Notes under the pieces: generated by a model
Databases searched by the model: none
Told to the model about the DNA's origin: nothing
Seen by the model: the letters and a program-made list of their open reading frames with translations, nothing else
Shown here: piece by piece, positions 1 through 64,000 of the stretch
Layout: the number at the start of each line of letters is the position of its first letter
How positions within the stretch are numbered: the stretch's first letter is position 1
Program-made: the position numbers and the translations under genes
Virus record (IMG/VR): IMGVR_UViG_2913147268_000005
Length of the DNA: 64,000 nt
Reading direction: 5' to 3' (one strand)
Source of the DNA: a virus
Taxonomy: Duplodnaviria > Heunggongvirae > Uroviricota > Caudoviricetes

Positions 1-780
1 TTATCTGAACATGGCGTTTGCGGCGCTTTTGCGTATCTTCTCTAGACCTTTTGTAGTCCATTTCTCTGGTACAGGTGTAAACCGTAGTGCAAAATCTGCC
101 TCCATATTATCACCACTGAAACGTGCCACTCCACGTTCCAATTTTGTTTGCCAAGTGACTTTTTTAGTTTTACCCTCTATATCTTGATATTCAATAATTA
201 ATTTTGGACCAGTGAATGATGAAGAACCGACTAATTTAAGTCTATGTGAAAGATATGCTATATTCAATAGAATATCAATTGCCGCGGTTGGTACAAAAAT
301 GTTTTTTGACTTCTTATCTATACTATATGGTAACGAAAAATCAATATCGTAAGGTGTCGATAAAGTATTGTACATATATACTTTTCTTTCTTTTATTATT
401 TTGAACATTCCATACTGGGAGTCGGTTGTAAAAGATTTATCTTCTTTTTTGAATTTTTTCGAAAACAACTCTAAATATAGATTTATGTTTTTTTTATAAT
501 TAAAATCCCAATGATATCTAAGTGAAATTGCCGCCCCCAATCCTATGTTTGAAAATTTTGTTTGTGGAAGCGTAGGGGCTTGTAAGATATCAACATGAAA
601 ACCGTTGAAATCGTTAACATTCATCTTGATATTTAAAGTGTCTATCACTAAATTGGGTTTATAAGAGAGCCTTCTTTGAAATATCGTTAACCATATTGCA
701 TATAATGCAGCAATTGCTGAAATGAAAGTACCAACTGAAGATATGTAGGTGATTAGTTTGTCGAATGTAATTGTAATCAA
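1..780 (-). CDS. Hypothetical membrane-anchored protein (259 aa), AT-rich cargo gene downstream of int
   Basis: Complete ORF (stop at 1-3); one N-terminal hydrophobic helix (ISSVGTFISAIAALYAIWLTIF) followed by a Lys/Asn-rich soluble part; clearly AT-rich relative to the adjacent integrase. Confidence 0.5.
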   Translation of the reverse strand: MITITFDKLITYISSVGTFISAIAALYAIWLTIFQRRLSYKPNLVIDTLNIKMNVNDFNGFHVDILQAPTLPQTKFSNIGLGAAISLRYHWDFNYKKNINLYLELFSKKFKKEDKSFTTDSQYGMFKIIKERKVYMYNTLSTPYDIDFSLPYSIDKKSKNIFVPTAAIDILLNIAYLSHRLKLVGSSSFTGPKLIIEYQDIEGKTKKVTWQTKLERGVARFSGDNMEADFALRFTPVPEKWTTKGLEKIRKSAANAMFR

Positions 781-821
781 CTTTAAATCCCCGATTTTAA
801 AAATGCGGGGATTATTAAATA

Positions 822-1994
822 TTAATTATGATTATGCAAATGATTTATCGATGTAAAGTTATCATACTCTTTAAGATACGAACCATAGTGCCTGAAAAGC
901 ATCTCCGGCCCTTTATGCCCCATTTGAGCTGCAAGCCAAAACAGGTTTGCTCCTCGGCTGATATGGCTGGTGGCGAATGTATGCCTGGTTTGATATGGGT
1001 TTCTGTAACGAATACCTGCTTTTCGCAATGTTGGCACCCATGCTTTTTTCCTAATTGCATCAGCACTTGCCCAAGGCTTATTGGTCTTTGGATCTTCAAA
1101 GACAGTAGCATCCTTCATGAATGTAAATGGCTTCTGATTTATCAGCGCCAACATTGCCTCTTCTGTCAGTTCAACTTTCCGAGTACCTGCTTTTGTCTTT
1201 GTCCCTTTGATAACACCGACAACACTTGCGCTCTGGACATGGGCAGTTTTTCCAACAAAGTCGATATCACGCCATCGAAGGGCACATAATTCAGAACTAC
1301 GCAGGCCTGTATGTATAGCGAACCGGAACAGATTTTCCCATTGTTTGTTTCCGGCTGCTGCTAGTAATGCATCAACTTCTGCTGGTGATAGCGGATCAAC
1401 CACGTAGCTGCTTTCTGCTTCTGACTTATCACTTTGGTAGCGCGAAGCAGTTACCAACGATACGGGGTTAATTTGAAGTACCCCATCGGTTACGGCTTCA
1501 TCAAGTGCTGACCGCAGGAAAGATAACTGGTTGCGAATTGTTTTTAAGGTCGTTTTCTGGCTTTGAATCCACGCTTTCAGGATTGCTGGTGTTAATTCAC
1601 TTGCAGGGCAAATGTGGAGTGAGGCTAACGCACTACGGCATTTTTTATAACCACCAATCGTAGAGGGTGAAAGTTTTCTCGTTTCGCAGATTTCAAGGTA
1701 TTCGTCCAGGTACATTTTTACCGTTTTGCCTGCAGCAGCATTACCAAAAATTTTCAAACGAGCAGAACGGGGAAAATATTCCGCATAAATGAATGTTCCC
1801 CTTTCGATCTTATTATGAATTTCGCCGAGTGTGCGCTCGGCGTATTTTATGTTCTTTGGTGTTACTTCCAGATTGGAAAGAGGCTCACGACATTTAACTC
1901 CTTTGTAGGTGAAAGTTATATTGATCGTTTCGCCCTGGCGGTGTTTCCTGATTGTTACGCCGCGCGGTAGTTTGAGCAGTTTTGTCTGGCCCAT
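822..1994 (-). CDS. int: Phage tyrosine integrase
   Basis: 390-aa ORF; C-terminal tyrosine-recombinase region (RHTFATSHISRGANLFWLAAQMGHKGPEMLFRHYGSY); ATG start; sits beside an excisionase-like gene. Confidence 0.9.
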   Translation of the reverse strand: MGQTKLLKLPRGVTIRKHRQGETINITFTYKGVKCREPLSNLEVTPKNIKYAERTLGEIHNKIERGTFIYAEYFPRSARLKIFGNAAAGKTVKMYLDEYLEICETRKLSPSTIGGYKKCRSALASLHICPASELTPAILKAWIQSQKTTLKTIRNQLSFLRSALDEAVTDGVLQINPVSLVTASRYQSDKSEAESSYVVDPLSPAEVDALLAAAGNKQWENLFRFAIHTGLRSSELCALRWRDIDFVGKTAHVQSASVVGVIKGTKTKAGTRKVELTEEAMLALINQKPFTFMKDATVFEDPKTNKPWASADAIRKKAWVPTLRKAGIRYRNPYQTRHTFATSHISRGANLFWLAAQMGHKGPEMLFRHYGSYLKEYDNFTSINHLHNHN

Positions 1995-2173
1995 TTTGCA
2001 ACCTCACTAAGATCAATCCACCTCTCCTTAACGCCTTCAACCTTTAAAACCTGAACACCTTCACGCCAAACACCGCGCTGTACACGTTTGTTTATTGCTT
2101 CAGGAGTTTCGCCAGTTTCTTTGCAATAAGTTGAGATTGGAACACAATCGAGGTTCAGCATATGTTTCTCCAC
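1955..2173 (-). CDS. xis: Excisionase-like small DNA-binding protein
   Basis: 72-aa ORF overlapping the int start; winged-helix Xis-like composition; canonical position immediately upstream of int. Confidence 0.6.
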   Translation of the reverse strand: MEKHMLNLDCVPISTYCKETGETPEAINKRVQRGVWREGVQVLKVEGVKERWIDLSEVAKWARQNCSNYRAA

Positions 2174-2220
2174 TTAGCCCGCTGCACACGGGCAGTAATA
2201 TCAAATTCCAGTCCTGATAA

Positions 2221-2436
2221 TTAATTTTGTTCCCTGGTTGCTACCTGTTTTATTGGCCTGATGCTGTCCAGTAGCAGACGGCGACGCATGTTAGGTGCCC
2301 CCCAACGGTAACCAGTCTTTTTGTCGTAGGATTCACAACGTCCGGCAACCCAGGACGTTTCAGTGGAATGTAATTTCATTCGCTTTTCACCGTCTCGGGT
2401 GATAACAATTCCTGTATGAGTTTTTATCACGCTCAT
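2221..2436 (-). CDS. Hypothetical phage early protein (71 aa)
   Basis: ORF in the early-left operon, stop overlapped by the start of the next gene. Confidence 0.4.
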   Translation of the reverse strand: MSVIKTHTGIVITRDGEKRMKLHSTETSWVAGRCESYDKKTGYRWGAPNMRRRLLLDSIRPIKQVATREQN

Positions 2437-2795
2437 TTCTTAGTCTCTGGTGCTTTCGGCATTACTGCCCAGTGAGTGATATTGACGTTTTCAAGGTCCC
2501 CGACCTGAAATGTCCACTGCCATTCTCCGGTTTCTTTTTGTCCCCAGGTGTACCAGAGAGAACGCCAGCCAATCAGCCAGCCTTCTCCGTTAGCATCAAA
2601 TAACAGAACACTTTCATTTGCTGGTGGCAGTTCAGCTGACACTGGTATTATTTTGCTTTCCAGTGCCGCACATTTAGCTTCAAGCGCGTCGAATTTACGT
2701 ACCAGGTACTCAGCATTTGTTTCGTTCACTTTCAGATCTCGCGGTACACATTTCCCGCGAAGAAACCCTTCCATTTCGAAAACATTTATGCGCAT
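2433..2795 (-). CDS. Hypothetical phage early protein (120 aa, YfdS-like by size and position)
   Basis: ORF overlaps both neighbours by a few nt in a co-directional early operon. Confidence 0.5.
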   Translation of the reverse strand: MRINVFEMEGFLRGKCVPRDLKVNETNAEYLVRKFDALEAKCAALESKIIPVSAELPPANESVLLFDANGEGWLIGWRSLWYTWGQKETGEWQWTFQVGDLENVNITHWAVMPKAPETKK

Positions 2796-3334
2796 TTGCG
2801 TAACTCCGATAATTCGTTAAAGCGTTCCATAAACATCCCGTAGGCATGGCCTGGAGCCAGTGGAATCACGTTGAACATCTCTGTTGCCGGGATACCTTCC
2901 AGCACAGGCCAGAAAGAGCCATCATCAAGCCCGAGATCGCGGCGTTCGGTTGCCAGCATGATGAGATCGGCATATTTCACGGGTGTACTCATAACCGGGG
3001 GTAACCCGTATTTCTCACGGATTACGGCGTCTATTTTTTCTTCCATCCGTTTATAGTCAGGAAGAAGGCGTTTCAGTGGAGCCGGGATGTCCTGGCAATA
3101 CGCTTCTGTTGCATCATGCATTAACGCTTCAAAAGCAAATTCCTGCGGTACCAGCTGGCTGCAAAGCACCGCATGTTGGGCGACGCTGTAGAAGTGTGAA
3201 AGATGGCCGGCAAAGCGACAGATATTTGAAAGGGAAACCGCGATATCGTTAATATCGATGTTGTCTTTATTTATCCTGTCATAGTAAAAATGCTTCCCGG
3301 AAAAAGTTTTAATAAATGACATTTTGTTCTCCAC
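2786..3334 (-). CDS. HD-domain phosphohydrolase (YfdR-like)
   Basis: 182 aa with His...His-Asp signature residues (HLSHFYSVAQHAV ... MHDATEAY) typical of HD-domain hydrolases. Confidence 0.7.
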   Translation of the reverse strand: MENKMSFIKTFSGKHFYYDRINKDNIDINDIAVSLSNICRFAGHLSHFYSVAQHAVLCSQLVPQEFAFEALMHDATEAYCQDIPAPLKRLLPDYKRMEEKIDAVIREKYGLPPVMSTPVKYADLIMLATERRDLGLDDGSFWPVLEGIPATEMFNVIPLAPGHAYGMFMERFNELSELRKCA

Positions 3335-3450
3335 GTTATATGCGCTGCACCGCGCTGAATTTTGGTTAAAGAAAACCCTCGCCTTCAGGCGATTATTGAG
3401 TCAATTACATTTCCATAAATGCCCCCGCAGGGGCATTTGCAGTAATGAAA

Positions 3451-4275
3451 TCAGGCGGTGAAAGTCCCAATAAAGGTTTCTACTTTGCTGTCCTTGAATT
3501 TCTCAACAAGCAGATCACGAAATTCGTTAGCCATATCTTCCTGCACCGCTTCCAGCTGAATAATGCGCAGAACCAGTACCGGACGATCGCCAGTGATAAT
3601 GCTGAGGCGTAATTTAAACGGACGTTCTTTCAGACCTTCAAACGGAACGCATTTAAACTCAAATGCCACTGGCATAATGTCTTTGGTCTTCGCTTCGACA
3701 GACTCCATCAGGGAGCGTTTGCCGCTGAAGTCATTATCTTCAAAATCAGCAGTCTGGTTTGCTTCAATCGTGATTTTACGGACCGCCGCAGCCGCTTTTG
3801 TTGCCTGAATGGCATCACCATTAGCATCAAAGCCCACAAGGTAGTCGGCCCAGTCTTCAATCCATTCTGCCAGAGACTTCTGGGAGTTACGCTCGCCGTT
3901 AACAGACAATAGTGCAGAGAACGGTGCTGTCTTTTTCAGTTTGAGAGTGGCGGTGTTATCTGCGTGACCTGGTTCATCAATAGTACCCAGGTTAAGCACA
4001 CTGACGGCACGCATATTATCGGCATCGATAAAGCAGCGGGTGCCTTCATCTGCAAGATCTTTAGAATAACGGGTAAAGTCATCGATGCTGGCAGTGGAAA
4101 GCGCACCACGGAAACGGAAGCGATTTAAATTAAATTTTTCCAGATCATGAATGCGGAAATTCTCAGGCAATGCCACAGCATCGGCACCAATCTTACTGAT
4201 AATTTCATTAACACCCTGAGCAGAAACAAGGGCATGGATTTGATTAATTGCGGTTGCGTCTAAGTTCTGAGACAT
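3451..4275 (-). CDS. Phage protein, YfdQ/DUF2303-like (274 aa)
   Basis: Size and position match the CPS-53-type early-left gene set; the family call is from recollection, not a search. Confidence 0.55.
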
Positions 4276-4340
4276 AATAAGTCCTCACTATATAAAGATA
4301 TTCAGTGATGAGATAAATAATCAGTTTATTAAGAACGATA

Positions 4341-4703
4341 TTAACGACCTGCTGCGCGGAGTTTTCCGTCAGGTTCACCGGCAAGAGTCAGTAATTGTCC
4401 CTGGTCTTCCTGCAGAATAGTCAGGCGACCACCGCGATTGACATACATCGGCGTTTCGGTGGTGTCTTCTTCAGAAATTTTCCCGCGGTTAGTCGGGCGA
4501 ACATATGAGAGTTTGTGTTTGATTTTCACACGGTTCTCATCAAATGGTTCGATTTCCAGGTTGAGTGAGACCTTACCTTTGGTTTTCGTGTTCATCACAC
4601 CGGAAGCGACTTCACTGAGAACTGCGCCGATTTTGGTTTCAAATACGCCGCCGTCCAGCTCCCCGATAAATGCCTGCACATCAGTACTGCGTTCGCTAGC
4701 CAT
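4341..4703 (-). CDS. Hypothetical phage early protein (120 aa)
   Basis: Internal ATG at 4703 preceded by a GAGGAG RBS; the longer 226-aa frame upstream lacks coding character. Confidence 0.5.
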   Translation of the reverse strand: MASERSTDVQAFIGELDGGVFETKIGAVLSEVASGVMNTKTKGKVSLNLEIEPFDENRVKIKHKLSYVRPTNRGKISEEDTTETPMYVNRGGRLTILQEDQGQLLTLAGEPDGKLRAAGR

Positions 4704-4754
4704 TTTGCTGCTCCTCATCATATCGACCCTGCAAGGTCGGTTAGTTTCTCCACA

Positions 4755-4840
4755 AAACAGAGAAGAACACCTGCGGTGACTGCCGCCCGGATGGATTGGG
4801 TTATGAGCCCGTCGTCCGGTGATGCTCTTCTCTGTTTTGT
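4755..4840. repeat. Perfect 15-bp inverted repeat (ACAAAACAGAGAAGA / TCTTCTCTGTTTTGT) enclosing about 56 nt; candidate structured RNA or DNA element
   Basis: Read directly from sequence; lies in a roughly 470-bp stretch with no convincing ORF. Confidence 0.45.
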
Positions 4841-5104
4841 AAAAAGGACGGTACCAGCCGGAAGCAAGGGTACAAGCTGGTACCGCCAAGACTACACACA
4901 GCATAAAGTTGTGGTGCCGGGTGCCTCCCGGTGCCTGGCGAAGGTTGCACACTAGGCGGGTGGGTATCCACAGAAGGTCGACTGTCAGCCTCAACCTTAA
5001 CCCGCGTGCGCTGAGCCGCATTCACCACAACGCTAAGGATTCTCTCTGGTTGAAAATACTTAGCTGTTATGTGCCTGCTTTTAGCCACATCAGGCGAGGT
5101 GGAC

Positions 5105-5156
5105 CTGGTTATTCCCCAACAACAAGGATTCGGTTAATCTGGTTATCCCCAACAAC
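5105..5156 (+). promoter_or_regulatory. Two direct repeats (CTGGTTATTCCCCAACAAC / CTGGTTATCCCCAACAAC) upstream of the 5172 gene
   Basis: Near-identical 18-bp repeats about 34 bp apart, ending about 15 bp before the RBS of the downstream ORF. Confidence 0.35.
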
Positions 5157-5171
5157 GCAAAAGGAAAAGAA

Positions 5172-5606
5172 ATGTCCGGTAATATCTATACGCTGTACAA
5201 ATCCCACTGTGAAAATGTTGGAAAGTATCGGGGCATTGAAATCAGTGGGGTAGTGTCATCAGTCGAAATAAGCAAAGTTGAATCAAGGGCAACATTACTT
5301 ACTCTTTTGGACCTTGTCTTACATGAGCACCGGAAGAAATTCGGCACTCCCTATAATCAGTTGAATGGGAAAAAGGCTCTGGTTCACCTTATTCTGATGA
5401 AGCATCACTGGATGCCAAAACAGATTAATGAGATGAAATTTGATGAACTTCTTCTTTCAATTCAGGATGAACTCACACTTGATAAAATAAGCGTAACCGC
5501 CCAGAAATTTTTAGATTATCGAGACTGGAGATCACAAATTCATCACTTTGATGATTTTGACGAAAATGAATGGGATCCTAATTTGTCTGCACAATATCTA
5601 AAGTAA
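5172..5606 (+). CDS. Hypothetical protein (144 aa), opposite-strand moron inside the early-left region
   Basis: ATG with AAGGAAAAG RBS; AT-rich; convergent with and overlapping the 3' end of the leftward small gene. Confidence 0.45.
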   Translation: MSGNIYTLYKSHCENVGKYRGIEISGVVSSVEISKVESRATLLTLLDLVLHEHRKKFGTPYNQLNGKKALVHLILMKHHWMPKQINEMKFDELLLSIQDELTLDKISVTAQKFLDYRDWRSQIHHFDDFDENEWDPNLSAQYLK

Positions 5607-5784
5607 CATCCTGTGATAAAACCGTGATTTCCTGATCCAGTTTTTTTAAGGAGTCTATTGTTTCCTGTCGATAAGACAGCACTTCACGAAGCTGGTTTAT
5701 AGCTGCCAGCTTCTTTGTCATCCACTCATAAATTTCCTCATCTGTGTAGCCAGGCGCGACGATTTTGGGTTCTGTTTTGTGCAT
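5578..5784 (-). CDS. Small early-left protein (68 aa) at the position of antiterminator N
   Basis: ATG at 5784 with GAGGAG RBS 7 nt upstream; first gene downstream of the putative leftward promoter; no recognisable Arg-rich N motif. Confidence 0.4.
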   Translation of the reverse strand: MHKTEPKIVAPGYTDEEIYEWMTKKLAAINQLREVLSYRQETIDSLKKLDQEITVLSQDVTLDIVQTN

Positions 5785-5843
5785 TTCACATCTCCTCAAG
5801 TTATCAGTTACTTGTTGATGGGGACCAGATTGTTAAAGAGCTA

Positions 5844-5866
5844 AGCGTCCTGTAGGGCGCTTTTTT
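5844..5866 (+). terminator. Intrinsic terminator candidate (stem AGCGTCC/GGGCGCT, then T6)
   Basis: Hairpin followed by TTTTTT on the plus strand, about 240 nt downstream of the 5172-5606 ORF. Confidence 0.5.
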
Positions 5867-5939
5867 GTTGCTAACGAATCATCCTGGACTTCATATGCCC
5901 CAGGCGGCTACTTCGTGGGCGTCCTGCCTGTTCGTTATC

Positions 5940-6031
5940 TTTGACATAAAATCTAACTTAACTTAGTTATTATGGCAAGAGAAAACACCAAACTTTTCTT
6001 AGTTCGGTGCCTTAGTTAGAGAAGAGAGGTC
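5940..6031 (-). promoter_or_regulatory. Putative leftward early promoter/operator region (PL/OL-like) with CTTAGTT repeats
   Basis: Repeated CTTAGTT / AACTTAGTT motifs immediately 3' of the repressor gene; same motif family as in the cI-cro intergenic region. Confidence 0.4.
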
Positions 6032-6658
6032 TTAGAGTTCGTATTGAACTCCTTTGACTACACCAATGATAAGGCAATTACCATTGATAGGGATGTTGGG
6101 ATACCGAGGATTTAATGGCACTAAAAACTTTTGAGGGCCATCGATGACTAATTTTTTTACTGTAGCTTCGTTTGTTCCATCAAGTCGAGCGATGACTATT
6201 TTTCCATGACGAGGTTCTGCATCTGGATCTACAATCACTGTTGCGCCTTCTGGTATTGTTGGGAGGCCATTAGGGTTAGTCATGGAGTCACCTTTAACCT
6301 CTAATGCAAATGAGTTATCACCAATCTTTAATGATGTATCTACCCACTTGTCCACTTCACTAAACACTTCTGCTGCCCTGCACTCAGTAAACTGCCCAGC
6401 CTGAACCCACGATATTACAGGAACTCTGCGCATGTTTGTGACGAGTTTGCCTTCAAACTCAGCACCATAAAGAATGTAATCTATTGACGTATTGAAGAAC
6501 TTCGCTAATTTCGAAAGTGCCTCCCCACCAGGGGTATTGATGTCTTTCTCCCAGTACCCCACAGCAACGTCGCTTACTCCACAAAATTTACCCAATTCTT
6601 TCTGGGACGTTCTGGTAACTCTTCTCAGAGCTTTTATACGCTGACCAACCGTTTCCAT
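6032..6658 (-). CDS. cI: CI-type phage repressor (HTH plus LexA-like S24 peptidase domain)
   Basis: 208 aa; N-terminal HTH (QKELGKFCGVSDVAVGYWE); C-terminal autocleavage domain with Ser (GDSM) and Lys (VIARLDG...KKL) regions; divergent from the cro-like gene. Confidence 0.85.
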   Translation of the reverse strand: METVGQRIKALRRVTRTSQKELGKFCGVSDVAVGYWEKDINTPGGEALSKLAKFFNTSIDYILYGAEFEGKLVTNMRRVPVISWVQAGQFTECRAAEVFSEVDKWVDTSLKIGDNSFALEVKGDSMTNPNGLPTIPEGATVIVDPDAEPRHGKIVIARLDGTNEATVKKLVIDGPQKFLVPLNPRYPNIPINGNCLIIGVVKGVQYEL

Positions 6659-6755
6659 AGGAGCACCATTTCTTTAATTACTAAGTAATCTTAGTTTTTA
6701 TTGACCAAAGATAGATTTGTAATTAGCATCTAATAAAACTTAGTTTGGAGGGCGT
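6659..6755. promoter_or_regulatory. Divergent repressor/cro promoter-operator region
   Basis: 97-bp intergenic region with the 13-bp palindrome ATTACTAAGTAAT and two CTTAGTT half-site-like repeats. Confidence 0.6.
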
Positions 6756-6956
6756 ATGACAACTGACGATATCGAAAGCTACTTCGGCAGTATTGAGAAA
6801 GTTGCTGCTTTTTTCGGCATAACAACTGAAGCCGTTTATCAGTGGCGAAACCGTCCGGGCCAGTTAATTCCAAAAGGACGTGCAGCAGAAGCTGCATATA
6901 GAACTTGCGGACGGTTGCCATTTAAACCTGAGCTTTATGAAAAATCTAATGGATAA
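6756..6956 (+). CDS. cro: Cro-type small HTH regulator
   Basis: 66 aa; HTH-like segment (EKVAAFFGITTEAVYQWRN); divergent from cI. Confidence 0.7.
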   Translation: MTTDDIESYFGSIEKVAAFFGITTEAVYQWRNRPGQLIPKGRAAEAAYRTCGRLPFKPELYEKSNG

Positions 6957-7546
6957 ATCGATTAACAGAAACCACAGAACGATGAGGCTAACCGTGGGTA
7001 AGCATCACTGGAAAGTAGAAAAACAGCCTGAGTGGTACGTGAAAGCTGTCAGAAAAACTATCGCAGCGTTGCCGGGGGGGTTACGCTGAAGCTGCTGACT
7101 GGCTGGATGTAACAGAGAACGCATTATTTAACCGCCTTCGTGCCGATGGCGATCAGATTTTCCCGCTGGGATGGGCAATGATTTTGCAACGTGCTGGTGG
7201 AACTCACTTCATTGCAGATGCTGTGGCGCAGTCTGCAAATGGCGTCTTTGTGTCTCTTCCTGACGTCGAGGATGTGGACAACGCTGATATTAACCAGCGT
7301 CTGCTGGAAGTCATTGAACAGATCGGCAGTTATTCAAAACAGATTCGTTCAGCAATCGAAGACGGTGTAGTGGAACCGCATGAGAAGACAGCAATTAATG
7401 ACGAGCTCTACCTCTCAATTTCGAAGCTGCAGGAGCATGCAGCACTGGTCTACAAAATTTTTTGCATTTCAGAAAGTAATGACGCCCGCGAGTGTGCAGC
7501 TCCGGGCGCCGTGGCGTGTCGTGACTGTGGAGAAACTAACGCATGA
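6937..7546 (+). pseudogene. CII/YdaT-like regulator gene interrupted by a frameshift at a G7 homopolymer
   Basis: ORF 6937-7089 and the frame ending at 7546 join into one ~203-aa product if the G7 run at 7074-7080 were G6; the downstream part (ENALFNRLRADGDQIFPLGWAMILQ) resembles CII-type regulators. Confidence 0.4.
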
Positions 7547-7881
7547 ACAGTTTAACAACACACTACCGTCGCTCGCAACTGATTGCGCTTCCTGTACCGG
7601 GTGGAAAAGCGAAGGTGGAATATTGCTATGCAGTGAATGTACCAGGTGACAGGGAAATTGTAACCCACAGCTTTGCAGAGTGGGCTGTGGGTGATTTCAA
7701 CCGGCAGAAGGAGACAGTCCTTTGCGACAAGTTAACCGCTGGTTCAAAGATCACTACGGAGTGCCCGTCAGAGTCATTCGTTGGGAGCCGGAAACACAAC
7801 GTGTTATCTACCTCCGCGAAGGCTATGAGCATGAGTGCTTCAGCCCGCTCGAACAGTTTCGTCGTAAATTCAGGGAAATAG
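7543..7881 (+). CDS. Hypothetical protein (112 aa); C-terminal frame uncertain
   Basis: ATG overlaps the upstream stop (ATGA); the last ~35 aa are low-complexity while the -1 frame over 7695-7901 reads protein-like. Confidence 0.4.
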
Positions 7882-7890
7882 AGGTCGGTC

Positions 7891-8832
7891 ATGAGCACTA
7901 AATTAACCGGCTATGTATGGGATGGTTGCGCTGCATCAGGCATGAAATTATCCAGCGTGGCAATTATGGCCCGCCTGGCTGATTTCAGTAATGACGAAGG
8001 TGTGTGCTGGCCATCAATTGAAACCATTGCCCGCCAGATTGGCGCGGGAATGAGTACCGTCAGAACGGCTATCGCACGGCTGGAAGCAGAAGGCTGGTTA
8101 ACGCGTAAGGCGCGTCGCCAGGGTAACCGCAATGCGTCGAATGTTTATCAGCTTAACGTTGCGAAGCTTCAGGCAGCGGCATTTTCTCAACTGTCAGATT
8201 CTGACCCGTCAAAATCTGACGCATCAAAATCTGACCCGTCAAAATTTGATGCGTCGAAATCTGGCAAAAAAGCGGGTTTTCACCCGTCAGAATCTGGCGG
8301 GGATCCGTCAGTAAAATCAAAACATGATCCGTCAGATAAAAAAACTTCTCGTCCGGACGCTTCGCAACCGGACACGCAGACGGCTGAACAGGAGTTTTTA
8401 ACTCGCCATCCTGATGCGGTTGTATTCAGCCCTAAAAAGCGCCAGTGGGGAACGCAGGATGATTTGACCTGCGCACAGTGGCTCTGGAAAAAAATCATCG
8501 CCCTGTACGAGCAGGCCGCCGAATGTGACGGCGAGGTGGTTCGTCCCAAAGAACCGAACTGGACAGCCTGGGCAAACGAAATTCGCCTGATGTGTGTGCA
8601 GGATGGTCGTACTCATAAACAAATCTGCGAGATGTACAGCCGCGTCAGTCGCGATCCGTTCTGGTGCCGTAACGTGCTCAGCCCGTCGAAGCTGCGGGAA
8701 AAATGGGATGAGCTTTCCCTGCGCTTATCGCCGTCCGTCAGCACGTACACCGAAAAACGCGAAGACCCGTACTTCAAAGCCAGTTACGACAACGTGGACT
8801 ACAGCCAGATCCCGGCAGGATTCAGGGGGTGA
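7891..8832 (+). CDS. Replication initiator, lambda O-like
   Basis: 313 aa; N-terminal HTH segment (MSTKLTGYVWDGC...CWPSIETIARQIGAGMSTVRTAIARLEAEGWL); an iteron array is embedded in the coding sequence as in lambda O. Confidence 0.8.
   Translation: MSTKLTGYVWDGCAASGMKLSSVAIMARLADFSNDEGVCWPSIETIARQIGAGMSTVRTAIARLEAEGWLTRKARRQGNRNASNVYQLNVAKLQAAAFSQLSDSDPSKSDASKSDPSKFDASKSGKKAGFHPSESGGDPSVKSKHDPSDKKTSRPDASQPDTQTAEQEFLTRHPDAVVFSPKKRQWGTQDDLTCAQWLWKKIIALYEQAAECDGEVVRPKEPNWTAWANEIRLMCVQDGRTHKQICEMYSRVSRDPFWCRNVLSPSKLREKWDELSLRLSPSVSTYTEKREDPYFKASYDNVDYSQIPAGFRG
8191..8345 (+). repeat. Iteron array, putative replication origin, inside the O-like gene
   Basis: At least seven repeats of the family CCGTCAAAATCTGAC followed by an A-rich tract; encodes a Ser/Asp/Lys-rich linker. 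Confidence 0.65.
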
Positions 8833-9323
8833 GCATGAGTCTTTTGAATGACGTTCAGAAATTCATTGAAGCCCATCCGGGCTGTACTTCCGGAGATATT
8901 GCGGATGCTTTTGCCGGTTACTCACGGCAGCGCGTTCTGCAGTCAGCAAGCAAGTTACGTCAGAGTGGGCGTGTGGCTCACCGTTGTGAAGGAGATACAC
9001 GCAGACATTTCCCGCGCCTGACTGAGAGAGCGCAGGAACCGGAACCACAACCAGTTCGTGAAACCAGACCTGTGCGCAATTTCTATGTCGGCACTAACGA
9101 TCCCCGTGTGATTTTGTGCCTGACCCGCCAGGCGGAAGAACTGGAGTCCAGGGGCTTATACCGTCGTGCTGCAACCGTGTGGATGGCGGCATTCCGTGAA
9201 AGCCACTCCCAGCCAGAACGAAACAATTTTCTGGCGCGTCGTGAGCGGTGCTTACGGAAAAGCAGCAAGCGCGCTGCATCGGGTGAAGAGTGGTATCTGT
9301 CAGGGAATTACGTGGGGGCTTAA
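8829..9323 (+). CDS. Winged-helix regulatory protein (164 aa), possibly PerC-like C-terminus
   Basis: N-terminus similar to the 38028-38294 protein (HPGC...GEIA motif); Arg-rich C-terminus; functional call tentative. Confidence 0.45.
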   Translation: MSMSLLNDVQKFIEAHPGCTSGDIADAFAGYSRQRVLQSASKLRQSGRVAHRCEGDTRRHFPRLTERAQEPEPQPVRETRPVRNFYVGTNDPRVILCLTRQAEELESRGLYRRAATVWMAAFRESHSQPERNNFLARRERCLRKSSKRAASGEEWYLSGNYVGA

Positions 9324-9976
9324 TGAGTAATAAATATTGCCAGGCGCTGGTGGAACTGCGGAACAAACCAGCCCATGAACTGAAGGAAGTGGGCGATCAG
9401 TGGCGCACGCCGGACAACATTTTCTGGGGAATTAACACCCTGTTTGGCCCGTTTGTTCTGGATCTGTTCACTGACGGTGATAACGCCAAATGTGCCGCGT
9501 ATTACACGGCGGAAGACAACGCGCTGGCGCATGACTGGTCAGAACGTCTTGCGGAGCTTAAAGGTGCTGCCTTTGGTAATCCCCCATACAGCCGCGCCAG
9601 TCAGCATGAGGGGCAATACATCACCGGCATGCGTTACATCATGAAACATGCCAGTGCCATGCGTGATAAGGGCGGGCGCTATGTTTTCCTGATCAAAGCT
9701 GCCACCAGCGAAGTGTGGTGGCCGGAAGATGCAGATCATATTGCTTTTATTCGCGGGCGTATTGGTTTTGAACTGCCTGTCTGGTTTATCCCGAAAGACG
9801 AGAAGCAGGTACCGACAGGAGCTTTTTTCGCTGGTGCTATTGCTGTTTTTGACAAGACCTGGAAGGGACCGGCAATCAGCTACATCGGGCGCGATGAACT
9901 TGAGGCATGTGGTGAGGCGTTTCTGGCGCAGGTTCGCCAGCAGGCGGAAAAACTGGTCAGGGAGATGGCGGCATGA
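9323..9976 (+). CDS. Phage Dam-type DNA N6-adenine methyltransferase
   Basis: ATG overlaps the upstream stop (TAATG); NPPY catalytic motif (FGNPPYS). Confidence 0.8.
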   Translation: MSNKYCQALVELRNKPAHELKEVGDQWRTPDNIFWGINTLFGPFVLDLFTDGDNAKCAAYYTAEDNALAHDWSERLAELKGAAFGNPPYSRASQHEGQYITGMRYIMKHASAMRDKGGRYVFLIKAATSEVWWPEDADHIAFIRGRIGFELPVWFIPKDEKQVPTGAFFAGAIAVFDKTWKGPAISYIGRDELEACGEAFLAQVRQQAEKLVREMAA

Positions 9977-10299
9977 CGACGTTAACTCAATGCCAGCAGC
10001 AGGTGCTGGATATGCTGATTTCTTATCAGAAAGAACGTGGCTTCCCGCCAACCAATCAGGAGGTGGCAACCATGCTGGGATACCGTTCGGTGAATGCAGC
10101 GGTGGAGCATCTTCGCGCACTGGAGAAAAAAGGCGTCATCACGATAAAGCGTGGCGTGGCCCGGGGGATAACGCTTCATACCGCGGTGAAGGACGACGAC
10201 AGCGAGGCGGTCGGGATTATCCGCGCACTGCTTGCCGGTGAGGAAAACGCAAGGCTGCGTGCAACCCACTGGTTACATGAGAGGGACCTGAAAGTATGA
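9973..10299 (+). CDS. LexA-DNA-binding-domain-like protein (108 aa)
   Basis: N-terminal winged-helix resembling the LexA DNA-binding domain; overlaps both neighbours by 4 nt. Confidence 0.55.
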   Translation: MTTLTQCQQQVLDMLISYQKERGFPPTNQEVATMLGYRSVNAAVEHLRALEKKGVITIKRGVARGITLHTAVKDDDSEAVGIIRALLAGEENARLRATHWLHERDLKV

Positions 10300-10685
10300 A
10301 GCTGATCCTGCCTTTTCCGCCCAGCGTGAACACGTACTGGCGACACCCCAACAAAGGGGCGTTTGCTGGTAAGAGCCTGATAAGCGCGGCGGGGCGAAAA
10401 TTCCAGAGCGCGGCGTGCGCAGCAATAGTTGAGCAGTTACGTCGTCTGCCGAAACCAACGTCGGCACCTGCTTCAGTGGAGATCGTGTTGTTTCCTCCGG
10501 ATAACCGGATCCGCGATCTGGACAACTATAACAAGGCGCTGTTTGACGCCCTGACCCACGCGGGTGTGTGGGAGGACGACAGTCAGGTGAAAAGAATGCT
10601 GGTGGAGTGGGGACCGGTTATCCCGGAAGGGAAGGTCGAGATCACTATCAGTAAGTATGAGAAAACGGCGGGTGCAGCCGCCTGA
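10296..10685 (+). CDS. rusA: Holliday junction resolvase RusA
   Basis: 129 aa beginning MKLILPFPPSVNTYW with conserved acidic residues (RDLDNYNKALFDAL). Confidence 0.85.
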   Translation: MKLILPFPPSVNTYWRHPNKGAFAGKSLISAAGRKFQSAACAAIVEQLRRLPKPTSAPASVEIVLFPPDNRIRDLDNYNKALFDALTHAGVWEDDSQVKRMLVEWGPVIPEGKVEITISKYEKTAGAAA

Positions 10686-10704
10686 TCAAGAGGAGAAACG
10701 AAGT

Positions 10705-11502
10705 ATGAATAATCTGATGGTCATTGATGGTATTGAAGTTCGTCGTGATGCTTATGGTCGTTACAGCCTGAACGATCTGCACAGGGCTGCTGGTTCTCTG
10801 GATAAGCATAAGCCCGCATTCTGGCTCCGCAATGAGCAAACTGAACGCTTAATAAGCGAGTTGCAGATTTGCAACTCGGTCAATATAGCGCCAGTTAATG
10901 TCATTCGTGGTGGAAATAACCAGGGAACGTATGTCTGCAAGGAACTGGTGTATGCCTATGCAATGTGGATCAGCCCGTCATTCCATCTGAAGGTGATCCG
11001 TACTTTCGACATGGTAACCAGCGCACCGGAAAAATTATCCGGACAGGCTGCTGACAAGATGCAGGCTGGTGTGATTCTGCTGGACTTTATGCGCCGGGAA
11101 TTAAACCTGTCTAACTCTTCAGTGCTTGGTGCCTGTCAGAAACTCCAGGAGGCTGTTGGCTTACCGAATCTGGCACCGCGCTATGCCATTGATGCTCCTG
11201 CTGACGCGCCTGATGGCTCAAGCCGCCCCACGCTGTCACTGAGTGCACTGCTGAAGCAGTATGGTATCCGCCTGACAGCTAATCAGGCATATCACCAGAT
11301 GGTGAAGCTGGGGATCGTCGAGCAGCGCGAACGATACAGCCGTACCGCGATTAACAACATCAAAAAATTCTGGTCGCTGACAGCGAAAGGCTGCATGTTC
11401 GGCAAGAATATCACCAGTCCCGCAAATCCGCGCGAGACGCAGCCGCATTTCTTCGAATCCCGATTCCCTGAGCTGTTAAAGCTGCTCGATACCGTTCATT
11501 GA
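10705..11502 (+). CDS. KilA-N domain protein (antirepressor-like)
   Basis: ATG at 10705 behind an AGGAGAAACG RBS; N-terminal KilA-N-like segment (VIDGIEVRRDAYGRYSLNDLHRAAG ... ELVYAYAMWISPSFHLKVIR). Confidence 0.7.
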   Translation: MNNLMVIDGIEVRRDAYGRYSLNDLHRAAGSLDKHKPAFWLRNEQTERLISELQICNSVNIAPVNVIRGGNNQGTYVCKELVYAYAMWISPSFHLKVIRTFDMVTSAPEKLSGQAADKMQAGVILLDFMRRELNLSNSSVLGACQKLQEAVGLPNLAPRYAIDAPADAPDGSSRPTLSLSALLKQYGIRLTANQAYHQMVKLGIVEQRERYSRTAINNIKKFWSLTAKGCMFGKNITSPANPRETQPHFFESRFPELLKLLDTVH

Positions 11503-11503
11503 G

Positions 11504-12115
11504 GTGACCGTGAGAGCACTACTGACCCCTGAAATTGCCCCGCGTATGGGGATCGTATTGTTCAGGCCAGGTTCAGAGTTGATGCCCCTGTTTATGCAGG
11601 GGCGTGTCCTGCTGGAGCCTGAGCCGGAACGTTATTCATCTTTCGCCAGTGGTGCAGTTCCGGCGGCATCACAACCGCTGGCGGATGATCCTGCCGTTCG
11701 GGCCGTGTTCCGCAATGAGGCAGTGATCCGTCGTGCTGGTGGCGTGGAATGTCTTGAAAGCTGGTTACTTCGTGAAAAAGGCTGCCAGTGGCCTCATTCC
11801 GACTGGCACAGCGAGAACATGACCACAATGCGACACGCTCCGGGCGCAATCCGTCTGTGCTGGCACTGCGATAACCAGCTGCGCGATCAGTTCACGGAAC
11901 GGCTGGAATCAATGGCAACGGATAACTGTGCCCGCTGGGTGTTGTCTGTTGTGCGTCGGGATCTCGGTTTTGATGACAGTCACGTTGTGACAATGCCGGA
12001 ACTGTGCTGGTGGCTGATTCGTAATGATCTGGCGGATGCCTTACCGGAAAGTGCAGCCCGTAAGGCACTGAGATTACCGAAGCCNNNNNNNNNNGTCTGT
12101 TACCCGGGAAAGTGA
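11504..12115 (+). CDS. N-terminal part of a nin-region protein (DUF968/YdfU-like); frame broken at the assembly gap
   Basis: GTG start; the ORF runs into the N10 gap and stops 19 nt after it, so the stop and the split are probably artefactual. Confidence 0.45.
   Translation: MTVRALLTPEIAPRMGIVLFRPGSELMPLFMQGRVLLEPEPERYSSFASGAVPAASQPLADDPAVRAVFRNEAVIRRAGGVECLESWLLREKGCQWPHSDWHSENMTTMRHAPGAIRLCWHCDNQLRDQFTERLESMATDNCARWVLSVVRRDLGFDDSHVVTMPELCWWLIRNDLADALPESAARKALRLPKXXXXVCYPGK
12085..12094. other. Assembly gap (10 N)
   Basis: Run of n characters in the sequence. Confidence 0.99.
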
Positions 12116-12119
12116 CCTT

Positions 12120-12500
12120 GTGCCTTCGGTTCCTGCCACCAGCATCATCCAGGATAAGGCGAAAAAGGTGCTGGCGCTGAAAGTGGATCCGGAGTCGCCG
12201 GAGTCTTTTATGTTACGCCCAAAACGTCGCCGCTGGGTTAATGAAAAGTACACGCGCTGGGTTAAGACACAGCCGTGTGCATGTTGTGGAAAGCCCGCTG
12301 ATGATCCCCACCACCTGATAGGTCACGGTCAGGGTGGAATGGGAACAAAAGCGCATGACCTTTTTGTGTTGCCTTTGTGCAGAAAGCATCACGACGAGCT
12401 GCATGCGGATACCGTGGCATTTGAAGAGAAGTATGGCTCCCAGCTGGAGCTGATATTTCGTTTTATCGATCGTGCGCTGGCAATTGGCGTGCTGGCCTGA
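12120..12500 (+). CDS. Cys/His zinc-motif domain (HNH-like), probably the continuation of the gene at 11504
   Basis: CACCGK...HHLIGHG...PLCRKHHDELH motif; GTG start 5 nt after the upstream stop. Confidence 0.5.
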   Translation: MPSVPATSIIQDKAKKVLALKVDPESPESFMLRPKRRRWVNEKYTRWVKTQPCACCGKPADDPHHLIGHGQGGMGTKAHDLFVLPLCRKHHDELHADTVAFEEKYGSQLELIFRFIDRALAIGVLA

Positions 12501-12502
12501 TT

Positions 12503-12859
12503 TTGTGGAGAAAGTTGATGCGTGATATGTATGAAGTATTGGACCGCTGGGGTGCATGGGCTGCAGCAGATAACAGTGGTGTGGACTGGCAGCCTGTTGC
12601 TGCAGGGTTTAAAGGTTTACTACCTCATGGAAAGAAAACACGCCAACAATGCGATGATGATGAAGGAATCATGATTGACAGCTGTGTTGCGCGATTGCGG
12701 AAATATAAGCCCGAAGAGTATGAGTTGGTTATTGCTCATTTTGTTATCGGCATCTCACTAAGAGCTATTGCAAAGAAGCAGAAGTGTTCTGATGGGACAA
12801 TAAGAAAAGAGTTGCAAACAGCTCTTGGTTTTCTGGATGGTGTGCTTTCAATGTTGTAA
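12503..12859 (+). CDS. Q: Late-gene antiterminator Q
   Basis: 118 aa with DRWGAWAA motif and a C-terminal HTH-like region; last gene of the nin-like region. Confidence 0.7.
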   Translation: MWRKLMRDMYEVLDRWGAWAAADNSGVDWQPVAAGFKGLLPHGKKTRQQCDDDEGIMIDSCVARLRKYKPEEYELVIAHFVIGISLRAIAKKQKCSDGTIRKELQTALGFLDGVLSML

Positions 12860-12871
12860 TATTAGGGGGAA

Positions 12872-13420
12872 TTACCCCCCTTTTTTTCTCTGTTGCTTTA
12901 ATAAAATTTTAATATTTTGTCTGATTATGATGAGGCAATGTAATAAAAGAAATACCGTTAGTATTGCAAGCCATACGCAAAATAAGCATGCATATAAATT
13001 AGTTGAAAGTCCAATAGTGAATTGTGCAATTGCTGTTGTGATAGAACATAATATTGATGTATTAATAAATGAGGATAAATTGTCTAAAGGTTTATAAAGT
13101 ACACTATCATTGATTTTGTCAATAGGTATACCAGTGGCAATGCTATAAATTTCCTTATATTCCTGAGTTGCAAAAACCTTATCGCGTAAATTTATTATGA
13201 CAAAGGTATGCAGGCTCAATAAAAATGAACCCACGGAAATAAAACCGGAGAAGAGATAGCCTCGTAAGTTTTTATGATAAAAATCAAAAAAGTTAACACT
13301 TACTTTAGGTGTGTTTCTGTACAATAGGTAAAGTGCAAGCAATGCCAGGATCGAGAATGCAAGCAGTGTAATGTACTGATACCTCAATCTTTTATTTATT
13401 AGCCATTCATATAAAGGCAT
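12872..13420 (-). CDS. Small four-helix membrane protein (182 aa), AT-rich cargo
   Basis: Four hydrophobic segments; start overlaps the stop of the upstream 308-aa gene by 14 nt. Confidence 0.55.
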   Translation of the reverse strand: MPLYEWLINKRLRYQYITLLAFSILALLALYLLYRNTPKVSVNFFDFYHKNLRGYLFSGFISVGSFLLSLHTFVIINLRDKVFATQEYKEIYSIATGIPIDKINDSVLYKPLDNLSSFINTSILCSITTAIAQFTIGLSTNLYACLFCVWLAILTVFLLLHCLIIIRQNIKILLKQQRKKGG

Positions 13421-14333
13421 TTTTATTCGTCCCGTTCAGCATTTCTTCTTTTATCATATCAAAAACAGGGTTTGTTGTATAATTATCGTTTGTCAATCCA
13501 TTGACTTTATCGGCAATTATATCGAAATCGTATGTTTCAAAAAAAACAGGGCAGTTCATAAAATCAATGGTTTTTTCTATTCCTGCATGGTTTACTGCAA
13601 TAACCTGTGCTTTAGCAACTCCACTCATAGAATTATAAATATTTGAAAGATTCTGAGATAGTTGTTGCACTTTTGTTCTGTCGCTAGAATTAAAATTCAT
13701 ATCTATTGTGGTGGTGTTAACAAATTGTTCAAGCGCAGTCATTGGTCCACCTTTAAAATCTATATAATTAAATTTAAAGCTTGTGCTTTTAATCTCTTTG
13801 AATTGACATAAAACACTCTGAATGTTGTTTTTATTTGTCATAAGGCTGAAAGTCAGTCTTTCTTTGTATTTTTTATTTATTGCAGTTACTTCTTTTTGTT
13901 TTGGTTTATCACCAAGTTTTTTTATTTCTTCTTTATTTTGATTTCTGATAAATTCATTACTTATTGTTTCTAAATGAGAAAAGAGAGTGTTCAGACTGCA
14001 TGAACCGTGGTGATACATATAGAGACCAGAAAGATTAGATTTTTTAATTAAGAAAAAGTTGAAATTAGCAAGTTTGTCACTTCCTTGAAGATCTTCAATT
14101 TTAAGCTGGAATTTACCATCAACAAATTGCGACTTACAGTTCTTTTTTTGGTTTCTGAATGTGACAACTAATCCATAATAGAAATCATTCACATCCGAAA
14201 TGAGAATTTTACGAGTATAGTCTGTGCGACTGTGTTCTCTGTTTGATGCGTTGATAAAAGCATTCATTACGTCAACGGTATTAATATTTTTGTTATTGTT
14301 ATTTATTGTAAATCCTATGCTTCTAACTTTCAT
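13407..14333 (-). CDS. Hypothetical Asn/Lys-rich soluble protein (308 aa), AT-rich cargo
   Basis: Long ORF with no hydrophobic segments; first gene of a two-gene minus-strand operon; no motif I can assign. Confidence 0.55.
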   Translation of the reverse strand: MKVRSIGFTINNNNKNINTVDVMNAFINASNREHSRTDYTRKILISDVNDFYYGLVVTFRNQKKNCKSQFVDGKFQLKIEDLQGSDKLANFNFFLIKKSNLSGLYMYHHGSCSLNTLFSHLETISNEFIRNQNKEEIKKLGDKPKQKEVTAINKKYKERLTFSLMTNKNNIQSVLCQFKEIKSTSFKFNYIDFKGGPMTALEQFVNTTTIDMNFNSSDRTKVQQLSQNLSNIYNSMSGVAKAQVIAVNHAGIEKTIDFMNCPVFFETYDFDIIADKVNGLTNDNYTTNPVFDMIKEEMLNGTNKNAFI

Positions 14334-14454
14334 GTGTATTCCAGGACCGACTAAAGATAGCGAGAATGGGGACGCATAGTTTATAAAAACCCTAACGCGT
14401 ACGCAAAAAGTATTATATCGTGTTAAGAGTGGTTACTTCGCCACACAACTTAAA

Positions 14455-14476
14455 CCCGCCGCTGAGCGGTTTTTTT
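14455..14476 (+). terminator. Short GC hairpin plus T7 (possible tR'-like terminator)
   Basis: CCGCCGCTGAGCGG followed by TTTTTTT; the same TTTTTTTGTACCTG tail recurs at 24385-24398. Confidence 0.4.
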
Positions 14477-14597
14477 GTACCTGTAAACCTGGTGCAGTAC
14501 AGTAAACACGCTGGTGGTCGTGAATACTGGCTTTTTATCTTGCTGGCTTTTTAGACAAGAGTTATTGGTATGTCATGTTAACCAGAAGGAAAAAAAC

Positions 14598-14801
14598 ATG
14601 CTAAAACAGCAAGATATGACAGAAACCGCCGCCGCAGTCCTTCATTTCTTACCTGCTGACAAGTGGGTAACGCCACGCATGATGACGAGAACTATCGGAG
14701 TAAGCGAAGCCCGGTGCCAGTTAATACTGACTCAGTTAGTTCTGGCGGGTCTGGCGAAGGATAACGGCGGGTACGGGAATAAATTCAGACGCTGCCAGTA
14801 A
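14598..14801 (+). CDS. Small winged-helix-like protein (67 aa) upstream of the methyltransferase
   Basis: ATG at 14598 inside the listed 95-aa frame; HTH-like segment (RTIGVSEARCQLILTQLVLAGLAKDNGG). Confidence 0.4.
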   Translation: MLKQQDMTETAAAVLHFLPADKWVTPRMMTRTIGVSEARCQLILTQLVLAGLAKDNGGYGNKFRRCQ

Positions 14802-14951
14802 TGGCGGTTTCCTGCTGTGAAAATGGGCGGCTGGTGGGTGTTGGTAGCACCTGCCAGCCATTCGCTCATGCTTACTGGTCACAAGCGAACCACGGCCCAC
14901 TGCTTTAGCGCAAAAGCAGAGTGAGCCTACCAGAGTTACGCTTACTGATCC

Positions 14952-16004
14952 ATGAAAAATACTGTAAAAATAAACAGTGTTGATTTAATCAACGCTGATT
15001 GCCTGCATTTTATTCAGTCCCTGCCTGATGATTCCATTGACCTGATTGTTACCGATCCGCCTTACTTCAAGGTGAAACCCAACGGTTGGGACAATCAGTG
15101 GAAAGGGGACGAAGATTACCTTAAGTGGCTGGACCACTGTCTGGCCCAGTTCTGGCGGGTGTTGAAACCTGCCGGAAGCCTTTACCTGTTCTGTGGGCAT
15201 CGCCTGGCATCTGATATTGAGATCATGATGCGTGAACGTTTCAACGTGCTTAACCATATCATCTGGGCGAAGCCGTCCGGACGTTGGAATGGGTGTAATA
15301 AAGAAAGTCTGCGCGCATATTTTCCTGCCACAGAGCGCGTTCTGTTTGCTGAACATTACCAGGGGCCATATCGTGGCAAAAGTGACGGCTATGCGGCAAA
15401 AGAAAGGGAACTCAAACAGCACATAATGGCACCGCTGATATCGTATTTCAGTGATGCTCGTGCCGAACTGGGTATAACGGCAAAACAAATTGCCGAAGCC
15501 ACAGGTAAGAAAAATATGGTTTCCCACTGGTTTGGTGCCAGTCAGTGGCAGTTGCCGAATGAGGCTGACTATCGGAAGTTACAGGCACTGTTTTCCCGTA
15601 TAGCGGCAGAGAAGTTTCAGGAACAACAACTGGAACAACCACACCACCAGCTGGTGGCATCTTATGATTCACTGAATCGCAAATATTCTGAATTGCTGGA
15701 TGAGTTTAAATCTCTCCGGCGCTATTTCTCCGTATCAGTCTCCGTGCCTTATACCGATGTCTGGATGCATAAACCCGTTCAGTTCTACCCGGGTAAACAT
15801 CCGTGTGAGAAACCGGCGGATATGCTCAGGCAAATAATCAATGCCAGTAGTCGACCTGGTGATCTGGTTGCTGATTTTTTTATGGGATCCGGTTCCACAA
15901 TAAAAGCAGCAATGGCGCTGGGGCGTCGGGCCTTAGGTGTTGAGCTTGAGTCAGAGCGGTTTAACCAGACAGTGAAAGAGATAAACGAGCTGGTGGGGAA
16001 ATAA
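14952..16004 (+). CDS. DNA methyltransferase (amino-methyltransferase family, DPPY motif), apparently orphan
   Basis: 350 aa; catalytic motif (LIVTDPPYF) and C-terminal AdoMet-binding region ([13 protein letters not shown]); no adjacent restriction gene seen. Confidence 0.85.
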
Positions 16005-16071
16005 TCTGGTGGCCACGTCAGGTGGCCTTTTTATTTCCATTACACAGCACCCGCATCTGCGAGGTGGGGTT

Positions 16072-16287
16072 ATGAAATCCATGGATAAGTTAACAACGGG
16101 TGTCGCCTATGGCACCTCAGCAGGTAGTGCCGGGTACTGGTTTTTACAGTTGCTCGATAAAGTCACGCCCTCACAGTGGGCGGCAATAGGTGTGCTGGGT
16201 AGTCTCGTATTTGGCCTGCTGACGTACCTGACAAACCTTTATTTCAAGATTAAAGAAGATAAGCGCAAGGCTGCGAGAGGTGAATAA
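16072..16287 (+). CDS. S: Pinholin, phage 21 S-like, with dual start (MKSM)
   Basis: 71 aa; closely resembles the S21 pinholin as I recall it ([19 protein letters not shown] ... [22 protein letters not shown]); GAGGTGGGG RBS. Confidence 0.8.
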
Positions 16288-16784
16288 TGCCTCCATCATT
16301 ACGAAAAGCAGTTGCTGCTGCTATTGGTGGCGGAGCAATTGCTATAGCATCAGTGTTAATCACTGGCCCAAGTGGTGACGATGGCCTGGAAGGTGTCAGC
16401 TACATACCATACAAAGATATCGTTGGCGTATGGACTGTATGTCACGGACACACCGGAAAAGACATCATGCTCGGTAAAACGTATACCGAAGCAGAATGCA
16501 AAGCCCTCCTGAATAAAGACCTTGCCACGGTTGCCAGACAAATTAACCCGTACATCAAAGTCGATATACCGGAAACAACGCGCGGCGCTCTTTACTCGTT
16601 CGTCTACAACGTGGGTGCTGGCAATTTCAGAACATCGACGCTTCTTCGCAAAATAAACCAGGGCGATATCAAAGGCGCATGTGACCAGCTACGTCGCTGG
16701 ATATACGCTGGCGGTAAGCAATGGAAAGGCCTGATGACTCGTCGTGAGATTGAGCGTGAAGTCTGTTTGTGGGGGCAACAATGA
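16287..16784 (+). CDS. R: SAR endolysin (lysozyme with N-terminal signal-anchor-release helix)
   Basis: 165 aa; N-terminal Gly/Ala-rich hydrophobic segment ([18 protein letters not shown]) followed by a lysozyme domain; follows the pinholin. Confidence 0.85.
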
Positions 16785-17248
16785 GCAGAGTAACCGCGAT
16801 TATCTCCGCTCTGGTTATCTGCATCATCGTCTGCCTGTCGTGGGCGGTCAATCATTACCGTGATAACGCCATCGCCTACAAAGAACAGCGGGATAAAAAA
16901 GTCAGTGAGCTGAAGCAGGCGACCGCCACCATTACTGACATGCAGCAACGCCAGCGTGCTGCTGATGTACTCGATGCTAAATACACGAAGGAGTTGGCTA
17001 ATGCGAAAGCTGAAAATGATGCTCTTCGGCGCAAGCTTGATAATGGTGGTCGGGTGCTCGTCAAAGGAAAATGCTCTGTGCCATCCGCAGCCGAAACTTC
17101 CAGCGCCTCCGGCATGGGCAATGATGCCACCGTCGAACTCTCTCCAGTTGCTGGACGAAACGTTCTCGGTATCCGGGACGGAATCATCAGAGACCAGACA
17201 GCACTGAGAACGCTTCAGGAATATATCAGGACGCAATGCCTTCGATGA
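16781..17248 (+). CDS. Rz: Inner-membrane spanin Rz
   Basis: ATG overlaps the endolysin stop (ATGA); N-terminal TM helix then coiled-coil-like region. Confidence 0.75.
17001..17207 (+). CDS. Rz1: Outer-membrane lipoprotein spanin Rz1, embedded in Rz
   Basis: +1-frame ORF inside Rz; AAGGAG RBS; lipobox (VVGCSS); Pro-rich mature part. Confidence 0.7.
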
Positions 17249-17421
17249 TAGCGATAATTTTACTCATCATCCTTCACATTTGGCTCTGTAGACAGGGTGG
17301 TGATCACTTCTGGAGTGAATCCAGATTAAACATCTCATTGCTGATGCTTGAAGTTGAGCATCTGGCGCGCGGTAAGGGGCTGCGTTGAGATAAGAGCCAG
17401 TCATTACAAATACCAGGATTT

Positions 17422-17484
17422 AGCCTCGTATTCGCGGGGCTTTTTATTGCCATTACAAAAGCCACTCCCTACAGAGTGGCTTTG
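17422..17484 (+). terminator. Two tandem hairpins downstream of the lysis cassette
   Basis: AGCCTCG...CGCGGGGCT followed by TTTTT, then GCCACTC/GAGTGGC followed by TTT. Confidence 0.4.
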
Positions 17485-18063
17485 ATAATGGCTTATACCC
17501 TACACGGGATAACTTAACTGATATCCCTTTTAACGGATAAAGGTATTCAAGCCTGACACATCATGCGCTGTATCGTCGCCGTATTCCCGTATTAACAGAG
17601 ACCGTAGCCCGACGGGGAACTCCTTCTGCGAGAGTGTGCGGGAATAATCAAAAACGATGCACACCGGGTTTTTACCGCGTTTATGGTTCGCGGGTTTGTC
17701 CCTCATGCTCGCCAGTCCTGTGCGGGGGTGGAAGAAACAGGATACTCACACAGATTCTTGTGGGCACGATGTTATTCCTTTCTGGATTATCCCGATGCCA
17801 TTCATGCAAGGCGCTGTATCAGACGTTCGTCATGGCTGTCAGGCTGACGGGTCCTCCCGGTGGGGTGGTCTGCCACGGGGCGGGAGCGTCGCGGAAAAAG
17901 GCTAGTTTTTGAAATTTCATTCGTCATCACCACTATTATAATATATTGATATTACAGTGGTTTTATTTTTGTGGTGTCGATTTTGATTGTTTTTTGTTCA
18001 TCACCAACACCGTTTGCCTAAAGTTGTTCGCAAGATGCATGTTTAAAACATTCTGGAGCGGGT

Positions 18064-18558
18064 ATGGATCGAGAGTTAAAAAATCTGACGCTGAATATTA
18101 GTCAACTGGCGGCACTGTCAGGTGTACATCGCCAGACTGCTGCGGCAAGGCTGCAAAATCTACCCGTTGCAGGGGGGCATGAAAGCAACCTCAAGCTTTA
18201 TCGGGTGGTTGATATTGTGTCGGCATTTCTGGCATTACCACCGCCGGTTGCAGAAGGCGAAATGGACGCGCATGAGCGCAAAGCCTGGTATCAGTCTGAA
18301 CGTGAGCGTCTTAAGTTCGAACAGGAAACGGCACAACTCATTCCGGCCAGTGATGTCAGACGGGAGTTTGCCATCTGGGCAAAAGCGGTCGTGCAGGTGC
18401 TGGAGACATTACCGGATATTCTTGAACGTGACTGCGGTCTGCAGCCTGCCGCTGTGAGCCGTGTTCAGTCCATTATTGATGATCTGCGCGATCAGATAGC
18501 CCTGCGGGTGACTGAAGCAGGTGCGGATGATGAGGAGGAATTACAGCAGGAGGAGTAA
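18064..18558 (+). CDS. Terminase small subunit
   Basis: 164 aa with HTH-like N-terminus and acidic C-terminus, immediately upstream of and abutting the terminase large subunit. Confidence 0.75.
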   Translation: MDRELKNLTLNISQLAALSGVHRQTAAARLQNLPVAGGHESNLKLYRVVDIVSAFLALPPPVAEGEMDAHERKAWYQSERERLKFEQETAQLIPASDVRREFAIWAKAVVQVLETLPDILERDCGLQPAAVSRVQSIIDDLRDQIALRVTEAGADDEEELQQEE

Positions 18559-20660
18559 TGCTGAATCAGGAAACCGCAAAGGCAGCACGAACCGATTCAG
18601 GTTATATCCTTCGCGCACCGAGACGAATGCGGGTTGCTGATGCCGTTGCTCAGTATATGCGGGTGCCCATGGGGGCAGGGAACTCAGTCCCGTGGGATCC
18701 GCTGGTGGCACCGTATGTTATTGAGCCGATGAACTGCCTGGCCTCGCGTGAATACGACGCAGTGATATTTGTTGGCCCGGCACGAACCGGCAAGACTATC
18801 GGCCTGATTGACGGCTGGGTGATTTACAACGTGATTTGCGATCCTGCTGATATGCTGATTATTCAGATGACGGAGGAAAAAGCCCGCGAACACTCCAAAA
18901 AACGACTCGCCAGAACGTTTCGCGTCAGCCCGGAAGTGGTCAGTCGCCTGAGTCCGAACAAAAATGACAACAACGTTTATGACAGAACATTCCTTGCTGG
19001 TAACTACCTGAAAATCGGCTGGCCGTCAGTCAATATCATGTCCTCATCAGATTATAAATGCGTCGCGCTGACGGATTATGACCGTTTTCCGGAAGATATT
19101 GATGGCGAGGGGGATGCTTTCTCTCTTGCCTCAAAACGTACCACAACATTTATGTCCAGTGGTATGACGCTGGTGGAGAGTTCCCCCGGCAGGGATGTGA
19201 AGGATGTGAAATGGCGACGGACTTCACCGCATGAGGCTCCACCAACCACGGGGATACTGTCGCTCTATAACCGTGGCGATCGCCGTCGCTGGTACTGGCC
19301 CTGTCCACACTGTGGTGAGTATTTTCAGCCCTGCGGCGATGTGGTTGCTGGTTTCCGTGATATTGCCGATCCCGTGCTGGCAAGTGAGGCGGCTTATATT
19401 CAGTGTCCTTCCTGTTCAGGACGGATTATGCCTGAACAAAAACGTGAGCTGAACGGACGTGGGGTCTGGTTGCGGGATGGTGAATCCATCAATGCGGATG
19501 GCAGTCGTTATGGTGATCCCCGACGCTCACGTATTGCGTCATTCTGGATGGAGGGTCCGGCAGCTGCTTACCAGACACTCTCGCAACTCGTTTACAAACT
19601 GCTTACTGCAGAACAGGAATACGAGACAACCGGAAGTGAAGAAACACTCAAGACGGTTATCAATACCGACTGGGGATTACCTTATCTTCCCCGCGCCAGC
19701 ATGGAGCAACGAAAAAGTGAACTGCTTGAGCAGCGGGCAGAGCCAGTTCCTTCCCGCAGTGTGCCGGATGGCGTTAATTTTCTTGTGGCGACAGTGGATG
19801 TGCAGGCGGGACGTCATCGCCGTTTTGTGGTTCAGGTAACGGGCTATGGCAGCCGTGGCGAACGCTGGATTATTGATCGTTACAACATCACGCAGTCATT
19901 GCGCGGTGACAGCGACGGGGAGAGCCAGCGAATTGATCCGGCCAGCTATCCGGAAGACTGGGATGTCCTGCTGACGGATGTTTTTCATAAAAGCTGGCCG
20001 CTGGCCTCCGATCCTTCTCAACAAATGCGACTGATGGCAATGGCGGTGGACTCCGGCGGTGAAGACGGGGTCACTGATAATGCCTATAAATTCTGGCGTC
20101 GTTGCCGTCGTGATGGCCTTGGTAAACGTATTTACCTGTTTAAGGGCGACAGCATCCGGCGCGCAAAACTGATCACCCGTACATTCCCTGATAACACCGG
20201 ACGAACGGGCCGACGGGCGCAGGCTGCAGGTGATGTGCCGCTCTGGCTTCTTCAGACGGATGCACTGAAAGACCGGGTGAATAACGCGTTATGGCGTGAC
20301 TCGCCAGGTCCCGGCTATGTGCATTTCCCTGACTGGCTGGGGAGCTGGTTTTACGACGAACTGACGTATGAAGAGCGGAGCAGTGACGGGAAATGGAGTA
20401 AGCCGGGTCGCGGTGCCAACGAAGCTTTTGACCTGATGGTGTATGCCGAGGCTCTGGTCATTCTGCATGGATACGAAAAGATCCGCTGGCCGGATGCACC
20501 GGAGTGGGCGAGCCGGGAAACCTGGCTGGAGTGTGTCCCGGACAGTATCGAACCGTCACCCTCACCGGAACCGGTATCCACGCCTGTTAAAAAACAAAAA
20601 CGGAAGAAAACAGTAACTGACGATGTTAACCCCTGGCTGACTTCCGGAGGATGGTTATGA
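18558..20660 (+). CDS. Terminase large subunit (lambda gpA family)
   Basis: 700 aa; Walker A (VGPARTGKT); CPHCGE zinc motif as in lambda gpA. Confidence 0.9.
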   Translation: MLNQETAKAARTDSGYILRAPRRMRVADAVAQYMRVPMGAGNSVPWDPLVAPYVIEPMNCLASREYDAVIFVGPARTGKTIGLIDGWVIYNVICDPADMLIIQMTEEKAREHSKKRLARTFRVSPEVVSRLSPNKNDNNVYDRTFLAGNYLKIGWPSVNIMSSSDYKCVALTDYDRFPEDIDGEGDAFSLASKRTTTFMSSGMTLVESSPGRDVKDVKWRRTSPHEAPPTTGILSLYNRGDRRRWYWPCPHCGEYFQPCGDVVAGFRDIADPVLASEAAYIQCPSCSGRIMPEQKRELNGRGVWLRDGESINADGSRYGDPRRSRIASFWMEGPAAAYQTLSQLVYKLLTAEQEYETTGSEETLKTVINTDWGLPYLPRASMEQRKSELLEQRAEPVPSRSVPDGVNFLVATVDVQAGRHRRFVVQVTGYGSRGERWIIDRYNITQSLRGDSDGESQRIDPASYPEDWDVLLTDVFHKSWPLASDPSQQMRLMAMAVDSGGEDGVTDNAYKFWRRCRRDGLGKRIYLFKGDSIRRAKLITRTFPDNTGRTGRRAQAAGDVPLWLLQTDALKDRVNNALWRDSPGPGYVHFPDWLGSWFYDELTYEERSSDGKWSKPGRGANEAFDLMVYAEALVILHGYEKIRWPDAPEWASRETWLECVPDSIEPSPSPEPVSTPVKKQKRKKTVTDDVNPWLTSGGWL

Positions 20661-20869
20661 ACCAGAATGATATCGAAGCCATGATTCAGCGTTATACGGA
20701 AGCTGAAATGGCGGTGCTGGACGGAAAATCCGTCACCTTTAATGGTCAGCAGATGACCATGGAAAACTTATCTGAGATCCGGCAGGGACGGCAGGAGTGG
20801 GAGCGCCGCCTTGCGGCTCTGATTACACGACGACGGGGGCATCCCGGGTACCGGCTGGCGAGGTTCTGA
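20657..20869 (+). CDS. Head-tail joining protein, gpW-like
   Basis: ATG at 20657 overlaps the terminase stop (ATGA); about 70 aa at the lambda W position. Confidence 0.5.
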   Translation: MNQNDIEAMIQRYTEAEMAVLDGKSVTFNGQQMTMENLSEIRQGRQEWERRLAALITRRRGHPGYRLARF

Positions 20870-22377
20870 TGGCAATTCTTGATGATGTGATTGGCGTTTT
20901 TTCACCAGGATGGAAAGCGGCAAGGCTGCGTTCCCGGGCGGTGATCCAGGCTTATGAGGCCGTAAAAACGACGCGGACACACAAAGCCCGGCGGGAAAAC
21001 CGAACTGCCGACCAGTTAAGCCAGTACGGGGCCGTGTCGTTACGTGAGCAGGCCCGTTACCTTGATAACAACCACGATCTGGTCATTGGTGTATTTGACA
21101 AGCTGGAAGAACGGGTGGTGGGGAAAAACGGGATTATTGTCGAGCCACATCCGGTATTACGCAATGGGGCCATTGCCCGTGATCTGGCTGCGGAGATTCG
21201 CACCCGATGGAGTGAATGGTCTGTCAGCCCGGAAGTCACCGGGCAGTTTACCCGTCCGATGCTGGAACGTCTGATGCTGCGTACCTGGCTGCGCGATGGT
21301 GAGGTGTTTGCCCAGATGGTTTCCGGGCGCATAAACAGCCTGACGCCTTCTGCCGGTGTTCATTTCTGGCTGGAGGCGCTCGAGCCGGACTTTATTCCCA
21401 TGACCAGTGATGAGAGCAACAGGCTGAATCAGGGCGTGTTTGTTGATTACTGGGGGCGTCCCGAAAAATATCTGGTGTATAAAAGCCGTCCCGTATCCGG
21501 ACGGCAGATGGAAACCAAAGAAGTGGATGCAGAGCGAATGCTGCATCTTAAATTTGTTCGCCGTCTGCACCAGATGCGCGGGACGTCTTTATTGTCCGGT
21601 GTGCTGATCCGCCTCAGTGCTCTGAAAGAGTATGAAGATTCTGAGCTGACTGCAGCAAGGATCGCCGCTGCTCTGGGGATGTACATCCGGAAAGGCGACG
21701 GGCAGAGCTATGAAGCGGATGGTAATGGCAGCAAGGATAAGGAACGCGAGCTTACCATTCAGCCAGGCATTATTTACGATGATCTGAAACCCGGCGAAGA
21801 AATCGGAATGGTGAAGTCGGATCGCCCCAATCCTAACCTTGAAACTTTTCGTAATGGTCAGTTGCGTGCCGTGGCGGCGGGCAGTCGTCTGAGTTTTTCC
21901 AGTACAGCGCGCAACTATAACGGCACTTACAGCGCCCAGCGTCAGGAGCTGGTTGAATCCACTGATGGCTACCTGATCCTGCAGGACTGGTTTATTGGTG
22001 CCGTCACCCGTCCGATGTATCGTGCCTGGCTGAAACAGGCTGTGGCATCCGGTGTTATCAGGCTACCCCGCGATCTTGACCGTTCTTCACTGTATACCGC
22101 GGTGTATTCCGGACCGGTGATGCCGTGGATTGACCCTGTTAAGGAGGCTGAGGCCTGGAAAATCCAGATTCGTGGTGGAGCGGCGACAGAATCAGACTGG
22201 GTACGTGCTGGTGGTCGTAATCCGGATGATGTCAAACGTCGGCGCAAGGCCGAAATTGATGAAAACCGCAAACTGGATCTGGTATTTGATACCGATCCGG
22301 CCAGTGATAAAGGAGGCAGCAGTGCCGCAACGAAACGACAGGAGCCGCAGCACACCGACGACCAGTCCGAAGAATAA
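20869..22377 (+). CDS. Portal protein (lambda B-like)
   Basis: ATG overlaps the upstream stop (TGATG); about 500 aa between the W-like and protease genes. Confidence 0.85.
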   Translation: MAILDDVIGVFSPGWKAARLRSRAVIQAYEAVKTTRTHKARRENRTADQLSQYGAVSLREQARYLDNNHDLVIGVFDKLEERVVGKNGIIVEPHPVLRNGAIARDLAAEIRTRWSEWSVSPEVTGQFTRPMLERLMLRTWLRDGEVFAQMVSGRINSLTPSAGVHFWLEALEPDFIPMTSDESNRLNQGVFVDYWGRPEKYLVYKSRPVSGRQMETKEVDAERMLHLKFVRRLHQMRGTSLLSGVLIRLSALKEYEDSELTAARIAAALGMYIRKGDGQSYEADGNGSKDKERELTIQPGIIYDDLKPGEEIGMVKSDRPNPNLETFRNGQLRAVAAGSRLSFSSTARNYNGTYSAQRQELVESTDGYLILQDWFIGAVTRPMYRAWLKQAVASGVIRLPRDLDRSSLYTAVYSGPVMPWIDPVKEAEAWKIQIRGGAATESDWVRAGGRNPDDVKRRRKAEIDENRKLDLVFDTDPASDKGGSSAATKRQEPQHTDDQSEE

Positions 22378-22390
22378 TTCCTGGTTCAGG

Positions 22391-24349
22391 ATGCAGGCTG
22401 GTCACCAGAGTGACGCGGATATTTATATTTATGACGAGATTGGTTTCTGGGGTGTTACAGCGAAGCAGTTTATCAGTGATCTGAATGCACTGGGCGATAT
22501 CACCCACATTAATCTCCATATTAATTCACCGGGTGGCGATGTCTTTGAAGGCATCGCCATTTTTAATGCGCTGAAAACACATGGTGCGTCCATTACCGTT
22601 TATGTCGACGGTGTGGCGGCGTCAATGGCGTCGGTCATTGCGATGGTGGGAAACCCGGTCATTATGCCGGAAAACACCTTCATGATGATTCATAAACCAT
22701 TTGGCTTTACGGGCGGTGATGCGGAGGACATGCGCACCTATGCCGACCTGCTCGATAAAGTTGAGGCGGTTCTGTTACCCGCTTATGCACAGAAAACCGG
22801 GAAAACCACCGATGAAATTGCTGCCATGCTGGCGGATGAGACCTGGATGTCCGGTGCCGAATGTCTGGCACATGGATTTGCTGATCAGGTAACGCCAGCC
22901 GTTAAGGCAATGGCATGTATTCAGTCAAAACGTACAGAGGAATTTAAAAAGATGCCGGAATCCATTCGAAACATGATTACTCCGCCACGCAACAGTGCTC
23001 CACGCGTACAGGATAATGAACCTGAAGCCTCCCGGACGCCAGTGCAGGCAGCAGCACCCGTGGTGGATGAAAACAGCATCCGTGCGCAGGTACTGGCAGA
23101 GCAAAAAGCGCGTGTAAACGGTATTAATGATCTGTTTGCCATGTTTGGCGGGCGTTATCAGACGCTGCAGGCTCAGTGTCTTGCCGATCCTGAATGTTCG
23201 CTGGAGCAGGCCCGCGAAAAGCTGTTGAACGAGATGGGGCGCGAGTCCACGCCATCCAATAAAAATACCCCGGCTCATATTTATGCCGGTAACGGTAATT
23301 TTGTGGGGGACGGGATCCGCCAGGCGCTGATGGCGCGTGCCGGATTTGAAAAAACCGAACGTGATAATGTCTACAACGGGATGACCCTGCGTGAATATGC
23401 CCGTATGTCACTGACTGAACGGGGTATTGGGGTTTCCAGTTATAACCCGATGCAGATGGTCGGTGCGGCGTTCACACACAGTACGTCTGACTTCGGTAAT
23501 ATTCTGCTGGATGTTGCGAACAAAGCCATTCTGCAGGGCTGGGAAGATGCCCCTGAAACCTATGAACAGTGGACGCGGAAAGGTCAGTTGTCTGATTTTA
23601 AAATTGCCCATCGTGTGGGTATGGGGGGCTTCAGTGCTCTGCGTCAGGTGCGTGAAGGGGCGGAATATAAATACGTCACCACCGGAGATAAACAGGCCAC
23701 TATTGCACTGGCGACCTATGGCGAGCTGTTCAGTATCACCCGTCAGGCCATTATCAATGATGATCTGAATATGCTGACCGATGTCCCGATGAAGCTGGGC
23801 CGTGCGGCGAAATCCACTATTGCCGATCTGGTTTATGCCATTCTGACGTCTAACCCGAAAATCTCCACAGATAATGTAAGTCTGTTCGATAAAGCGAAAC
23901 ATGCAAACGTACTGGAGAGCGCTGCAATGGACGTGGCATCGCTGGATAAAGCCCGCCAGTTGATGCGCGTTCAGAAAGAGGGGGAGCGTCATCTGAATAT
24001 TCGTCCTGCGTTCGTACTGGTACCGACGGCGATGGAGTCTGTTGCTAACCAGGTCATTCGCTCCTCAAGTGTCAAGGGGGCTGACATTAACGCCGGTATT
24101 ATTAACCCGGTGAAAGATTTTGCGACCGTTATTGCAGAGCCTCGTCTTGATGATAACAGCCAGACCACCTTCTACCTGGCTGCGTCAAAAGGCTCCGATA
24201 CGATTGAAGTGGCTTATCTCAACGGTGTGGATACGCCATATATTGATCAGATGGAGGGCTTCAGTGTGGATGGCGTGACAACGAAAGTGCGTATTGACGC
24301 CGGTGTCGCGCCAGTTGATCACCGCGGTCTGGTGAAATGTACGGCGTAA
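22391..24349 (+). CDS. Prohead protease (ClpP/S49-like) fused to scaffold/major capsid protein
   Basis: N-terminal ClpP-like region (HINLHINSPGGDVFEGIAIFNAL...AASMASVIAM) continuous with a long C-terminal capsid-like region; 653 aa from the ATG at 22391. Confidence 0.75.
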   Translation: MQAGHQSDADIYIYDEIGFWGVTAKQFISDLNALGDITHINLHINSPGGDVFEGIAIFNALKTHGASITVYVDGVAASMASVIAMVGNPVIMPENTFMMIHKPFGFTGGDAEDMRTYADLLDKVEAVLLPAYAQKTGKTTDEIAAMLADETWMSGAECLAHGFADQVTPAVKAMACIQSKRTEEFKKMPESIRNMITPPRNSAPRVQDNEPEASRTPVQAAAPVVDENSIRAQVLAEQKARVNGINDLFAMFGGRYQTLQAQCLADPECSLEQAREKLLNEMGRESTPSNKNTPAHIYAGNGNFVGDGIRQALMARAGFEKTERDNVYNGMTLREYARMSLTERGIGVSSYNPMQMVGAAFTHSTSDFGNILLDVANKAILQGWEDAPETYEQWTRKGQLSDFKIAHRVGMGGFSALRQVREGAEYKYVTTGDKQATIALATYGELFSITRQAIINDDLNMLTDVPMKLGRAAKSTIADLVYAILTSNPKISTDNVSLFDKAKHANVLESAAMDVASLDKARQLMRVQKEGERHLNIRPAFVLVPTAMESVANQVIRSSSVKGADINAGIINPVKDFATVIAEPRLDDNSQTTFYLAASKGSDTIEVAYLNGVDTPYIDQMEGFSVDGVTTKVRIDAGVAPVDHRGLVKCTA

Positions 24350-24372
24350 ACGTCGCAGACAACAACTCTGAT

Positions 24373-24391
24373 GGCCCGTAAGGGCTTTTTT
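24373..24391 (+). terminator. Short hairpin plus T7 after the capsid gene (attenuator-like)
   Basis: GCCC-GTAA-GGGC followed by TTTTTTT, then a second 7-bp-stem hairpin CAGCCCC...GGGGCTG at 24403-24421. Confidence 0.45.
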
Positions 24392-24435
24392 TGTACCTGA
24401 AATCAGCCCCTGAACGGGGCTGTGCGGAGACAGTT

Positions 24436-24759
24436 ATGGCAAAGAATTTTGTAGAAGAAGGAAAAACGGTGGCGATTGTTGCCAGTGCAGCCATCAGCAG
24501 CGGAGATCTGGTGCAGGTGGGTGATGTTTTTGCGGTGGCGCTGACCGATATTCCACAGGGTGAAACAGGCGACGGCATGACCGAAGGTGTGTTTATGCTG
24601 CCTAAGCTGAAAACGGATGACATGAAAACGGGTAAGAAGGTTTATCTGAAGTCCGGAAAAGTTCAGCTGACTAACAGCGGCTCTGATCCGCTGGTCGGGG
24701 TTGTCTGGGCAGATGCCGGAACCAGTGCAGAAGAAGTGCCGGTAAAACTCAATGTCTGA
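24436..24759 (+). CDS. Small head protein (decoration or cement-like)
   Basis: ATG at 24436 behind a GGAGA RBS; 107 aa directly downstream of the capsid gene. Confidence 0.5.
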   Translation: MAKNFVEEGKTVAIVASAAISSGDLVQVGDVFAVALTDIPQGETGDGMTEGVFMLPKLKTDDMKTGKKVYLKSGKVQLTNSGSDPLVGVVWADAGTSAEEVPVKLNV

Positions 24760-25027
24760 TCCCTTTTCCCGGCTGGCAGCGCGTATGGATGCGATCACGG
24801 TCAGAAAGATGGGAAAGACAGCCTCGATTAATGATGCCGATATGACTGTGATCCCGGGAGAAACACTGGCAGAGCTGAATGCTCTGTCCGGACCTGCGGT
24901 ATCTCTGGTGGTGTTTTCTTCGGGATACCGCCCACGGCGCGGGGATCGCGTTGTTTATGACGGACAACAATGGACGGTCACACGGCATGAACGTTTTAAC
25001 GGTAAGCCAATGATCTTTATTGAGTAA
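24752..25027 (+). CDS. Head-tail adaptor protein (putative)
   Basis: 91-aa ORF overlapping the upstream gene within the structural operon. Confidence 0.5.
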   Translation: MSDPFSRLAARMDAITVRKMGKTASINDADMTVIPGETLAELNALSGPAVSLVVFSSGYRPRRGDRVVYDGQQWTVTRHERFNGKPMIFIE

Positions 25028-25038
25028 AGAGGTGTGGG

Positions 25039-25617
25039 ATGAAGGGGCTTGAGAATGCCATCCGTAATCTGAACAGCCTTGATACCCGTATGGTGCCACA
25101 GGCCAGCGCATGGGCGATAAACCGTGTGGCACAGAAAGCGGTCTCGGTCGCCACCCGGCAGGTTGCCGGGAATACCGTTGCGGGAGATAACCAGGTGAAA
25201 GGGATCCCCCTGAAACTGGTACGTCAGCGTGTCCGGGTGTTTAAAGCCAGTCCGTCAGGAAAAATGACGGCCAGGATCCGCGTTAACCGGGGCAATCTGC
25301 CCGCTATTAAGCTGGGGACAACCCAGGTCAGACTGGCCCGGCGTGGTGGAAAACTGCAGTACCGTGGCAGTGTGCTGAAGGTGGGTAAATATCTTTTCCG
25401 GGATGCGTTTATTCAGCAACTGGCGAATGGTCGCTGGCATGTGATGCGGCGTATTGATGGCAAAAATCGTTACCCCATTGATGTGGTGAAAGTCCCGCTG
25501 TCCGGACCGCTGACACAGGCATTTGAAGATGCCCGCGACCGCATTATTGCTGCGGAAATGCCGAAACAGCTGGGGTATGCACTGAAACAACAACTGAGGT
25601 TATGGCTGACCCGATGA
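25039..25617 (+). CDS. Head-tail joining or tail completion protein (HK97 gp10-like)
   Basis: 192-aa ORF at the Z-like position; family call tentative. Confidence 0.5.
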   Translation: MKGLENAIRNLNSLDTRMVPQASAWAINRVAQKAVSVATRQVAGNTVAGDNQVKGIPLKLVRQRVRVFKASPSGKMTARIRVNRGNLPAIKLGTTQVRLARRGGKLQYRGSVLKVGKYLFRDAFIQQLANGRWHVMRRIDGKNRYPIDVVKVPLSGPLTQAFEDARDRIIAAEMPKQLGYALKQQLRLWLTR

Positions 25618-26015
25618 ACCGACATACACAAATCCGCCAGGCCGTACTGGCACGCCTTCGGGAACAGTGTGGAGACAGCGCCACGTTTTTTGACGGGCTT
25701 CCGGCATTTATTGATGCGCAGGAACTGCCTGCCGTGGCGGTGTGGCTGAGTGATGCTCAGTACACCGGAAAAATGACGGATGAAGATGACTGGCAGGCTG
25801 TTCTGCATATTGCTGTCTTCATCCGGGCACAGGCACCGGATTCAGAGCTGGATATGTGGATGGAGAGCACCATTTTCCCGGCTCTGAATGATATACCGGC
25901 ACTTTCCGGACTCATCGACACCCTGATCCCTCTCGGTTTTAACTATCAACGTGATAATGAGATGGCCACCTGGGCGATGGCGGAAATCACGTACCAGATC
26001 ACGTACACGAATTAA
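25602..26015 (+). CDS. Tail terminator protein (U position)
   Basis: 137-aa ORF directly upstream of the major tail protein. Confidence 0.5.
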   Translation: MADPMNRHTQIRQAVLARLREQCGDSATFFDGLPAFIDAQELPAVAVWLSDAQYTGKMTDEDDWQAVLHIAVFIRAQAPDSELDMWMESTIFPALNDIPALSGLIDTLIPLGFNYQRDNEMATWAMAEITYQITYTN

Positions 26016-26026
26016 AGGAGGTGGCA

Positions 26027-26770
26027 ATGACCACACCAAATCCACTGGCAAAAACGAAAGGTGCGGGAACGACGTTCTGGATGTACACCGGCAAGGGCGA
26101 TGCGTTTGCGAACCCTTTATCGGACACTGACTGGCTGCGTCTTGCGATGGTGAAGGATCTGCAACCTGGCGAAATGACCGCTGATGCAGAAGATGACACT
26201 TATCTCGATGATGAAGATGCAGACTGGAAAACGACAACCCAGGGGCAGAAATCCGTCGGTGATACTTCGGCGACGCTGGCCTGGCGTCCGGGTGACAGCG
26301 GGCAGAAAAAACTGGTTCAGTTGTTCGACTCCGGTGAAGTCTGCGCGTTTCGTATCAAATATCCCAACGGCACTGTTGATGTTTTCCGTGGCTGGCTGAG
26401 CTCACTGGGTAAAACCATTGCCTCAAAAGACGTGATGACCCGCACAGTGAAAATCAGCGGTGTGGGGCGTCCGCATCTGGCAGAGGAAGGCACTGAAACA
26501 GTGAGCGTTACCGGGCTGACGGTGGCACCGGCATCTGCCAGTGTAAAAGTGGGAGCAACCACCACGCTGACCTTTACAGTAAAACCTGACGGAGCCAGTG
26601 ACAAAGCGATCAGTGTGCATTCGACAGATCCACAGACTGCCACGGTGACCCTGAACGGGCTTGTGGCCACGGTGAAAGGCGTGAAGCAGGGCAGTGTCAG
26701 CATTGTGGGCATGACTTCTGACGGCGATTTTGTGGCCGTGGCTGCGGTGGCTGTCAGCGCCGCAGGTTAA
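26027..26770 (+). CDS. V: Major tail protein V with C-terminal Ig-like domain
   Basis: AAGGAG RBS 6 nt before the ATG; sequence parallels lambda V (KGAGTTFWMY ... YLDDEDADW ... NGTVDVFRGW). Confidence 0.85.
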   Translation: MTTPNPLAKTKGAGTTFWMYTGKGDAFANPLSDTDWLRLAMVKDLQPGEMTADAEDDTYLDDEDADWKTTTQGQKSVGDTSATLAWRPGDSGQKKLVQLFDSGEVCAFRIKYPNGTVDVFRGWLSSLGKTIASKDVMTRTVKISGVGRPHLAEEGTETVSVTGLTVAPASASVKVGATTTLTFTVKPDGASDKAISVHSTDPQTATVTLNGLVATVKGVKQGSVSIVGMTSDGDFVAVAAVAVSAAG

Positions 26771-26827
26771 CAGGACGATACTCATCATTTGCCCCGGTTA
26801 TCCGGGGCTTTTTTGCAGGTGGAGAAC

Positions 26828-27217
26828 ATGATGTTTCTGAAACAGGGCTCGTTTAATTATGAAAAGCAGTCCGTGGTGCTCAGTGAGCTGTCCGGGCTGC
26901 AGAGAATTGAATATCTGGCGTTTGTTCAGCAGCGAACGGCAAAGTTTGATGCCGAAGAGGGAGAACTGCCGGAGGCTGAACGACAGATTGCTTTTCTGCG
27001 GATGGGGATGGATATCAATGCCTGGCTGGTTTCCCGCTCACTGTGGAATGCGGAACAGTCTCAGGATGTTGAGACGCTTTGCGCATCCGTTATTACAACA
27101 TGGTCGTATGATGCCCTGGGAGCGGGGGCGGAGATGGTTCTGTCGCTGAGCGGTATGGGAGCCATTGAGAATGCCGGGGATTTGGAGCATGAGGTGCTGA
27201 CGCCGGAAAAGTCCTGA
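26828..27217 (+). CDS. G: Tail assembly chaperone G
   Basis: GGAGAACATG start; about 130 aa between V and the tape measure; the downstream overlapping frame is T-like. Confidence 0.75.
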   Translation: MMFLKQGSFNYEKQSVVLSELSGLQRIEYLAFVQQRTAKFDAEEGELPEAERQIAFLRMGMDINAWLVSRSLWNAEQSQDVETLCASVITTWSYDALGAGAEMVLSLSGMGAIENAGDLEHEVLTPEKS

Positions 27218-27555
27218 CGCGGGAAATGCAGTTTGTCATGCGGCTTGCCCGGGAGTTCCGGCGGGCAGACTGGCGGCGGATGCTGTCGGAAATGTCGGCC
27301 ACTGAGCTTGGTGAATGGGGCGATTATTTCCGGATGCAGAGCTTCAGTGATGTGTGGATGGATGCGCAGTTTGCCTCGCTGAAGGCATTGATCGTGAGAA
27401 TGGTGTCCGGTAGCAGTGATGCTGCGGTGGCTGATTTCAGCCTTTTACCGGAAGAGAACGGGATACCGGAGCGAACGGACGAAGAACTGATGCATCTTGG
27501 GGAAGGTATTTCCGGAGGTGTGCGTTATGGACCAGATAGCCAACCTGGTCATTGA
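27193..27555 (+). CDS. T: T-frame extension of the tail assembly chaperone (G-T product via -1 frameshift)
   Basis: -1 frame open from 27193 and overlapping the end of G; classical lambdoid G/GT arrangement; slippery site not pinned down. Confidence 0.55.
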   Translation, partial: GADAGKVLTREMQFVMRLAREFRRADWRRMLSEMSATELGEWGDYFRMQSFSDVWMDAQFASLKALIVRMVSGSSDAAVADFSLLPEENGIPERTDEELMHLGEGISGGVRYGPDSQPGH

Positions 27556-30500
27556 TTTGGGGATTGATGCGGCAGAGTTTAAAAATGAAATTCCCCGTAT
27601 CAAAAACCTTCTGAATGGTGCAGCCAGCGATGCAGAACGGTCTTCTGCCCGTATGCAGCGTTTTATGGAGCGTCAGACTCAGGCCGCCCGGCAGACAATG
27701 CAGGCGGCTTCTTCGGCTGCAACAGCCGCATCCGTCCATGCGCAGACGGTGGAGAAGAGCGCACAGGCTCATGAACGCATGGCCCGCGAGGTGGAGCAAA
27801 CCCGCCAGCGTATGGAGGCACTGAGCCAGAAAATGCGCGAGGAACAGGCGCAGGCCATGGCTCTGGCGGAGGCTCAGGATAAAGCGGCTGCCGCGTTTTA
27901 TCGTCAGATTGACAGTGTGAAACAGGCCAGTGCGGGACTGCAGGAATTACAGCGTATTCAGCAGCAGATCCGACAGGCCAGAAACAGTGGCGGGATTGGT
28001 CAGCAGGATTATCTGGCGCTGATTTCTGAGGTTACGGCGAAAACCGGTGTTCTTACGCAGGCTGAGGCAGAGGCTACCCGACAGAAAGTGGCGTTTATCC
28101 GTCAGCTTAAAGAGCAGGCAACCCGCCAGAATCTTTCTTCTTCTGAGTTGCTTCGTGCTAAGGCTGCCCAGCTGGGGGTAAGCAGTGCTGCAGAAGTGTA
28201 TATCCGCAAAATGGAGCAGGCAGGAAAAGCCACGCATTCGCTGGGTCTGAAAAGTGCAGCGGCCCGCCAGGAGATAGGCGTTCTGATAGGTGAACTGGCT
28301 CGCGGCAATTTAGGTGCGCTGAGGGGATCCGGGATAACGCTGGCTAACCGTGCCGGATGGATAGACACACTGATGTCACCGAAAGGCATGATGCTGAGCG
28401 GGGTTATTGGCGGTATTGCCGCGGCCGTCTATGGTCTGGGTAAAGCCTGGTATGATGGTCAGAAGGAGGGGGAAGAATTTAACCGCCAGTTGTCGCTGAC
28501 GGGGCATTATGCCGGAGTCACTGCCGGGCAGCTGTGGACGCTCAGTCGTGCTATTTCCGGGAATGGTATTACGCAACATGCTGCAGCCGGTGCGCTGGCT
28601 CAGGTGGTGGGGAGTGGTGCATTTCGTGGAAACGATATCGGTATGGTGGCGAGAGCTGCCGCACAGATGGAGCGATCGGTTGGCCAGTCGGTCAGCGATA
28701 CCATAAATCAGTTTAAGCGGCTGAAGGATGATCCTGTAAATGCCGCGAAGGCTCTGGACAATGAGCTGCATTTTCTTACTGCCACTCAGCTTGAGCAGAT
28801 ACGCGTCCTTGGGGAACAGGGGCGGTCCAGTGATGCGGCACGGATAGCCATGTCTGCACTGGCAGAGGAAACCGGTCGGCGTACTGCGGATATTGATAAT
28901 AACCTCAATGCGCTGGGCAGTACGCTGAAGTATCTGTCTGATTTATGGAGTCGTTTCTGGGATGCGGCCATGAATATTGGTCGTGAAGACTCGCTGGATG
29001 AACAGATTTCCGCTTTACAGGAGAAAGTGTCGCGGGCGAAAAGACTCCCCTGGACGGCATCATCTTCTCAGGTTGAGTACGATCAGCAGCGTCTTAACGA
29101 GCTTCAGGAGAAAAAACGCCAGAAGGATTTGCAGGATGCAAAAGAGCAGGCAGAGCGGAATTATCAGGAGCAACAGAAACGCCGTAATGCTGAAAATGCT
29201 GCACTGAACCGGATGAATGAAACGGAAGCAGCACGACATCAGCGTGAAATTGCGCGTATTAATGCCATGCAGTACGCCGATCAGGCTGTCAGGGATGCGG
29301 CGATACAACGTGAAAATGAACGTTACGAGAAAGCCCTGGCATCCGGTAAGAAAAAAACACGCGACCCCCGTAATGATGAGGCCACCCGGTTATTGCTGCA
29401 GTACAGTCAGCAACAGGCACAGGTGGAAGGACAGATTGCTGCTGCCAGACAGTCAGCAGGCATTGCCACGGAAAGGATGACAGAAGCGCATAAACAGCTT
29501 CTGGCTCTGCAGCAGCGCATCAGCGACCTGGACGGGAAAAAACTGACGGCAGATGAAAAGAGTGTGCTGGCCCGTAAAGATGAACTGATTCAGGCACTGA
29601 CGCTGCTGGATGTAAAACAGCAGGAGCTTCAGAAACAGACGGCACTCAACGAGCTGAAGAAAAAAACAATTCAGCTGACCAGTCAACTGGCTGAAGAAGA
29701 GCGCGCTCAGCGTCAGCAACATGACCTGGATATCGCCACGGTGGGTATGGGTGATCAGCAGCGGCAGCGATATCAGGTACAACTGAGTCTTCGCCAGAAA
29801 TACCAGCAACAGCTGGAGCAGTTGAGGCGGGATAGTGAGCAGAAAGGAACATATAACACGGATGACTACAGAAAGGCCGAGCAGGCGCTGACGGAGAGCC
29901 TGAACCGACAACTGAATGAGAATCGCCGTTACTGGCAACAGCTTGAAGTTGTGCAGGGTAACTGGAAAAACGGAGTCCTGCGTGCATTTCAGGATTTTAC
30001 CGTGGATGCAGATAATACGGCAGGAACAGCAGAACAGGTGTTCTCGTCAGCCTTCAGCAACATGGGAAATGGCCTGGCAACTTTTGTCACTACCGGCAAA
30101 CTCAATTTCAAATCCTTCACCTCTTCTGTGCTGTCAGATATGGCGAAAATCCTGGCGCAGGCAACCATGATGAAATCGATAAAAGGGATTGGCAGTGTAC
30201 TGGGATTTGATCTCAGCAGCCTTTCCCTGAATGCCAATGGGGGGATTTATCAGTCTGCTGATTTGAGTCGTTACAGTGGCACGGTGGTTAACCGTCCGAC
30301 GTTTTTTGCTTTTGCAAAAGGCGCGGGTGTGATGGGGGAAGCGGGACCTGAAGCCATTCTGCCACTGCGTCGTGGTGCTGACGGTAAGCTGGGGGTTGTG
30401 GCGGATATTGGTGGTTCAGGTATGGCGATGTTTGCCCCGCAGTACAACATCGAGATCAATAACGATGGCACGAACGGGCAGATAGGTCCGGCTGCCCTGA

Positions 30501-30592
30501 AGGTGGTTTATGACCTCGGGAAAAAAGCGGCAGCGGACTTTATGCAACAGCAGGCCCGTGATGGTGGTCGGTTAAGTGGAGCATATCGGTAA
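27527..30592 (+). CDS. H: Tail tape measure protein
   Basis: 1021 aa from the ATG behind a GGAGGTG RBS; Ala/Gln/Glu-rich coiled-coil body. Confidence 0.9.
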   Translation: MDQIANLVIDLGIDAAEFKNEIPRIKNLLNGAASDAERSSARMQRFMERQTQAARQTMQAASSAATAASVHAQTVEKSAQAHERMAREVEQTRQRMEALSQKMREEQAQAMALAEAQDKAAAAFYRQIDSVKQASAGLQELQRIQQQIRQARNSGGIGQQDYLALISEVTAKTGVLTQAEAEATRQKVAFIRQLKEQATRQNLSSSELLRAKAAQLGVSSAAEVYIRKMEQAGKATHSLGLKSAAARQEIGVLIGELARGNLGALRGSGITLANRAGWIDTLMSPKGMMLSGVIGGIAAAVYGLGKAWYDGQKEGEEFNRQLSLTGHYAGVTAGQLWTLSRAISGNGITQHAAAGALAQVVGSGAFRGNDIGMVARAAAQMERSVGQSVSDTINQFKRLKDDPVNAAKALDNELHFLTATQLEQIRVLGEQGRSSDAARIAMSALAEETGRRTADIDNNLNALGSTLKYLSDLWSRFWDAAMNIGREDSLDEQISALQEKVSRAKRLPWTASSSQVEYDQQRLNELQEKKRQKDLQDAKEQAERNYQEQQKRRNAENAALNRMNETEAARHQREIARINAMQYADQAVRDAAIQRENERYEKALASGKKKTRDPRNDEATRLLLQYSQQQAQVEGQIAAARQSAGIATERMTEAHKQLLALQQRISDLDGKKLTADEKSVLARKDELIQALTLLDVKQQELQKQTALNELKKKTIQLTSQLAEEERAQRQQHDLDIATVGMGDQQRQRYQVQLSLRQKYQQQLEQLRRDSEQKGTYNTDDYRKAEQALTESLNRQLNENRRYWQQLEVVQGNWKNGVLRAFQDFTVDADNTAGTAEQVFSSAFSNMGNGLATFVTTGKLNFKSFTSSVLSDMAKILAQATMMKSIKGIGSVLGFDLSSLSLNANGGIYQSADLSRYSGTVVNRPTFFAFAKGAGVMGEAGPEAILPLRRGADGKLGVVADIGGSGMAMFAPQYNIEINNDGTNGQIGPAALKVVYDLGKKAAADFMQQQARDGGRLSGAYR

Positions 30593-30921
30593 TGGAGACG
30601 TTTCACTGGAAAGTGCGCCCGGATATGAATGTGGTATCAGAGCCGAAAGTGGTGACAGTGAAGCTGGGCGATGGTTATGAACAGCGTCGTGCGGCGGGAC
30701 TGAATAACCAGTTGTCGATTTACAGCGTGACGATACGTGTTCGTAAATGTGAACACCCATCTTTAAAAGCCTTTCTGGAACGGCACGGTGGCGTCCGCGC
30801 ATTTCAGTGGACGCCACCTTATGACTGGAAGCCGATCAGGGTGGTTTGTCGTAAATGGTCGGCAAGCGTGGGGGCGCTGTGGATAACCATAACGGCAGAT
30901 TTTGAACAGGTCGTGGCATAG
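30592..30921 (+). CDS. M: Minor tail protein M
   Basis: 109 aa at the lambda M position and size. Confidence 0.9.
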   Translation: METFHWKVRPDMNVVSEPKVVTVKLGDGYEQRRAAGLNNQLSIYSVTIRVRKCEHPSLKAFLERHGGVRAFQWTPPYDWKPIRVVCRKWSASVGALWITITADFEQVVA

Positions 30922-30930
30922 GAGGCTCTG

Positions 30931-31629
30931 ATGCAGGATATTCCACAGGAAACACATCATGAGACGACACGCCTCACTCAGTCAGCCCAGGTGGTGCTCT
31001 GGGAAATCGATCTGACAGAGGTCGGTGGTGAACGTTATTTTTTCTGTAATGAGCAGAACGAAAAAGGTGAGCCGGTTACCTGGCAGGGGCGGCAGTATCA
31101 GGCATACCCCATTCAGGGGACGGGATTTGAACTGAATGGCAAGGGCAGTGCTGCCCGTCCGACACTGACGGTTTCTAACCTGCACGGCATGGTCACCGGG
31201 ATGGCGGAAGACCTGCAGAGTCTGGTCGGCGGAACGGTGGTCCGGCGTAAGGTTTACGCCCGTTTTCTGGATGCGGTGAACTTCGTCAACGGAAACAGTG
31301 ACGCCGATCCGGAGCAGGAGGTGATCAGCCGCTGGCGCATCGAGCAGTGCAGCGAACTGAGCGCGGTGAGTGCCTCTTTTGTACTGTCCACGCCGACGGA
31401 AACGGATGGCGCTGTTTTTCCGGGACGTATCATGCTGGCCAACACCTGCACCTGGACCTATCGCGGTGATGAGTGCGGTTATCACGGTCCGGCAGTCGCG
31501 GATGAATATGACCAGCCGACGTCCGATATCACGAAGGATAAATGCAGCAAATGCCTGAGCGGCTGTAAGTTTCGCAATAACGTCGGCAACTTTGGCGGCT
31601 TCCTTTCCATTAACAAACTTTCGCAGTAA
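30931..31629 (+). CDS. L: Minor tail protein L
   Basis: 232 aa with C-terminal Cys cluster (CSKCLSGCKF) as in lambda L. Confidence 0.9.
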   Translation: MQDIPQETHHETTRLTQSAQVVLWEIDLTEVGGERYFFCNEQNEKGEPVTWQGRQYQAYPIQGTGFELNGKGSAARPTLTVSNLHGMVTGMAEDLQSLVGGTVVRRKVYARFLDAVNFVNGNSDADPEQEVISRWRIEQCSELSAVSASFVLSTPTETDGAVFPGRIMLANTCTWTYRGDECGYHGPAVADEYDQPTSDITKDKCSKCLSGCKFRNNVGNFGGFLSINKLSQ

Positions 31630-31633
31630 TCCC

Positions 31634-32377
31634 ATGACAGAGACAGAATCAGCGATTCTGGCGCACGCCCGGCGATGTGCGCCAGCGGAGTCGTGCGGCT
31701 TCGTGGTGAGAACGCCGGAGGGGGAAAGATATTTTCCCTGCGTGAATATCTCCGGTGAGCCGGAGGATTATTTCCGGATGTCGCCGGAGGACTGGCTGAG
31801 TGCAGAAATGCAGGGAGAGATTGTGGCGCTGGTCCACAGCCACCCCGGTGGTCTGCCCTGGCTGAGTGAGGCCGACCGGCGGCTGCAGGTGCAGAGTGAT
31901 TTGCCGTGGTGGCTGGTCTGCCGGGGGGCGATTCATAAATTCCGCTGTGTGCCGCATCTCACCGGGCGGCGCTTTGAGCACGGGGTGACGGACTGTTACA
32001 CGCTGTTCCGGGACGCTTACCATCTGGCGGGAATTGAGATGCCGGATTTGCATCGCGGGGATGACTGGTGGCGTCACGGCCAGAATCTCTATCTTGACAA
32101 TATGGAGGCAACGGGTTTTTACCGTGTCCCACTGACAGAGGCGCAGCCTGGCGACGTGCTGCTGTGCTGTTTTGGTTCATCGGTGCCGAATCATGCCGCC
32201 ATTTACTGTGGCGACGGCGAGCTGCTGCACCATATTCCTGAACAACTGAGTAAACGAGAGAGGTACACCGACAAATGGCAGCGACGCACACACTCCCTCT
32301 GGCGTCACCGGGCATGGCACGCATCTGCCTTTACGGGGATTTGCAACGATTTGGTCGCCGTATCGACCTTCGTGTGA
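31634..32377 (+). CDS. K: Tail assembly protein K (JAB/MPN plus NlpC/P60 domains)
   Basis: HSHPGG metalloprotease motif and cysteine-peptidase region (TDCYTLFRDAYHLAG). Confidence 0.85.
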   Translation: MTETESAILAHARRCAPAESCGFVVRTPEGERYFPCVNISGEPEDYFRMSPEDWLSAEMQGEIVALVHSHPGGLPWLSEADRRLQVQSDLPWWLVCRGAIHKFRCVPHLTGRRFEHGVTDCYTLFRDAYHLAGIEMPDLHRGDDWWRHGQNLYLDNMEATGFYRVPLTEAQPGDVLLCCFGSSVPNHAAIYCGDGELLHHIPEQLSKRERYTDKWQRRTHSLWRHRAWHASAFTGICNDLVAVSTFV

Positions 32378-32922
32378 AAACGGGGGCTGAAGCCATCCGG
32401 GCACTGGCCACACAGCTCCCGGCGTTTCGTCAGAAACTGAGCGACGGCTGGTATCAGGTACGGATTGCCGGGCGTGATGCAGGCGAAAATGAATTATCTG
32501 CCCGTCTTAATGAGCCGCTGGCAAATGGTGCCGTGATCCACATCGTGCCGCGTCTGGCGGGAGCTAAAAGTGGCGGTGTGTTTCAGGTGGTGCTTGGGGC
32601 GGCGCTGATTGCGGTGGCATGGTGGAACCCTGTGGGCTGGCTGGGGGCCGCGGCTGTATCGGGCATGTATGCGGCAGGGGCCAGTATGATCCTGGGCGGA
32701 GTGGCGCAGATGCTGGCACCGAAAGCCAGGACGCCCACGGCAGCCAGTACAGATAACGGCAAACAGAACACCTATTTCTCCTCACTGGATAACATGGTTG
32801 CCCAGGGCAATGTTCTGCCTGTTCTGTACGGTGAAATGCGCGTGGGGTCTCGCGTGGTTTCTCAGGAGATCAGCACGGCAGACGAAGGGGACGGTGGTCA
32901 GGTTGTGGTGATTGGTCGCTGA
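32275..32922 (+). CDS. I: Tail assembly protein I
   Basis: Begins MAATHTLPLASPGMARICLYGDLQRFGRR as lambda I does; overlaps K as in lambda. Confidence 0.85.
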   Translation: MAATHTLPLASPGMARICLYGDLQRFGRRIDLRVKTGAEAIRALATQLPAFRQKLSDGWYQVRIAGRDAGENELSARLNEPLANGAVIHIVPRLAGAKSGGVFQVVLGAALIAVAWWNPVGWLGAAAVSGMYAAGASMILGGVAQMLAPKARTPTAASTDNGKQNTYFSSLDNMVAQGNVLPVLYGEMRVGSRVVSQEISTADEGDGGQVVVIGR

Positions 32923-32982
32923 TGCAAAATGTTTTATGTGAAACCGCCTGCGGGCGGTTTTGTCATTTATGGAGCGTGAGGA

Positions 32983-33750
32983 ATGGGTAAAGGCAGCAGT
33001 AAGGGGCATACCCCGCGCGAAGCGAAGGACAACCTGAAGTCCACGCAGCTGCTGAGTGTGATCGATGCCATCAGCGAAGGGCCGGTTGAAGGTCCGGTGG
33101 ATGGATTAAAAAGCGTGCTGCTGAACAGTACGCCGGTGCTGGACACTGAGGGGAATACCAACATCTCCGGTGTCACGGTGGTGTTCCGGGCAGGTGAGCA
33201 GGAGCAGACACCGCCGGAGGGGTTTGAATCCTCCGGCTCCGAGACGGTGCTGGGTACGGAAGTGAAATATGACACGCCGATCACCCGCACCATTACGTCT
33301 GCAAACATCGACCGTCTGCGCTTTACCTTCGGCGTGCAGGCACTGGTGGAAACCACCTCAAAGGGGGACCGGAATCCGTCGGAAGTCCGCCTGCTGGTTC
33401 AGATCCAGCGTAATGGTGGCTGGGTGACGGAAAAAGACATCACCATTAAGGGCAAAACCACCTCGCAGTATCTGGCCTCGGTGGTGGTGGGTAACCTGCC
33501 GCCGCGCCCGTTCAATATACGGATGCGCAGGATGACGCGGGACAGCACCACAGACCAGCTGCAGAACAAAACGCTCTGGTCGTCATACACCGAAATCATC
33601 GATGTGAAACAGTGCTACCCGAACACGGCACTGGTCGGCGTGCAGGTGGATTCGGAGCAGTTCGGCAGCCAGCAGGTGAGCCGTAATTATCATCTGCGCG
33701 GGCGCATTCTGCAGGTGCCGTCGAACTATAACCCGCAGACGCGGCAATAC
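32983..33750 (+). pseudogene. J: Host-specificity tail protein J, N-terminal ~256 codons only
   Basis: Begins MGKGSSKGHTPREAKDNLKSTQLLSVIDAISEGP as lambda J (about 1130 aa); similarity stops after ...SNYNPQTRQY. Confidence 0.85.
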
Positions 33751-34417
33751 AGGCATTCTGTTCGCGGAACATTATCAGGGGCCGTATCGTCCGAAAGATG
33801 CCGGGTATGCGGCGAAGGGCAGTGCACTGAAACAGCATGTGATGGCCCCGCTGATTTCTTACTTTCGTGATGCGCGCGCGGCCCTGGGGATAACGGCAAA
33901 ACAGATTGCAGATGCCACAGGAAAGAAAAACATGGTGTCGCACTGGTTCAGTGCCAGTCAGTGGCAGCTACCGAACGAAAGCGATTATCTGAAATTACAG
34001 TCGCTGTTTGCCCGGGTGGCAGAAGAGAAACATCAGCGCGGTGAACTGGAAAAGCCCCACCACCAGCTGGTGGATACGTATACGTCACTGAACCGGCAGT
34101 ATGTGGAGCTGCAGAGTGAATATAAGCATCTGCGGCGGTATTTTGGTGTGACGGCGCAGGTGCCGTACACGGATGTGTGGACACATAAACCGGTGCAGTT
34201 CTATCCCGGGAAACATCCGTGCGAAAAACCGGCAGAAATGCTGCAGCAGATAATCAGCGCAAGCAGTCGTCCGGGTGACCTGGTTGCAGATTTTTTTATG
34301 GGCTCAGGTTCAACGGTAAAAGCGGCACTGGCGCTCGGGCGTCGTGCGATTGGCGTTGAGCTGGAGACCGGACGTTTTGAGCAGACAGTCAGGGAAGTTC
34401 AGGGTTTAATCGTTTGA
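33751..34417 (+). pseudogene. DNA methyltransferase C-terminal fragment (paralog of the 14952-16004 gene)
   Basis: Roughly 80% protein identity to the C-terminal 220 aa of the upstream methyltransferase; out of frame with the J fragment; internal ATG at 33839. Confidence 0.8.
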
Positions 34418-34466
34418 AACGGATGAGATTGCAGAATTAATTACGCACCATTATTATTCTGCTCCC

Positions 34467-34542
34467 GGCCCTTTAGCTCAGTGGTGAGAGCGAGCGACTC
34501 ATAATCGCCAGGTCGCTGGTTCAAATCCAGCAAGGGCCACCA
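34467..34542 (+). tRNA. tRNA with CAU anticodon (ileZ-like tRNA-Ile2 or tRNA-Met)
   Basis: Cloverleaf with acceptor GGCCCTT/AAGGGCC, GTTCAAATCC T-loop, CTCATAA anticodon loop, 3' ACCA. Confidence 0.8.
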
Positions 34543-34642
34543 TCACAAACCGCCATTAGCTTATCAGGAAGAGCAGACGACACGATAACAGGGTTGTTGG
34601 TGCGGGGGCGGGTCCCCGATGGCGGTCCATTATCGGTATTCA

Positions 34643-34719
34643 GCGTTGTTAGCTCAGCCGGACAGAGCAATTGCCTTCTAAGCAATCGGTCACTGGTTCG
34701 AATCCAGTACAGCGCGCCA
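34643..34719 (+). tRNA. tRNA-Arg (UCU anticodon)
   Basis: Cloverleaf with TAGCTCAGCCGGACAGAGC D-arm, CCTTCTAAG anticodon loop, GGTTCGAATCC T-loop, 3' GCCA. Confidence 0.8.
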
Positions 34720-34826
34720 TATTCATTCTTCCAGATTCCTTCCGGCAGAGCCTTATACTGAAATATACCTGGCTCAGGATATTGTTGAAAATATTATATG
34801 TTTGTCAAAAATAAAAGTTCTGTTAA

Positions 34827-35183
34827 GTGTTGATTGAGTGTTTGTTATACGGTCTAATGGTTTTTTCAGCATTAAATATTTATCATTCATATGGTGTGGG
34901 TAGAGTGAATATTGATGAGGCGTCGGGGTGTTTCATCCTTAGGCAGCGTATTGATATAGTCAATGCAGCACGAGCAAAGGCCTTCAGCCGTTTGACAGTT
35001 TTGTTCTGTACTCCTGATCGTCTTTCGGGAAGAGACGTTATTATTCTGAATAGTGATGCTATACAGAGGGTTTGCGATGAGTTCATGGTGGCTAATTCAG
35101 AATTATTTACTCTTGTTCAGGAGTACAACAGAATAGCCAGGACCTGTGGTATGGATGAACTTCGGATTACTCATCTGGGGTAG
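34827..35183 (+). CDS. Hypothetical protein (108-118 aa), AT-rich
   Basis: GTG or internal ATG start; no recognisable motif; occupies the slot after the tRNAs. Confidence 0.4.
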   Translation: MLIECLLYGLMVFSALNIYHSYGVGRVNIDEASGCFILRQRIDIVNAARAKAFSRLTVLFCTPDRLSGRDVIILNSDAIQRVCDEFMVANSELFTLVQEYNRIARTCGMDELRITHLG

Positions 35184-35569
35184 ATACATATCTGGATTAT
35201 CACCGGTTACGGTAAAAAGTGATTGCTTACTGTTTTTGTGAATGGCATTGCTGCAGCCGGATAATGTCAGTGCTGGCTGACGGTGTGCTGGTGGCGGGTG
35301 TGGTGGTTGTTGCTTTCCCGTTGCTGAAAAAGAAAACGCCAGACTGTTAGCCGGGTATCAGTTAGCGGGAGAAATTTTTAAATACTTCACAATTCAGGCG
35401 GTTGATTGTTGTCTGGTTTGCGGGGAGTTTGTTAAAAGAAACTGGCATGGTGAATCCCCCTGTGCGGAGGGGCAATCAGCGAGTAGGTATATGGGATAAT
35501 CGCGGATTCAGGTGCTGGTACTGAATTCACCGGGAGGCACCCGGCACCATGCAATGGCACATAGCGCCA

Positions 35570-35600
35570 CTCTCCAGCCCCTCTCCGGAGGGGCTGTTTA
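35570..35600 (+). terminator. Hairpin (9-bp stem CAGCCCCTC/GAGGGGCTG) followed by a T-rich tract
   Basis: Perfect 9-bp stem with 4-nt loop; sits between the convergent 34827 and 35631 ORFs. Confidence 0.5.
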
Positions 35601-35630
35601 TATTGATTTTGTCAGATGTGAGTAAACTCC

Positions 35631-35966
35631 TTATGGACTTTGTTGTTTTAGTCCATAAGGACATATTTGCAGAGTGCAACGGTTATTAAAGCATTCATTC
35701 AATACGTTATCTGTATTTGTAGGGCATTCCTGGCTGTTTTTGATTAAATTCCAGAATGTTTTATTGAATGGTACTACGTTGTAAATGGTTACAGGTAGCA
35801 CTTTGTTATTGAGCATGATGCCTGTGTGAGTCAGTGTAAATATACTTTCAGGAGGTAAGAAAGCATCCGATTGATACCAGATTATTAATTTTATTTTACT
35901 CCATATGACTGAAAAAGATATTCCGCATGATGGCTGGATAACTGTATCAATCACAATCCACTTCAT
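35631..35966 (-). CDS. Hypothetical Cys-containing protein (111 aa), AT-rich
   Basis: ORF on the minus strand in an AT-rich island; no motif assigned. Confidence 0.4.
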
Positions 35967-36211
35967 TTAGTTTCCTTGTTTATGCCTTGCTGGTGATGTT
36001 CTGAAAAGTATAAATGATATTTTTGATTGTAAACCATAGAGCAGAATTATTTTTCTGATGTTGTTTATTGTTTATTTAAATGCAGGGTGGTTTATATCTC
36101 GTCTTGTAGTTTATCCATGCATATCTGCTTGATGATGAGGTTTTTATTTAAGGTATGGTTTTGTGTTTTTTCTGTATTACATGTCAGGTATTTTAAAGAA
36201 TCATTTTTCAG

Positions 36212-36705
36212 ATGGTGGAAAGAACCATGGCATTTAAACACTATGATGTTGTCAGGGCGGCGTCGCCGTCAGATCTTGCGGAAAAGCTGACACATAAACT
36301 GAAAGAGGGCTGGCAGCCGTTTGGTAGTCCGGTGGCCATAACCCCTTATACCCTGATGCAGGCGATTGCAGCAGAAGGTGATGTGGTCGTCAGTGGTGCA
36401 ACTGAGCCGGAGTGGTACTACGTCATCGTACTGGCCGGGCAATCCAATGCCATGGCTTACGGTGAAGGGCTTCCGCTTCCGGATTCATACGATGCGCCCC
36501 ATCCGCGCATTAAGCAACTGGCCCGTCGTAACACAGTGACTCCCGGTGGTGAAGTATGCGTATTTAACGACATCATTCCTGCTGACCATTGTCTGCATGA
36601 TGTTCAGGATATGAGTACGATTAACCATCCCCGGGCTGACCTGAGCAAAGGGCAGTACGGCTGTGTCGGACAGGGCTTACATATTGCCAAAAAACTGCTT
36701 CCGTG
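36212..36705 (+). pseudogene. NanS-p-like esterase, N-terminal fragment
   Basis: Matches the 54243 esterase through ...GQGLHIAKKLLP (including the GQSNA motif), then diverges into the antisense of another ORF. Confidence 0.6.
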
Positions 36706-37339
36706 CATTTTTGGTAATATCCGTCAGCGTCAGCGCATTCAGCCCCAGTGTCAGACTGTCTTTTATGACCTGGAATGCCGGGCCAGCCACTCCATTCAGT
36801 TTCGGAGTAACCGTGGCACTGCCGGCGGTGAACACCAGCTCCAGCGTCTGCCAGTCGTTACTGTAATTCCCGAACTCGCCCAACTTTGTGTTTCCTGCTT
36901 TCTTGTGATGCATCAGATTCAGTTTGCCGTCTGTGGTCTGGGTGAAGAACGACATCAGGAACGGGTTACCAGTCCCGGTCATCGCCACGACGTCAGGTAA
37001 CGCTACATCGGTATACAGATAAATTCCCAGACCGAACTGATTGTTGGTCAGTGCGCCTGACAGTCGAAACTTACAGCTCAGTCTGCCACCCCGTGTCAGC
37101 AGGGAGACTGCGTCATCCACCGGGCGCGTCAGGGACCAGGCTTTATTGCTCTGCTTGGTGATCTTAAATACACCATCTGACAACTGAATTCCGCCATTCT
37201 TAATGCTCCAGCCCTGCGCAGCAGCATCTCCGGCTGTCGGCAACAGGGAGATTGTGCGTACGGATGCATCTTCAGACGGCCCCGATGGCGTGTCGCCGCC
37301 GGGCGAGGGTTTGATTTCCGGTGCCTTACCACTAGTCAT
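36677..37339 (-). pseudogene. Inverted gene fragment (220-aa ORF) starting with the 56-bp repeat and ending in the antisense of the esterase fragment
   Basis: Begins MTSGKAPEIKPSPGGDTPSGP (the same peptide the 54243 ORF encodes at its junction); the last ~10 codons are antisense to 36677-36705. Confidence 0.45.
37278..37333 (-). repeat. 56-bp inverted repeat, left copy
   Basis: Reverse complement reads AGTGGTAAGGCACCGGAAATCAAACCCTCGCCCGGCGGCGACACGCCATCGGGGCC, identical to 55434-55489 by my reading. Confidence 0.8.
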
Positions 37340-37393
37340 CGGGCATTATCTGAACATAAAACACTATCAATAAGTTGGAGTCATTACCCAAAA

Positions 37394-37804
37394 ATGCACG
37401 CAAAAGAAGAAGGTATCATCAGAGCACTGAAAGAAATTTCAAAGACAGAAAACGAAGTAGCGAAAAAAGCCATAGCAAATAATCATATGGACGTCGCAAC
37501 CCACACACTGATAGTCGCAAGAGTCACGGCAGAAGCAGCCGAAATTATCGCAAAACAGGATGCTGAACTGGCGGTTCTCAGAACACAACCAGTCACCGGA
37601 CTGGATTTGTCTAACACCGGACGCCTTATTTACACAATTGGCTCGGAGCTACAGCGATACACCATTATCGCCGGGTTACAGGATAAATACCTGATCACTC
37701 CTCACCCCATAAGGGAATCAGAAATTCTGACAAATCTCCGCCTGATAGAGCGCTCTCAAGTCGCATTCATTGATGACGCACAGTGCACCGTATTTAACGC
37801 ATAG
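37394..37804 (+). CDS. Hypothetical protein (136 aa)
   Basis: ORF with ATG start at the left end of the P2-like module. Confidence 0.5.
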   Translation: MHAKEEGIIRALKEISKTENEVAKKAIANNHMDVATHTLIVARVTAEAAEIIAKQDAELAVLRTQPVTGLDLSNTGRLIYTIGSELQRYTIIAGLQDKYLITPHPIRESEILTNLRLIERSQVAFIDDAQCTVFNA

Positions 37805-37827
37805 AGTTACTGGACAAAGGGGGCGCA

Positions 37828-38031
37828 ATGGCAATTAAGCATTTTCCCGTCGTTCGCTTTACCTCCAGAGGGCGCGAATACGAGGTCGACGAACGCCTGA
37901 TTACCACTATCGACAAACATCGTTCGGAAAAGGATGCACACCACATCTACCTCACTGACGGCACTTACTTCTGCGCCACTAATGTGGCGCGGGTAAACCT
38001 TATCCGACAGGTACAGGAGCCACGCAGATGA
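37828..38031 (+). CDS. Hypothetical small protein (67 aa)
   Basis: ORF overlapping the next gene by 4 nt. Confidence 0.4.
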   Translation: MAIKHFPVVRFTSRGREYEVDERLITTIDKHRSEKDAHHIYLTDGTYFCATNVARVNLIRQVQEPRR

Positions 38032-38294
38032 CCATTCTGGACTACATCGCTACTCATCCGGGGTGTAGCGGCGGAGAGATCGCCGCAGCACTGAATACTC
38101 CAACCACAGCCATTAATGCTGAGTTACGCCAACTTTGGCGCGGCGGCTTAGTCATCAGAACAAACCGCAGCACAGGTGGTCGCGCTCGCAAAACTGGAGG
38201 CCAGGCTTCTTACCACGTAAACCCGATGCCGTTCGGGTGTAGCAATCCACTTACTCACATGTTTAACCAGCTACTGAAGGAAGCCAGAACATGA
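38028..38294 (+). CDS. Winged-helix DNA-binding protein (88 aa)
   Basis: HPGCSGGEIAAAL motif shared with the N-terminus of the 8829-9323 protein. Confidence 0.5.
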   Translation: MTILDYIATHPGCSGGEIAAALNTPTTAINAELRQLWRGGLVIRTNRSTGGRARKTGGQASYHVNPMPFGCSNPLTHMFNQLLKEART

Positions 38295-38590
38295 GCACCA
38301 TCAACCACCAGAAGCTACGCGAACTGGCATTTGCCCTGCAACGAATGGCAACACCTCAAAAATTACTGGCATTTCGCGCAATGCTCTCGCCGTCTGCTGC
38401 GCTGGCATTGCTGGATGAGCTGGAGCACGCCAGAACCACGGCTCCTGCCATTCGCCTGACGCTCCATCATGAAATCGCTGATTTCTGCGCGACATTGGAG
38501 GTGCCAGGCGAACCGGAAACGCCGGAAGCAATACAGCAAGAGCTGCTGCAACGTATTGACAAGGTTTTTGATTTTTTTCTGAACCAGTAA
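38291..38590 (+). CDS. Hypothetical protein (99 aa)
   Basis: ORF overlapping the upstream gene by 4 nt. Confidence 0.5.
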   Translation: MSTINHQKLRELAFALQRMATPQKLLAFRAMLSPSAALALLDELEHARTTAPAIRLTLHHEIADFCATLEVPGEPETPEAIQQELLQRIDKVFDFFLNQ

Positions 38591-38713
38591 GAAACCAGAG
38601 CATGCACACACAAAAAAACCGCTTGCCATGCCGCAATCAGTCAGGTTACATTTCCGCTGCACCTCATAAAACGGGTGCCGGGTTTCGCAGCCTGCTGACT
38701 ACACAAGCGCACA

Positions 38714-38733
38714 ACCGCGCCAGCGGTTTTTTT
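38714..38733 (+). terminator. Intrinsic terminator candidate (ACCGC-GCCA-GCGGT plus T7)
   Basis: Hairpin plus T-run about 125 nt after the 38291-38590 gene. Confidence 0.45.
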
Positions 38734-38912
38734 GTGCGTACTGTATTGCCACGTTTTTTTCGCGTCAGAATTATGGCGGGGCGTACGGGGCCGACTTCGG
38801 TCGGGCCGGGTTCTTGTGTAGCCGGTACTGCGAACCTCGTACGTCTCGCCACCCACAGTTTCGCAGCTCTGGATGGTGAGTTTTCACAACTTACTACACA
38901 AGGGGCCACACC

Positions 38913-39143
38913 ATGGCAAACCGCAAACAGCACCGCGCTATCGCGGAGCGTCGTCACATCCAGACTGAAATCAACCGCAGACTTTCCCGCGCATCACGCG
39001 TCGCGCAAATCATGCACATCAATATGCTGCATGAGCGCAGCCACGCACTATCAAACATTTATTCCGCCTCTGTTTTCAGCTATCTGGCGGATGATCTGCA
39101 CGAGCTTCAACAGCTCATCCAGCAGCAAAACAAACTCCATTAA
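38913..39143 (+). CDS. Hypothetical small basic protein (76 aa)
   Basis: ORF with protein-like composition; overlapped by a longer low-complexity frame that I reject. Confidence 0.35.
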   Translation: MANRKQHRAIAERRHIQTEINRRLSRASRVAQIMHINMLHERSHALSNIYSASVFSYLADDLHELQQLIQQQNKLH

Positions 39144-39215
39144 TTCCTGTTCCGGGCCTTTCCTGCACCTTGCGGCGGGAGGCCTTCGCACATCTGTAAC
39201 AAGAGGATTGCCGCA

Positions 39216-39581
39216 ATGATTCTCGCCAACGACTTTCTTGAATACCTGCTCAATACAGAACGTGATCTTGCCGCTCGCGTGCGTGATCGTTATGACATGT
39301 ACCTGAAATCCCTGCCTGTACCGCAGCTCGCTGACGGAAAGATTGTTATTGATGGTCGCTACATGATTGACAGCCACGAGGGAAATTACAGGCTTTACCG
39401 CATTGAAGGTGGCACCCCGTCCGTTATTGGCATTTACCAGCGCCCATCCTCTGCAATCGTCGATGTGATTGCCGACAGCATCCGCATCACACATCGCCAT
39501 GCCGACACAGAAGACACCGTGCTGGAAATTCAGCGGCTGGCTACAGTCTGCCGCGACACCCTGAATGGCATGACGAAGTAA
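39216..39581 (+). CDS. Hypothetical protein (121 aa) immediately upstream of the replication gene
   Basis: ORF ending 6 nt before the gpA-like start. Confidence 0.5.
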   Translation: MILANDFLEYLLNTERDLAARVRDRYDMYLKSLPVPQLADGKIVIDGRYMIDSHEGNYRLYRIEGGTPSVIGIYQRPSSAIVDVIADSIRITHRHADTEDTVLEIQRLATVCRDTLNGMTK

Positions 39582-39587
39582 ATCACT

Positions 39588-42410
39588 ATGACGGCAGAGT
39601 ACCTCAGGGACTGGCAACAACCGCGCCACGCAGTGGGGCGTGAAGGAACGGGGATCCCCGCTCCTGAATCCGCGCTTTCCTCCTGGCTGGATGCCTACCG
39701 GGCAGAGAACGAGCGCCGCCAGGAAATGGCTGATGCGGCGTTCTCAGCCACGCCGCTGGGCAACCTGATTAATAAAAGCCTGGACGCACAGGAAAAACAG
39801 GACAAAACCATCACACTGGCAGGAGACGCCAGAAAACAGGCACGTGGCGCGGTGGATGAAGCCATGGCCTCGCTGCGCCTGCTGCCGTCCTATCTGCGCG
39901 ATCCGCTTATTCGCCACCTCTCCTTCCTGCGCAAAAAACAGGAAGCCGATCGCCGGAAAGGCAAAAAGAGCTGGCAGGCGGAACGCTATGCACGCGGAAC
40001 CCTGCGCAAAATATTCGAACGTCTGGATAGCACTGACGGACGCTGGCTGACACCGGGTTATCGCTCCCTTGCCGGACGCGAACGCCTGGACGATTTGCTT
40101 TACCTGCCGCAGCTCAACAAACACCAGATACAGACGCTGGCCACCATGACGGCGGCGATGTTCAGCAGCACCTTCGAAAAACTCTGCGATGGCTTTGGCG
40201 CGACCGATGGCGAGCTGACCATGGATGTAACCCTGAAGGCGTATCAGATGCTGGCCCGCATGGCGTTACACCTGCACGCCATGCCTCCACATTATGACGC
40301 ACTGACAACAGACAAAGACCGGAGGAACGAACCGGACACGGAGCTGCTGCCGGGCGCAATCCTTCGCCTGACCTGTGCGGAATGGTGGAAACGCAAACTG
40401 TGGCTGTTACGTTGCGAGTGGAGAGAAGAACAACTCCGCGCCGCCTGTCTGGTTTCCAGAAAAACATCACCCTATCTGAGCCAGGACGCGTTAAGCGAGT
40501 TTCGCGCACAGCGCGAGAAAACACGCGATTTCCTGAAAAGTTTCATGCTGGAAAATGAAGACGGGTTCACGATTGATCTCGAGACAGTGTATTACGCGGG
40601 AGTAAGTAACCCGGTTCACCGTAAGGCAGAAATGATGGCCACCATGAAGGGACTGGAACTTCTGGCCGAAGCCCGTGGCGACAAAGCGGTGTTTCTGACT
40701 GTCACCTGCCCGTCAAAATACCACGCCACAACGGAGAACGGTCATCCGAATCCCAAATGGAACGGGGCCACAATGCGCGACTCCAGCGATTACCTGGTTA
40801 ACACGTTTTTTGCGGCGGTCCGCAAAAAACTGAACCGCGACGGCCTGCGCTGGTATGGCATCCGCACGGTGGAGCCTCATCATGACGGCACCGTGCACTG
40901 GCATATGATGGTCTTTGCACATCCGGAAGAAATCGACACCATTGTGTCCCATACCCGCGATATTGCCATTCAGGAAGACCGCCACGAGCTGGGCAATGAT
41001 ATTACTCCGCGCTTTAAGGTGGAGTATGTCGACGGCTCAAAAGGCACGCCAACCAGCTACATCGCCACCTACATCGGAAAGAACCTGGACAGCCGCGCCG
41101 TGGATGGCATCGACCCGAAAACGGGCAAGCCACGCGTGGACCACGAAACCGGAAAATCAATGGCCGAGAGCGTGGAGCGCGCCATCGGCTGGGCGCGCCT
41201 TCACCGGGTCCGTCAGTTCCAGTTCTTTGGCATCCCCTCCCGTCAGGTGTGGCGTGAACTGCGCCGCCTTGCCAGCCAGATGGCACGCAATCCGGAAGGC
41301 CCGCAACGGCTGAAAGATGATGCAATGGATGCGGTACTCGCTGCCGCCGATGCCGGGTGTTTTGCCACCTACATTGAAAAACAGGGTGGCGTGCTTGTTC
41401 CACGCAAGGACTACCTGATTCGCACCGCCTACGACCTCGCAGATGAGCTGAACGATTACGGCGAACAGAGCGTACAGATTTACGGGATCTGGTCACCACT
41501 CATCGGGGAATCCTCCCGTGTGTGCACGCATCCGGATAACTGGAAGCTGGTAAGACGTAAACCGGAAGCGGAAGACAGCGCCCGCGAAAATGGTTTTGAC
41601 CTTCAGGGCGGCCCTGCCGCCCCTTGGACTCGTGGCAATAACTGTCCCCGTGTACAGGAAACGGACAACAACGGGACAGAACAGCCGGAAGAACGGCCAG
41701 CACCGTGGCCGCAGCTCCCTGACGGCGTTGAAGTGAACGAATGGATGCGCTCACTGAAACGACACGAACGCCGGGCGCTGATGCGTTCGCTTCGTGACAA
41801 ACAGGCAAAAAACAGCAGCGATGAAATGCAGAGCTGGACACAGAGCCGCAAACAGCAGCGGCCTTTGCCTGATAACCACGAATTACTCGCTAAAGAATGG
41901 CGGGAGTCTGCTGAATCTCTCGGCCTGCATATCGGTGAACAACAGATGCAGCACCTGTTACGGGGCGGCAGTCTGTACGTTGACGGCAGCATCATTGCAC
42001 CGCAGGGATTTGAAATTGTACGCAAACCGGATACCCGCCCGGACAGCCGAATCACGCAGCTCTGGCAGCGCCTGAGCCGTAATCATGGCGTAAGCAGCAC
42101 GGAGATCCGCCATAACCCGGTCGCCAGCTATCTGGCACAGCTGGGGGCATCAGACCCTGAAGCCGCCGCACGCCTGGCATCCACACTTCAGCAGGGCCAG
42201 AACACCATGAAAACACCCGTTACCGTGCTTTCTGACATGCTGCGCGCCATCCGCGACGCAGAGCACGCACAGAGAATCAGTGAAACCACTGAACGCGCCA
42301 GCCGCAAAGCAGACCTGCTGCGGGGTGGCCTGACCAGTGGAAACAAAAAACAGACAGAAACGGGACTTACGAATCCCGTAAATGAGCAAAAAACGCGCAG
42401 CGATATATGA
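39588..42410 (+). CDS. Rolling-circle replication endonuclease, P2 gpA family
   Basis: 940 aa; HUH-type motif (GTVHWHMMVF) and paired tyrosines (SYIATYIGK). Confidence 0.8.
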   Translation: MTAEYLRDWQQPRHAVGREGTGIPAPESALSSWLDAYRAENERRQEMADAAFSATPLGNLINKSLDAQEKQDKTITLAGDARKQARGAVDEAMASLRLLPSYLRDPLIRHLSFLRKKQEADRRKGKKSWQAERYARGTLRKIFERLDSTDGRWLTPGYRSLAGRERLDDLLYLPQLNKHQIQTLATMTAAMFSSTFEKLCDGFGATDGELTMDVTLKAYQMLARMALHLHAMPPHYDALTTDKDRRNEPDTELLPGAILRLTCAEWWKRKLWLLRCEWREEQLRAACLVSRKTSPYLSQDALSEFRAQREKTRDFLKSFMLENEDGFTIDLETVYYAGVSNPVHRKAEMMATMKGLELLAEARGDKAVFLTVTCPSKYHATTENGHPNPKWNGATMRDSSDYLVNTFFAAVRKKLNRDGLRWYGIRTVEPHHDGTVHWHMMVFAHPEEIDTIVSHTRDIAIQEDRHELGNDITPRFKVEYVDGSKGTPTSYIATYIGKNLDSRAVDGIDPKTGKPRVDHETGKSMAESVERAIGWARLHRVRQFQFFGIPSRQVWRELRRLASQMARNPEGPQRLKDDAMDAVLAAADAGCFATYIEKQGGVLVPRKDYLIRTAYDLADELNDYGEQSVQIYGIWSPLIGESSRVCTHPDNWKLVRRKPEAEDSARENGFDLQGGPAAPWTRGNNCPRVQETDNNGTEQPEERPAPWPQLPDGVEVNEWMRSLKRHERRALMRSLRDKQAKNSSDEMQSWTQSRKQQRPLPDNHELLAKEWRESAESLGLHIGEQQMQHLLRGGSLYVDGSIIAPQGFEIVRKPDTRPDSRITQLWQRLSRNHGVSSTEIRHNPVASYLAQLGASDPEAAARLASTLQQGQNTMKTPVTVLSDMLRAIRDAEHAQRISETTERASRKADLLRGGLTSGNKKQTETGLTNPVNEQKTRSDI

Positions 42411-42486
42411 AGCGCGCACAAAACAGGCAAAAACGGGATTTCAGAATCCCGTAAACGATTAATTAATCAACATAAGGAAAAGCGAC

Positions 42487-43446
42487 ATGAAAATTTGTAT
42501 CGACGACGGCTCCACCAACATCAAGCTGGCATGGACTGAGAATGGCGAACGCCGCAACGCCATCAGCCCGAACAGCTTCAAGTCGGAATGGTCTGCGCCG
42601 TTCGGTGGCATGCAGCCCGCGAACTACATGCTTGATGGCGTGCGCTATGGTTTTGATCCGGTTAGCGATCGCTTTGTCCAGACGACCGACACGCAATACC
42701 AGTACAGCGATGTGAATGTAATCGCCATTCATCACGCGCTGGTCAAATCAGGCATCACGCCACAGGAGGTGGATGTGGTTGTCACCCTGCCACTGAGCGA
42801 GTATTTCGACACAAACGCACAGCCGGACATGGCCAACATCAACCGCAAAAAAGCGAACGTTATGCGCCCGGTGGAATACCAGAACGGCGAAGCATTCACT
42901 ATCCGTAACGTGCGGGTTATGCCTGAATCCATTCCGGCTGGCTTTAAAGCACTGGCTGACATGAGTCCGTTTGAATCCCTGCTGATTGTGGATTTAGGCG
43001 GAACCACGCTGGATGTGGCAAAGGTTCAAGGGCAACTGGCAGGTATCAGCCAGGTGTTTTGCGATCCACACGTAGGCGTTTCCCTGATGGCCGATGCCGT
43101 ACTGTCGGTGATGGCCACTAACGGTATGCGCACCAGTCACCACATCGCCAATACCATTATCGAACATCGCCATGATGAAGCCTGGCTGCGCCAGCACATC
43201 CACAATGACGCGCATTACGCCAGCCTGATGGCGGTTATTCGTGAAAAGGAAGAAACACTGAAACAACGCGTGATCCGCGCGCTGGCGGTTTTTTCGGGTT
43301 ACGGGCGGGTGATGGTTGTCGGTGGAGGGGCGGAGATTGTGGCACCCGCTATCCGCGAAGTCTGCGGAGTTAATGCGACTTTCATCGCGGACGGGGTGCC
43401 ACAGTTTGCTCTGGTTAATGGGCTGTACGCAATGGACAAGGAGTAA
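42487..43446 (+). CDS. ParM/StbA-like actin-fold ATPase
   Basis: Phosphate-1 (KICIDDGSTNIKLAW) and phosphate-2 (LIVDLGGTTLDVA) motifs of the actin/Hsp70 fold; 319 aa. Confidence 0.7.
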   Translation: MKICIDDGSTNIKLAWTENGERRNAISPNSFKSEWSAPFGGMQPANYMLDGVRYGFDPVSDRFVQTTDTQYQYSDVNVIAIHHALVKSGITPQEVDVVVTLPLSEYFDTNAQPDMANINRKKANVMRPVEYQNGEAFTIRNVRVMPESIPAGFKALADMSPFESLLIVDLGGTTLDVAKVQGQLAGISQVFCDPHVGVSLMADAVLSVMATNGMRTSHHIANTIIEHRHDEAWLRQHIHNDAHYASLMAVIREKEETLKQRVIRALAVFSGYGRVMVVGGGAEIVAPAIREVCGVNATFIADGVPQFALVNGLYAMDKE

Positions 43447-43450
43447 ACCA

Positions 43451-43765
43451 ATGACGACACCAACCAGACGGATAAGTTTCTATCTGAAGCCCGCCGCCGT
43501 CAAGAGTGAACAGGAGGCGTGCAATTACCTCGATAGCCTGCCAGCCTCCGAACGCAGCCGCGCGCAACGCGCGGCCTTTCTGGCTGGGCTAGCGCTCATA
43601 AAGCGCAACCCAGCATTTGCCTACTGGATGGCCGAATGGCCAGAGGACAACCTCCCCTTCAATACCGTTAGCATCAAGGAAACATACCAGGATAATCAGC
43701 CTAGCGGAGTTGAATGCAATTTTTATAAAATAAAAAAGAATATTCAGACCTTATTCCCAGAATAA
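43451..43765 (+). CDS. Small protein downstream of the ParM-like gene (ParR-like adaptor candidate)
   Basis: ATG at 43451 behind a GGAGTAAACC RBS; N-terminal RISFYL beta-strand-like start; assignment is positional only. Confidence 0.4.
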   Translation: MTTPTRRISFYLKPAAVKSEQEACNYLDSLPASERSRAQRAAFLAGLALIKRNPAFAYWMAEWPEDNLPFNTVSIKETYQDNQPSGVECNFYKIKKNIQTLFPE

Positions 43766-43848
43766 TCTGATAATTGTATGTGAACTAATAAAATACAGAC
43801 CAACACATCATTCTGGCACCCTTGCTAACAGGGTGCCAATGTTTCAAA

Positions 43849-44691
43849 TCATGATGAAATTGCCGAAGTTTTTTTATCGTGCTGAAGTACCGCAAATGCC
43901 ATTAAAACCTCAAGAGAATAGCGGCGATAATACTTAACAAAACCATAATAAAATACTCGGGATGCAGCAATACAAAACAAGAGAAGAAAACAAAAAGGTA
44001 ACAGTCTGATATTTATATCTATTAAAAAGGATAGAAGGAGCAGGAACATAAGCAACCAGACTGAAGCGAGAAAAACAAATGTAATGTTTCTACAAAAACC
44101 ATACAAAGCAACATAGTTTTGCATTTTCACCTGATGATTTTTAGAATGTTCATACACATAATGATAAGCAAGGCGAAAAAGATCGCCCCTCAAGCCCTTA
44201 CGTCGATATAGCGTAGATACAGAAAAAACATTTATATAACCATCTCGTATTTGCGGCCAAAAGACTTTAATAAGTATAGAATGCAGTGTGGTTTTATGAT
44301 GTTCTGCTTTATCAAAAGCTGATACAGGAAATAAAAAAACTCCACGAATAAAATTAACTATACTGAACTTAGTATTATGTCGTTTTATTTTCAGGGAGCT
44401 TCTTTTAGAAAACAGATAAATTGAAGGATACCCAAGTTTACTGTTCATGTATTTTTCAATTAAACAGGATGATAGAATAGATATGAAGTGACCTGAAATA
44501 TATGATAGAACGATTAATACCACATATATAAATACACTTATTATTTCTTTATATTTCAGGATATGGTTAAGAATACCTTCTATATAAACAGGGTTAATTT
44601 CAATAGAAAACAAAAAAAGGATAAACAGGAATAACCCACCTGGAATTAGATAGCCCAAAAAGTCATAAAATGAAAACGGATTCTGTGTCAC
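43849..44691 (-). CDS. Multi-pass membrane protein (280 aa), AT-rich cargo
   Basis: GTG start behind an AGGGGGAAGT RBS; two N-terminal and two C-terminal hydrophobic helices around a ~120-aa loop; second gene of a two-gene operon. Confidence 0.55.
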   Translation of the reverse strand: MTQNPFSFYDFLGYLIPGGLFLFILFLFSIEINPVYIEGILNHILKYKEIISVFIYVVLIVLSYISGHFISILSSCLIEKYMNSKLGYPSIYLFSKRSSLKIKRHNTKFSIVNFIRGVFLFPVSAFDKAEHHKTTLHSILIKVFWPQIRDGYINVFSVSTLYRRKGLRGDLFRLAYHYVYEHSKNHQVKMQNYVALYGFCRNITFVFLASVWLLMFLLLLSFLIDINIRLLPFCFLLLFCIAASRVFYYGFVKYYRRYSLEVLMAFAVLQHDKKTSAISS

Positions 44692-44730
44692 ACTTCCCCC
44701 TGTGTTACTTGTAAATTAAAGGGTAAAACA

Positions 44731-45228
44731 TTATTTGTTTTTCCGTAAAGGATTAGCTTTCCATCTTCTTACTAACCATTCGAATTCTTGATATGTAGTA
44801 TCCGAATTAATGCTTTCTCTGATTGCTTTAATTAATGGCTCGGCAATATCATATGTCTCTACAACTGTTGTGTAAGATGTTCTTTTTATCATTTTTTCAT
44901 CATAAATACCTTCACGAATACTTACAGCAACTCGCTCGTAAAAATTTAAAATATATTGAAATTTTCGACGCTCGGCCATTTCTTCATCTGTTATTATGCA
45001 ACCATCACAAGGAAAAACATAAGAACGAAATGATTTGCCTGAACGATGCACTTGTTTCAGGGTATGCAATGACTCTATATATTGCATATCTTGCCGACTC
45101 TCAAAAAGAAAGTTGGCCGTTTGAGTTTTTTTTGCGGTACGCACATTGTAGATAATGGTTCCAATGGCAACCAAAACGCCAAGCAGAACAATAGCATTGC
45201 TGATGATTTGTAGTGTTATTGGGTTCAT
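44731..45228 (-). CDS. N-terminally membrane-anchored protein (165 aa), AT-rich cargo
   Basis: One N-terminal TM helix (LQIISNAIVLLGVLVAIGTIIY) then a soluble domain containing CDGC; first gene of the operon. Confidence 0.55.
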   Translation of the reverse strand: MNPITLQIISNAIVLLGVLVAIGTIIYNVRTAKKTQTANFLFESRQDMQYIESLHTLKQVHRSGKSFRSYVFPCDGCIITDEEMAERRKFQYILNFYERVAVSIREGIYDEKMIKRTSYTTVVETYDIAEPLIKAIRESINSDTTYQEFEWLVRRWKANPLRKNK

Positions 45229-45248
45229 CCTATTTCATCCATAAAAAA

Positions 45249-45275
45249 GGCGGGGAGCAAATCCCCGCCTCATTA
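45249..45275 (-). terminator. Hairpin (GGCGGGGA/TCCCCGCC) plus U6 on the minus strand, about 15 nt upstream of the 44731-45228 RBS
   Basis: Perfect 8-bp stem with 5-nt loop; T-run on the minus strand. Confidence 0.55.
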
Positions 45276-45426
45276 GAGGTCAACGTAGCTTAGAAACCAT
45301 CAAATTCATCATACATTTTTTTCATATCAACCCCCTCATAGAAATCATAACCACGTTTTGTGGTTTTTGTGACGTATAAACTACATCAAAGGCAAGCCAC
45401 GGTCAAATATATAGGCATGCTTACCT

Positions 45427-45453
45427 GCACAAAAGTGCACAAATTTGCACAAT
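45427..45453. promoter_or_regulatory. Three direct TGCACAA repeats with 10-bp phasing
   Basis: TGCACAAaagTGCACAAattTGCACAA read on the plus strand; a TATATT -10-like hexamer lies downstream on the minus strand. Confidence 0.5.
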
Positions 45454-45951
45454 TTTTTTGAACGACTTTTTACCCTTCCGGCCCGCATGGCGGCTGGATC
45501 CGTCAAGGATCCGTGCGTGCACAAAAAAACGCGCTTTTTCTGCGCGCAGGTGACGGGGGAACAGCCCGCGTTTCAGGGGGTAAATAGCATTCCCTGAACG
45601 ATGTCGCAGAGACACAACAGAATGGCCATATTTCTCACGCTGAGCATGAAAAAGGCGTGAGGGCTTTTGATTTGATGGGGTGAAAGGTAAGGCCGTCAAA
45701 ATCGCACTGAGGCAGCGAGAACATGCAGTCAACGCGGTGGAATTGCGTAAGAGTCTGACCGTCGATGGTGGCGATAAACTGGAAGGCGTCGTGAAATTAT
45801 CTGATTGATACAGGAGCTGGAGAGCCGGGGCATAAATTTTTTATGCCCCGGCGAAGCAGCAGACAAGCGAAGCGCGTCAGCGATACGGCACCTTGCCGAC
45901 CATACTTCATAAGTGCAAAATACGAGCAAAGAAATCAATGGAGGCTGTCTT

Positions 45952-46476
45952 ATGGTCATTAATTACAAGCAGTTAAGAGAAAAACGGGAGCAGGTAAAGG
46001 AGAGCTTTCGCCGCAATGAAGATCTGACCCCGCTTGTACGCCTTGCCCAGGGCATTGTTGATGCTTATGAAATCTCGCTGGAGCTGCCATCACAGACCTG
46101 GACAGATAGCGACGGTAATCGCCAGCATTACGTTTCATGCGGACTGGAAGCAGCCGAAGGATTTCGCAGAATGCCTTTATCCCAGATCCCTGCCGCTACC
46201 CCCAAAGCACGGGGCAGCAATGATGAGCGAAAACTGACTTTTAGTATTGAAACGGTGGTTGACGACACACCTGGCGAAGTCGCGTTCGTGCACACTCCTG
46301 TTTCGATCGCAATGTATAACGATGAAATACAGGTTCGCGTTAATAATAATATCGTGCCACTTAAAGAAGGTAATTCACCCTACACCACCGTTTGTGAAGC
46401 CATTCAATATTACGTTCTCTCTGAAATTGATAATCTCAAGCCTGACGGCACCCAGAAAATGGTTCAACTCTGGTAA
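45952..46476 (+). CDS. Hypothetical protein (174 aa)
   Basis: ATG at 45952 with GGAGG RBS 7 nt upstream; followed directly by a strong terminator hairpin. Confidence 0.5.
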   Translation: MVINYKQLREKREQVKESFRRNEDLTPLVRLAQGIVDAYEISLELPSQTWTDSDGNRQHYVSCGLEAAEGFRRMPLSQIPAATPKARGSNDERKLTFSIETVVDDTPGEVAFVHTPVSIAMYNDEIQVRVNNNIVPLKEGNSPYTTVCEAIQYYVLSEIDNLKPDGTQKMVQLW

Positions 46477-46483
46477 AAAGGAC

Positions 46484-46510
46484 AGCCCCATCACGGGGCT
46501 GTTTTTTCAT
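46484..46510. terminator. Bidirectional intrinsic terminator (CAGCCCC-ATCAC-GGGGCTG plus T6)
   Basis: Perfect 7-bp stem flanked by an A-run and a T-run between two convergent genes. Confidence 0.6.
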
Positions 46511-47537
46511 CAAGAAGAGCATAAGAGTTAAAACGGATCACCTCTTCGCCAAGCCAGTCATTGATGTGCTTCATAGCCTCCATAACGGGCATCAGCTCGT
46601 TAATTGCGTAAACCCGCGCTGCCTTCTCCACATCGCCAAACGCACTTTTTTCGCCCGGCATCGCCCCCATCAGTTGCGGCGGAACGCGGTGCGCAGCCAG
46701 CACATCATCACGGGATGCCGCCTTAACATTCATGAATTCATCTTTTGCGGTGATCTGCTGGAACGGCAAAATTTGCACCCCCTCTTTGCCCCCGTTGGGC
46801 GCATGAATGAGCACGTTTTTAAACGCACCACCACCACGTGCCCCCTGTAGCGTTTCTTTCAGGGAGTCCATGCTTTCGCGGTTTACCTGCGCTGCACCGA
46901 TGTAGATGATGCACCCGGCGTGGGATCCGTTGTCGTAGTACAGTTTTCTGAACATGTCCGCCGAATGAGAAAGGCTGGCCGAGAGTAATGCGCCAAGATA
47001 TTCCGGCATGCCGTAGATTTCCTGGTTAATATCCGGATTCATCAGGTGGCACACTTTGCCAGGACGAAACTGAAACGCGTCCTTGCCATCCTGCACATAC
47101 CACCATGATTCAAGATCGCTTCCGCGTCGCATGTATTTCGCCAGGGCGTGCCGTAATTTAAGCGGTTCGCCGAGCATATTGCTTCGAAGCTCAAGGAATG
47201 CGTTACCGAACACAAACCAGTCCAGCGCCAGCGCCGAGAAATCCTGCCGGGAAAGCAGCGGGTGCGGGATGTAGCAACCGAGTAATACATTGCGCTTAAA
47301 GTAAAGCGCAGACTGATGCCAGGACGTTTGCCGGGCTGCTCTTGCCAGACCGTACCAGTCCACCGGGGTTTCATACCACCGCCCGTTATCAGCACAGTAC
47401 ATATTGTCCAGCAGGTCATGCCCGGTCAGGCGATAAGGACCATCAAATGTGAATGCACTGAGCGATGATTCTTTCCTGAGCGCATCAGCGAGATCAATGC
47501 GTGAACTCATGCGCACTTTTTTATTTTTTCTGCTCAT
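46491..47537 (-). CDS. Portal protein (P2 gpQ-like)
   Basis: 348 aa; adjacent to and divergent from the scaffold/capsid genes, as in P2. Confidence 0.85.
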   Translation of the reverse strand: MSRKNKKVRMSSRIDLADALRKESSLSAFTFDGPYRLTGHDLLDNMYCADNGRWYETPVDWYGLARAARQTSWHQSALYFKRNVLLGCYIPHPLLSRQDFSALALDWFVFGNAFLELRSNMLGEPLKLRHALAKYMRRGSDLESWWYVQDGKDAFQFRPGKVCHLMNPDINQEIYGMPEYLGALLSASLSHSADMFRKLYYDNGSHAGCIIYIGAAQVNRESMDSLKETLQGARGGGAFKNVLIHAPNGGKEGVQILPFQQITAKDEFMNVKAASRDDVLAAHRVPPQLMGAMPGEKSAFGDVEKAARVYAINELMPVMEAMKHINDWLGEEVIRFNSYALLDEKTAP

Positions 47538-49288
47538 CAGAACTCCATAACCATGAAACGCTCGTTTTCTCCTTCGCCGCCAATTGGTTCGTTAATGACA
47601 GCAAGCATGGTTGCCCACGCAAGGTCGCCGTGGCTGATCCCCCTCGCGCGGTCCGTTTCGTAAGTGATAAAGCCGCCCGGTGTTTTCACCTTACGCACGG
47701 CGTTAAAGGCCGCGACCAGCTCGCGTTCGGCGCGATCGTATTCCCACCGCCCGGCACGCATTATTTGCAGCATTTTCAGTACCAGCGACCGTTTTGATGA
47801 CAGCGTGAAGGTGTACGGAATAGCAGCAGGGAAAAACCGCTTCACTATCTGATAAACAGCCTCCCCGTTCCCGCCCGTCACATCAATGCCGATGTGTTCC
47901 ACGTTGTAGCGACACGTGAACTCTTCAATGACTCTGGCCTGTTCTTCAAACTCCAGCCCCTGAACGCGTCGCGTCTCCACCGTTCGAAAACGGCCGCCAG
48001 GAACAGCCGGAGGAACCACCACGGACACAGCGCCGCTGTCGCCGTTGCCACTACTGCCGTTTGCGTCATACCCAATCCATACCGGACGATTCCCCATCGG
48101 GCGGGGAGCAAAAGGTTTCCAGTCTTTCCAGTCGTCGTATCCGTCAACACCGCAGCCAATCAGGATATTCAGGTTAAATGCCGATTCCCCTTCGCGGACA
48201 AACTCACACATATAGAGATTGAGGAACTCGTCTTCGGTGTTTTCATCACGAATTTCGTCGATATCGGTGTGTTTCCAGCCGTGATTAACCACATCTTCCA
48301 GCGTGACAATTTGCCGCCACGTCCGGTCAGGGCAGATAAGCCCATTATGCAGCGTTTTCCAGTCCACAGAAAAACGCTGGCGTTTATGCGAGGCCTTTTT
48401 CTCGTTCCAGCGGTCGCCGTTCCAGTAGGCGTATGCCTCGTGCGTTTCGGTGGATGGCGTGGAGAAGTAGGTGCGCCGCAGTCCGCTGAGGGTTGCCATA
48501 GCGCCAGCCACCTTGCGCAGTTCAGCAAAGCGACTGACCCAGAAAAATTCATCAAAATAAAAATTGCCCGTATAGGACTGTGCCGACGCAGCAGAAGTGC
48601 CGAGAAAATGCAGCTCTGCGCCGTTGGAGAGGATGATTTTATCGCCCCCTTTCAGCTCCACATCAACTTCAGCCGCGGCCTTCTGAATAATGCTTTTAAA
48701 CTGGAACGCCTGACGACGCGACGCAGACAAAAAAATCTGGTTACGCTGGTAAGGTTGCGCCACATCGTCACGCAGCGCCATCAGCAGTGCTTCCTGTGCA
48801 AAATACCAGGTCGCCCCAATCTGTCGGGATTTCAGGATCATCCTGTTACGTATCCCGGCTTCCCTGCAAAGGGTCAGGGAGTCAAACCAGCCCCGCTGAT
48901 GCCACTCCAGCCTGCTGATGATTTTTTCCCGCAGTGCGGCAATCTGTTCCGGCGTGAAATGATTTTTGAGTTTTTTCGCCCGGCCTTTCTTTCCTGCGGC
49001 CATCACATCCGGCTGGCCATCATGCAGCTTTTTAAGCTGCCGGGTCAGCAGGTCTATTTCCTTAAAGTCACCGCCTGTTTTATTCTGTTTTTCAGTAAGC
49101 TGGATGAGGCGCGCATCGATGGACTGCGTGACACGCTGCACGGGTGGCGTTTCATCCCACTGGTCACGTTTTTTCCACGCATAAATCGTGTTCGGGTTTA
49201 TTCCCATCAGACGTGATATTTCTGCGGGCGGATAACCCTGCCAGTAAAGTTGCCGCGCACGCTGGCGCACAAAAGCGTCCTGAATCAT
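47537..49288 (-). CDS. Terminase ATPase subunit (P2 gpP-like)
   Basis: 583 aa with N-terminal HTH-like segment (LYWQGYPPAEISRLMGINPNTIYAWKK); co-directional with the portal gene. Confidence 0.85.
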   Translation of the reverse strand: MIQDAFVRQRARQLYWQGYPPAEISRLMGINPNTIYAWKKRDQWDETPPVQRVTQSIDARLIQLTEKQNKTGGDFKEIDLLTRQLKKLHDGQPDVMAAGKKGRAKKLKNHFTPEQIAALREKIISRLEWHQRGWFDSLTLCREAGIRNRMILKSRQIGATWYFAQEALLMALRDDVAQPYQRNQIFLSASRRQAFQFKSIIQKAAAEVDVELKGGDKIILSNGAELHFLGTSAASAQSYTGNFYFDEFFWVSRFAELRKVAGAMATLSGLRRTYFSTPSTETHEAYAYWNGDRWNEKKASHKRQRFSVDWKTLHNGLICPDRTWRQIVTLEDVVNHGWKHTDIDEIRDENTEDEFLNLYMCEFVREGESAFNLNILIGCGVDGYDDWKDWKPFAPRPMGNRPVWIGYDANGSSGNGDSGAVSVVVPPAVPGGRFRTVETRRVQGLEFEEQARVIEEFTCRYNVEHIGIDVTGGNGEAVYQIVKRFFPAAIPYTFTLSSKRSLVLKMLQIMRAGRWEYDRAERELVAAFNAVRKVKTPGGFITYETDRARGISHGDLAWATMLAVINEPIGGEGENERFMVMEF

Positions 49289-49442
49289 TGCTCCCCCTGA
49301 GTAATTACAGGAAGATTACCCGCGCGCGAAACTGTTCTCCTTAACCCTCTGTTCTGACTGTTTTCTTACAACAAAAGCCCTTTGTATCAGCCTGTTACGC
49401 TTTGCCATCATGACTGAAGAACCAGTCAGAGGGGCAAAAACT

Positions 49443-50279
49443 ATGGCTAATGAAAAAAAGACATCCCGCAAAAAGTTTCGCGTGGCTGTCTCCGGATCAA
49501 CTGTTGATGGCCGTGAAATCAGTCCGGTGCATCTGCGTGAAGCCGCCGAGAACTTCAACCCGGATGTTTACGCTGCCCGCGTGAACGTTGAGCACTATCT
49601 CTCGCCATGTCCGTCAAGCGAATTTTCCGCAATGGGCGATGTCACCGCACTGAGTACGGAAGACATTACGGAAGGTCCGCTGGCCGGACGTACTGCGCTG
49701 TATGCAGAAATCGAACCGACCGAGCGCATGAAGCAGCTTGTCGCTGACGGCAAGAAAATCTATTCCAGTATCGAACTGCACCCGCAGTTCTCCGTTAACG
49801 GGCGCGCCTATCTGGTCGGGCTGGCGATGACCGACACCCCGGCAAGCCTGGGCACTGAGCGCCTGAAATTCACGGCACAGCAACGTCAGGCGGTGATGAC
49901 GTTCAACAGTATCCAGGGTGAAGCACCGCTTATCTCCGAAGCCATCGAGTCTGAAATCATCGAAATGGCAGAACAACGCCAGGAAGAAGGCACCCAGTGG
50001 TTTAACCGCGTAATGGGGATTATTGGTCGTGGCCGCAAAGCGGATGACGCCAGTTTCTCCCGAATTCAGGAAGCGGTGGAAGGCGTTGCAACGTCACAGG
50101 CCGACATTATCGACCGTTTTAATGTGCTGGAAACCCGCCATCAGCAGGACCGCCAGAAAATCACGTCACTGACCACAGAGCTGACAGCATTGAAGGAAAA
50201 ACTGCGCACGCAGGACGGCGATCCGCAGAACCGCTTCACCGCAACGGGCGCAGCCTCCGACCAGCTGGCTGACTTCTGA
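49443..50279 (+). CDS. Capsid scaffolding protein (P2 gpO-like)
   Basis: ATG at 49443 behind a GAGGGG RBS; N-terminus (KKFRVAVSGSTVDGREIS...VNVEHYL) resembles P2 gpO. Confidence 0.8.
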   Translation: MANEKKTSRKKFRVAVSGSTVDGREISPVHLREAAENFNPDVYAARVNVEHYLSPCPSSEFSAMGDVTALSTEDITEGPLAGRTALYAEIEPTERMKQLVADGKKIYSSIELHPQFSVNGRAYLVGLAMTDTPASLGTERLKFTAQQRQAVMTFNSIQGEAPLISEAIESEIIEMAEQRQEEGTQWFNRVMGIIGRGRKADDASFSRIQEAVEGVATSQADIIDRFNVLETRHQQDRQKITSLTTELTALKEKLRTQDGDPQNRFTATGAASDQLADF

Positions 50280-50302
50280 TAAGACAAAGGAGCAAATTTT
50301 TT

Positions 50303-51355
50303 ATGAATCTGGTGATGTCAGATATTACCCGCAACAAGCTGGGTTGCTATATGGCGCAGCAGGCGTCGCTTAACAATATCCCGGTATCTGCACTGGTATC
50401 GCGATTTACCGTGGAACCCGCGGTGCAGCAGCGTTTTGAAAACGCCTCAAAGGAAAGTACCGAATTTACGAAAAGAATTAACGTGATCGGCGTGACCGAC
50501 CAGAAAGGCGAAAAAATCCTCCTGGACACCACCGGGCCAATTGCGCGCACGAATAGCAGTTATGACGGCATCAAACGCCGTAACCCGAATAACGTGATCG
50601 ATATGAAGTCTCGTCAGTACCAGTGCGAACAGGTGAACTACGATACCTTTATTTCGTACCCACAGCTTGATACCTGGGCGGCCCACAGCGATTTTCAGTC
50701 CCGTATCAGTACACAGATCGCCCGGCAGGTAGCGCTTGATCGCATCATGATTGGCTTTAACGGCACATCCCACGCCTACGAGTCTGATTTTCACACCAAC
50801 AAGCTGCTTCAGGACGTTAACGTGGGCTGGCTGGAGCACATCAGAACCGATGCCAGCGAGCGCGTAATGAATGACGTGACGCTGACCTCCCGCAACATGG
50901 ACAACACTGTGGCGCACGCGGGTAAGTATGCGAATGCCGATGCTCTGGTACAGGATGCGCGCTCATCCCTGCTGGATGAATGGCACAAGGAAGCTGACGA
51001 CCTCGCGGTGATTATGGGGCGCAACCTGTTTAACTCGCTGCGTCTGCCCGTGCTGAACAGCATCAGCGGCCAGAATCCCAATGCGGAATTACTTGCCGGG
51101 CAGCTCATCCTGTCATCGCGCACCATTGGCGGGCTGGGCGTGTTCCTTGCGCCGTTCTTCCCGGATGCAACGATGCTTATCACCTCGTTCAACAACCTGT
51201 CGATTTACTGGCAGAAAGGTTCAATGCGTCGCCTGATGAAAGACGAGCCGGAATACAACCGCATCGCCACCTACCAGTCCATCAATGACGCTTATGTCGT
51301 TGAAGACTATGGCAAGTGCGCGATGGTCACTGGCCTGAAGTTCGCCGACAGCTAA
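50303..51355 (+). CDS. Major capsid protein (P2 gpN-like)
   Basis: 350 aa; resembles P2 gpN (RFTVEP...QESxxFxxRINV... GFNG ... LITxxxNLSIY). Confidence 0.8.
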   Translation: MNLVMSDITRNKLGCYMAQQASLNNIPVSALVSRFTVEPAVQQRFENASKESTEFTKRINVIGVTDQKGEKILLDTTGPIARTNSSYDGIKRRNPNNVIDMKSRQYQCEQVNYDTFISYPQLDTWAAHSDFQSRISTQIARQVALDRIMIGFNGTSHAYESDFHTNKLLQDVNVGWLEHIRTDASERVMNDVTLTSRNMDNTVAHAGKYANADALVQDARSSLLDEWHKEADDLAVIMGRNLFNSLRLPVLNSISGQNPNAELLAGQLILSSRTIGGLGVFLAPFFPDATMLITSFNNLSIYWQKGSMRRLMKDEPEYNRIATYQSINDAYVVEDYGKCAMVTGLKFADS

Positions 51356-51400
51356 TCAACTCACGGCGGGCATCATGCCCGCCTGTAACGGAGAGAAAAA

Positions 51401-52201
51401 ATGATTACTCCTGCACAACAACACTGGCAGAACGTGATGGCACAGCGCGCAGGCCGGGCGAATGAAGGTGTGGACCACGCCGCGTGTACCGCGCATGAAG
51501 AGGTGCTGTATCGTCTGCGTCTGGCACAGGCCAGGCTAAAGGCCATACAGGCCAGAAGCGCGAAAGCCGCCATCAAAAAAGAGTTGTTGCCGGACTTTTC
51601 CGGCTGGATTGAGGGAACGCTGGAGGCTGACGGCGGGCAACAGGACGAAGTAATTGCCACGCTGATGGTGTGGGCGATTGACTGCGGCGATCTTCCGCTG
51701 GCGCTGCGTATTGGTGCATATGTGGTCCGTCACAACCTCATCATGCCGGATAACTTTGGCCGTACTGCTGCCACGGTACTGACCGAAGAAATCTGCAACC
51801 CGGTACTGACGCAGGCTGGGACGGATGCCGACGCGGATTTATCCGCCTTTATCGAACCACTGGACACACTTTGGGAAATTATCGCCAACCAGGACATGCC
51901 GGACGAAGTGCGCGCCAAATTATGCAAGGCGTGTGCCTTTGCCCGTCGTGGCCTGACCGATGCAGACAACATGGCCTCATCACTGAAGCTGCTGCGCGAA
52001 GCGATGCACCTGAACCCGAACGCAGGTGTGAAACGCGAGATTGCAACCCTTTCCCGCGCCCTGAAAAAAGCCGATTCCGCAGCCGAACCAGAAGACGCCA
52101 GCGCACAGCAGGCGCAGGACGAAAGCAGCAAAAGTAAAAAGACAACGCGGAAGCCTGCAACACGAAAAACCACCGCGACGCAGAAGGCAAAGCGCGGTTA
52201 A
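51401..52201 (+). CDS. Terminase endonuclease/small subunit (P2 gpM-like)
   Basis: 266 aa with MPDEVRAKL motif and a basic C-terminal tail, following the capsid gene. Confidence 0.8.
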   Translation: MITPAQQHWQNVMAQRAGRANEGVDHAACTAHEEVLYRLRLAQARLKAIQARSAKAAIKKELLPDFSGWIEGTLEADGGQQDEVIATLMVWAIDCGDLPLALRIGAYVVRHNLIMPDNFGRTAATVLTEEICNPVLTQAGTDADADLSAFIEPLDTLWEIIANQDMPDEVRAKLCKACAFARRGLTDADNMASSLKLLREAMHLNPNAGVKREIATLSRALKKADSAAEPEDASAQQAQDESSKSKKTTRKPATRKTTATQKAKRG

Positions 52202-52302
52202 CGACTGACCCCGTCAGCGGGCGGCGTGCGCGGTGTTCCGGTTTGACTCCGTGACCGTTTACACCGCGCACCCACCGCCCGATTTTTTCAGGAGTGAACC
52301 CC

Positions 52303-52797
52303 ATGAGTATGGTTGCCAGAACTAACCCCGGCCCCGCAGAGGACGACATCACCGACACCGATGATGGCGATACCCGTATTTCAGCGGGTGCATTCTGGCC
52401 GGATATTGTGCTGCGCGAGCTGCGTCTGGCGGTACGACTGCCGGGCCGCGTGACCACCTCCCGCCTGCTGCATACCGCCACCGGGGCCATAGCACACGTT
52501 ACCCGCGAGCTGGAAGCATGGCAGCAGGAACAACAGGCGGCTGGCTATCAGACGCTGGCCGATGTTCCGGCCCCTGTAATTAACGGAGAAAGCGTCAATC
52601 TCTGGCACTGGCGCAATGCTGTTTATACCGCCACACGCGCCCTGATTCTGGAGCGTTACCGCGATGCGGACACAACGGACAAGGGCGACCGCCGGGCGGA
52701 CGCACTGGATATACAGACATCGGATTTGTGGCGCGATGTGAGCTGGGCCATCTCTGACATTCTGGGACGACCGCGAATGTTTGCGGAGCTGTGCTGA
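52303..52797 (+). CDS. Head completion protein (P2 gpL-like)
   Basis: ATG at 52303 behind a CAGGAG RBS; about 165 aa at the gpL position. Confidence 0.7.
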   Translation: MSMVARTNPGPAEDDITDTDDGDTRISAGAFWPDIVLRELRLAVRLPGRVTTSRLLHTATGAIAHVTRELEAWQQEQQAAGYQTLADVPAPVINGESVNLWHWRNAVYTATRALILERYRDADTTDKGDRRADALDIQTSDLWRDVSWAISDILGRPRMFAELC

Positions 52798-52997
52798 TGA
52801 AAGTGAAGGCACTGGAAGGCGACACCGTGGATTCGCTCTGTTTCCGGTACTACGGCACGACACAGGGCGTCACCGAAAAGGTGCTGGATGCCAACCCCGG
52901 ACTCTGTCAGCAGGTATTTCTGGACGCCGGGCAGGAAGTGGAGATGCCGGAGCCGGAGAAGAAGAAACGAGAAATGATTCAGTTGTGGGGGGAGTAG
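52797..52997 (+). CDS. Tail protein X-like (LysM-like small protein)
   Basis: ATG overlaps the upstream stop (TGATG); 66 aa resembling P2 gpX. Confidence 0.7.
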   Translation: MKVKALEGDTVDSLCFRYYGTTQGVTEKVLDANPGLCQQVFLDAGQEVEMPEPEKKKREMIQLWGE

Positions 52998-52999
52998 CA

Positions 53000-53323
53000 G
53001 TGAGCACCATTCAAACAGGGATCACAGAGCAGGTTATTGCGTGGCTCTTTGACCACCTGCCAACGGTGTATGCAGTAGGCGCGGCGGTCAGCATTTCCGC
53101 GCTGATGAGTCTTTATGACGGACGAACACTGGTTCAGACCGTAACGGGATCGCTGGCGTGCGGCGTTCTTGCCATGGCCGTGGCCGGGTCGCTGCGCTTC
53201 TTCGGGATCCCTGAGGATGCAGTGACGTTTTTTGGTGCCTCAATCGGTTTTATGGGCGCAGAGAAAGCACGCGACAAGGTTATTGCAATATTTGATCGCA
53301 GGGTGAAGGAGAGGAACGAATGA
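53000..53323 (+). CDS. Holin (putative)
   Basis: GTG start 2 nt after the X stop; about 107 aa with two or three hydrophobic helices; directly precedes the endolysin. Confidence 0.55.
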   Translation: MSTIQTGITEQVIAWLFDHLPTVYAVGAAVSISALMSLYDGRTLVQTVTGSLACGVLAMAVAGSLRFFGIPEDAVTFFGASIGFMGAEKARDKVIAIFDRRVKERNE

Positions 53324-53712
53324 GCAACACATTTAAATTCAGCAGCCGGAGCGAAAAGAATTTGCAGGGTGTAAATCCTGATCTGGTGAAAGTGACCCGA
53401 CGGGCGCTGGAAATCTCGGAAGTGGATTTTGGTATCACCGAAGGATTGCGCAGTCGTTATCGTCAGAAGCAGCTCGTGACCACAGGCAAGAGCCAGACCA
53501 TGAACAGTCGCCATCTCACAGGGCATGCCGTGGATGTTGTGGCTTATGTCGGCAACCAGGTGTCATGGGAATGGCCGCTGTACGAAAAAATCGCAGCAGC
53601 ATTCAGACAGGCCAGCCAGGAACTGAATATTCCGGTGGAATGGGGCGGCGACTGGAAGACCCTGAAAGACGGACCGCATTTTCAGTTACCACACGGAGCC
53701 TATCCGGCATGA
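53320..53712 (+). CDS. Endolysin, peptidase M15 family
   Basis: 130 aa with His/Asp metal-binding residues (LTGHAVDVV ... GPHFQL) typical of M15 L-Ala-D-Glu peptidases. Confidence 0.7.
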   Translation: MSNTFKFSSRSEKNLQGVNPDLVKVTRRALEISEVDFGITEGLRSRYRQKQLVTTGKSQTMNSRHLTGHAVDVVAYVGNQVSWEWPLYEKIAAAFRQASQELNIPVEWGGDWKTLKDGPHFQLPHGAYPA

Positions 53713-54104
53713 AGCTCTGGCCCACGCTTGGCGTCGCTTTCCTTCTGATTACATCCATGCGTCTGTCGTGGTCGCTGGGCCGGGAGAACGCCAGAAACGA
53801 AGCGCAGGCCAGCACCCTGAAAAGTACCGTCGACACACTGAATATCATCAGCGCCGGGGTACAGGATATGCAGCAGGTGCTGGCTCAGCTCCGCGCGGAA
53901 AATCAGCAACGCAATCAGGACGGAGAGGTAAGACGTGAACAGCTACGCAACGATATTGCAAAAGATGAATGCGCCCACGCTTTGCCTGACGCTCGTTTTA
54001 CTGACAGGTTGCGCAGGCACGCAGAACGCGCCAGGGCCAGCGCCGTCAGTCCGGCTTATACCGCAGACGCTGACCATGCCGGTAACGCCTCCCCCCTTCC
54101 CTGA
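53709..54104 (+). CDS. Inner-membrane spanin (LysB/Rz-like)
   Basis: ATG overlaps the endolysin stop (ATGA); N-terminal TM helix then Gln/Arg-rich coiled-coil region. Confidence 0.6.
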   Translation: MKLWPTLGVAFLLITSMRLSWSLGRENARNEAQASTLKSTVDTLNIISAGVQDMQQVLAQLRAENQQRNQDGEVRREQLRNDIAKDECAHALPDARFTDRLRRHAERARASAVSPAYTADADHAGNASPLP

Positions 54105-54246
54105 CCCACCCACATGGGGAAACCTCGGAATATGGGGCGACCGCCTTCTGGATGCACTGGAAACCTGTAACGCGGATAAACGGGCCATTGCTGAACTGGA
54201 TAAGAGAATAGCCGAACTGACACACCAGACGGGAGTAACACAATGA
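53935..54246 (+). CDS. Outer-membrane lipoprotein spanin (LysC/Rz1-like), overlapping the i-spanin
   Basis: GTG start behind a GGAGAGG RBS; lipobox (LLTGCAG); Pro-rich mature region. Confidence 0.6.
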   Translation: MNSYATILQKMNAPTLCLTLVLLTGCAGTQNAPGPAPSVRLIPQTLTMPVTPPPFPDPPTWGNLGIWGDRLLDALETCNADKRAIAELDKRIAELTHQTGVTQ

Positions 54247-55706
54247 CCAGTAAGAACTTTGCACTGATTACAGCCATGACACAGGCTGAACTGACTCAAA
54301 AGGTGAATGAACATCTTGCGAAAGGGTGGCATCTTCAGGGGGAGACGCGGGTTGCCTACGAACCCGGCACCCCGTGGTATCTAATGCAGGCAATGGTGGC
54401 CGATGGCACTACAGACATCTCACCTGATTCCCCCCAGCACGGCAGCGTGCCGGAGTGGTATTACGTGGTGGTACTTGCTGGTCAATCCAATGCCATGTCA
54501 TATGGTGAGGGAATGCCGCTGCCGGATTCTTACGATGCGCCCCACCCACGCATTAAGCAACTGGCCCGTCGCAACACAGTGACTCCCGGTGGTAAAGCAT
54601 GCGCATTTAACGACATCATTCCGGCAGACCACTGCCTGCATGATGTTCAGGATATGAGCGCACTGAATCACCCGAATGCAGACCTGAGCAAAGGGCAGTA
54701 TGGCTGTGTCGGACAGGGCTTGCATATTGCCAAACGCCTGTTGCCTTACATTCCACAGAATGCCGGGATTTTACTGGTTCCATGCTGTCGTGGTGGTTCG
54801 GCATTCACCCAGGGCGCGGAGGGGACATTCAGCGAGTCCACAGGAGCCAGTCAGGATTCGGCTCGCTGGGGTGTGGGTAAACCTTTATATCAGGACCTGA
54901 TTTTGCGCACGAAGGCCGCATTGCAGAAAAACCCAAAAAACATGCTGCTGGCCGTATGCTGGATGCAGGGCGAATTTGACATGAGCGCCGCTACGTACTC
55001 ACAGCAACCTCCGCTGTTTACGGCCATGCTGAAACAGTTTCGTGCGGACATTACCGAGTTTAACACGCAGTGTCATGGAGGCAGAGCGGCAAGTGTGCCA
55101 TGGATTTGTGGTGACACGACGTATTACTGGAAAAACACCTACGGCACGCAGTACGACACCATTTACGGGGCGTACAAAAACAGGGAGAGCGACAACGTTT
55201 TCTTTGTGCCGTTCCTGACCGATGGTAGTGGCAACAATACCTCCACCAACGCACCAACGGAAGATCCGGATGCTGCAAGTGAGGGATATTACGGTTCGGC
55301 ATCCCGAACGAACAAAAACTGGGTATCATCAAATCGCCAGACGCATTTCAGCTCATGGGCGCGTCGTGGCATTATTCCCGATCGTATGGCAACCGCTATT
55401 CTGAACGTAGCCGGTCGCACCTTAGCCTTCATCAGTGGTAAGGCACCGGAAATCAAACCCTCGCCCGGCGGCGACACGCCATCGGGGCCCGGTGACCAGA
55501 CCGAACAGATTGGACACCGTCAGCGACGGTCTGGCACTGCTGCCCTTCCCGCTCATCTCAAAACCGCTGCCGTCAATCGGGTATGCCTGATATTGCCGCC
55601 CCTGCCAGGTGACCGGCTCCCCTTTTTCATTCAGCTCATTACAGAAAAAATACCGCTCACCGCCCTGTACCGTCAGGTCGATTTCCCAGAGTACCACCCG
55701 CGGTGA
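54243..55706 (+). CDS. NanS-p-like sialate O-acetylesterase (DUF1737 plus SGNH/SASA domain); native C-terminus lost
   Basis: GQSNA catalytic motif and a long SASA-type domain; from about 55490 the frame reads antisense through a truncated L gene. Confidence 0.65.
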   Translation: MTSKNFALITAMTQAELTQKVNEHLAKGWHLQGETRVAYEPGTPWYLMQAMVADGTTDISPDSPQHGSVPEWYYVVVLAGQSNAMSYGEGMPLPDSYDAPHPRIKQLARRNTVTPGGKACAFNDIIPADHCLHDVQDMSALNHPNADLSKGQYGCVGQGLHIAKRLLPYIPQNAGILLVPCCRGGSAFTQGAEGTFSESTGASQDSARWGVGKPLYQDLILRTKAALQKNPKNMLLAVCWMQGEFDMSAATYSQQPPLFTAMLKQFRADITEFNTQCHGGRAASVPWICGDTTYYWKNTYGTQYDTIYGAYKNRESDNVFFVPFLTDGSGNNTSTNAPTEDPDAASEGYYGSASRTNKNWVSSNRQTHFSSWARRGIIPDRMATAILNVAGRTLAFISGKAPEIKPSPGGDTPSGPGDQTEQIGHRQRRSGTAALPAHLKTAAVNRVCLILPPLPGDRLPFFIQLITEKIPLTALYRQVDFPEYHPR

Positions 55707-55757
55707 CTGCTCTGACTTAACCGACTCGTTCAGACTTTCTTCGCGAATATCCTGCAT
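55422..55757 (-). pseudogene. L: Minor tail protein L, N-terminal ~90 codons only
   Basis: About 80% identical to the L N-terminus at 30931 (VVLWEIDLT...GGERYFFCNE...PVTWQGRQYQAYPI), then diverges at the 56-bp repeat. Confidence 0.7.
55434..55489 (+). repeat. 56-bp inverted repeat, right copy
   Basis: Identical to the reverse complement of 37278-37333 by my reading. Confidence 0.8.
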
Positions 55758-56098
55758 CAGTTCACCACCTGCTCAATCGTACAACTGAAATCACTGTGCC
55801 TGGCGTTATCTGTGACGCTCCACTCCCGGCACACCACCCTCACCGTCAGGTTATGTTTCGGCGGTCGCCACAAAAAGGCACGGTAACCACCATGCCACGA
55901 TAAAAATTCATCCAGCCAGCGCCGGGTTGGTTCATCCGTCACCCGGAACACCGCCTGAAACGTCTTCAGTCTGGCATTAAGTCCCGTCGGTCGGCGCTGT
56001 TCATAACCGTCACCAAACCGAACCCTCACCACCGACGGTTTCTCACTCACCTGCATCCCTTCACGCGGGACCAGATGCAGCGTTTTTATCTCAGCCAC
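55757..56098 (-). CDS. M: Minor tail protein M
   Basis: 113 aa; shares GDGYEQRR and HGG..AF.W.PP motifs with the M protein at 30592. Confidence 0.85.
   Translation of the reverse strand: MAEIKTLHLVPREGMQVSEKPSVVRVRFGDGYEQRRPTGLNARLKTFQAVFRVTDEPTRRWLDEFLSWHGGYRAFLWRPPKHNLTVRVVCREWSVTDNARHSDFSCTIEQVVN

Positions 56099-64000: not shown

Follow-up and report, generated by a model that had tools for sequence, protein, structure and literature searches.

An AT-rich cargo gene between int and the ssrA attachment core of a lambdoid prophage encodes a probable membrane-anchored anti-phage protein of a large proteobacterial family

Small membrane proteins that are expressed by prophages, are encoded in or beside the lysogeny module and exclude other phages include Sie2009, P22 SieA and HK97 gp15. 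The P2 and P4 hotspots are defence hotspots of temperate elements, Lit sits beside intE in e14, and PD-Lambda-5 reportedly came from a screen of the E. coli pangenome. Membrane-anchored, single-gene anti-phage cargo of prophages, carried in recombination-flanked hotspots, is thus known already. By architecture, the closest studied analogues of the protein described here are PdpSau of S. aureus prophages and AbiP of Lactococcus, both experimentally shown to be membrane-anchored, single-protein abortive infection (Abi) systems; PdpSau depolarises the membrane on infection (PMC10127798). About a third of the function-unknown integron cassettes that have been tested are phage-resistance genes, many of them encoding TM proteins, and TM cassettes can interfere with genome injection (bioRxiv 10.1101/2024.07.02.601719).

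The gene considered here lies at one end of a window of 64,000 nucleotides, the whole stretch of viral DNA that was analysed. The genes at that end are as follows.

1..780, minus strand: cargo ORF of 259 aa, with its stop codon at 1-3 and a TTG start at 778-780; member of phrog_7259
822..1994, minus strand: integrase gene (int), encoding a 390-aa tyrosine integrase with Arm-DNA-bind_2 and Phage_integrase domains; its target is the ssrA 3' end
1955..2173, minus strand: excisionase-like small ORF (xis), overlapping the int start; its homologue in phage LLS is annotated as a putative excisionase

All three run in one direction, and a gap of 41 nt separates the int stop codon from the cargo ORF. 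At 0.324, the GC content of the cargo ORF was below that of int (0.442) and that of the whole window (0.517). These measurements, together with the ORF calls, agree with the first-pass annotation, which had described a complete and very AT-rich 259-aa ORF, co-directional with xis-int, directly following int and with its stop codon at the first position of the window. RefSeq lists the identical CDS as a hypothetical protein, WP_127490476.1, in genomes that match the window at 100%. The TTG start is backed by an alignment in which homologues start at the matching position, in two cases with ATG. The exact 259-aa protein was found intact on at least 999 contigs, largely of E. coli O25b:H4-ST131.

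The position of the gene relative to the prophage end was examined in the ST131 strain THO-003, which matches window 1..33,752 at 99.96-100%. In this genome a 3' fragment of ssrA (tmRNA), 36 nt in length with two mismatches at its phage-proximal end, constitutes the att core and lies 29 nt past the stop codon of the cargo ORF, on the side away from int. The host gene glaH is located ~680 bp beyond the fragment, and the intact ssrA-smpB is found about 45 kb off, at the other prophage end, giving the order host, att core, cargo ORF, int, xis, phage. Because the att core lies outside the cargo ORF, on its far side from int, the gene is prophage cargo and not host DNA. The same order of int, gene and ssrA fragment was observed in about 15 independent loci, among them K. 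pneumoniae, E. roggenkampii and several metagenomic and IMG/VR contigs. It was also seen in the free genome of Escherichia phage LLS, in which xis (gene 33), int (gene 32) and gene 31 are followed by an annotated attP/tmRNA pseudogene; gene 31 encodes a 271-aa homologue, 27% identical, and the annotated attP is 21 nt after it. The LLS-type integrase has been deduced to target ssrA (PMC12315714). The placement of the gene between int and the prophage end, proposed from the window alone, is therefore upheld, and the arrangement named as speaking for a host gene, an att site between int and the ORF, is not the one present in THO-003. Lying between int and the att core, occurring in a free phage, dispensable or variable, and deviant in GC, the gene has the properties of prophage cargo (a moron). 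LLS is an isolated, plaque-forming lambdoid phage, and its allele of the gene was absent from 5,426 complete E. coli genomes.

Among the same 5,426 genomes, int/xis occurred at 94-100% nucleotide identity in 428, and the cargo gene in only 50. Where this int/xis was accompanied by other cargo, homology broke within the ~13 final codons of int, at window ~858-861. The slot was filled in 85 genomes by an AAA ATPase gene (PtuA/GajA-like) and a methylase gene matching PD-Lambda-5_B (E 6e-124), in 129 genomes by a HATPase_c-like gene, a DUF4325 (STAS-like) gene and a 199-aa gene, a trio with no PADLOC match, and in one sampled genome (strain AR_0374) by an IS4 element. The int-attP interval is a multi-allelic cargo slot whose contents are exchangeable by recombination. 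It resembles the defence hotspots of temperate elements in having a fixed position, conserved flanks (here the 3' end of int and the att core) and unrelated alternating cargo, and the likeness extends to an alternative occupant that matches PD-Lambda-5_B. The searchable literature yielded no description of the slot between int and attP in ssrA-integrating lambdoid phages or of this occupant family, and searches by accession or PHROG identifier returned no papers on the family.

The cargo protein matched phrog_7259 over its full length (E 5.3e-86, residues 7-259 on profile positions 6-270 of 277), a PHROG without functional annotation that names the family and explains nothing. No family of Pfam or NCBIfam matched it (E<=1 or E<=10), and none of the 5,027 models of PADLOC-DB 2.0.0 did so at E<=10, although newer catalogues may already name the family. 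When 23 diverse members were compared with the PADLOC-DB 2.0.0 models, none gave a family at E<=0.01. Pfam and NCBIfam gave nothing usable for these members either; a MazG_C match in one of the 23 (E 0.0055) was judged to be due to chance. A word-indexed search recovered 21 close enterobacterial clusters, and a second such search with a diverse alignment (A3) added almost nothing; a scan of the genome contigs with another query (A1) found no relative. In an exhaustive profile search, 714 representatives reached E<=1e-3, and for 216 of them E was <=1e-10; almost all of these proteins measure 230-290 aa and share one layout. The family therefore comprises at least 714 clusters at 50% identity, a lower bound. 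It spans the alpha-, beta- and gamma-proteobacteria, with named sources in Shewanella, Vibrio, Burkholderia, Rhodopseudomonas, Bradyrhizobium, Zoogloea, Nitrosomonas and Methylomonas, in every case as a "hypothetical protein". An alignment of 159 sequences gave the family signature TM helix ...QR..SY.P.L ... N.G.G.A ... W.F ... LP ... Y.DI.G.

Three regions of the protein can be distinguished.

655..762, minus strand: TM helix and juxtamembrane motif QRRxSYKP (codons 7-42), the constant module
64..654, minus strand: variable globular domain, predicted to be cytoplasmic (codons 43-239), beta-rich with two inserted helices
4..63, minus strand: C-terminal basic helix, W..L.KIRKS.. (codons 240-259), of the phage/enterobacterial clade and missing from relatives of ~240 aa

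A single hydrophobic segment was detected at residues ~9-34 (mean Kyte-Doolittle 1.99), and in the AF2 model of the cargo protein (pLDDT 80.7, pTM 0.72) residues 3-39 form one long helix, in line with the one N-terminal TM helix noted in the first-pass annotation. The AF2 model of a distant Vibrio member (pLDDT 91.3, pTM 0.82) agrees with it in the succession of elements, from a long N-terminal helix to a beta-rich domain with two inserted helices. Small residues form a continuous face along the TM helix (S14, S15, G17, T18, S21, A22, A24, A25 and A28, mostly invariant), as is typical of tight helix-helix packing. The variable domain carries family-wide motifs, namely N78-x-G80-x-G82-x-A84, W91, L150-P151 and Y198-x-D200. 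Neither an informative structural homologue of the predicted fold nor a sequence relative among solved structures was found, so that the fold gives no ground for assigning either a sensor or a pore function. A channel of the Kir type (TM plus cytoplasmic Ig-like domain) was considered and set aside, since the two TM helices, pore loop and selectivity filter of that architecture are not present.

Lys and Arg residues were more abundant on the C-terminal flank of the TM segment in 152 of the 160 members compared (mean 3.6 vs 0.5). By the positive-inside rule this excess places the C-terminus in the cytoplasm, and we infer an N-out/C-in topology with a cytoplasmic globular domain. Such a topology would make an O-antigen or periplasmic conversion role unlikely. 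The phenotypes suggested at first were superinfection exclusion and O-antigen modification; exclusion or defence remains in keeping with the data, whereas O-antigen modification is disfavoured by the predicted cytoplasmic domain. Glucosylation of O-antigen by GtrA, GtrB and a type-specific Gtr, as in P22 and CPS-53-type conversion, was rejected, because Gtr proteins are polytopic, are encoded by a three-gene cluster and have active sites facing the periplasm or membrane, whereas here there is one TM helix and one gene; the earlier remark that the protein does not look like GtrA or GtrB was confirmed, with no Gtr, Pfam, NCBIfam or PADLOC family matching it.

PdpSau and AbiP resemble the cargo protein in size and layout (about 250-280 aa, one N-terminal TM helix, a C-terminal domain that is cytoplasmic, as predicted here), and they too are single genes, PdpSau being accessory cargo of prophages. 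They have no sequence relationship to it, as judged by the lack of a PADLOC or Pfam match, and they differ in having a positively charged, OB-fold-like domain that binds nucleic acid, whereas the domain of the cargo protein is beta-sandwich-like and does not qualify as an OB fold. The soluble part is basic in the enterobacterial clade (pI about 9), with a median pI of 6.1 outside that clade, and an AbiP-like nucleic-acid binder was dropped as a candidate because the basic charge is not family-wide. Sie2009, P22 SieA and HK97 gp15 are likewise unrelated in sequence; in comparison with them, the bulk of the cargo protein is predicted to be cytoplasmic and its family also occurs in integrons and R-M islands.

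The cargo protein was 25-54% identical across loci whose int is about 86%, and whose Xis is 83-88%, identical to those of the window. This divergence is unevenly distributed: residues 7-42 (the TM helix and QRRxSYKP) showed 69-100% identity and the remainder of the protein 32-43%. At the DNA level, homology with two other alleles (L008 and L022) ran from int through the TM codons and ended at window ~656 (codon 41). The GC content of the family gene was lower than that of the surrounding locus in all eight members checked, and lower than that of the adjacent int in all five int-att loci. The constant TM helix and the diverging domain, next to conserved int and xis, point to an arms race as the likely source of the variation.

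Distant relatives were found in the company of defence genes. One (P0062) is part of a type I R-M/Hachiman-like operon, with hsdM on one side and an hsdS-PDC-M23A fusion on the other; next come a PDC-M23B/HamB-like helicase, PDC-M03B and hsdR. Another (P0180) is beside a TIR-APAZ and short pAgo pair (SPARTA-like) and two ThsB-TIR genes. The Cedecea copy comes after ssrA and AbiTii, with SymE near, and the prophage copy of E. roggenkampii adjoins a P4-type island carrying SIR2-HerA. Others were found in integrons and islands. The Shewanella algae gene is the first cassette beside an integron integrase (L035; TIGR02249, 396 bits, cutoff 265), the V. parahaemolyticus gene is a single-gene cassette of the superintegron between attC-like repeats at 7829-7964 and 8778-8838 (L031), and the B. 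cenocepacia copy is in a P4-integrase/AAA_25 island. Only distant homologues are integron cassettes, and the copy in the window is not one; those homologues are bona fide single-gene cassettes, and about a third of the described phage-resistance cassettes (BRiCs) have TM helices. In E. hormaechei an intact copy remains in a 2.2-kb integrase-less remnant between ssrA and an ssrA fragment, and the context in R. palustris is uninformative. No neighbouring gene recurred across 12 contexts, and no second family copy was present in the 64-kb window, for which reason the idea of a partner gene was abandoned. Since the gene turns up in defence loci, integrons and islands with no recurrent neighbour, it is a stand-alone and highly mobile unit.

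The 3' end of the reading frame coincides with a conserved stretch of DNA.

13..42, minus strand: conserved DNA GAGAAGATACGCAAAAGCGCCGCAAACGCC, with two CGCAAA units 11 nt apart, overlapping codons 247-256

This block is also conserved beside the ssrA core where the slot holds other cargo, as in the PD-Lambda-5-like (L037) and IS4 (L038) loci. The 9-mer ATACGCAAA at window 28-36, whose background frequency is 0.22 per kb, occurs again about 100 nt past the far side of the core in two of the loci compared (L001 and L002, THO-003 included) and in phage LLS. The units are likely to be arm-type binding sites of Int in attP. If so, the clade-specific "KIRKS" motif at the C-terminus would in part reflect a constraint on DNA, over about 30 of the 780 nt.

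Expression signals were sought upstream of the start codon, and two elements were identified.

788..811, minus strand: conserved stem-loop between the int stop codon and the start of the cargo ORF
811..839, minus strand: promoter-like element by consensus match and conservation, with TTGCAT (834-839, in the last int codons), a 17-nt spacer and AATAAT (811-816)

The 3' arm of the stem-loop (788-792, GGGGA) is a Shine-Dalgarno-like sequence that precedes the TTG by 7 nt. The 76-nt stretch that holds the stem-loop (window 760-835) has a folding energy of -17.6 kcal/mol (z -4.6). Over eight divergent loci, 89% of cells were paired, with compensatory changes in four of the seven pairs, a covariation score reached by only 5 of 500 shuffles. 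In these loci the 3' arm is always purine-rich (GGGGA, GAGGA or AGGAA, 7-9 nt before the start) and AATAAT is invariant; six of the eight alleles start with TTG or GTG. An ordinary intrinsic terminator of int was rejected as an explanation of the hairpin, which has no U-run and whose tail is not U-rich in other alleles. These features suggested that the hairpin sequesters the ribosome-binding site and has a regulatory role, and that expression of the cargo gene appears to be kept low by the weak TTG start and the hairpin. Transcription may start from a promoter of its own in the int 3' end, or expression may be coupled to the translation of int.

Taken together, the genomic company, mobility, hotspot, low GC, domain divergence and signals of limited expression point to a role in defence, and on this evidence the cargo gene is probably a single-gene, membrane-anchored anti-phage determinant. 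The argument from company draws on about a dozen contexts, some of them as uninformative as that of R. palustris. On the other side, integron cassettes and prophage ends also hold cargo that is not defensive, PADLOC offers no match, and the conservation of the C-terminus comes partly from the overlapping att arm DNA. A spurious or decaying, functionless ORF might be suspected from the non-ATG start, the low GC and the lack of an annotated domain; conservation has effectively refuted it, for the full-length family of at least 714 clusters keeps one architecture and invariant motifs, both AF2 models are confident (pLDDT 80.7 and 91.3) and the gene is intact on those 999 or more contigs. It is also highly improbable that the gene is an accessory of recombination, either as a factor coupled to Int expression or as a frame kept only by its overlap with an attP arm. 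The 41-nt distance from int, the possibility that ribosomes terminating at the int stop open the hairpin over the ribosome-binding site (translational coupling), and the overlap of the last ~10-15 codons with conserved arm-type DNA would fit such a role, but ~380 E. coli prophages with an int 94-98.6% identical carry other cargo instead, homologues reside in integron cassettes and chromosomal islands that have no such integrase, E. hormaechei retains the intact gene in the absence of any integrase, and the arm overlap covers a small part of the frame.

Two further readings were weighed. A conversion or moron function other than defence, in which the protein would modulate a membrane process of the host (transport, envelope stress, ST131 colonisation or virulence) to the benefit of the lysogen, would suit AT-rich cargo at the end of a prophage that resides in a pandemic ExPEC clone, and it draws on the lack of a matching defence model and on the metabolic and virulence cargo that prophage ends and integrons also carry. 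We regard it as improbable, since homologues lie within R-M/Hachiman-like, pAgo/TIR and AbiTii loci, the slot alternates with a PD-Lambda-5-like system, patchy spread over many phyla-level lineages with rapid divergence of the domain is atypical of a host-physiology factor, and the protein is not Gtr-like and has a domain predicted to be cytoplasmic. The main mechanistic rival lies within the anti-phage reading itself and is a non-abortive block of genome entry, with conversion and recombination-accessory roles less likely. It would amount to classical superinfection exclusion, DNA entry being stopped at the inner membrane with no cell death, as by SieA, Sie2009, HK97 gp15 and the cassette "Deva". 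Such exclusion would predict a single gene for a membrane-anchored protein, placed next to int within the lysogeny module, and also a TM helix that is the most conserved part, should this helix touch a conserved component of the membrane or ejected phage machinery; TM integron cassettes can interfere with genome injection. We nevertheless hold this block to be unlikely, because the domain of about 215 aa is predicted to be cytoplasmic (152/160 members) and thus away from the periplasm, where the tail tip and tape measure act, because the strong diversification sits in that same domain, and because the family is spread over alpha-, beta- and gamma-proteobacteria, and the phages of these groups enter by different routes.

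Under the anti-phage reading, the cargo gene would be a self-contained moron of an ssrA-integrating lambdoid prophage, carried in the int-attP slot. The nearly invariant TM helix would serve as an inner-membrane anchor and probable effector or oligomerisation module, and the fast-diverging, beta-rich cytoplasmic domain as a probable specificity or sensor module that decides which phage is recognised; the effector could act by oligomerisation of the TM helices and formation of a membrane lesion. Abortive infection, with the membrane permeabilised once the cytoplasmic domain senses a phage component, is a possible mechanism that we would put somewhat short of an even chance, and what remains of the anti-phage probability after this and the entry block goes to mechanisms that we leave unspecified. 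A broader proposal, which we advance as doubtful, is that the family is a widespread, so far unnamed class of single-protein immune receptors of bacteria, each joining a constant, single-pass TM effector, which would oligomerise into a membrane lesion, to a hypervariable, cytoplasmic Ig-like sensor that would directly recognise phage proteins. New specificities would arise by recombination at the junction of TM helix and sensor and spread among att slots, integrons and R-M islands, and in the phage copies the C-terminal codons would double as Int arm sites.

The protein family, the split between TM helix and variable domain, the int-attP hotspot of ssrA-integrating lambdoid phages and the arm-site overlap all appear to be undescribed. 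If the gene is anti-phage, it adds a compact (~0.8 kb), membrane-acting, single-gene family of at least 714 clusters in Proteobacteria, unannotated in the libraries searched, and the int-attP interval of ssrA-integrating lambdoid prophages becomes a defence hotspot, one that in E. coli has no fewer than four alternative occupants. Being fixed in a prophage of ST131, a pandemic lineage, the gene would therefore bear on the host range of phage therapy for ExPEC. The constant TM helix and variable domain predict that domain swaps move specificity and that point mutants in the TM helix abolish activity. If its role is not defence, the gene is still a clean case of cargo in which recombination sites overlap, and thereby constrain, the 3' end. 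At its opposite end, the THO-003 prophage encodes PD-T4-3 (E 8e-140) along with a type II R-M system.

The interval between int and the ssrA attachment core, in which the cargo gene of the window is located, was occupied by other genes in related prophages. In 129 complete E. coli genomes it holds a cargo of three genes on the opposite strand, encoding a 303-aa protein, a DUF4325 (STAS-like) protein, and a 199-aa protein, while a pair of genes for an AAA ATPase (PtuA/GajA-like) and a methylase was found there in 85 genomes. These occupants are placed as follows in their loci.

L036 (E. coli APEC O1), 1600-3470, opposite strand: three-gene cargo
L037 (E. coli UK_Dog_Liverpool; also strain 042 and others), 697-3409: ATPase and methylase pair

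The 303-aa protein showed a weak match to HATPase_c_2, and none of the three proteins matched a model in PADLOC, an HMM library of defence systems; this cargo may be an undescribed defence candidate. The methylase of the pair matched PD-Lambda-5_B (E 6e-124). Because the top PADLOC models for the ATPase were PtuA and not PD-Lambda-5_A, the pair may represent a variant of PD-Lambda-5.

A recurring recombination breakpoint was observed at window 858-861, within the last ~13 codons of int. Since the alleles and cargo types, including the allele of the isolated Escherichia phage LLS, diverge from these positions onward, the sequence comparison indicates that the C-terminal tail of the integrase moves with the cargo and not with int.

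Enterobacter hormaechei carries a 2.2-kb mini-island without an integrase, in which an intact tmRNA is followed by an uncharacterised 272-aa gene, an intact member of the cargo family, and an ssrA 3' fragment. Additional islands sit between ssrA and the mini-island in other strains of this species. In E. hormaechei, the cargo gene has survived longer than its prophage.

L004/L006 (E. hormaechei), 6260-8848: integrase-less mini-island

The ssrA-proximal end of the prophage in the E. coli ST131 strain THO-003, opposite the end with int and the cargo gene, encodes PD-T4-3 (GIY-YIG; E 8e-140) together with a cytosine methyltransferase and a type II restriction enzyme, and in this strain defence-type or candidate cargo is present at both att-proximal ends of the prophage. 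A segment of ~190 bp that follows ssrA is also duplicated in THO-003, with one copy (~93% identical) at each prophage end, and contains both a terminator hairpin and the motif ATACGCAA. Either the phage attP arm shares homology with the host DNA on the downstream side of ssrA, or one of the copies is the remnant of an older element.

L002 (THO-003), 30787-34643, not in the window: PD-T4-3, cytosine methyltransferase, and type II restriction enzyme
L001, 7785-7935, and L002, 34700-34877 (THO-003), outside the window: copies of the ~190-bp segment

Collinearity between the window and the THO-003 prophage was lost abruptly at 33,752-33,753, within a gpJ-type tail gene. Because this junction was absent as a single unbroken match from all 5,426 complete E. 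coli genomes, the window is a recombinant prophage, a tandem prophage, or a chimera produced by assembly. The RNAs located 3' of the junction are typical for a different lambdoid late region.

Window 34,467-38,856: tRNA-Met, tRNA-Arg, STnc100, isrK, and C4 antisense RNA

In the cargo protein itself, residues 164-180 (window 241-291) form a second inserted helix, PTAAIDILLNIAYLSHRL. Its hydrophobicity suffices for a second TM segment to be called in 33 of the 160 family members, although the AF2 model packs the helix against the beta domain.

Follow-up and report, generated by a model that had tools for sequence, protein, structure and literature searches.

The STnc100 RNA accumulates in EHEC as a species of ~190 nt, as seen by Northern blot (PMC5331693), and PasD, an sRNA from Hfq RIL-seq, has been called an STnc100 homolog (bioRxiv 10.64898/2026.05.13.724894). 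The published copies of STnc100 and PasD are late-region elements, with Q, tRNAs, stx, an esterase gene and holin nearby. DicF (RF00039), from the dicB operon of Qin, is a small RNA module inside a pL-type operon of a defective lambdoid phage. Its ends reportedly arise by termination and by RNase III/RNase E processing, as Faubladier et al. are said to have described in 1990. In phage lambda, the U-run of the sib/tI terminator joins a longer duplex only in read-through transcripts, forming an RNase III site, and sib, which lies downstream of int, destroys the upstream message. HK022, a lambdoid phage without N, carries in its pL-operon leader the structured put RNA (~70 nt, two stem-loops), directly after the promoter and upstream of terminators.

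The stretch considered here comprises positions 4704-5171 of a 64,000-nt sequence from an E. coli lambdoid prophage, referred to as the window. Comparison with homologous prophages showed that it contains three conserved modules in series that are predicted to act as RNA: an STnc100-like core, a linker with a Rho-independent terminator, and a structure termed element H (Table 1). All modules are read on the minus strand, which is the direction of early-left (pL) transcription; neither the strand nor the STnc100 relationship appeared in an earlier note on this DNA. The GC content of the stretch is 53-56%, compared with 38-47% in the flanks. The earlier note had placed it between two early-left genes, which is correct for yfdP and incorrect for the ECs1072-family gene, located on the plus strand and transcribed in the opposite direction. 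The neighbours are yfdP, yfdQ (DUF2303), yfdR and the ECs1072-family gene. No reverse transcriptase gene is present beside the inverted repeats, and a retron msr-msd non-coding RNA was ruled out for this reason. The two direct repeats, 34 bp apart, probably belong to the control region of the ECs1072-family gene and not to the RNA modules. A literature search on ECs1072/yfdP and on ST64B sRNAs found nothing relevant.

Table 1. Positions of the modules, repeats and neighbouring features in the window.
Feature	Position	Strand	Basis or remark
yfdP	4341-4703	minus	left neighbour, early-left gene
yfdP start	hairpin CGACC-UUGCAG-GGUCG 4739-4724; Shine-Dalgarno GAGGAG 4716-4711; start codon 4703-4701	minus	sequence, ORF list, PGAP annotation of identical locus
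Element H, 105-nt three-way structure	4848-4744	minus	alignment, model R1, fold
Perfect 15-bp inverted repeat	4752-4766 / 4826-4840		ACAAAACAGAGAAGA / TCTTCTCTGTTTTGT
GGTACC palindrome	4849-4858 / 4876-4885		GGTACCAGC/GCTGGTACC; 10 bp perfect, 12 bp with one G-U
Intrinsic terminator: stem GGCGGUACCAGC/GCUGGUACCGUC (GGTACC palindrome), 17-nt loop, CUUUUU	4841-4887	minus	sequence and MFE fold
Single-stranded linker UUUAUGCUGUGUGUAGUCUU	4888-4907	minus	sequence kept among relatives
STnc100-like core, ~130 nt, four-hairpin junction	4906-5033	minus	Rfam, consensus fold, model R2
Closing helix of the core	5031-5023 / 4916-4908	minus	GUUGUGGUG/CACCACAAC
5' hairpin GCUAAG...CUUAGC	5032-5064	minus	MFE fold; directly 5' of junction RNA
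Conserved block CCACCUCGCCUGAUGUGGCUAAAAGCAGGCACAUAACAG	5064-5102	minus	5' edge of conserved module
Direct repeat CTGGTTATyCCCCAACAAC, two copies	5098-5150	plus	direct-repeat family D2; just upstream of ECs1072-family gene
ECs1072-family gene	5172-5606	plus	right neighbour, transcribed opposite to yfdP
Perfect boxA GCUCUUUAACAA	5841-5830	minus	single boxA match in window
Conserved leader element downstream of candidate pL	within 5830-5978	minus	sequence
Candidate pL promoter TTGCCA-17-TAGATT	5978-5950	minus	promoter scan

The core consists of a closing helix that encloses four hairpins, with GGUGAAUGCGGCUCAGCGCACGCGGG and ACCGGGAGGCACCCGGCACC invariant within it. The Rfam search proposed in the earlier note was partly productive in that it gave a sub-threshold match to STnc100 and a weak one to DicF, and no family for H. 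The STnc100 match (RF02076; 44.2 bits, E 3.8e-8, in a 901-nt search) spans model positions 1-206, i.e. the full length, and stays below the gathering score of 47 bits. For STnc100, a whole-window scan at gathering threshold lists only the canonical copy of the window (35416-35605), which is in a late-region context. A consensus fold of 24 core homologs contains 27 pairs, 5 of them with compensatory changes, and such changes fall in helices P1, P3 and P4. The covariance model R2, built from early-left core homologs, in turn matches the canonical STnc100 at 35442-35555 (46.6 bits, E 2e-9) and the K-12 dicF-dicB spacer (69.6 bits). Direct alignment with the bona fide copy at 35416-35605 revealed UGGUGAAU and CACCGGGAGGCACCCGGCACCA in both RNAs, and the outer helix, the hairpins and the 3' terminator hairpin of the STnc100 consensus architecture are all found. 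By these comparisons the core was shown to be homologous, as far as sequence and predicted fold can tell, to the prophage small RNAs STnc100/PasD.

The likeness to STnc100/PasD extends to the closing helix around UGGUG...CACCA, the GAAU junction strand, the CCGGGAGGCACCCGG hairpin beside the 3' strand of the closing helix and the intrinsic terminator at the 3' end. The host elements of STnc100, PasD1 and PasD2 are, as here, lambdoid prophages of Enterobacteriaceae, and the model matches are reciprocal. On the other hand, the first hairpin and the central hairpins differ from those of STnc100, the score is 44.2 versus 47 bits, and the location is not the late region. Instead the core lies in the early-left arm, between the cI/pL region and yfdP, in a pL leader where it is followed by element H. 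The sub-threshold score and the early-left position both count against the reading of the stretch preferred below. The divergent core of mEp460 matched no Rfam family. PasB was ruled out as an identity, as published PasB sits inside a structural-gene operon.

Upstream of the core, the conserved block may form a small pseudoknot in which CCAC/GUGG is interleaved with GCCUG/CAGGC. This block is common to Cronobacter phage phiES15 and to IMG/VR variants with different upstream sequence, and the similarity to SfV/SfII-type phages stops at it. The site of the adjacent 5' hairpin holds other sequences in relatives (UAAGAG/CUCUUA in ST64B, an 11-bp stem in phiES15), and in P1 it is occupied by element H.

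Downstream of the core follows the linker, of which UGCUGUGUGUAGUCUU is retained in ST64B, phiES15 and phiNP despite their differing terminators. The linker may act as a seed or bind Hfq, and RNase E could enter there; when the window was searched for sequences with which the linker or the H loop might pair, only self matches were returned. On the minus strand the GGTACC palindrome and the UCCUUUUU after it form the terminator, which is the counterpart of the one closing the STnc100 model at its 3' end and had been suspected in the earlier note. Relatives have unrelated hairpin and U-run terminators in its place, and from these replacements it appears that terminator function is conserved while the sequence is exchanged. 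The terminator was absent from our terminator scan because loops in the scan were limited to at most 8 nt.

The linker and terminator region resembles DicF in its 3' half (DicF UUGGCGGUAUCAG, here UUGGCGGUACCAG, followed by a U-run terminator), and the linker aligns with the 5' half of DicF. The stretch, like DicF, has a small RNA module embedded in the pL-type operon of a lambdoid phage, defective or temperate, and in K-12 a copy of this STnc100-like core comes directly after DicF. However, the DicF match is weak (19.4 bits, E 0.17, at 4846-4900 on the minus strand, versus a threshold of 48 and 76.7 for genuine DicF), the candidate seed sequence differs, and the modules are arranged as core then terminator here, compared with DicF then core in Qin.

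In element H, the 15-bp inverted repeat supplies the outermost 15 pairs (4840-4826 with 4766-4752) of the long stem P1, which is extended by pairing of the terminator U-run with GGAGAAA. The P2 arm contains the invariant ACGGGCUCAU..CCCAAUC and the apex GGG-CUCAUAA-CCC (4810-4798), and P3 is a variable hairpin (4786-4773). After the invariant GGAGAAAC the relatives differ in a small hairpin and in the downstream gene. When 27 distinct H homologs were aligned, 95% of the cells were paired, compared with 38-50% in slid controls; 10 pairs had changed on both sides, and the covariation score was reached by none of 500 shuffles. At columns 27/104, 26 sequences out of 27 have a U-G pair. Model R1, built from early-left H copies only, reaches 121 bits on the minus strand, compared with 40 bits for the plus strand, and it also finds the late-region (Klebsiella-type) copies (E 1e-7 to 2.5e-6). 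Distinct early-left copies are located directly 3' of a U-run in 31 of 33 cases, and the stem measures 25 bp here, 10-11 bp in P1 and 6 bp in late-region copies. H is conserved across Enterobacterales prophages and matched no Rfam family in searches to E 10; judged from these alignments, it is an undescribed conserved RNA motif. In a degenerate-pattern scan of genome contigs ~100 of 120 matches were due to chance and lay outside Enterobacterales, leaving only ~20 usable.

The inverted repeat and the palindrome, which had drawn attention to the stretch, are real and non-random. The perfect 15-bp repeat was confirmed, although its arms are separated by 59 nt and not by about 56 nt as had been given, and it lengthens to 25-nt arms that are 84% complementary. 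The palindrome had been described as an inner one, and is indeed present but adjoins the 15-bp repeat. Perfect inverted repeats of at least 15 bp with a spacer of at most 100 nt occur only twice in the window, the second flanking isrK (38609/38722), and none of 100 block-shuffles contained one. Palindrome and repeat belong to two separate RNA modules, which had been overlooked. The suggestion of a structured RNA was upheld by the folding and covariation analysis that the earlier note had recommended: the minus strand folds with a z-score of -6.4, compensatory changes across homologous prophages were found in both the junction RNA and the inverted-repeat hairpin, and the paired arms are conserved, where a lack of conservation would have spoken against the suggestion.

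Two readings dispense with an RNA altogether. PGAP annotates a pseudogene ('frameshifted hypothetical protein', 4718-5028, minus strand) at an identical locus, and 'hypothetical protein' annotations occur at homologous sites of several phage records, as if a small or frameshifted protein gene occupied the stretch. Such a gene is scarcely credible, since the overlapping local ORFs are without Pfam match, as the earlier observation of no convincing ORF had implied, and Pfam and PHROGs searches with all local ORFs gave no family for any ORF inside 4704-5171. In the alignment with the 77%-identical Salmonella ST64B homolog the substitutions are spread evenly over the three codon positions (31/35/31), the indels measure 1, 1, 2, 20, 22 and 25 nt, and the long ORFs of the window, ST64B and phiNP do not agree in frame or extent. 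No conserved protein-coding frame, named beforehand as grounds for giving up a structured RNA, emerged from the comparison; the stretch is non-coding. The length and perfection of the repeat could also be taken to mean that the inverted repeats act as DNA, i.e. as a recombination site, protein operator or cruciform, and mosaic breakpoints of related phages do lie near the modules (similarity ending at ~4889 or 5102, for example). This is very improbable, however, as the stems are kept via compensatory and G-U changes that are asymmetric between the strands, the G-U pairs of the hairpin working on one strand only, in line with the strand preference of R1. Moreover, the invariant part is the loop sequence, and stem length ranges from 6 to more than 25 bp. 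An attP site, or a recombination element as the earlier note had considered, was rejected on the strand-asymmetric pairing and on the distance to the integrase gene, which is ~3 kb away at the prophage end.

The pL region is the likely source of minus-strand transcription into the stretch. The promoter scan called no sigma-70 promoter directly upstream of the core, and a hairpin with a AUACCACC motif, seen in relatives, was discarded as a promoter as it has no usable -10 element. In ST64B and mEp460 the order is pL, 430-700 nt free of genes, core, terminator, H and a yfdP homolog. There is likewise no annotated gene between the repressor gene and the yfdP homolog in phiNP, where a different structured leader, not STnc100-like, precedes linker, terminator and H. 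In phiES15 the core and a terminator are located 5' of kil, in K-12 Qin the core lies between dicF and dicB, and K-12 CPS-53 has yfdP while H and core are deleted. In the window, the pL transcript must run ~900 nt, partly antisense, to reach the core, because a 73-aa ORF and an opposite-strand gene intervene. No N-like antiterminator gene was identified, and read-through of the terminator is for that reason assumed.

From this arrangement it is rather probable, though by no means certain, that the stretch is the distal part of a pL-operon leader, in which the core serves as small RNA, the terminator as a barrier before yfdP, and H as a processing hairpin. Where the minus-strand RNA begins and ends, and how it is processed, are all predictions of this model. 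RNA polymerase without termination resistance would stop at the GGTACC terminator, yielding an STnc100-type small RNA of ~200-290 nt that would end, like Hfq-binding sRNAs, in a hairpin and U-tail and that could be trimmed to a DicF-like 3' fragment of ~65 nt. The same stop would keep yfdP-yfdQ-yfdR and the genes beyond silent. Polymerase reading through, as expected after induction given the boxA in the pL leader, would transcribe H. Because a stem of at least 25 bp takes up the terminator U-run, H is likely to be a site for a double-strand RNase (RNase III), and processing there would separate the small RNA from the yfdP mRNA and set free a compact RNA displaying an initiator-tRNA-like loop. 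This is the scheme of end processing reported for DicF.

The proposed processing also resembles that of lambda sib/tI, as MFE folds of read-through RNA pair at least 25 consecutive positions overlapping the terminator, compared with the ~20 bp or more of a sib-type duplex. In contrast to sib, H is placed upstream of genes, has a conserved three-way interior and showed no sequence similarity to it, and cleavage of H is a prediction. RNase III cleavage cannot be the common function of the H family because stem length is not conserved across contexts. With HK022 put the stretch has in common a structured RNA in the pL-operon leader of an N-less lambdoid phage, upstream of terminators. The core is larger than put, however (130 nt and four hairpins), is ~900 nt from pL in the window, and STnc100 RNAs do terminate in vivo. 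Using HK022 putL as placed at 6313-6240 from the description in the cryo-EM paper (A3-G7 pairing with C15-U19), blastn gave only 10-nt chance words, forced alignment to the core or to the pL-proximal leader was unconvincing, and no Rfam family matched put.

Instead of supplying a trans-acting RNA, the STnc100-like junction could be a cis-acting sensor, i.e. a riboswitch-like or protein-binding leader, and this we regard as unlikely though worth consideration. Such a sensor would, with similarly low probability, decide whether the terminator forms (lambdoid phages) or whether the ribosome-binding site is masked (P1, Qin), and the terminated 'small RNA' would then, again doubtfully, be an OFF product and not a trans-acting regulator. 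The proposal draws on the junction and loop sequences of the ~130-nt core, which do not vary between P1, lambdoid phages and Qin whereas the flanks do, and on the position of the core upstream of a same-strand gene (a tRNA gene in two loci) in all examined homologs except 35416-35605. What lies downstream is of two kinds, a terminator in the window, ST64B, phiES15 and canonical STnc100, and elsewhere a start codon 25-40 nt away, with the Shine-Dalgarno of P1 tciA covered by a local hairpin; many of the genes that follow are toxic or accessory ones (dicB, kil, TerB-like tciA). However, no conserved alternative (antiterminator) pairing connects the core with the terminators; the window and ST64B, with almost the same core, have completely different terminators. 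The context suggests neither a ligand nor a binding protein, some cores are flanked by tRNA genes with no mRNA after them, and the literature gives STnc100 and PasD Hfq-dependent trans interactions.

The apex of H raises a further alternative. Three G-C pairs in the anticodon arm are the hallmark of initiator tRNA, and in H three such pairs close a CUCAUAA loop; the apex CGGGCUCAUAACCC is identical over 14 nt to the anticodon stem-loop of K-12 metZ initiator tRNA. The GGG/CCC is invariant in 27 of 27 aligned early-left sequences, and yUCAU is kept in 26 of these and in 192 of 193 catalogued copies. Among 16 variants of the Klebsiella-type late-region copies, which R1 recovers although it was built without them, 14 have H located 6 nt downstream of the 3' end of a tRNA. 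These copies have an acceptor-like GGCC... stem of 6-7 bp, followed in 15 of 16 by a purine and CCA. That H is a functional mimic binding the 30S P site/IF3, MetRS or an anticodon nuclease such as VapC nevertheless appears improbable, and its action as a decoy or local translation modulator equally so. H lacks a cloverleaf, D arm and T loop, ARAGORN called only the tRNAs at 34467 and 34643 in the window, and the Rfam tRNA model gave no match over 4500-5400 at E up to 10. In the loop, positions 37-38 are variable (AA, UA, UC, AU), and the copy in the window lacks CCA and has a stem of 25 bp. The likeness could also be due to descent from a captured tRNA fragment that has no tRNA-like activity, and a literature search for initiator-tRNA mimics in phages found none. 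If H were a mimic, the coaxial stacks P1+P3 and P2 of the late-region relatives would be roughly tRNA-sized, tRNA-processing enzymes could excise the H RNA, and this RNA might, during phage development, serve as a decoy for initiator-specific VapC-type anticodon nucleases or bind to the 30S P site, to IF3 or to MetRS. The joint reading, in which H is a phage-made initiator-tRNA mimic and the STnc100 core a cis-acting leader domain, is to us just as improbable; the core, also found between K-12 dicF and dicB, would then be more than a trans-acting small RNA.

With the stretch recognised as RNA, the STnc100/PasD family is widened from the late region to an early-left leader, phage P1 and the K-12 dicF-dicB spacer, the last being a copy for which genetics is easy. 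H is in addition a conserved RNA motif that is new and that connects intrinsic terminators with phage tRNA arrays and with a loop looking like that of initiator tRNA. If H or the core does control read-through or processing, this bears on how the early-left operon is switched on in N-less lambdoid phages; if H did turn out to be a tRNA mimic, it would represent a phage counter-measure or translation modulator of a new kind.

Of 5426 complete E. coli genomes, 2860 matched at least part of a 601-bp query around the element, and 1015 of these contain at least 80% of the query. Homologs are also found in Shigella serotype-converting phages (SfII, SfIV, SfV), Salmonella ST64B and Stx2-converting phages. 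In database records the element is unannotated or labelled 'hypothetical protein', and its recognition as RNA removes spurious ORF annotations. A C4 RNA, which in P1 is processed by RNase P, is present elsewhere in the window.

The window begins within a lambdoid prophage whose integrase gene lies farther left than the yfdR-yfdP genes. The stretch between yfdP and an ECs1072-family gene holds three modules on the minus strand, conserved in themselves and in their order, at the end of the leader of the early-left promoter pL: an STnc100-like core, a terminator and a structured element denoted H. Since the pL-like promoter is located on the minus strand, transcription from pL would head towards the stretch. 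The element series comes directly after pL in ST64B and mEp460, with 430-700 gene-free nt ahead of the yfdP homolog, a layout that identifies the stretch as the distal end of a long pL leader that is non-coding. In the window, insertion of the 73-aa ORF and the opposite-strand gene seems to have separated pL from this leader.

Features of the early-left region and the second STnc100 copy (window positions)
Feature	Position	Strand	Remark
yfdR	2786-3334	-	
yfdQ	3451-4275	-	
yfdP	4341-4703	-	
Stretch	4704-5171	read on -	
Element H	4848-4744	-	directly after the U-run
Terminator	4887-4841	-	12-bp stem GGCGGUACCAGC/GCUGGUACCGUC, then CUUUUU
Linker	4907-4888	-	UUUAUGCUGUGUGUAGUCUU, directly after the closing helix
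STnc100-like core	5033-4906	-	
ECs1072-family gene	5172-5606	+	
73-aa ORF	5578-5799	-	
boxA, perfect	5841-5830	-	GCUCUUUAACAA; only copy in the window, in the pL leader
pL-like promoter	5978-5950	-	TTGCCA-17-TAGATT, amid operator-like palindromes
CI-type repressor	6032-6658	-	
Cro-type gene	6756-6956	+	
CII-like gene	7178-7546	+	
Bona fide STnc100	35416-35605		132 bits; second prophage's late region

As the earlier note had claimed, the stretch is richer in GC (53-56%) than its flanks (38-47%) and is devoid of a convincing ORF, with a Pfam match for none of the overlapping ORFs. Nor did a conserved coding frame, which that note regarded as evidence against a structured RNA, emerge from comparison with Salmonella phage ST64B, whose corresponding region is 77% identical: substitutions are distributed 31/35/31 over the codon positions, and indels measure 1, 1, 2, 20, 22 and 25 nt. 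Between homologs, frame and extent of the longest ORFs vary. PGAP places a 'frameshifted hypothetical protein' across 4718-5028, but given the missing Pfam matches, the flat codon positions, the indels and the inconstant ORFs this call is best read as an annotation artefact. The reading as a protein gene is refuted, and the stretch is non-coding.

In an Rfam search RF02076 (STnc100) matched end to end (5061-4838, minus strand), albeit at 44.2 bits (E 3.8e-8), under the gathering score of 47. The core has the closing helix, the GAAU junction strand and CACCGGGAGGCACCCGGCACCA in common with the bona fide STnc100, around which the gene order is Q, methyltransferase, tRNA-Ile(CAU), tRNA-Arg, DUF3927, STnc100, iraM, esterase and holin. 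Core homologs, gathered by pattern scans and BLAST, were found in prophages of E. coli, Shigella and Salmonella, in Cronobacter phiES15 (upstream of kil), in phage P1 and relatives (ban operon, ~30 nt before tciA), and at loci with tRNA genes on the flanks of the core. The consensus fold of 24 distinct sequences is a 9-bp closing helix enclosing four hairpins, and 5 of its 27 pairs show compensatory changes (e.g. UA to CG and GC to AU in the closing helix). A covariance model of the core (R2) matched canonical STnc100 (46.6 bits, E 2e-9), the divergent mEp460 core (28.6 bits, E 5.5e-5), and the dicF-dicB spacer of K-12 Qin (69.6 bits, E 5e-15), where the P5 hairpin is CCUGG/CCAGG in place of CCGGG/CCCGG. 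The architecture is that of the STnc100 family, whereas the score lies below the Rfam threshold and the context is not the usual one; the core is a divergent STnc100 superfamily member, new to a known family and in a new context. Among canonical relatives, STnc100 in EHEC is a ~190-nt RNA on Northern blots (PMC5331693), and PasD, found by Hfq RIL-seq, was called homologous to STnc100 (bioRxiv 10.64898/2026.05.13.724894).

The Qin copy (L323:2153-2284, E. coli K-12 MG1655; 34 bits with Rfam STnc100) stops ~25 nt short of the dicB start codon, in a part of the record without annotation. In two IMG/VR contigs (L159 and L198) the core has a tRNA 3' end upstream, its closing helix is immediately followed by a tRNA-Ser-like gene, and it thus belongs to a tRNA transcription unit in some phages. 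The late-regulatory region of the second lambdoid prophage (34467-35605) contains tRNA(CAU) at 34467-34542, tRNA-Arg(UCU) at 34643-34719 and a TciB-like DUF3927; PGAP lays a partial 'hypothetical protein' pseudogene over its STnc100.

The palindrome GGTACCAGC/GCTGGTACC (4849-4858/4876-4885) exists, but adjoins the inverted repeat as a separate structure instead of lying inside it. It forms the terminator stem ahead of the U-run, and an unrelated stem with a U-run occupies the same position in ST64B, phiES15 and others, in agreement with the proposed terminator element. The linker sequence is retained in several relatives whose terminator stems differ. Replaced stems next to a kept linker are the pattern expected of a functional intrinsic terminator and a sequence-constrained single strand, e.g. 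a seed or an Hfq site. DicF weakly resembles this linker-terminator 3' part (19.4 bits).

The perfect 15-bp inverted repeat (ACAAAACAGAGAAGA, 4752-4766; TCTTCTCTGTTTTGT, 4826-4840) was found as described, with a spacer of 59 nt instead of ~56 nt; its arms lengthen to 25 nt each at 84% complementarity. Only two perfect inverted repeats of at least 15 bp with a spacer of up to 100 nt occur in the 64-kb window, and none in 100 block-shuffles. The other one (38609-38623/38722-38736) brackets an isrK match (38659-38733), after which comes a C4 antisense RNA match (38769-38856).

Element H folds into a three-way structure with a long stem P1 of 20 pairs (at least 25 with UUUUU pairing GGAGA), a P2 with invariant ACGGGCUCAU..CCCAAUC and apex GGG-CUCAUAA-CCC, and a variable hairpin P3. 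The paired arms, whose loss would speak against a structured RNA, are conserved: in an alignment of 27 distinct homologs (Escherichia, Salmonella, Citrobacter, Enterobacter, Kosakonia, Atlantibacter, Phytobacter, Trabulsiella and Mixta) 95% of cells are paired, versus 38-50% with slid partners. Ten pairs changed on both sides, and the covariation score was reached in 0 of 500 shuffles. G-U pairs fix the minus strand as the one read (26 of the 27 sequences have U-G at columns 27/104), on which R1, a covariance model of early-left H copies only, scores 121 bits versus 40 on the plus strand. R1 also matched in Klebsiella-type late regions, 6 nt downstream of a tRNA (E 1e-7 to 2.5e-6), immediately upstream of the STnc100-like core in P1/JL22 (E 6.6e-6), and in Yersinia; one viral contig (L099) has one early-left and one late copy. 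With neither a family in Rfam 15 nor a description in the searchable literature, H is a conserved, apparently undescribed RNA motif. A weak second H-like match in P1 (L003:2143-2256, AF234172 ~69719-69832; 27 bits, E 4.5e-4) lies on the ban-operon strand, overlapping the oppositely oriented plp gene.

The apex of H has 14 nt, CGGGCUCAUAACCC, in common with the E. coli K-12 initiator tRNA (metZ), comprising three G-C pairs and the CUCAUAA loop; GGG/CCC and UCAU are retained in the family, and loop positions 37-38 are variable. Late-region copies have a P1 of just GGCCUG/CAGGCC, with a purine and CCA next in 15 of 16 variants, and come right after a tRNA in 14 of 16. A working initiator-tRNA mimic would account for the metZ identity, the RCCA ending and the neighboring tRNAs, but is improbable, as the likeness could be descent from a captured tRNA fragment and H was not called by tRNA finders. 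H is tRNA-like, not a tRNA. The pL leader of Citrobacter phage phiNP, non-coding over ~750 nt, contains GUCCGGUUCGAUUCCAGACACCA (L127 ~2240-2265), which corresponds to T-arm-like GGUUCGAUUCC, then ACCA, and is on this likeness a further tRNA-like fragment in pL leaders.

We infer the functions ascribed to the stretch, including termination, read-through and cleavage at H, from sequence, structure and context. In the most probable scheme, unmodified polymerase would stop at ~4841-4846, giving an STnc100-type small RNA and blocking yfdP and the genes beyond, and induction would lead to read-through transcripts carrying H. RNase III could plausibly act on the long H duplex, of which the U-run is part, much as at lambda sib or in the formation of the DicF 3' end, and cleavage there would split small RNA and yfdP message apart. 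Alternatively, the core could be a cis-acting sensor, since a gene or tRNA on the same strand lies downstream of it in every homolog examined except the canonical copy, with platforms of two kinds (terminators, or start codons at a distance of 25-40 nt) and with a local hairpin in P1 masking the Shine-Dalgarno of tciA. A conserved alternative pairing is absent, however, and we regard a sensor as unlikely. Strand asymmetry and covariation speak against a DNA-level element, leaving it a very slight probability.

Further elements were observed around the pL leader. A hairpin (5862-5843, minus strand) precedes boxA in the order of rrn antiterminators, and has a terminator-like look on the plus strand; an N-like arginine-rich ORF was not found after pL. 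Right after the candidate pL start, a ~65-nt element, AACGAACAGGCAGGACGCCCACGAAGUAGCCGCC...GGAUGAUUCGUU (5872-5935, minus strand), is kept in ST64B and phiNP (L125:2160-2230; L127:1845-1915) and contains one covarying hairpin (CCUGG/CCAGG, CCGG/CCGG, CCCGG/CCGGG). HK022 putL occupies the matching place, but the sequence likeness is unconvincing. The ECs1072-family gene is closely preceded by a pair of direct repeats, CTGGTTATyCCCCAACAAC (plus strand, 5098-5116 and 5132-5150; 34 bp apart), which may be regulator-binding sites of that opposite-strand gene.

Elsewhere, the first prophage has a tail-tip gene J that stops at 295 aa (ORF 32983-33870), versus ~3.5 kb in strain THO-003, and is followed by a methyltransferase fragment and the tRNA/STnc100 region of another prophage. 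With J cut off and the other prophage's sequence following, the two prophages appear to have recombined at ~33870.

Follow-up and report, generated by a model that had tools for sequence, protein, structure and literature searches.

The 144-aa gene on the plus strand of this early-left region belongs to a set of at least 24 interchangeable cassettes whose cargo lies backward just downstream of the leftward promoter (PL) in a common family of E. coli prophages. The window, i.e. the whole stretch of 64,000 nucleotides that was analysed, is a lambdoid prophage of the SfV/SfIV/e14/CPS-53 type. The cassette hotspot is located between the PL leader and an STnc100-like RNA, and the cassette carried by this prophage consists of an ECs1072-family gene and its partner (Table 1). 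We propose, with a probability of about one half, that the cargo is expressed in the lysogen and that transcription from PL upon induction would cross the cassette in the antisense direction, protected by boxA and Nus factors and bracketed by a long-range stem, to make the partner and silence the cargo.

Table 1. Coordinates of the cassette and of its neighbouring elements in the window
Feature	Position	Strand	Basis
STnc100-like structured RNA, constant left neighbour of the cassette site	4838..5061	-	Rfam RF02076
Direct repeat 1, CTGGTTATTCCCCAACAAC, constant left flank	5105..5123	+	Identical upstream of unrelated cargo genes
Candidate -10 hexamer TAATCT of the cargo promoter (weak, inferred)	5135..5140	+	Conserved hexamer
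Left arm of the cassette inverted repeat (= direct repeat 2)	5136..5156	+	Complementary to 5811-5831
144-aa cargo gene, ECs1072 family (phrog_5286)	5172..5606	+	NCBIfam, PHROG, intactness, AF2
68-aa partner gene, first ORF of the PL transcript	5578..5784	-	phrog_1744; intact in 43/44 loci
Right arm of the cassette inverted repeat	5811..5831	.	Third, inverted copy of the repeat, missed by the earlier note
rrn-type boxA plus extension, GCTCTTTAACAATCTGG	5825..5841	-	Sole match in the 64-kb window
Predicted intrinsic terminator of the cargo transcript	5843..5868	+	Stem-loop 5843-5862 plus T-run
Conserved structured PL leader RNA	5867..5937	-	Conservation, covariation
Predicted PL, TTGCCA-17-TAGATT	5950..5978	-	Promoter scan

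The prophage and its cargo site

The minus strand carries int, xis, yfdR/Q/P-like genes and cI, and the ORF at 5172-5606 therefore opposes the early-left operon, as the earlier note had claimed. The interval between the repressor and N is a known moron site (PMC7067206). The flanks of the site are matched in 1,113 of 5,426 complete E. coli genomes (about one in five), of which 408 contain the exact module of ECs1072 and partner, and the same flanks are found with other cargo in SfV, in e14 and in about 700 E. coli genomes. At least 24 unrelated types of cargo are enclosed by identical flanks, and some of them code for membrane or secreted proteins. With the flanks taken as reference, 23 of the 24 cassette types have their main cargo ORF on the plus strand; the exception, cluster 19, carries a disrupted copy of the same plus-strand cargo gene. 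Searches with PADLOC gave no matches for the 144-aa protein, the 68-aa protein or six alternative cargo proteins, and no Pfam matches were found among the cargo proteins examined.

The GC content drops from 0.53-0.56 at 4600-5100 to 0.35-0.42 over 5100-5700, with a value of 0.40 for the whole cassette. The insert is present or absent among near-identical phages, is distinct in composition, lies on the opposite strand and has a factor-independent terminator of its own, and its earlier description as a moron therefore holds. Two types of mobile DNA were considered and rejected. An invertible segment of the Hin/Gin/Cin or fimS type was dismissed because only one orientation was observed, with neither an inverted cassette nor an adjacent invertase, and a MITE- or IS-like element because the motif is confined to this site within the window and every locus is at the same phage position. 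A GTT/GTT pair that flanks the cassette here is not kept in other cassettes.

The left neighbour of the site scores 44.2 bits against RF02076 (E 1.3e-7, full-length), which is below the gathering score of 47, so that the RNA is best called STnc100-like; it is kept in SfV, e14 and all loci examined. The window also contains a bona fide STnc100 copy at 35416-35605 (132 bits).

On the other side, the predicted PL overlaps operator half-sites of the CTTAGTT type, which are also present at PR, and identity with SfIV, a phage of different immunity, ends at about 5936. The leader RNA is conserved across at least eight immunity types, including SfV and K-12 e14, and comprises three helices with covariation (94% paired; score 0.257 versus 0.099 in shuffles, 0/500). 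It has no match in Rfam.

The 144-aa gene and its convergent partner

The 144-aa ORF starts with an ATG that is directly preceded by AAGGA. Its product matches the NCBIfam model NF033230 ('ECs1072 family') over residues 4-144 with an E value of 1.7e-46 and 157.8 bits against a cut-off of 70, and phrog_5286 over residues 1-144 (1.5e-90). The family comprises 65 clusters at 50% identity. The AT-rich character ascribed to this ORF is borne out by the GC values above and, far from being absent or disrupted in all relatives, the gene is intact in 44 of 44 loci with a dN/dS of 0.23. The gene is evidently real, conserved, accessory and under purifying selection. The AF2 model of the protein is all-alpha (pLDDT 93.6) and neither fold nor sequence has a match in the PDB or BFVD; the homology search that had been suggested for this protein thus yielded a family but no relative in these two databases.

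The 68-aa gene is preceded by the Shine-Dalgarno sequence GAGGAG and, given its intactness, is a real gene as had been assumed. Its 3' end overlaps that of the convergent 144-aa ORF by 29 nt (5578-5606). Homologues of the partner with 25-52% identity accompany every ECs1072-type cassette (six of six), and the distant, unrelated phage L134 likewise has one beside a large protein that is 38% identical to the 144-aa protein. The gene is missing from most other cassette types at the site and travels with the 144-aa family, of which one member, L004, is without it. The remoter 'homologues' of the partner in the databases are fragments with frameshifts. The AF2 model comprises a short beta element and one helix (residues 15-67), and, judged by the two models, this conserved pair of proteins has a predicted new fold.

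The small gene had been said to occupy the N position, which is true by location only. An N-like role was rejected on the grounds that the protein is predicted to be a single long helix and has no arginine-rich N-terminal motif, its sequence (MHKTEPKIVAPGYTDEEIYEW...) being acidic and without an arginine cluster. The 68-aa gene is a conserved convergent partner of the 144-aa gene and is not N-like. The convergence described earlier stands, since plus-strand transcription as far as the terminator would cover the entire 68-aa gene in antisense and converge with PL (5978-5950).

A conserved module of two genes for small proteins, one of them a simple helix, that are mutually antisense might be taken for a prophage-stabilising pair of the toxin-antitoxin or addiction type instead of a system for exclusion or defence. 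This is highly improbable, as the genes are convergent and overlapping instead of forming one operon, have no match to toxin-antitoxin or defence profiles in Pfam, NCBIfam or PADLOC, and include the L004 family member that lacks the partner. Moreover, production of the partner would be confined to times of PL activity, contrary to what would be required of an antitoxin in a lysogen.

An indirect hint of expression is a microarray signal for ECs1072 in uninduced O157 Sakai (PMC2241611). As to the promoter prediction that the earlier note had called for, a scan of the plus strand for the sigma-70 consensus returned no promoter for the cargo gene. The candidate -10 hexamer takes the forms TAATCT, TATAAT, TATTCT and TATTAT across the cassette types, and its best -35, TTCCCC, brings the candidate promoter to only 7/12.

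A one-way terminator next to an rrn-type boxA

The terminator proposed earlier at about 5844-5866 is confirmed in substance and consists of the hairpin AAGCGTCC TGTA GGGCGCTT followed by TTTTTTG. Across 40 variants the hairpin shows compensatory changes, and the T-run is always on the plus strand. The hairpin is more stable as plus-strand RNA in 37 of the 40 distinct variants (mean -8.1 versus -5.1 kcal/mol), because its G.U pairs turn into A.C mismatches on the other strand. To judge from these sequences the element is a genuine terminator, predicted to be effective on the plus strand only. It does not overlap the small gene, as had been stated, but lies 59 nt upstream of its start codon, and the overlap is that between the 3' ends of the two ORFs. 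A reading of the hairpin as the boxB/nut hairpin of the PL transcript was rejected in view of the hairpin's consistently lower stability on the minus strand.

Directly beside the terminator lies a perfect boxA on the minus strand (5841-5830), which the earlier note had missed and which is an exact 12-mer match to the consensus GCUCUUUAACAA. The extended 17-mer recurs without a mismatch as the boxA region of 16S-23S spacers in rRNA operons of many Gammaproteobacteria; in E. coli rrnH, which was compared directly, the leader has GCTCTTTAACAAT and the spacer GCTCTTTAAAAATCTGGAT. The core GCTCTTTA is kept in the left-anchored loci. BoxA adjoins the right arm of the inverted repeat, which on the minus strand follows directly 3' of it. 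There is no boxB hairpin 3' of boxA in the PL leader, and the only hairpin is 5' of boxA and weak on the minus strand.

Inverted repeats that co-vary with the cargo

The two near-identical direct repeats reported upstream of the ORF are present, and all the sequence features of that note are found at, or within 1-2 nt of, the positions given there. Repeat 2 (CTGGTTAT-CCCCAACAAC, 5139-5156) is 34 bp away from repeat 1 and differs from it only by one inserted T. Repeat 1 pairs with 5811-5824 at 13 of 14 positions and may serve as a -35 region or as an alternative 3' arm. The repeats cannot be regarded as the gene's own, since repeat 1 belongs to a flank common to unrelated cargo and repeat 2 forms the left-hand arm of the inverted repeat present around every cassette type.

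This bears on the simplest interpretation of the region, a self-contained moron that uses the direct repeats as operator or regulatory sites of its own and interacts with the phage solely through transcriptional interference with PL. The repeats are immediately upstream of the ORF, and both the terminator and the convergent geometry are real. This interpretation is nevertheless quite improbable, as repeat 1 and the core of repeat 2 precede at least 24 unrelated cargo genes and the third copy, which is inverted, changes in concert with repeat 2. A DNA-binding protein specific to each cassette could not account for this covariation, because the cargo includes membrane and secreted proteins.

The arms are about 20 bp long and, over the 24 or more cassette types, vary in sequence together with the cargo. 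Arms of the same cassette form duplexes with a mean energy of -25.5 kcal/mol, compared with -20.6 kcal/mol for cross-pairs (permutation test on the variable part of the arms, p<1e-4), and complementarity beyond the constant 7 nt exceeds that of shuffled arms in 23 of 23 types. In a formal covariation count with an ungapped register 83% of cells are paired, as against 24-50% in slid registers, and 13 pairs show double changes. The score is 0.183 versus 0.123 in shuffles (0/500), although these counts are not fully independent, given that the loci compared are all from enterobacteria and related to one another. When the cassette RNA is folded in full, its minimum-free-energy structure includes the end-to-end stem in 22 of 23 types.

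The stem is biased towards the minus strand, where the arm duplex is more stable in 21 of 24 types and where 63 in-register G.U pairs are found compared with 18 on the plus strand; transition mismatches show the same preference, with a split of 32 to 7. The excess of G.U pairs is partly expected because the left arm is rich in C and A, which predicts a ratio of about 2.5:1, and cross-pairs also favour the minus strand in 71% of cases.

The strand bias is relevant to the alternative that the repeats act in the rightward cargo mRNA, where a panhandle between the 5' and 3' UTRs ahead of the terminator would stabilise a message made from a weak promoter and boxA would be incidental. The end-to-end stem is indeed found in the plus-strand minimum-free-energy fold as well (22 of 23 types, mean pairing probability 0.73), the right arm abuts the plus-strand terminator, and the arms are part of the cassette rather than of the flanks. 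Such a panhandle is rather unlikely, however, because the plus-strand duplex is the less stable one in 21 of 24 types, with many pairs becoming A.C mismatches, and because the 17-nt identity to the rrn boxA is left unexplained. Furthermore, if TAATCT serves as the -10, the cargo mRNA would begin within the left arm and lack the co-varying core (e.g. GATGACT).

The repeats could also operate as DNA, either as terminal repeats or as scars of insertion or exchange, for instance at a palindromic target AATCTGGATATCCAGATT or through boundary recombination like that at PeSLs. The conserved 13-bp core of the arms is centred on the palindrome GGATATCC, fused arms would form a perfect 18-bp palindrome, and cargo has been swapped between identical flanks, for which PeSL-mediated shuffling offers a precedent (PMC2839356). 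Several observations make this explanation not very probable. No empty palindromic target site was found in IMG/VR, where the four matches to the palindrome are unrelated, no recombinase accompanies the cassettes, the motif occurs nowhere else in the window, and inversion does not take place, given that all cargo has one orientation. In addition, the complementarity runs 7-12 bp past the common core and tolerates changes of the G.U type, neither of which is predicted by a target-site duplication.

Proposed mechanism

Our preferred reading is that the inverted repeats and boxA act in the PL transcript. In the lysogen PL would be repressed and a weak promoter located in the constant left flank would drive rightward transcription of the cargo gene, whose transcript would be kept out of PL and cI because it is stopped by the proposed one-way terminator. 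Upon induction or infection, PL transcripts would traverse the hairpin, which in that orientation is weak and without a U-tract. BoxA would then recruit NusB/E, NusA/G and SuhB in the way known from rrn operons and CRISPR arrays, and the Nus-loaded RNA polymerase would resist Rho across several hundred untranslated antisense nucleotides. The 5' arm right after boxA would pair with the 3' arm to form a long-range stem around the cassette, similar to the processing stems of rrn transcripts and perhaps cleavable by RNase III. The same transcript would encode the 68-aa partner and silence the 144-aa gene through collision and antisense pairing.

A more tentative extension, which we consider possible but doubtful, is that the site acts as a 'plug-in socket'. 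BoxA-tethered Nus factors and a cargo-specific stem directly behind boxA would together enable the early-left transcript to pass, loop out and perhaps, by means of RNase III, excise any antisense cassette without Rho polarity, while the terminator would shield PL and cI. Backward genes are also carried at this site by SfV and K-12 e14, which have no inverted repeats, boxA or hairpin there, so that none of these elements is necessary for such cargo.

Least certain of all is what the proteins do. The 144-aa protein may be a factor of the superinfection-exclusion or defence kind that benefits the lysogen, and the PL-encoded 68-aa helix may modulate or neutralise it when the prophage goes lytic. 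Because the cargo is without PADLOC or Pfam matches and the fold without a known relative, a defence role is suggested by position alone.

Comparison with known systems

Like lambda rexAB, P22 sieB, HK022 nun and BTP1 bstA, the cassette occupies a slot beside the immunity region (PMC7067206), although its cargo has neither sequence nor fold in common with them. It shares with the repressor-to-N morons a distinct composition, variability among relatives and an expected expression in the lysogen (PMC7067206). Those morons are co-directional with cI or PL, whereas the cargo described here is on the opposite strand with its own predicted one-way terminator, and it is further set apart by a convergent partner, co-varying inverted repeats and boxA.

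T4-type PeSLs, which consist of a promoter and a stem-loop terminator and are scattered genome-wide as direct repeats of one unit (PMC2839356), are comparable in that short conserved regulatory sequences flank hypervariable non-essential genes and permit modular swapping (Arbiol et al. 2010, PMC2839356). In contrast to PeSLs, there is a single site here with two different flanks and with inverted boundary repeats that co-vary with the cargo.

The resemblance to the rrn leader and spacer boxA extends over 13-19 nt of identity, and in both cases boxA heads a long untranslated stretch and is immediately 5' of a long-range stem arm that encloses several hundred nucleotides (PMC4807359, PMC7665894). 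Unlike in rrn operons, the RNA predicted to be enclosed here is antisense to a protein gene and not a functional RNA.

As in lambda nutL, boxA is located in the leader of the PL transcript and ahead of the first early-left gene. The lambda element comprises boxA, a spacer and a boxB bound by N, whereas here no boxB follows boxA, the neighbouring hairpin is 5' of boxA and only weak on this strand, and no N-like arginine-rich protein is encoded. The boxA is that of the rrn consensus, while lambda has CGCTCTTA. HK022 put, a cis-acting antiterminator RNA, offers a further parallel, since HK022 is also an N-less phage, with the leader RNA described here (about 70 nt) being a conserved multi-helix RNA directly downstream of PL. 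Unlike put, it is single-copy, without a second, putR-like copy or PR-side counterpart in the window, and as put was compared by description the likeness is a lead only.

Significance

The diversity of cargo at this site is typical of exclusion and defence hotspots and thereby provides a ready list of candidates. If the socket model is true, it would explain how genes can be hosted against an essential operon without polarity. BoxA/Nus biology would be extended past rRNA, suhB and CRISPR arrays to N-less lambdoid phages, which would have an N-independent route for early-left antitermination, and the combination of one-way terminator, boxA and bracketing stem would offer synthetic biology a compact natural insulator. 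Phages would then have co-opted rrn-style RNA handling to insulate interchangeable accessory genes.

Genomic setting

The first 10 kb of the window comprise the integration, early-left and immunity regions of a lambdoid prophage together with replication genes. Positions 4300-7000 are 100% identical to Escherichia phage vB_EcoS-569R4, and Shigella phage SfIV shows 98.4% identity until about 5936, where the immunity regions diverge. The leftward early promoter PL, predicted by a sigma-70 scan, is surrounded by CTTAGTT-type half-sites that recur at PR, and the early-left operon of the window encodes no N-like protein.

The predicted PL start is followed directly by a leader RNA of about 70 nt, conserved in at least eight immunity types including those of SfV and K-12 e14. 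Its three helices show clear covariation (CG/UA/GC/AU in the stem of the central hairpin); it has no Rfam entry and no second copy in the window, and is a candidate cis-acting element of an N-less phage, possibly put-like. Between the cassette and yfdP lies an STnc100-like structured RNA whose 3′ hairpin also resembles DicF. The ORFs annotated over it, namely SfIV_34 (681 nt), a 54-aa ORF, K-12 ymfH and RefSeq 'frameshifted hypothetical proteins', are probably not genes. A second, strong STnc100 copy near two tRNA genes, with isrK and a C4 antisense RNA, marks a further phage-type RNA cluster far from the cassette (34467-38856). A separate ORF translation contains XXXX, reflecting a short stretch of N in the sequence (masked or unknown bases).

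Features of the window and of related loci (handles beginning with L)
Feature	Position	Strand	Remarks
int	822-1994	-	
xis, then HD hydrolase (yfdR-like)	first 10 kb		
DUF2303/yfdQ	3451-4275	-	
yfdP	4341-4703	-	
54-aa ORF	4791-4955	+	
STnc100-like RNA	4838-5061	-	44.2 bits, gathering score 47
Repeat 1	5105-5123		CTGGTTATTCCCCAACAAC
TAATCT	5135-5140		conserved
Left arm	5136-5156		
Repeat 2	5139-5156		CTGGTTATCCCCAACAAC
144-aa ORF (cargo)	5172-5606	+	AAGGA Shine-Dalgarno upstream
68-aa gene (partner)	5578-5784	-	GAGGAG Shine-Dalgarno
Right arm	5811-5831		
Terminator stem-loop	5843-5862	+	then TTTTTTG
PL leader RNA	5867-5937	-	
PL	5978-5950	-	predicted
cI	6032-6658	-	LexA-type
cro	6756-6956	+	
ORF with XXXX	11504-12115		N run at ~12080-12095
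tRNA genes	34467-34539, 34643-34716	+	
STnc100, second copy	35416-35605	+	132 bits
isrK	38659-38733	+	
C4 antisense RNA	38769-38856	+	
SfV convergent pair	L002 4823-5301		81-aa + ORF (unannotated), orf33
K-12 e14 convergent pair	L133 498-1085		ymfI, ymfJ
RecE-type prophage locus	L004 5560-5950		
Two-transmembrane-helix cargo	L008 1201-2125, L011 1201-2078		

The two-gene module

The earlier note described an AT-rich 144-aa ORF opposing the early-left operon, and this is borne out, with a GC content of 0.35-0.42 compared to 0.53-0.56 directly to the left. The protein matches NCBIfam NF033230 ('ECs1072 family phage-associated protein') at 157.8 bits (cut-off 70) as well as phrog_5286. An exhaustive HMMER search gathered 65 family clusters at 50% identity, nearly all of 143-157 aa, in which H72 and W134 are invariant and R54, G66 and W80 near-invariant. 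All 44 IMG/VR loci carrying the ECs1072 and partner cassette have an intact copy of the ORF, its dN/dS is 0.23 at a dS of 0.75 (against the E. albertii type), and it is a genuine gene. AlphaFold2 gives a confident all-α model (pLDDT 93.6), and the protein has no sequence match among solved structures and none in Pfam or PADLOC. ECs1072 is listed among the genes changing 2.1-fold in a microarray study of growth transitions in uninduced O157 Sakai, a hint that lysogens transcribe members of the family (PMC2241611).

The 68-aa gene overlaps the 3′ end of the cargo by 29 nt. Its earlier designation as the 'N-position gene' is a misreading: the product (phrog_1744) is an acidic protein with no arginine-rich motif, for which a short β element and one long helix (residues 15-67) are predicted; it is not N but the partner of the 144-aa gene. 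Partner homologues have diverged to 25-52% identity and share the motif EPKIIAPG..EE..W..KL. Every ECs1072-type cassette at the site has such a homologue convergent behind the large gene, and an unrelated AT-rich phage, with just 38% identity in the large protein, has the same convergent arrangement beside its repressor. The two genes therefore form a conserved, mutually antisense module. One relative, the RecE-type prophage L004, is without the partner; boundary repeats of a similar kind and a GCTCTTTAAAAA motif accompany its ECs1072 homologue, which is followed by a stretch of about 350 nt that is GC-rich, apparently non-coding and structured-looking.

The cassette site and its boundary repeats

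The site between the flanks is a cassette hotspot. A query of 5090-5880 matches 1,113 of 5,426 complete E. coli genomes, 408 of which contain the whole module; most of the other matches cover just both query ends, and in five such genomes the interval is filled by other plus-strand genes of 159-171 aa. Anchoring on either flank in IMG/VR yielded at least 24 types of cassette, 350-835 nt long, with cargo that includes ECs1072-like pairs, coiled-coil plus zinc-ribbon proteins, two-transmembrane-helix proteins and signal-peptide LprI-like proteins, none with an above-threshold Pfam match or a PADLOC match. SfV and K-12 e14 hold other convergent pairs at the same position that also overlap at their 3′ ends, making convergent pairs a recurring arrangement there; the inverted repeats, boxA and terminator are absent around these two. 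Tiny ORFs for proline-rich peptides with ends like PxPEPKP lie on either side of the two-transmembrane-helix cargo genes of L008 and L011 (~150-170 aa, starting MTRDD...), a pattern also seen in several diverged cassette types.

Two direct repeats do lie upstream of the 144-aa ORF, but they are not its own as the earlier note had it: repeat 1 is part of the constant left flank, and repeat 2, together with the AAT before it, constitutes the left arm of an inverted repeat that forms the cassette boundaries. The arms occur in every cassette type (consensus AATCTGGATATCCCCAACAAC ... GGATATCCAGATT) and departures from the consensus come jointly in the two arms: GATGACT/AGTCATC, AATCTTGATAC/GTATACTAAGATT-like, GTAACCCTC in both, or AACAATG in both. 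A cassette's own arms pair more stably than cross pairs (-25.5 vs -20.6 kcal/mol; permutation test on the variable part, p<1e-4), and complementarity past the constant 7 nt exceeds that of shuffled arms in 23/23 types. Across 38 variants 83% of cells are paired in the ungapped register, compared with merely 24-50% in slid registers, with double changes at 13 pairs and a covariation score of 0.183 vs 0.123 (0/500 shuffles). When whole cassette RNAs were folded, the minimum-free-energy structure contained the end-to-end stem in 22/23 types.

Among the rival readings, one takes the direct repeats for operators of the gene. For another rival, insertion or exchange at the DNA level, an empty site was looked for and not found, and the cassettes occur in one orientation only. 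In 21/24 types the minus-strand (PL-sense) RNA forms the more stable duplex; the minus strand has 63 in-register G.U pairs against 18 on the plus strand, and transition mismatches are 32 to 7. Action as minus-strand RNA is favoured rather than proven, because base composition alone predicts a bias of about 2.5:1 and cross-pairs are similarly, if more weakly, biased. A panhandle in the plus-strand mRNA is the rival at the RNA level; if the conserved TAATCT is the cargo -10 element, this mRNA would begin within the left arm and could not explain how the first 10 nt of that arm covary.

Terminator and boxA

The terminator predicted after the ORF is genuine and one-way, and it does not overlap the small gene, whose start it precedes by 59 nt. 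The plus-strand fold is more stable in 37 of 40 distinct variants (mean -8.1 vs -5.1 kcal/mol), as conserved G.U pairs turn into A.C mismatches on the minus strand. Compensatory changes occur (e.g. AAGCG..CGCTT to CAGCG..CGCTG) and the T-run is always on the plus strand. The hairpin should therefore halt the cargo transcript ahead of PL and cI and let PL transcripts pass.

On the minus strand, GCTCTTTAACAA follows directly 3′ of the hairpin, a 12-mer with no other copy in the 64-kb window. The extended 17-mer GCTCTTTAACAATCTGG, scanned against one genome per species, matched more than 120 loci; 72-75 of 121 matches sit between the 16S 3′ end and the 23S rRNA 5′ end, in genera including Photorhabdus, Aeromonas, Yersinia, Rahnella and Photobacterium, and the prophage itself is just one. 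In E. coli rrnH the leader contains GCTCTTTAACAAT and the spacer GCTCTTTAAAAATCTGGAT, the latter identical to phage variants reading ...GGATATCCAGATTTTTAAAGAGC. By sequence the motif is a ribosomal boxA, identical to that of rrn operons. Loci anchored on the opposite flank retain its core GCTCTTTA even where hairpin and arms differ, and the inverted-repeat arm starts inside the rrn-like extension (AATCTGG). NusB/E-boxA has been proposed to stay tethered to RNA polymerase via SuhB, promoting long-range folding (PMC4807359), and boxA shields long untranslated CRISPR transcripts from Rho (PMC7665894).

Proposed role

The moron reading of the earlier note was right in outline, apart from the repeats and the 'N-position gene'; it missed the conserved gene pair with its new fold, the swappable cassettes, the co-varying bracket repeats, the strand specificity of the terminator and the rrn-identical boxA. 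The interval between repressor and N is the classic moron slot (PMC7067206), and from this position and the diversity of cargo our guess, the weakest link in the model, is that the 144-aa protein is a superinfection-exclusion or defence factor and its partner a lytic-phase modulator; a toxin-antitoxin module is the rival reading of the pair. In the lysogen, a weak promoter in the constant flank would drive the cargo and the one-way terminator would end its transcript. Upon induction, PL transcripts would carry boxA, withstand Rho while crossing the antisense cassette, and fold into the bracket stem. They would encode the 68-aa partner, and the cargo would be silenced through collision and antisense pairing.

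Follow-up and report, generated by a model that had tools for sequence, protein, structure and literature searches.

Directly downstream of cro, in the immunity region of the window (the whole stretch of viral DNA that was analysed, 64,000 nucleotides long), lies ymfL, a gene whose reading frame is broken at a run of seven G. The gene order is cI-like repressor, cro, ymfL, ymfM and replication genes, and the position of ymfL right after cro bears out a first-pass annotation of this DNA, which had placed the affected gene at the lysis-lysogeny decision point. The region comprises the following features:

6032-6658, minus strand: CI-like repressor with HTH_3 and Peptidase_S24 domains (LexA-type, self-cleaving), divergent from cro; PGAP 'LexA family protein', WP_000450737.1
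6701-6729, plus strand: candidate pR-like sigma-70 promoter upstream of cro, a consensus match alone (9/12), with sigma-70 matches no more numerous than in shuffled sequence
6756-6956, plus strand: Cro-like regulator, 66 aa; Pfam P22_Cro, 4.4e-11; WP_000205494.1, identical in related prophages
6994-7546, plus strand: ymfL pseudogene (186-CII-like regulator), frameshifted; same coordinates given by PGAP in an identical genome
7074-7080, plus strand: G7 tract; the nearest intact allele has G6, CCG GGG GGT TAC, encoding P G G Y
7082-7138, plus strand: segment coding for the helix-turn-helix (HTH; residues 30-48 of intact YmfL, YAEAADWLDVTENALFNRL), aligned to the 186 CII HTH
7087-7089, plus strand: premature TGA, ending the N-terminal remnant (31 aa from GTG 6994; 50 aa from ATG 6937)
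7178-7546, plus strand: C-terminal remnant ORF, 122 aa; PF06892 positions 53-141
7543-7881, plus strand: ymfM homolog, cell division inhibitor SfiC, 112 aa, 109/112 identical to K-12
7722-7901, plus strand: DUF4222 ORF, 59 aa, overlapping the ymfM homolog in another frame
7891-8832, plus strand: O-like, replication-initiator-like HTH protein, the next gene of the early rightward operon

A search of 6650-7150 for CII-operator-like repeats or a leftward promoter returned just trivial repeats of 7-11 nt. The ymfL stop overlaps the ymfM start (ATGA), and ymfM has its own GGAG ten bases upstream; by this arrangement, it is possible that the ymfL frameshift also affects ymfM. In ST131-type genomes, PGAP annotates the 59-aa DUF4222 ORF and not the ymfM homolog, the two overlapping by 160 nt.

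Positions 1-33752 of the window are collinear, at 99.97-100% identity, with an ST131-type prophage of strain Ecol_AZ146 that begins at an integrase gene and reaches the chromosome on the side of ssrA. In the Ecol_AZ146 prophage, the genes for replication, Q antiterminator, lysis, terminase, capsid and tail are all present, and just two CDS are pseudogenes, one of which is ymfL. Judged by gene content, it is an otherwise intact, near-complete lambdoid prophage. At about 4718-5028 (minus strand) the window holds a second CDS that PGAP calls 'frameshifted', a hypothetical one; the three related genomes examined all carry this flag, also where ymfL is intact. Collinearity with Ecol_AZ146 stops at 33752, followed by tRNA-Met and tRNA-Arg genes (34467-34542 and 34643-34719), and beyond about 36.7 kb its match is a P2-like prophage sited elsewhere in ST131 chromosomes. 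Among 20,395 E. coli RefSeq records, a single one spanned 80% or more of the stretch 33000-52000. The genome behind the window may be rearranged or may have been assembled differently.

Reading frames at the G7 tract

The tract at 7074-7080 (GGGGGGG) is the sole G run of seven or more across the 64-kb window. Because about four such runs are expected in random sequence of the window's base composition, the run itself is not unusual, and it is its position that matters. The frame that begins at ATG 6937 (MKNLMD...ALPGGLR, ending ...TIAALPGGLR) stops at TGA 7087-7089, just past the tract. The frame that stops at TGA 7544-7546 is open from 7043 and has ATG 7178 as its first ATG, GTG or TTG (122 aa), with just the non-canonical CTG and ATT as further start codons before that point. 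Removal of one G fused both frames into 202 aa from ATG 6937, with the junction ...TIAALPGGYAEAADWL...; over a longer stretch, the G-deleted fused ORF reads ...TIAALPGGYAEAADWLDVTENALFNRLR... across the junction. These read-outs agree with the first-pass annotation, which had described an upstream ORF ending just after the tract, a downstream frame with no start before 7178, and a fusion restored by one G fewer. Its fused length of about 203 aa corresponds to just one of the possible readings. Further in-frame starts lie at ATG 6949, ATG 6982 and GTG 6994. The last of these, preceded by GAGG 6 nt upstream, is the start used by PGAP and in the K-12 annotation and gives 183 aa, the family norm for YmfL being 183-185 aa; phage Kati and a few GenBank entries start at ATG 6937 (202 aa).

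A database search with the fused product yielded 446 homologs, so the worry that a fusion might be without relatives fell away. Homologs of 183-185 aa span the Enterobacterales at 100% query coverage (Escherichia, Citrobacter, Klebsiella, Salmonella, Pantoea, Cronobacter and others), and PF06892 is precomputed for nearly all homologs listed. In an alignment of 29 homologs, the junction motif L-P-G-G-Y was ungapped, with G28, G29 and Y30 invariant. Because full-length homologs cover the fusion and the motif spans the junction without a gap, the two pieces are halves of one gene, split by one extra G as had been proposed. The G-rich DNA at this point is itself forced, since the conserved Gly-Gly is invariant in the YmfL family.

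Family and predicted structure of YmfL

The fused product matched positions 2-143 of the 143-position YmfL equivalog model NF041471, scoring 167.8 bits (cut-off 90; E 1.2e-49). In its 202-aa form it matched Pfam PF06892 (Phage_CP76) over residues 36-169 (51.1 bits against a gathering threshold of 26, E 1.7e-13), and in PHROGs it matched phrog_101, 'CII-like transcriptional activator' (6.5e-71). All three matches uphold the earlier suggestion that the middle of the fusion is of CII type. NF041471 requires an uninterrupted frame of about 183-185 aa, which in the window is broken by the +1 shift at 7074-7080; the window ymfL is a pseudogene of the YmfL family, and PGAP calls it likewise. The accompanying suggestion of a YdaT-like identity did not hold. 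In a Pfam scan of the fused product at E<=1, YdaT and lambda-CII families were absent, the matches being PF06892 and a spurious DUF7577, and lambda CII and YdaT were both absent among the 50 PDB fold matches listed. A YdaT-like or lambda-CII-like identity is ruled out by sequence at E<=1 and by the fold matches listed.

A PDB sequence search with the YmfL family profile gave chance-level matches alone, and 186 CII was therefore reached by fold search. The AlphaFold model of YmfL (mean pLDDT 75, above 90 over residues 11-40) comprises an N-terminal helical domain with a predicted HTH at 29-48, two long helices and a disordered tail; the HTH helices, 29-37 and 41-48, are modelled with pLDDT above 90. 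The best 8 PDB matches in Foldseek were all 186 CII (6VLI/6VPE/6VMH; probability 0.97-1.00, E 5e-3 to 5e-2). The N-terminal domain superimposed on 186 CII with a TM of 0.68-0.69 and an rmsd of 3.3-4.3 A, and the full-length model with a modest TM of 0.36-0.45. Aligning the YmfL profile to the 186 CII sequence with hhalign placed the two in register over the HTH, at a non-significant E of 0.21, and paired the YmfL helix ENALFNRL with the 186 CII recognition helix carrying V36/Q37, the residues altered in the 186 cII- mutant (PMC7708051). Pfam membership, fold and synteny together point to a putative CII role for YmfL. In the literature searched, the ymfL frameshift is not described and YmfL is without a demonstrated phenotype.

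The shift falls in codons 28-29 of ymfL, directly before the HTH, and the HTH segment 7082-7138 is read by neither remnant ORF. The 122-aa remnant begins at residue 62 of intact YmfL, past the HTH, and in the AlphaFold model corresponds to part of the N-terminal domain, the two long helices and the disordered tail, without the HTH. Because the shift precedes the HTH and neither remnant product contains it, we infer that DNA binding, and hence CII-type function, is lost in the G7 allele. With a pLDDT below 50, the tail itself (residues 158-183; window about 7469-7546) is predicted to lack order, but its motifs DARECAAPG...GETNA are conserved from genus to genus. Two proteases, FtsH and RseP, are recruited by the C-terminal region of 186 CII, and by analogy the disordered tail of YmfL may be a degron.

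Tract alleles and the origin of the frameshift

We surveyed the alleles of the tract across 20,395 E. coli RefSeq records, requiring its flanks of 31+31 nt to match exactly:

CCGGGGGGTTAC (G6-TT): in frame, 53 records, including FREC5, ETEC1730 and phage Kati
CCGGGGGGGTAC (G7-T; synonymous GGT to GGG): in frame, 292 records, including O157:H7 and temperate phage SfII
CCGGGGGGGTTAC (G7-TT; the window allele): +1, 38 records, ST131-type clone
G8-T: +1, 0 records
CCGGGGGGTAC (G6-T): -1, 7 records, diverse hosts

Other relatives interrupt the G run (CCGGGTGGT; LPSGY in K-12). The comparison of tract lengths that the first-pass annotation had called for showed one intact gene in the more distant relatives. 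Two genes with a G7 tract in related prophages, the outcome it had set against its own reading, occurred in members of the same clone alone (e.g. vB_EcoS-569R4), the distant relatives having a single gene.

The window differs from FREC5, which encodes intact YmfL (WP_000515845.1), by a single G as the sole difference in 1201 bp, and the two share their repressor and Cro proteins. FREC5 is the single G6 near-twin, and it carries a different, mosaic prophage. The in-frame G7-T alleles examined adjoin a different immunity module. Given the one-G difference from FREC5 and the other immunity module beside the G7-T alleles, a change from G6 to G7 is the parsimonious event; insertion of a T into an in-frame G7-T allele could be an alternative origin. 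The 1201 bp that include the G7 tract recur at 100% identity in 38 complete E. coli genomes, which come from many laboratories, countries and sources; O25b:H4-ST131 stands in the names of several. These 38 copies are without additional damage, which argues that the event is recent. RefSeq/PGAP labels the locus 'ymfL, frameshifted'.

Taken together, the locus very probably represents a genuine clonal +1 frameshift (G6 to G7) in ymfL of an ST131-type prophage, with loss of function by ordinary decay. Relatives with an intact gene encode, in their early rightward operon (cro, ymfL, ymfM and replication genes), a YmfL of 183-185 aa, which, by its homology to 186 CII and its position, should activate repressor synthesis for the establishment of lysogeny. 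The Gly-Gly codons of the tract are held in place by the invariant protein motif, and replication slippage on CCG GGG GGT is the most likely source of the extra G. Translation now halts two codons past the tract, before the HTH, and the sole downstream ORF restarts beyond it. In a lysogen, the mutation is expected to be neutral because a resident prophage needs no establishment function, and it would hitch-hike as the clone expands. Slippage in the G7 allele may restore the frame at a low level.

Judging from these alleles, the tract appears to be a recurrent indel site. The allele CCGGGGGGTAC, which is shifted by -1 relative to the common in-frame G7 allele, occurs in 7 unrelated genomes. They represent at least 6 haplotypes that differ at 17-36 sites per 3 kb; in one carrier, NZRM4169, that base is all that separates 3 kb of sequence from an intact O157:H7 allele. 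The carriers come from human, baboon, pig and beef sources and are all annotated 'ymfL frameshifted', with the change at about position 1530 of each extracted locus. This -1 set may include long-read assembly errors. A different ymfL frameshift is found in 2013C-3250, where A6 replaces A5 (AGAAAAAACT) about 25 nt upstream of the G tract, and where the ymfL locus is also broken downstream by an IS1203 fragment. An adaptive domestication, in which the tract would be a selected hotspot where lysogens repeatedly knock out the CII-like gene (+1 in the ST131-type clone, -1 in at least 6 other backgrounds), perhaps lowering the SOS-inducible YmfM and the replication genes via the ATGA overlap and so making the prophage less harmful to its host, seems very unlikely to us; should the recurrent indels prove to be selected, they would illustrate, on a small scale, how hosts disarm a module of prophage regulator and division inhibitor.

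The same recurrence, one +1 clone and at least 6 -1 haplotypes across E. coli, would be compatible with a phase-variable switch, in which frequent changes between G6 and G7 turn the CII-like regulator on and off. The slipped-strand switching raised by the first-pass annotation is, however, not supported, because the clone shows no mixing of tract lengths: all 38 of 38 genomes identical over 1201 bp have G7, and the one near-identical G6 record belongs to a mosaic, different prophage. Moreover, the G8-T allele was present in 0 of 20,395 records, and 292 records as well as temperate phage SfII show a stable in-frame G7. Seven G are also short when compared with classical G/C contingency tracts, and an establishment gene that is silent in the lysogen would leave nothing to toggle. 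We consider such a switch very unlikely.

The other option put forward at the outset, a sequencing or assembly error that hides a true G6 and an intact gene, is very unlikely. Homopolymers are error-prone, the -1 version (CCGGGGGGTAC) appears in 7 unrelated complete assemblies, in one of which that base is the sole difference from an intact allele, and some of these assemblies could be long-read artefacts. For the G7-TT allele, however, a one-off error is hard to reconcile with the 38 identical complete genomes and with the exact 122-aa remnant product, which is called on 833 contigs, in 1327 index blocks. These contigs are mostly 10-20 kb long, a size typical of short-read drafts, and the one that was read at the sequence level carried G7-TT. 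A random error would not recur identically, and G8 was not seen.

Programmed recoding, by which +1 ribosomal frameshifting or transcriptional slippage would yield full-length YmfL from G7, is extremely unlikely. A tRNA-Gly on GGG could re-pair perfectly one base downstream (7075-7077 to 7076-7078), and the next codons, GGG and UUA, are rare in E. coli. Programmed frameshifts are conserved, however, and that of the ymfL G7 allele is not: the out-of-frame arrangement is limited to one clone, and all diverged homologs are single in-frame ORFs. Finally, two genuine separate genes, as in phage record ON470598, are scarcely credible: the predicted prophage vB_EcoS-569R4 annotates two 'YmfL' CDS and PHROGs families match each piece (phrog_7487, phrog_8690), but that record was predicted computationally as a prophage in an isolate of the same kind, and the 88-nt gap at 7090-7177 codes, in the downstream frame, for the family's most conserved stretch with the HTH in it, and neither piece has that HTH. 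For the same reason, being a computational prediction, vB_EcoS-569R4 was rejected as proof of a viable G7 phage. With respect to the two PHROGs families, both labelled 'unknown function', phrog_7487 (122 positions) matches the 7178-7546 remnant end to end, and phrog_8690 matches about 6994-7140; both appear to be by-products of split annotations of frameshifted ymfL.

Consequences for the prophage and comparison with known systems

The locus is already known in so far as public annotation flags ymfL as a frameshifted pseudogene, and a clonal G6-to-G7 change of this kind is ordinary prophage decay and not a new mechanism. Its value lies mostly in annotation hygiene: it explains PHROGs and gene-caller 'families' that are really ymfL halves, and it provides a handy marker of one ST131-type prophage lineage. 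If YmfL acts like 186 CII, the resident prophage should be unaffected, and released phage should lysogenise new hosts poorly. In K-12, YmfM is the SOS-inducible division inhibitor SfiC, and overexpression of YmfL caused no filamentation (bioRxiv 10.1101/2020.11.19.390815). When ymfL was deleted in K-12, viability under azlocillin showed no significant change, and under nalidixic acid the effect was small.

The closest known counterpart is YmfL of the K-12 cryptic prophage e14 (b1147), which shares 176 identical residues with the window protein (about 96% over 183 shared positions). The e14 genes follow the same order, ymfK-like repressor, ymfT-like cro, ymfL and ymfM, with the same ATGA overlap. 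Whereas e14 YmfL is intact and has LPSGY without a G run, the window has LPGG from a G tract and is frameshifted, and a 2-residue indel sets the C-terminal tails of the two proteins apart. In Shigella phages SfII/SfIV/SfV and in Stx2 phages, the 'cII' genes, annotated cII or YmfL, are the same gene at 87-98% DNA identity. They are intact in these functional temperate phages, SfII having the in-frame G7 (CCGGGGGGGTAC).

186 CII (6VLI/6VPE/6VMH) belongs to the same Pfam family, PF06892, and is the best fold match, with its HTH at the equivalent position; like YmfL it has a disordered C-terminal tail, and the two share just 14-17% identity. In both systems a division inhibitor follows, fil in 186 and ymfM in the window; in phage 186 (locus 1936-2680), fil lies directly after cII. 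This suggests that the pairing of a CII-like gene with a division inhibitor is conserved across unrelated phage types. The settings differ in that 186 is a P2-like phage with apl upstream of cII, whereas cro stands upstream of ymfL in the window. Activation of a pE-type leftward establishment promoter by YmfL is putative, by analogy with 186. Lambda cII and YdaT (CP-933P/Rac) occupy the same place after cro and have the same presumed task in establishing lysogeny; they are analogous to ymfL, not homologous.

Follow-up and report, generated by a model that had tools for sequence, protein, structure and literature searches.

Organization of the Window

The window, i.e., the whole stretch of DNA that was analyzed (64,000 nt), is composed of blocks that are 99.97–100% identical to prophages of Escherichia coli ST131 (Table 1). 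These blocks are joined bluntly at 33752/33753, 36704/36705, 37333/37334, and 55488/55489, with 0–2 bp of ambiguity and without microhomology.

Block X1 is collinear with the p11A locus L007 (positions 3002–36752, 99.97% identity), and many ST131 genomes match its portion from 9000 to 33752 at 100% identity; all of these matches stop at 33752, where the gene J runs on in those genomes and X1 ends bluntly within it. In block X2, a DNA methyltransferase gene (3′ part) is accompanied by two tRNA genes and iraM, together with ~160 codons from the start of a lambdoid NanS-p-like esterase; the block is 100% identical to both strain 4/1-1 (L005 21716–24667) and strain MB1159 (L019 24197–21246). Block X3 (629 bp) is a near-identical repeat common to the lambdoid and P2-like esterase genes, present here with the lambdoid alleles (100% identity to L005 25354–25982, 99.05% to the P2-like copy at L004 13354–13982); the break at 36704/36705 falls inside the left-hand esterase fragment.

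The P2-like genes of X4 include a replication endonuclease, ParM/StbB-like genes, a low-GC cargo pair, portal, terminase, capsid, and lysis genes, and the N-terminal and SASA part of an esterase. Positions 37334–55489 match MB1159 (L018 1029–19184) at 100.000% identity over 18,156 bp, with 0 mismatches and 0 gaps, and the corresponding locus of 4/1-1 (L004) is 99.994% identical to X4. The esterase start at 54243 is that of the RefSeq CDS (625 aa) in JJ1886 and MB1159, and the truncated gene covers DUF1737, SASA, and the beginning of the C-terminal region. Block X5 runs from nt ~270 of the tail gene L through M, the tape measure, tail, and head genes to the portal, with 99.98% identity to L005 43937–35425 and MB1159 L019 1976–10488; L is cut short at the start of X5 and whole in both reference genomes.

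Table 1. Features of the window, with positions counted from its first nucleotide.
Feature	Position	Strand	Description
Block X1	1–33752	+	Lambdoid prophage 1, from the integrase to ~770 nt into tail-tip gene J
Block X2	33753–36704	+	Fragment of the ompW-site lambdoid prophage
Block X3	36705–37333	−	Esterase C-terminal region, lectin-like domain, DUF6645
Left repeat copy	37278–37333	−	Initial 56 nt of the shared esterase stretch, closing block X3
Block X4, start	37334–37388	+	IS1 right end (last 55 bp), without transposase gene
Block X4, body	37389–55433	+	P2-like prophage, from early genes to the esterase gene
P2-like esterase gene, 5′ part	54243–55488	+	1,246 nt, 415 codons; truncated by the block end
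Right repeat copy	55434–55489	+	Final 55 nt of X4 and one further base, C at 55489
Block X5	55489–64000	−	ompW-site lambdoid prophage again, reversed

The Inverted Repeats and the Reading Frames at Their Two Copies

A repeat search and direct reading of the sequence bear out the two 56-nt inverted copies described in the first-pass annotation: the arms are perfect reverse complements (100% over 56 nt) separated by 18,100 nt, and a chance origin of such a match can be ruled out for 64 kb. Both copies lie where the match to related genomes ends, as had been claimed for them. Translation likewise confirms the reading frames described at each copy. On the right, the plus-strand ORF 54243–55706 reads through the repeat (...FISGKAPEIKPSPGGDTPSGP) and then into antisense tail gene L; on the left, the minus-strand ORF 36677–37339 begins with the repeat peptide (MTSGKAPEIKPSPGGDTPSGP) and continues for ~200 aa. 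Exact protein look-up of the chimeric ORF products retrieved no record. The C at 55489 is compatible with both the esterase and the subsequent L-gene block, and the dinucleotide 55488–55489 (CC) matches L004 and L005 43937–43936 alike, so that the X4/X5 boundary is ambiguous by 2 nt.

A SpeI site (ACTAGT, 37331–37336) lies across the left junction. An engineered origin was considered on this basis and rejected, the site being composed of ACT from the end of the esterase block and AGT from the IS1 fragment. The IS1 end, the breaks at 36704/36705 and 33752/33753, and the 606-bp homology that underlies the repeat are points absent from the earlier annotation.

The Esterase Genes and Their Shared C-Terminal Module

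The 56-nt match reflects two homologous esterase genes, one P2-like (625 aa in its native form) and one lambdoid (617 aa). Identity between them is 82% for the N-terminal and SASA parts and 99–100% for the C-terminal parts. The homology extends over 629 bp at ~99% identity and is exact over 606 bp (L005 25354–25959) in JJ1886, with one SNP in 4/1-1. X3 starts exactly at the repeat boundary because the base ahead of it, L005 25353, differs between the two genes. Only the first 55–56 bp of the 606-bp tract are duplicated in the window, at the right end of X4.

Regarding domains, the native 625-aa protein has Pfam matches to DUF1737 (E = 1e-6), SASA (E = 2e-11), and DUF6645 (E = 2e-19). The prophage-encoded sialate O-acetylesterases of the NanS-p type combine DUF1737, SASA, and a lectin-like C-terminal domain, and modular variation has been reported among them (PMC10462455). 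The P2-like protein thus has a NanS-p-type domain architecture, and the C-terminal module shared by the two genes fits the reported variation (PMC10462455). The lambdoid copy lies between Q/methylase and holin, the same place as nanS-p, whereas the other copy differs from NanS-p in belonging to a P2-like prophage, where it occupies the lysis/tail region, and not to a lambdoid Stx-type phage.

Junctions in Related Genomes and the Possibility of Inversion

In MB1159, the closest complete genome, the two prophages are each intact, and so are the esterase and L genes. There and in 4/1-1, the two esterase genes are in opposite orientation and ~490 kb apart. A real chromosomal inversion, by recombination between the esterase of the P2-like prophage at dmsA and that of the lambdoid prophage at ompW, would therefore have an ample RecA substrate in 606–629 bp of 99–100% identity. 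ST131 offers a plausible substrate of the kind known from E. coli prophage/IS inversions, which likewise involve near-identical inverted sequences and two prophages of one chromosome. However, the whole homology would be expected once at each junction, with the P2 N-terminal part followed by the lambdoid C-terminus and lysis genes at one, and the lambdoid N-terminal part followed by the P2 C-terminus and tail genes at the other. Neither is in the window. Instead, the P2 N-terminal part is followed by only 55–56 bp of the 606-bp homology and then by truncated antisense L, while the other repeat copy abuts 55 bp of IS1. In contrast to the documented inversions, these junctions are not reciprocal products, unrelated truncated sequence following each copy, and the inverted interval would be expected to span ~490 kb and not 18 kb. 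Nor was either repeat junction spanned by any record when both junction regions were searched by megablast against 5,426 complete E. coli genomes, and junction 43-mers were absent, by exact search, from the GTDB genome, IMG/VR, and JGI metagenome collections. An inversion of this kind is accordingly considered very improbable.

The effect of turning the segment back leads to the same view. Inverting 37334–55433, as had been suggested, does restore the native adjacency of the esterase N- and C-terminal parts, which is the only arrangement seen in the related genomes (JJ1886, 4/1-1, and MB1159). The intact ~630-aa esterase anticipated from it does not result: the product has 615 aa, of which the last 8 are junk residues from the break at 36704/36705. 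At the other junction, the flipped form would have a 55-bp IS1 end followed by 56 bp of esterase and truncated antisense L, so that in neither isomer are both junctions coherent, and this second junction is not plausible as an ancestral structure. The flip would merely restore a normal adjacency of contigs.

A ~490-kb inversion could also have occurred in the source strain itself, generating a hybrid esterase with a P2 N-terminal and a lambdoid C-terminal part beyond the resolution of short reads. The lambdoid alleles of X3 next to the P2-side overlap are the only hint of such an event, which has a very small probability. Regarding orientation, the dmsA-P2 region is reversed in strain 4/0; an esterase-mediated inversion was rejected as its cause, since the P2 esterase is in its native context there. 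A site-specific invertible segment (of the Hin/Gin/Cin type or a tyrosine-recombinase shufflon) was also rejected. The repeat is esterase coding sequence, the RefSeq annotation of the identical MB1159 sequence contains no recombinase or invertase between the repeats, and the P2-like integrase and the ST131 tail-fibre invertase are located beyond both the block and the window.

The IS1 End at the Left Junction

The first 55 bp of X4 are the end of a complete IS1A copy found at the same P2 site in MB1159 (L018 1029–1083, the complete element being L018 316–1083). An IS1-mediated inversion or deletion leaves the element complete and brings its terminus rather than an internal position to the new joint, and the IS and its 9-bp target are duplicated. 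A rearrangement by IS1 (inversion by intramolecular transposition or adjacent deletion) could have placed the P2-like segment beside the esterase fragment, given that the IS1 end is exactly at the left junction and that IS1 occupies this P2 site in the related strains p4A, MB1159, and 4993. Yet the window contains no more of the element than its final 55 bp, starting at an internal position that forms the 37333/37334 joint, and what is duplicated is 56 bp of esterase instead of an IS with its 9-bp target. Within the window, there is no complete IS1 with a terminal inverted repeat at the joint, no target-site duplication, and no second IS1 copy or end. Moreover, at 55 bp, the IS1 fragment is as long as the esterase overlap that closes X4 on the other side. 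The probability of an IS1-mediated event is consequently minute.

A search with the first P2 gene of X4 retrieved only long contigs, and no short-read contig ending at the IS1 site was found among the contigs encoding this gene. Variable cargo in a P2 hotspot was observed on these contigs.

Contig Ends as the Probable Origin of the Repeats

SPAdes writes adjacent contigs that share exactly k bases, with a default largest k of 55 for reads of ~100 nt. In a de Bruijn-graph assembly of this type (SPAdes-like, largest k of 55), a unique contig ends with the first k bases of the repeat that it meets. The stretch 37334–55488 fits such a contig exactly, one of its ends being 55 bp of multi-copy IS1 and the other the first 55 bp of the 606-bp tract common to both prophage esterases. 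Exactly 55 bases of adjoining repeat are present at 37334–37388 and at 55434–55488. Since X4 stops 55–56 bp into a 606-bp identity, its end is set by a fixed length and not by the end of homology, and a repeat of set length taken out of a longer homology is characteristic of a contig end in a k = 55 graph. The neighboring 629-bp block is the shared esterase stretch and for that reason opens with the same 55 bp. If the two contigs were written side by side with the P2-like one reversed, the overlap in the graph would show as an inverted repeat 18 kb apart, and the C at 55489, a chance base, would extend it from 55 to 56 nt. The 56-nt pair is hence most likely the leftover 55-base overlap of two short-read contigs juxtaposed in the wrong orientation. 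More generally, the window would be a series of contigs, strung together in arbitrary orientation with no spacers between them, of an ST131 E. coli that is a close relative of MB1159, and as such it is very probably an artefact of assembly or concatenation rather than a real feature. Between inversion and an assembly mis-join at a repeat, the two origins offered in the first-pass annotation, the block and junction evidence favors the mis-join.

What resembles SPAdes-type overlaps is that the 18-kb block carries a repeat-derived tail of a fixed 55 bp at either end, that its neighbor opens with the same 55 bp, and that blocks apparently end where multi-copy sequence starts (IS1, the shared esterase domain, and shared tail genes). 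A multi-copy boundary is evident for IS1 and the esterase repeat and is supported by place counts in MB1159 for the X5 and X2 ends; the end at 36705 is not explained in this way. These counts were obtained with tagged queries of the terminal 55-mers, the places being solved from the counts without the second copies being seen directly: in MB1159, the tag with the terminal 55-mer of X5 or of X2 gave 4 places each, compared with 2 in 4/1-1, while two adjacent inner 55-mers together added only 2–3 places. The place counts thus support the X5 and X2 terminal 55-mers being multi-copy in MB1159, matching contig ends at repeat boundaries. The X5 terminal 55-mer was also found at ≥99% identity in 864 records, as against 479 for the next 55-mer inward. 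Strain 4/1-1 has just one copy each of the X5 and X2 terminal 55-mers, so that the case for a repeat boundary at these two ends is based on MB1159. Apart from the esterase overlap pair, no terminal 55-mer of a block was found elsewhere in the window or in the ST131 loci examined.

Some features depart from this pattern. Unlike a SPAdes-type overlap, the far end of X3 at 36705 (L005 25982) reaches 23 bp beyond the last base common to both esterases in all of the complete genomes examined. A P2 variant with lambdoid alleles, whose divergence point would be the X3 end, was dropped as an explanation after a synthetic 160-nt query gave no 100% match (97.5% at best). A simple k = 55 graph thus does not wholly account for the far end of X3 and the 36704/36705 join. 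Furthermore, the order of the blocks is not sorted by length as in raw SPAdes output. Unlike in documented SPAdes overlaps, the type of assembler and the k value are deduced here, as is the stage of concatenation, which may lie with the submitter or downstream.

The same contig-end mechanism would operate if the joining had taken place in one submitted sequence, by chimeric mis-assembly or gap-free scaffolding, e.g., as a reference-guided pseudomolecule. All of the blocks are pieces of prophages, which ordering against a reference could bring together; the order X2, X3, [X4], X5 roughly tracks the coordinates of the ompW prophage, and X4 has esterase homology with its position in that order. 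However, a reference-guided scaffolder would have oriented X3 and X5 differently, and no feature of the window separates such scaffolding from simple concatenation; this origin is regarded as unlikely.

Implications

Draft contigs that are joined without spacers can generate perfect "inverted repeats," chimeric ORFs (here, one that runs from an esterase into antisense L and one initiated in IS1), and apparently invertible segments, which calls for caution. A fixed 55-bp tail at the ends of blocks is a quick marker of such artefacts. The underlying biology is ordinary, that of an ST131 strain with a P2-like and a lambdoid prophage, each carrying a NanS-p-like esterase with a near-identical C-terminal module. 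Like MB1159, this strain has an IS1 insertion in the early region of its P2-like prophage.

Composition of the window

Local blastn against ST131 loci, with the annotated genomes of strains 4/1-1, JJ1886, p11A, and MB1159 as the reference set, resolves five blocks in the window (X1 to X5, see table). All four joins between them are blunt, with an ambiguity of 0-2 nt and without microhomology, and in the reference genomes the sequence runs on normally beyond every block's end.

Blocks and other features in the window (L005, ompW-site lambdoid prophage locus of strain 4/1-1)
Feature	Position	Strand	Content or context	Identity
X1	1-33752		Lambdoid prophage 1, integrase to first ~770 nt of J	99.97% with p11A
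X2	33753-36704		ompW-site lambdoid prophage, mid-methyltransferase to L005 nt 24667 within esterase gene	100%
X3	36705-37333		ompW-site prophage esterase C-terminal region, L005 25982-25354, reversed	100%
X4	37334-55489		55 bp of IS1 and P2-like prophage, early genes to esterase gene (18,156 bp)	100.000% with MB1159
X5	55489-64000		ompW-site lambdoid prophage, reversed, mid-gene L back to portal gene
Esterase ORF	54243-55706	+	Crosses repeat (...FISGKAPEIKPSPGGDTPSGP), then enters antisense tail gene L
Esterase-fragment ORF	36677-37339	-	Starts with peptide of other repeat copy, then ~200 aa more
Low-GC (31%) gene pair	43849-45228		P2-like prophage, between StbB-like and portal genes
Two overlapping ORFs (182 and 308 aa), ~31% GC island	12872-14333		Prophage 1, Q antiterminator/methyltransferase interval
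162-bp tandem repeat, about 3.3-3.7 copies	62791-63384		ompW lambdoid prophage portal CDS (861 aa)	88-95% between copies
15-bp iteron-like repeat TCTGACCCGTCAAAA, about 4.3 copies	8200-8263		Prophage 1, in replication-initiator-like gene
tRNA(CAT), tRNA-Arg(TCT), anti-adaptor gene iraM	34467-34719 and 35631-35966		ompW prophage late-regulatory region, upstream of esterase

Origin of the inverted repeats

The two 56-nt copies reported in the first-pass annotation are real: by repeat search and direct reading, 37278-37333 and 55434-55489 are 100% complementary, with 18,100 nt between them, and translation of the window ORFs bears out its description of the esterase ORFs at their ends. The segment that they flank is nevertheless very probably an assembly mis-join at a repeat and not a real genomic feature, an alternative already raised in that annotation and supported by the 55-nt block tails, the blunt joins, and the absence of the junctions elsewhere.

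Regarding the tails, MB1159 has a full-length IS1 (768 bp) at the P2 site where X4 starts, of which the window holds the last 55 bp only (37334-37388), base 37333 being a mismatch to IS1. At the other end, the P2-like and lambdoid esterases are only 82% identical upstream of L005 25354, where their identity begins, and the tract that follows shows no difference over 606 bp in JJ1886, and 99% identity over 629 bp with one extra SNP in 4/1-1. X3 starts at exactly the first base common to both esterases. Since X4 stops 55-56 nt inside this longer shared tract, the 56-bp repeat is a fixed-length slice of the esterase homology, not its full extent. The CC at 55488-55489 is compatible with the esterase as well as with the L-gene block; a 55-nt tail is therefore fully consistent and equals in length the IS1 tail with which X4 opens. 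Adjoining SPAdes contigs overlap by k, the default largest k being 55 for ~100-nt reads. These ends of X4 and X3 are of the kind that contigs have in de Bruijn-graph assemblies run at k = 55, in which the unique P2 contig would end in k bases of each repeat it meets and the repeat contig would start with those same k bases. With the P2 contig flipped beside the repeat contig, the overlap would appear as an inverted repeat, which one chance base would lengthen from 55 to 56 nt.

For the remaining block ends, copies were counted as matching places, each query being joined to a tag that puts MB1159 at the top of the ranking. The tag with the X5 terminal 55-mer gives 4 places in MB1159 vs 2 in 4/1-1, as does the tag with the X2 terminal 55-mer; with the tag, both adjacent inner 55-mers together give 4 vs 3, the two 55-mers of the 33752/33753 join 6 vs 4, and all five terminal 55-mers 12 vs 8. 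The MB1159 counts are satisfied either by two copies of the tag and of each terminal 55-mer with one of each inner 55-mer, or by one copy of the tag, three of each of the two terminal 55-mers, and three in total of the two inner 55-mers. Either way, these place counts imply that the X5 and X2 terminal 55-mers are multi-copy in MB1159, the closest complete genome, and commoner than the sequence just inside, as expected if contigs end at the borders of repeats. When all genomes are counted, 864 records have the X5 terminal 55-mer at 99% identity or more vs 479 for the next 55-mer inward, which points to a mosaic boundary there.

In 5,426 complete E. coli genomes nothing spans either junction (0 places covering at least 80% of any junction query), the junction 43-mers have no match in the GTDB genome, IMG/VR, and JGI metagenome collections, and look-up of the chimeric ORF products found no record. 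MB1159 has both the IS1-in-P2 marker and the X4-identical sequence, and there the two prophages are intact, with whole esterase and L genes, and lie ~490 kb apart with their esterase genes inverted relative to each other. A real RecA-mediated exchange between these genes would invert ~490 kb and produce a P2 N-terminus and lambda C-terminus followed by lysis genes, and a lambda N-terminus and P2 C-terminus followed by P2 tail genes, neither being in the window. An IS1-mediated event would leave the whole IS1 in place, its terminus forming the new joint, unlike what is found in the window.

It had also been proposed that inversion between the repeats would rebuild an intact esterase of ~630 aa. 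Flipping 37334-55433 does bring the N-terminal part of the P2 esterase back next to the shared C-terminal part, as in the native gene, but the product has 615 aa (native esterases, 625 and 617 aa) and its last 8 residues are junk because of a second break. The other junction would then make no sense, combining an IS1 end with a piece of the esterase and a truncated L. With the homology only sliced, the flipped isomer incoherent, and the RecA products absent from the window, such an inversion is rejected. Annotation of the MB1159 counterpart holds no invertase within or beside the segment.

The mis-join model with k = 55 only partly accounts for the 36704/36705 join, where esterase L005 nt 24667 meets inverted L005 25982, making a chimeric 262-aa ORF (36212-37000). 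X3 extends 23 nt beyond the last base common to the two esterases, with five lambdoid-specific SNPs there, and no P2 variant making L005 25982 a true repeat boundary was found (best match, 97.5%); the join is therefore not explained in detail, and could stem from a chimeric contig, from path extension by the assembler, or from an allele specific to the strain. The blocks are also not in length order within the window. At the 33752/33753 join, gene J of prophage 1 is fused to a mid-gene position in the methyltransferase of the ompW prophage.

Other features of the prophages

Where IS1A is inserted into the early region of the P2-like prophage, in MB1159, p4A, and 4993, ~0.7 kb is lost (157-1083 of the MB1159 locus L018 vs 32027-32760 of the 4/1-1 locus L004): one hypothetical gene is cut short, and a small ORF and DUF4754 are gone. 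This marks a sublineage including the window's strain. The serC-dmsABC-P2 region is oppositely oriented in strains 4/0 (L020) and 4/1-1 (L004), in both of which the P2-like prophage and a second cluster of tail genes meet tail-to-tail, close to a tail-fibre/invertase region. This may be a real rearrangement, unconnected with the window repeat.

The low-GC pair, on the minus strand, comprises a DUF4760 protein and a 280-aa ORF with a weak PADLOC Csx27-like match only (E = 1e-5). In other P2-like prophages (L008-L017), the cargo at this spot differs (Fic/Phd, AAA+/S8 peptidase, HTH/M78 plus DUF3368, Rrf2), and the spot seems to be a variable hotspot for accessory or defence genes. The two overlapping minus-strand ORFs of prophage 1 have no Pfam or PADLOC match and are both hypothetical in RefSeq. 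The iteron-like repeat is typical of a lambdoid origin, the tandem repeat encodes in-frame 54-aa repeats in its long portal-annotated CDS, and the tRNA(CAT) is Ile according to RefSeq vs Met according to ARAGORN.

Modularity of the esterases

Prophage NanS-p sialate O-acetylesterases combine an N-terminal, a SASA, and a C-terminal module, each of which varies independently of the others (PMC10462455). The native P2-like protein, with its DUF1737, SASA, and DUF6645 domains, has the same architecture (PMC10462455), and the C-terminal module common to the P2-like and lambdoid esterases is a normal case of NanS-p modularity.
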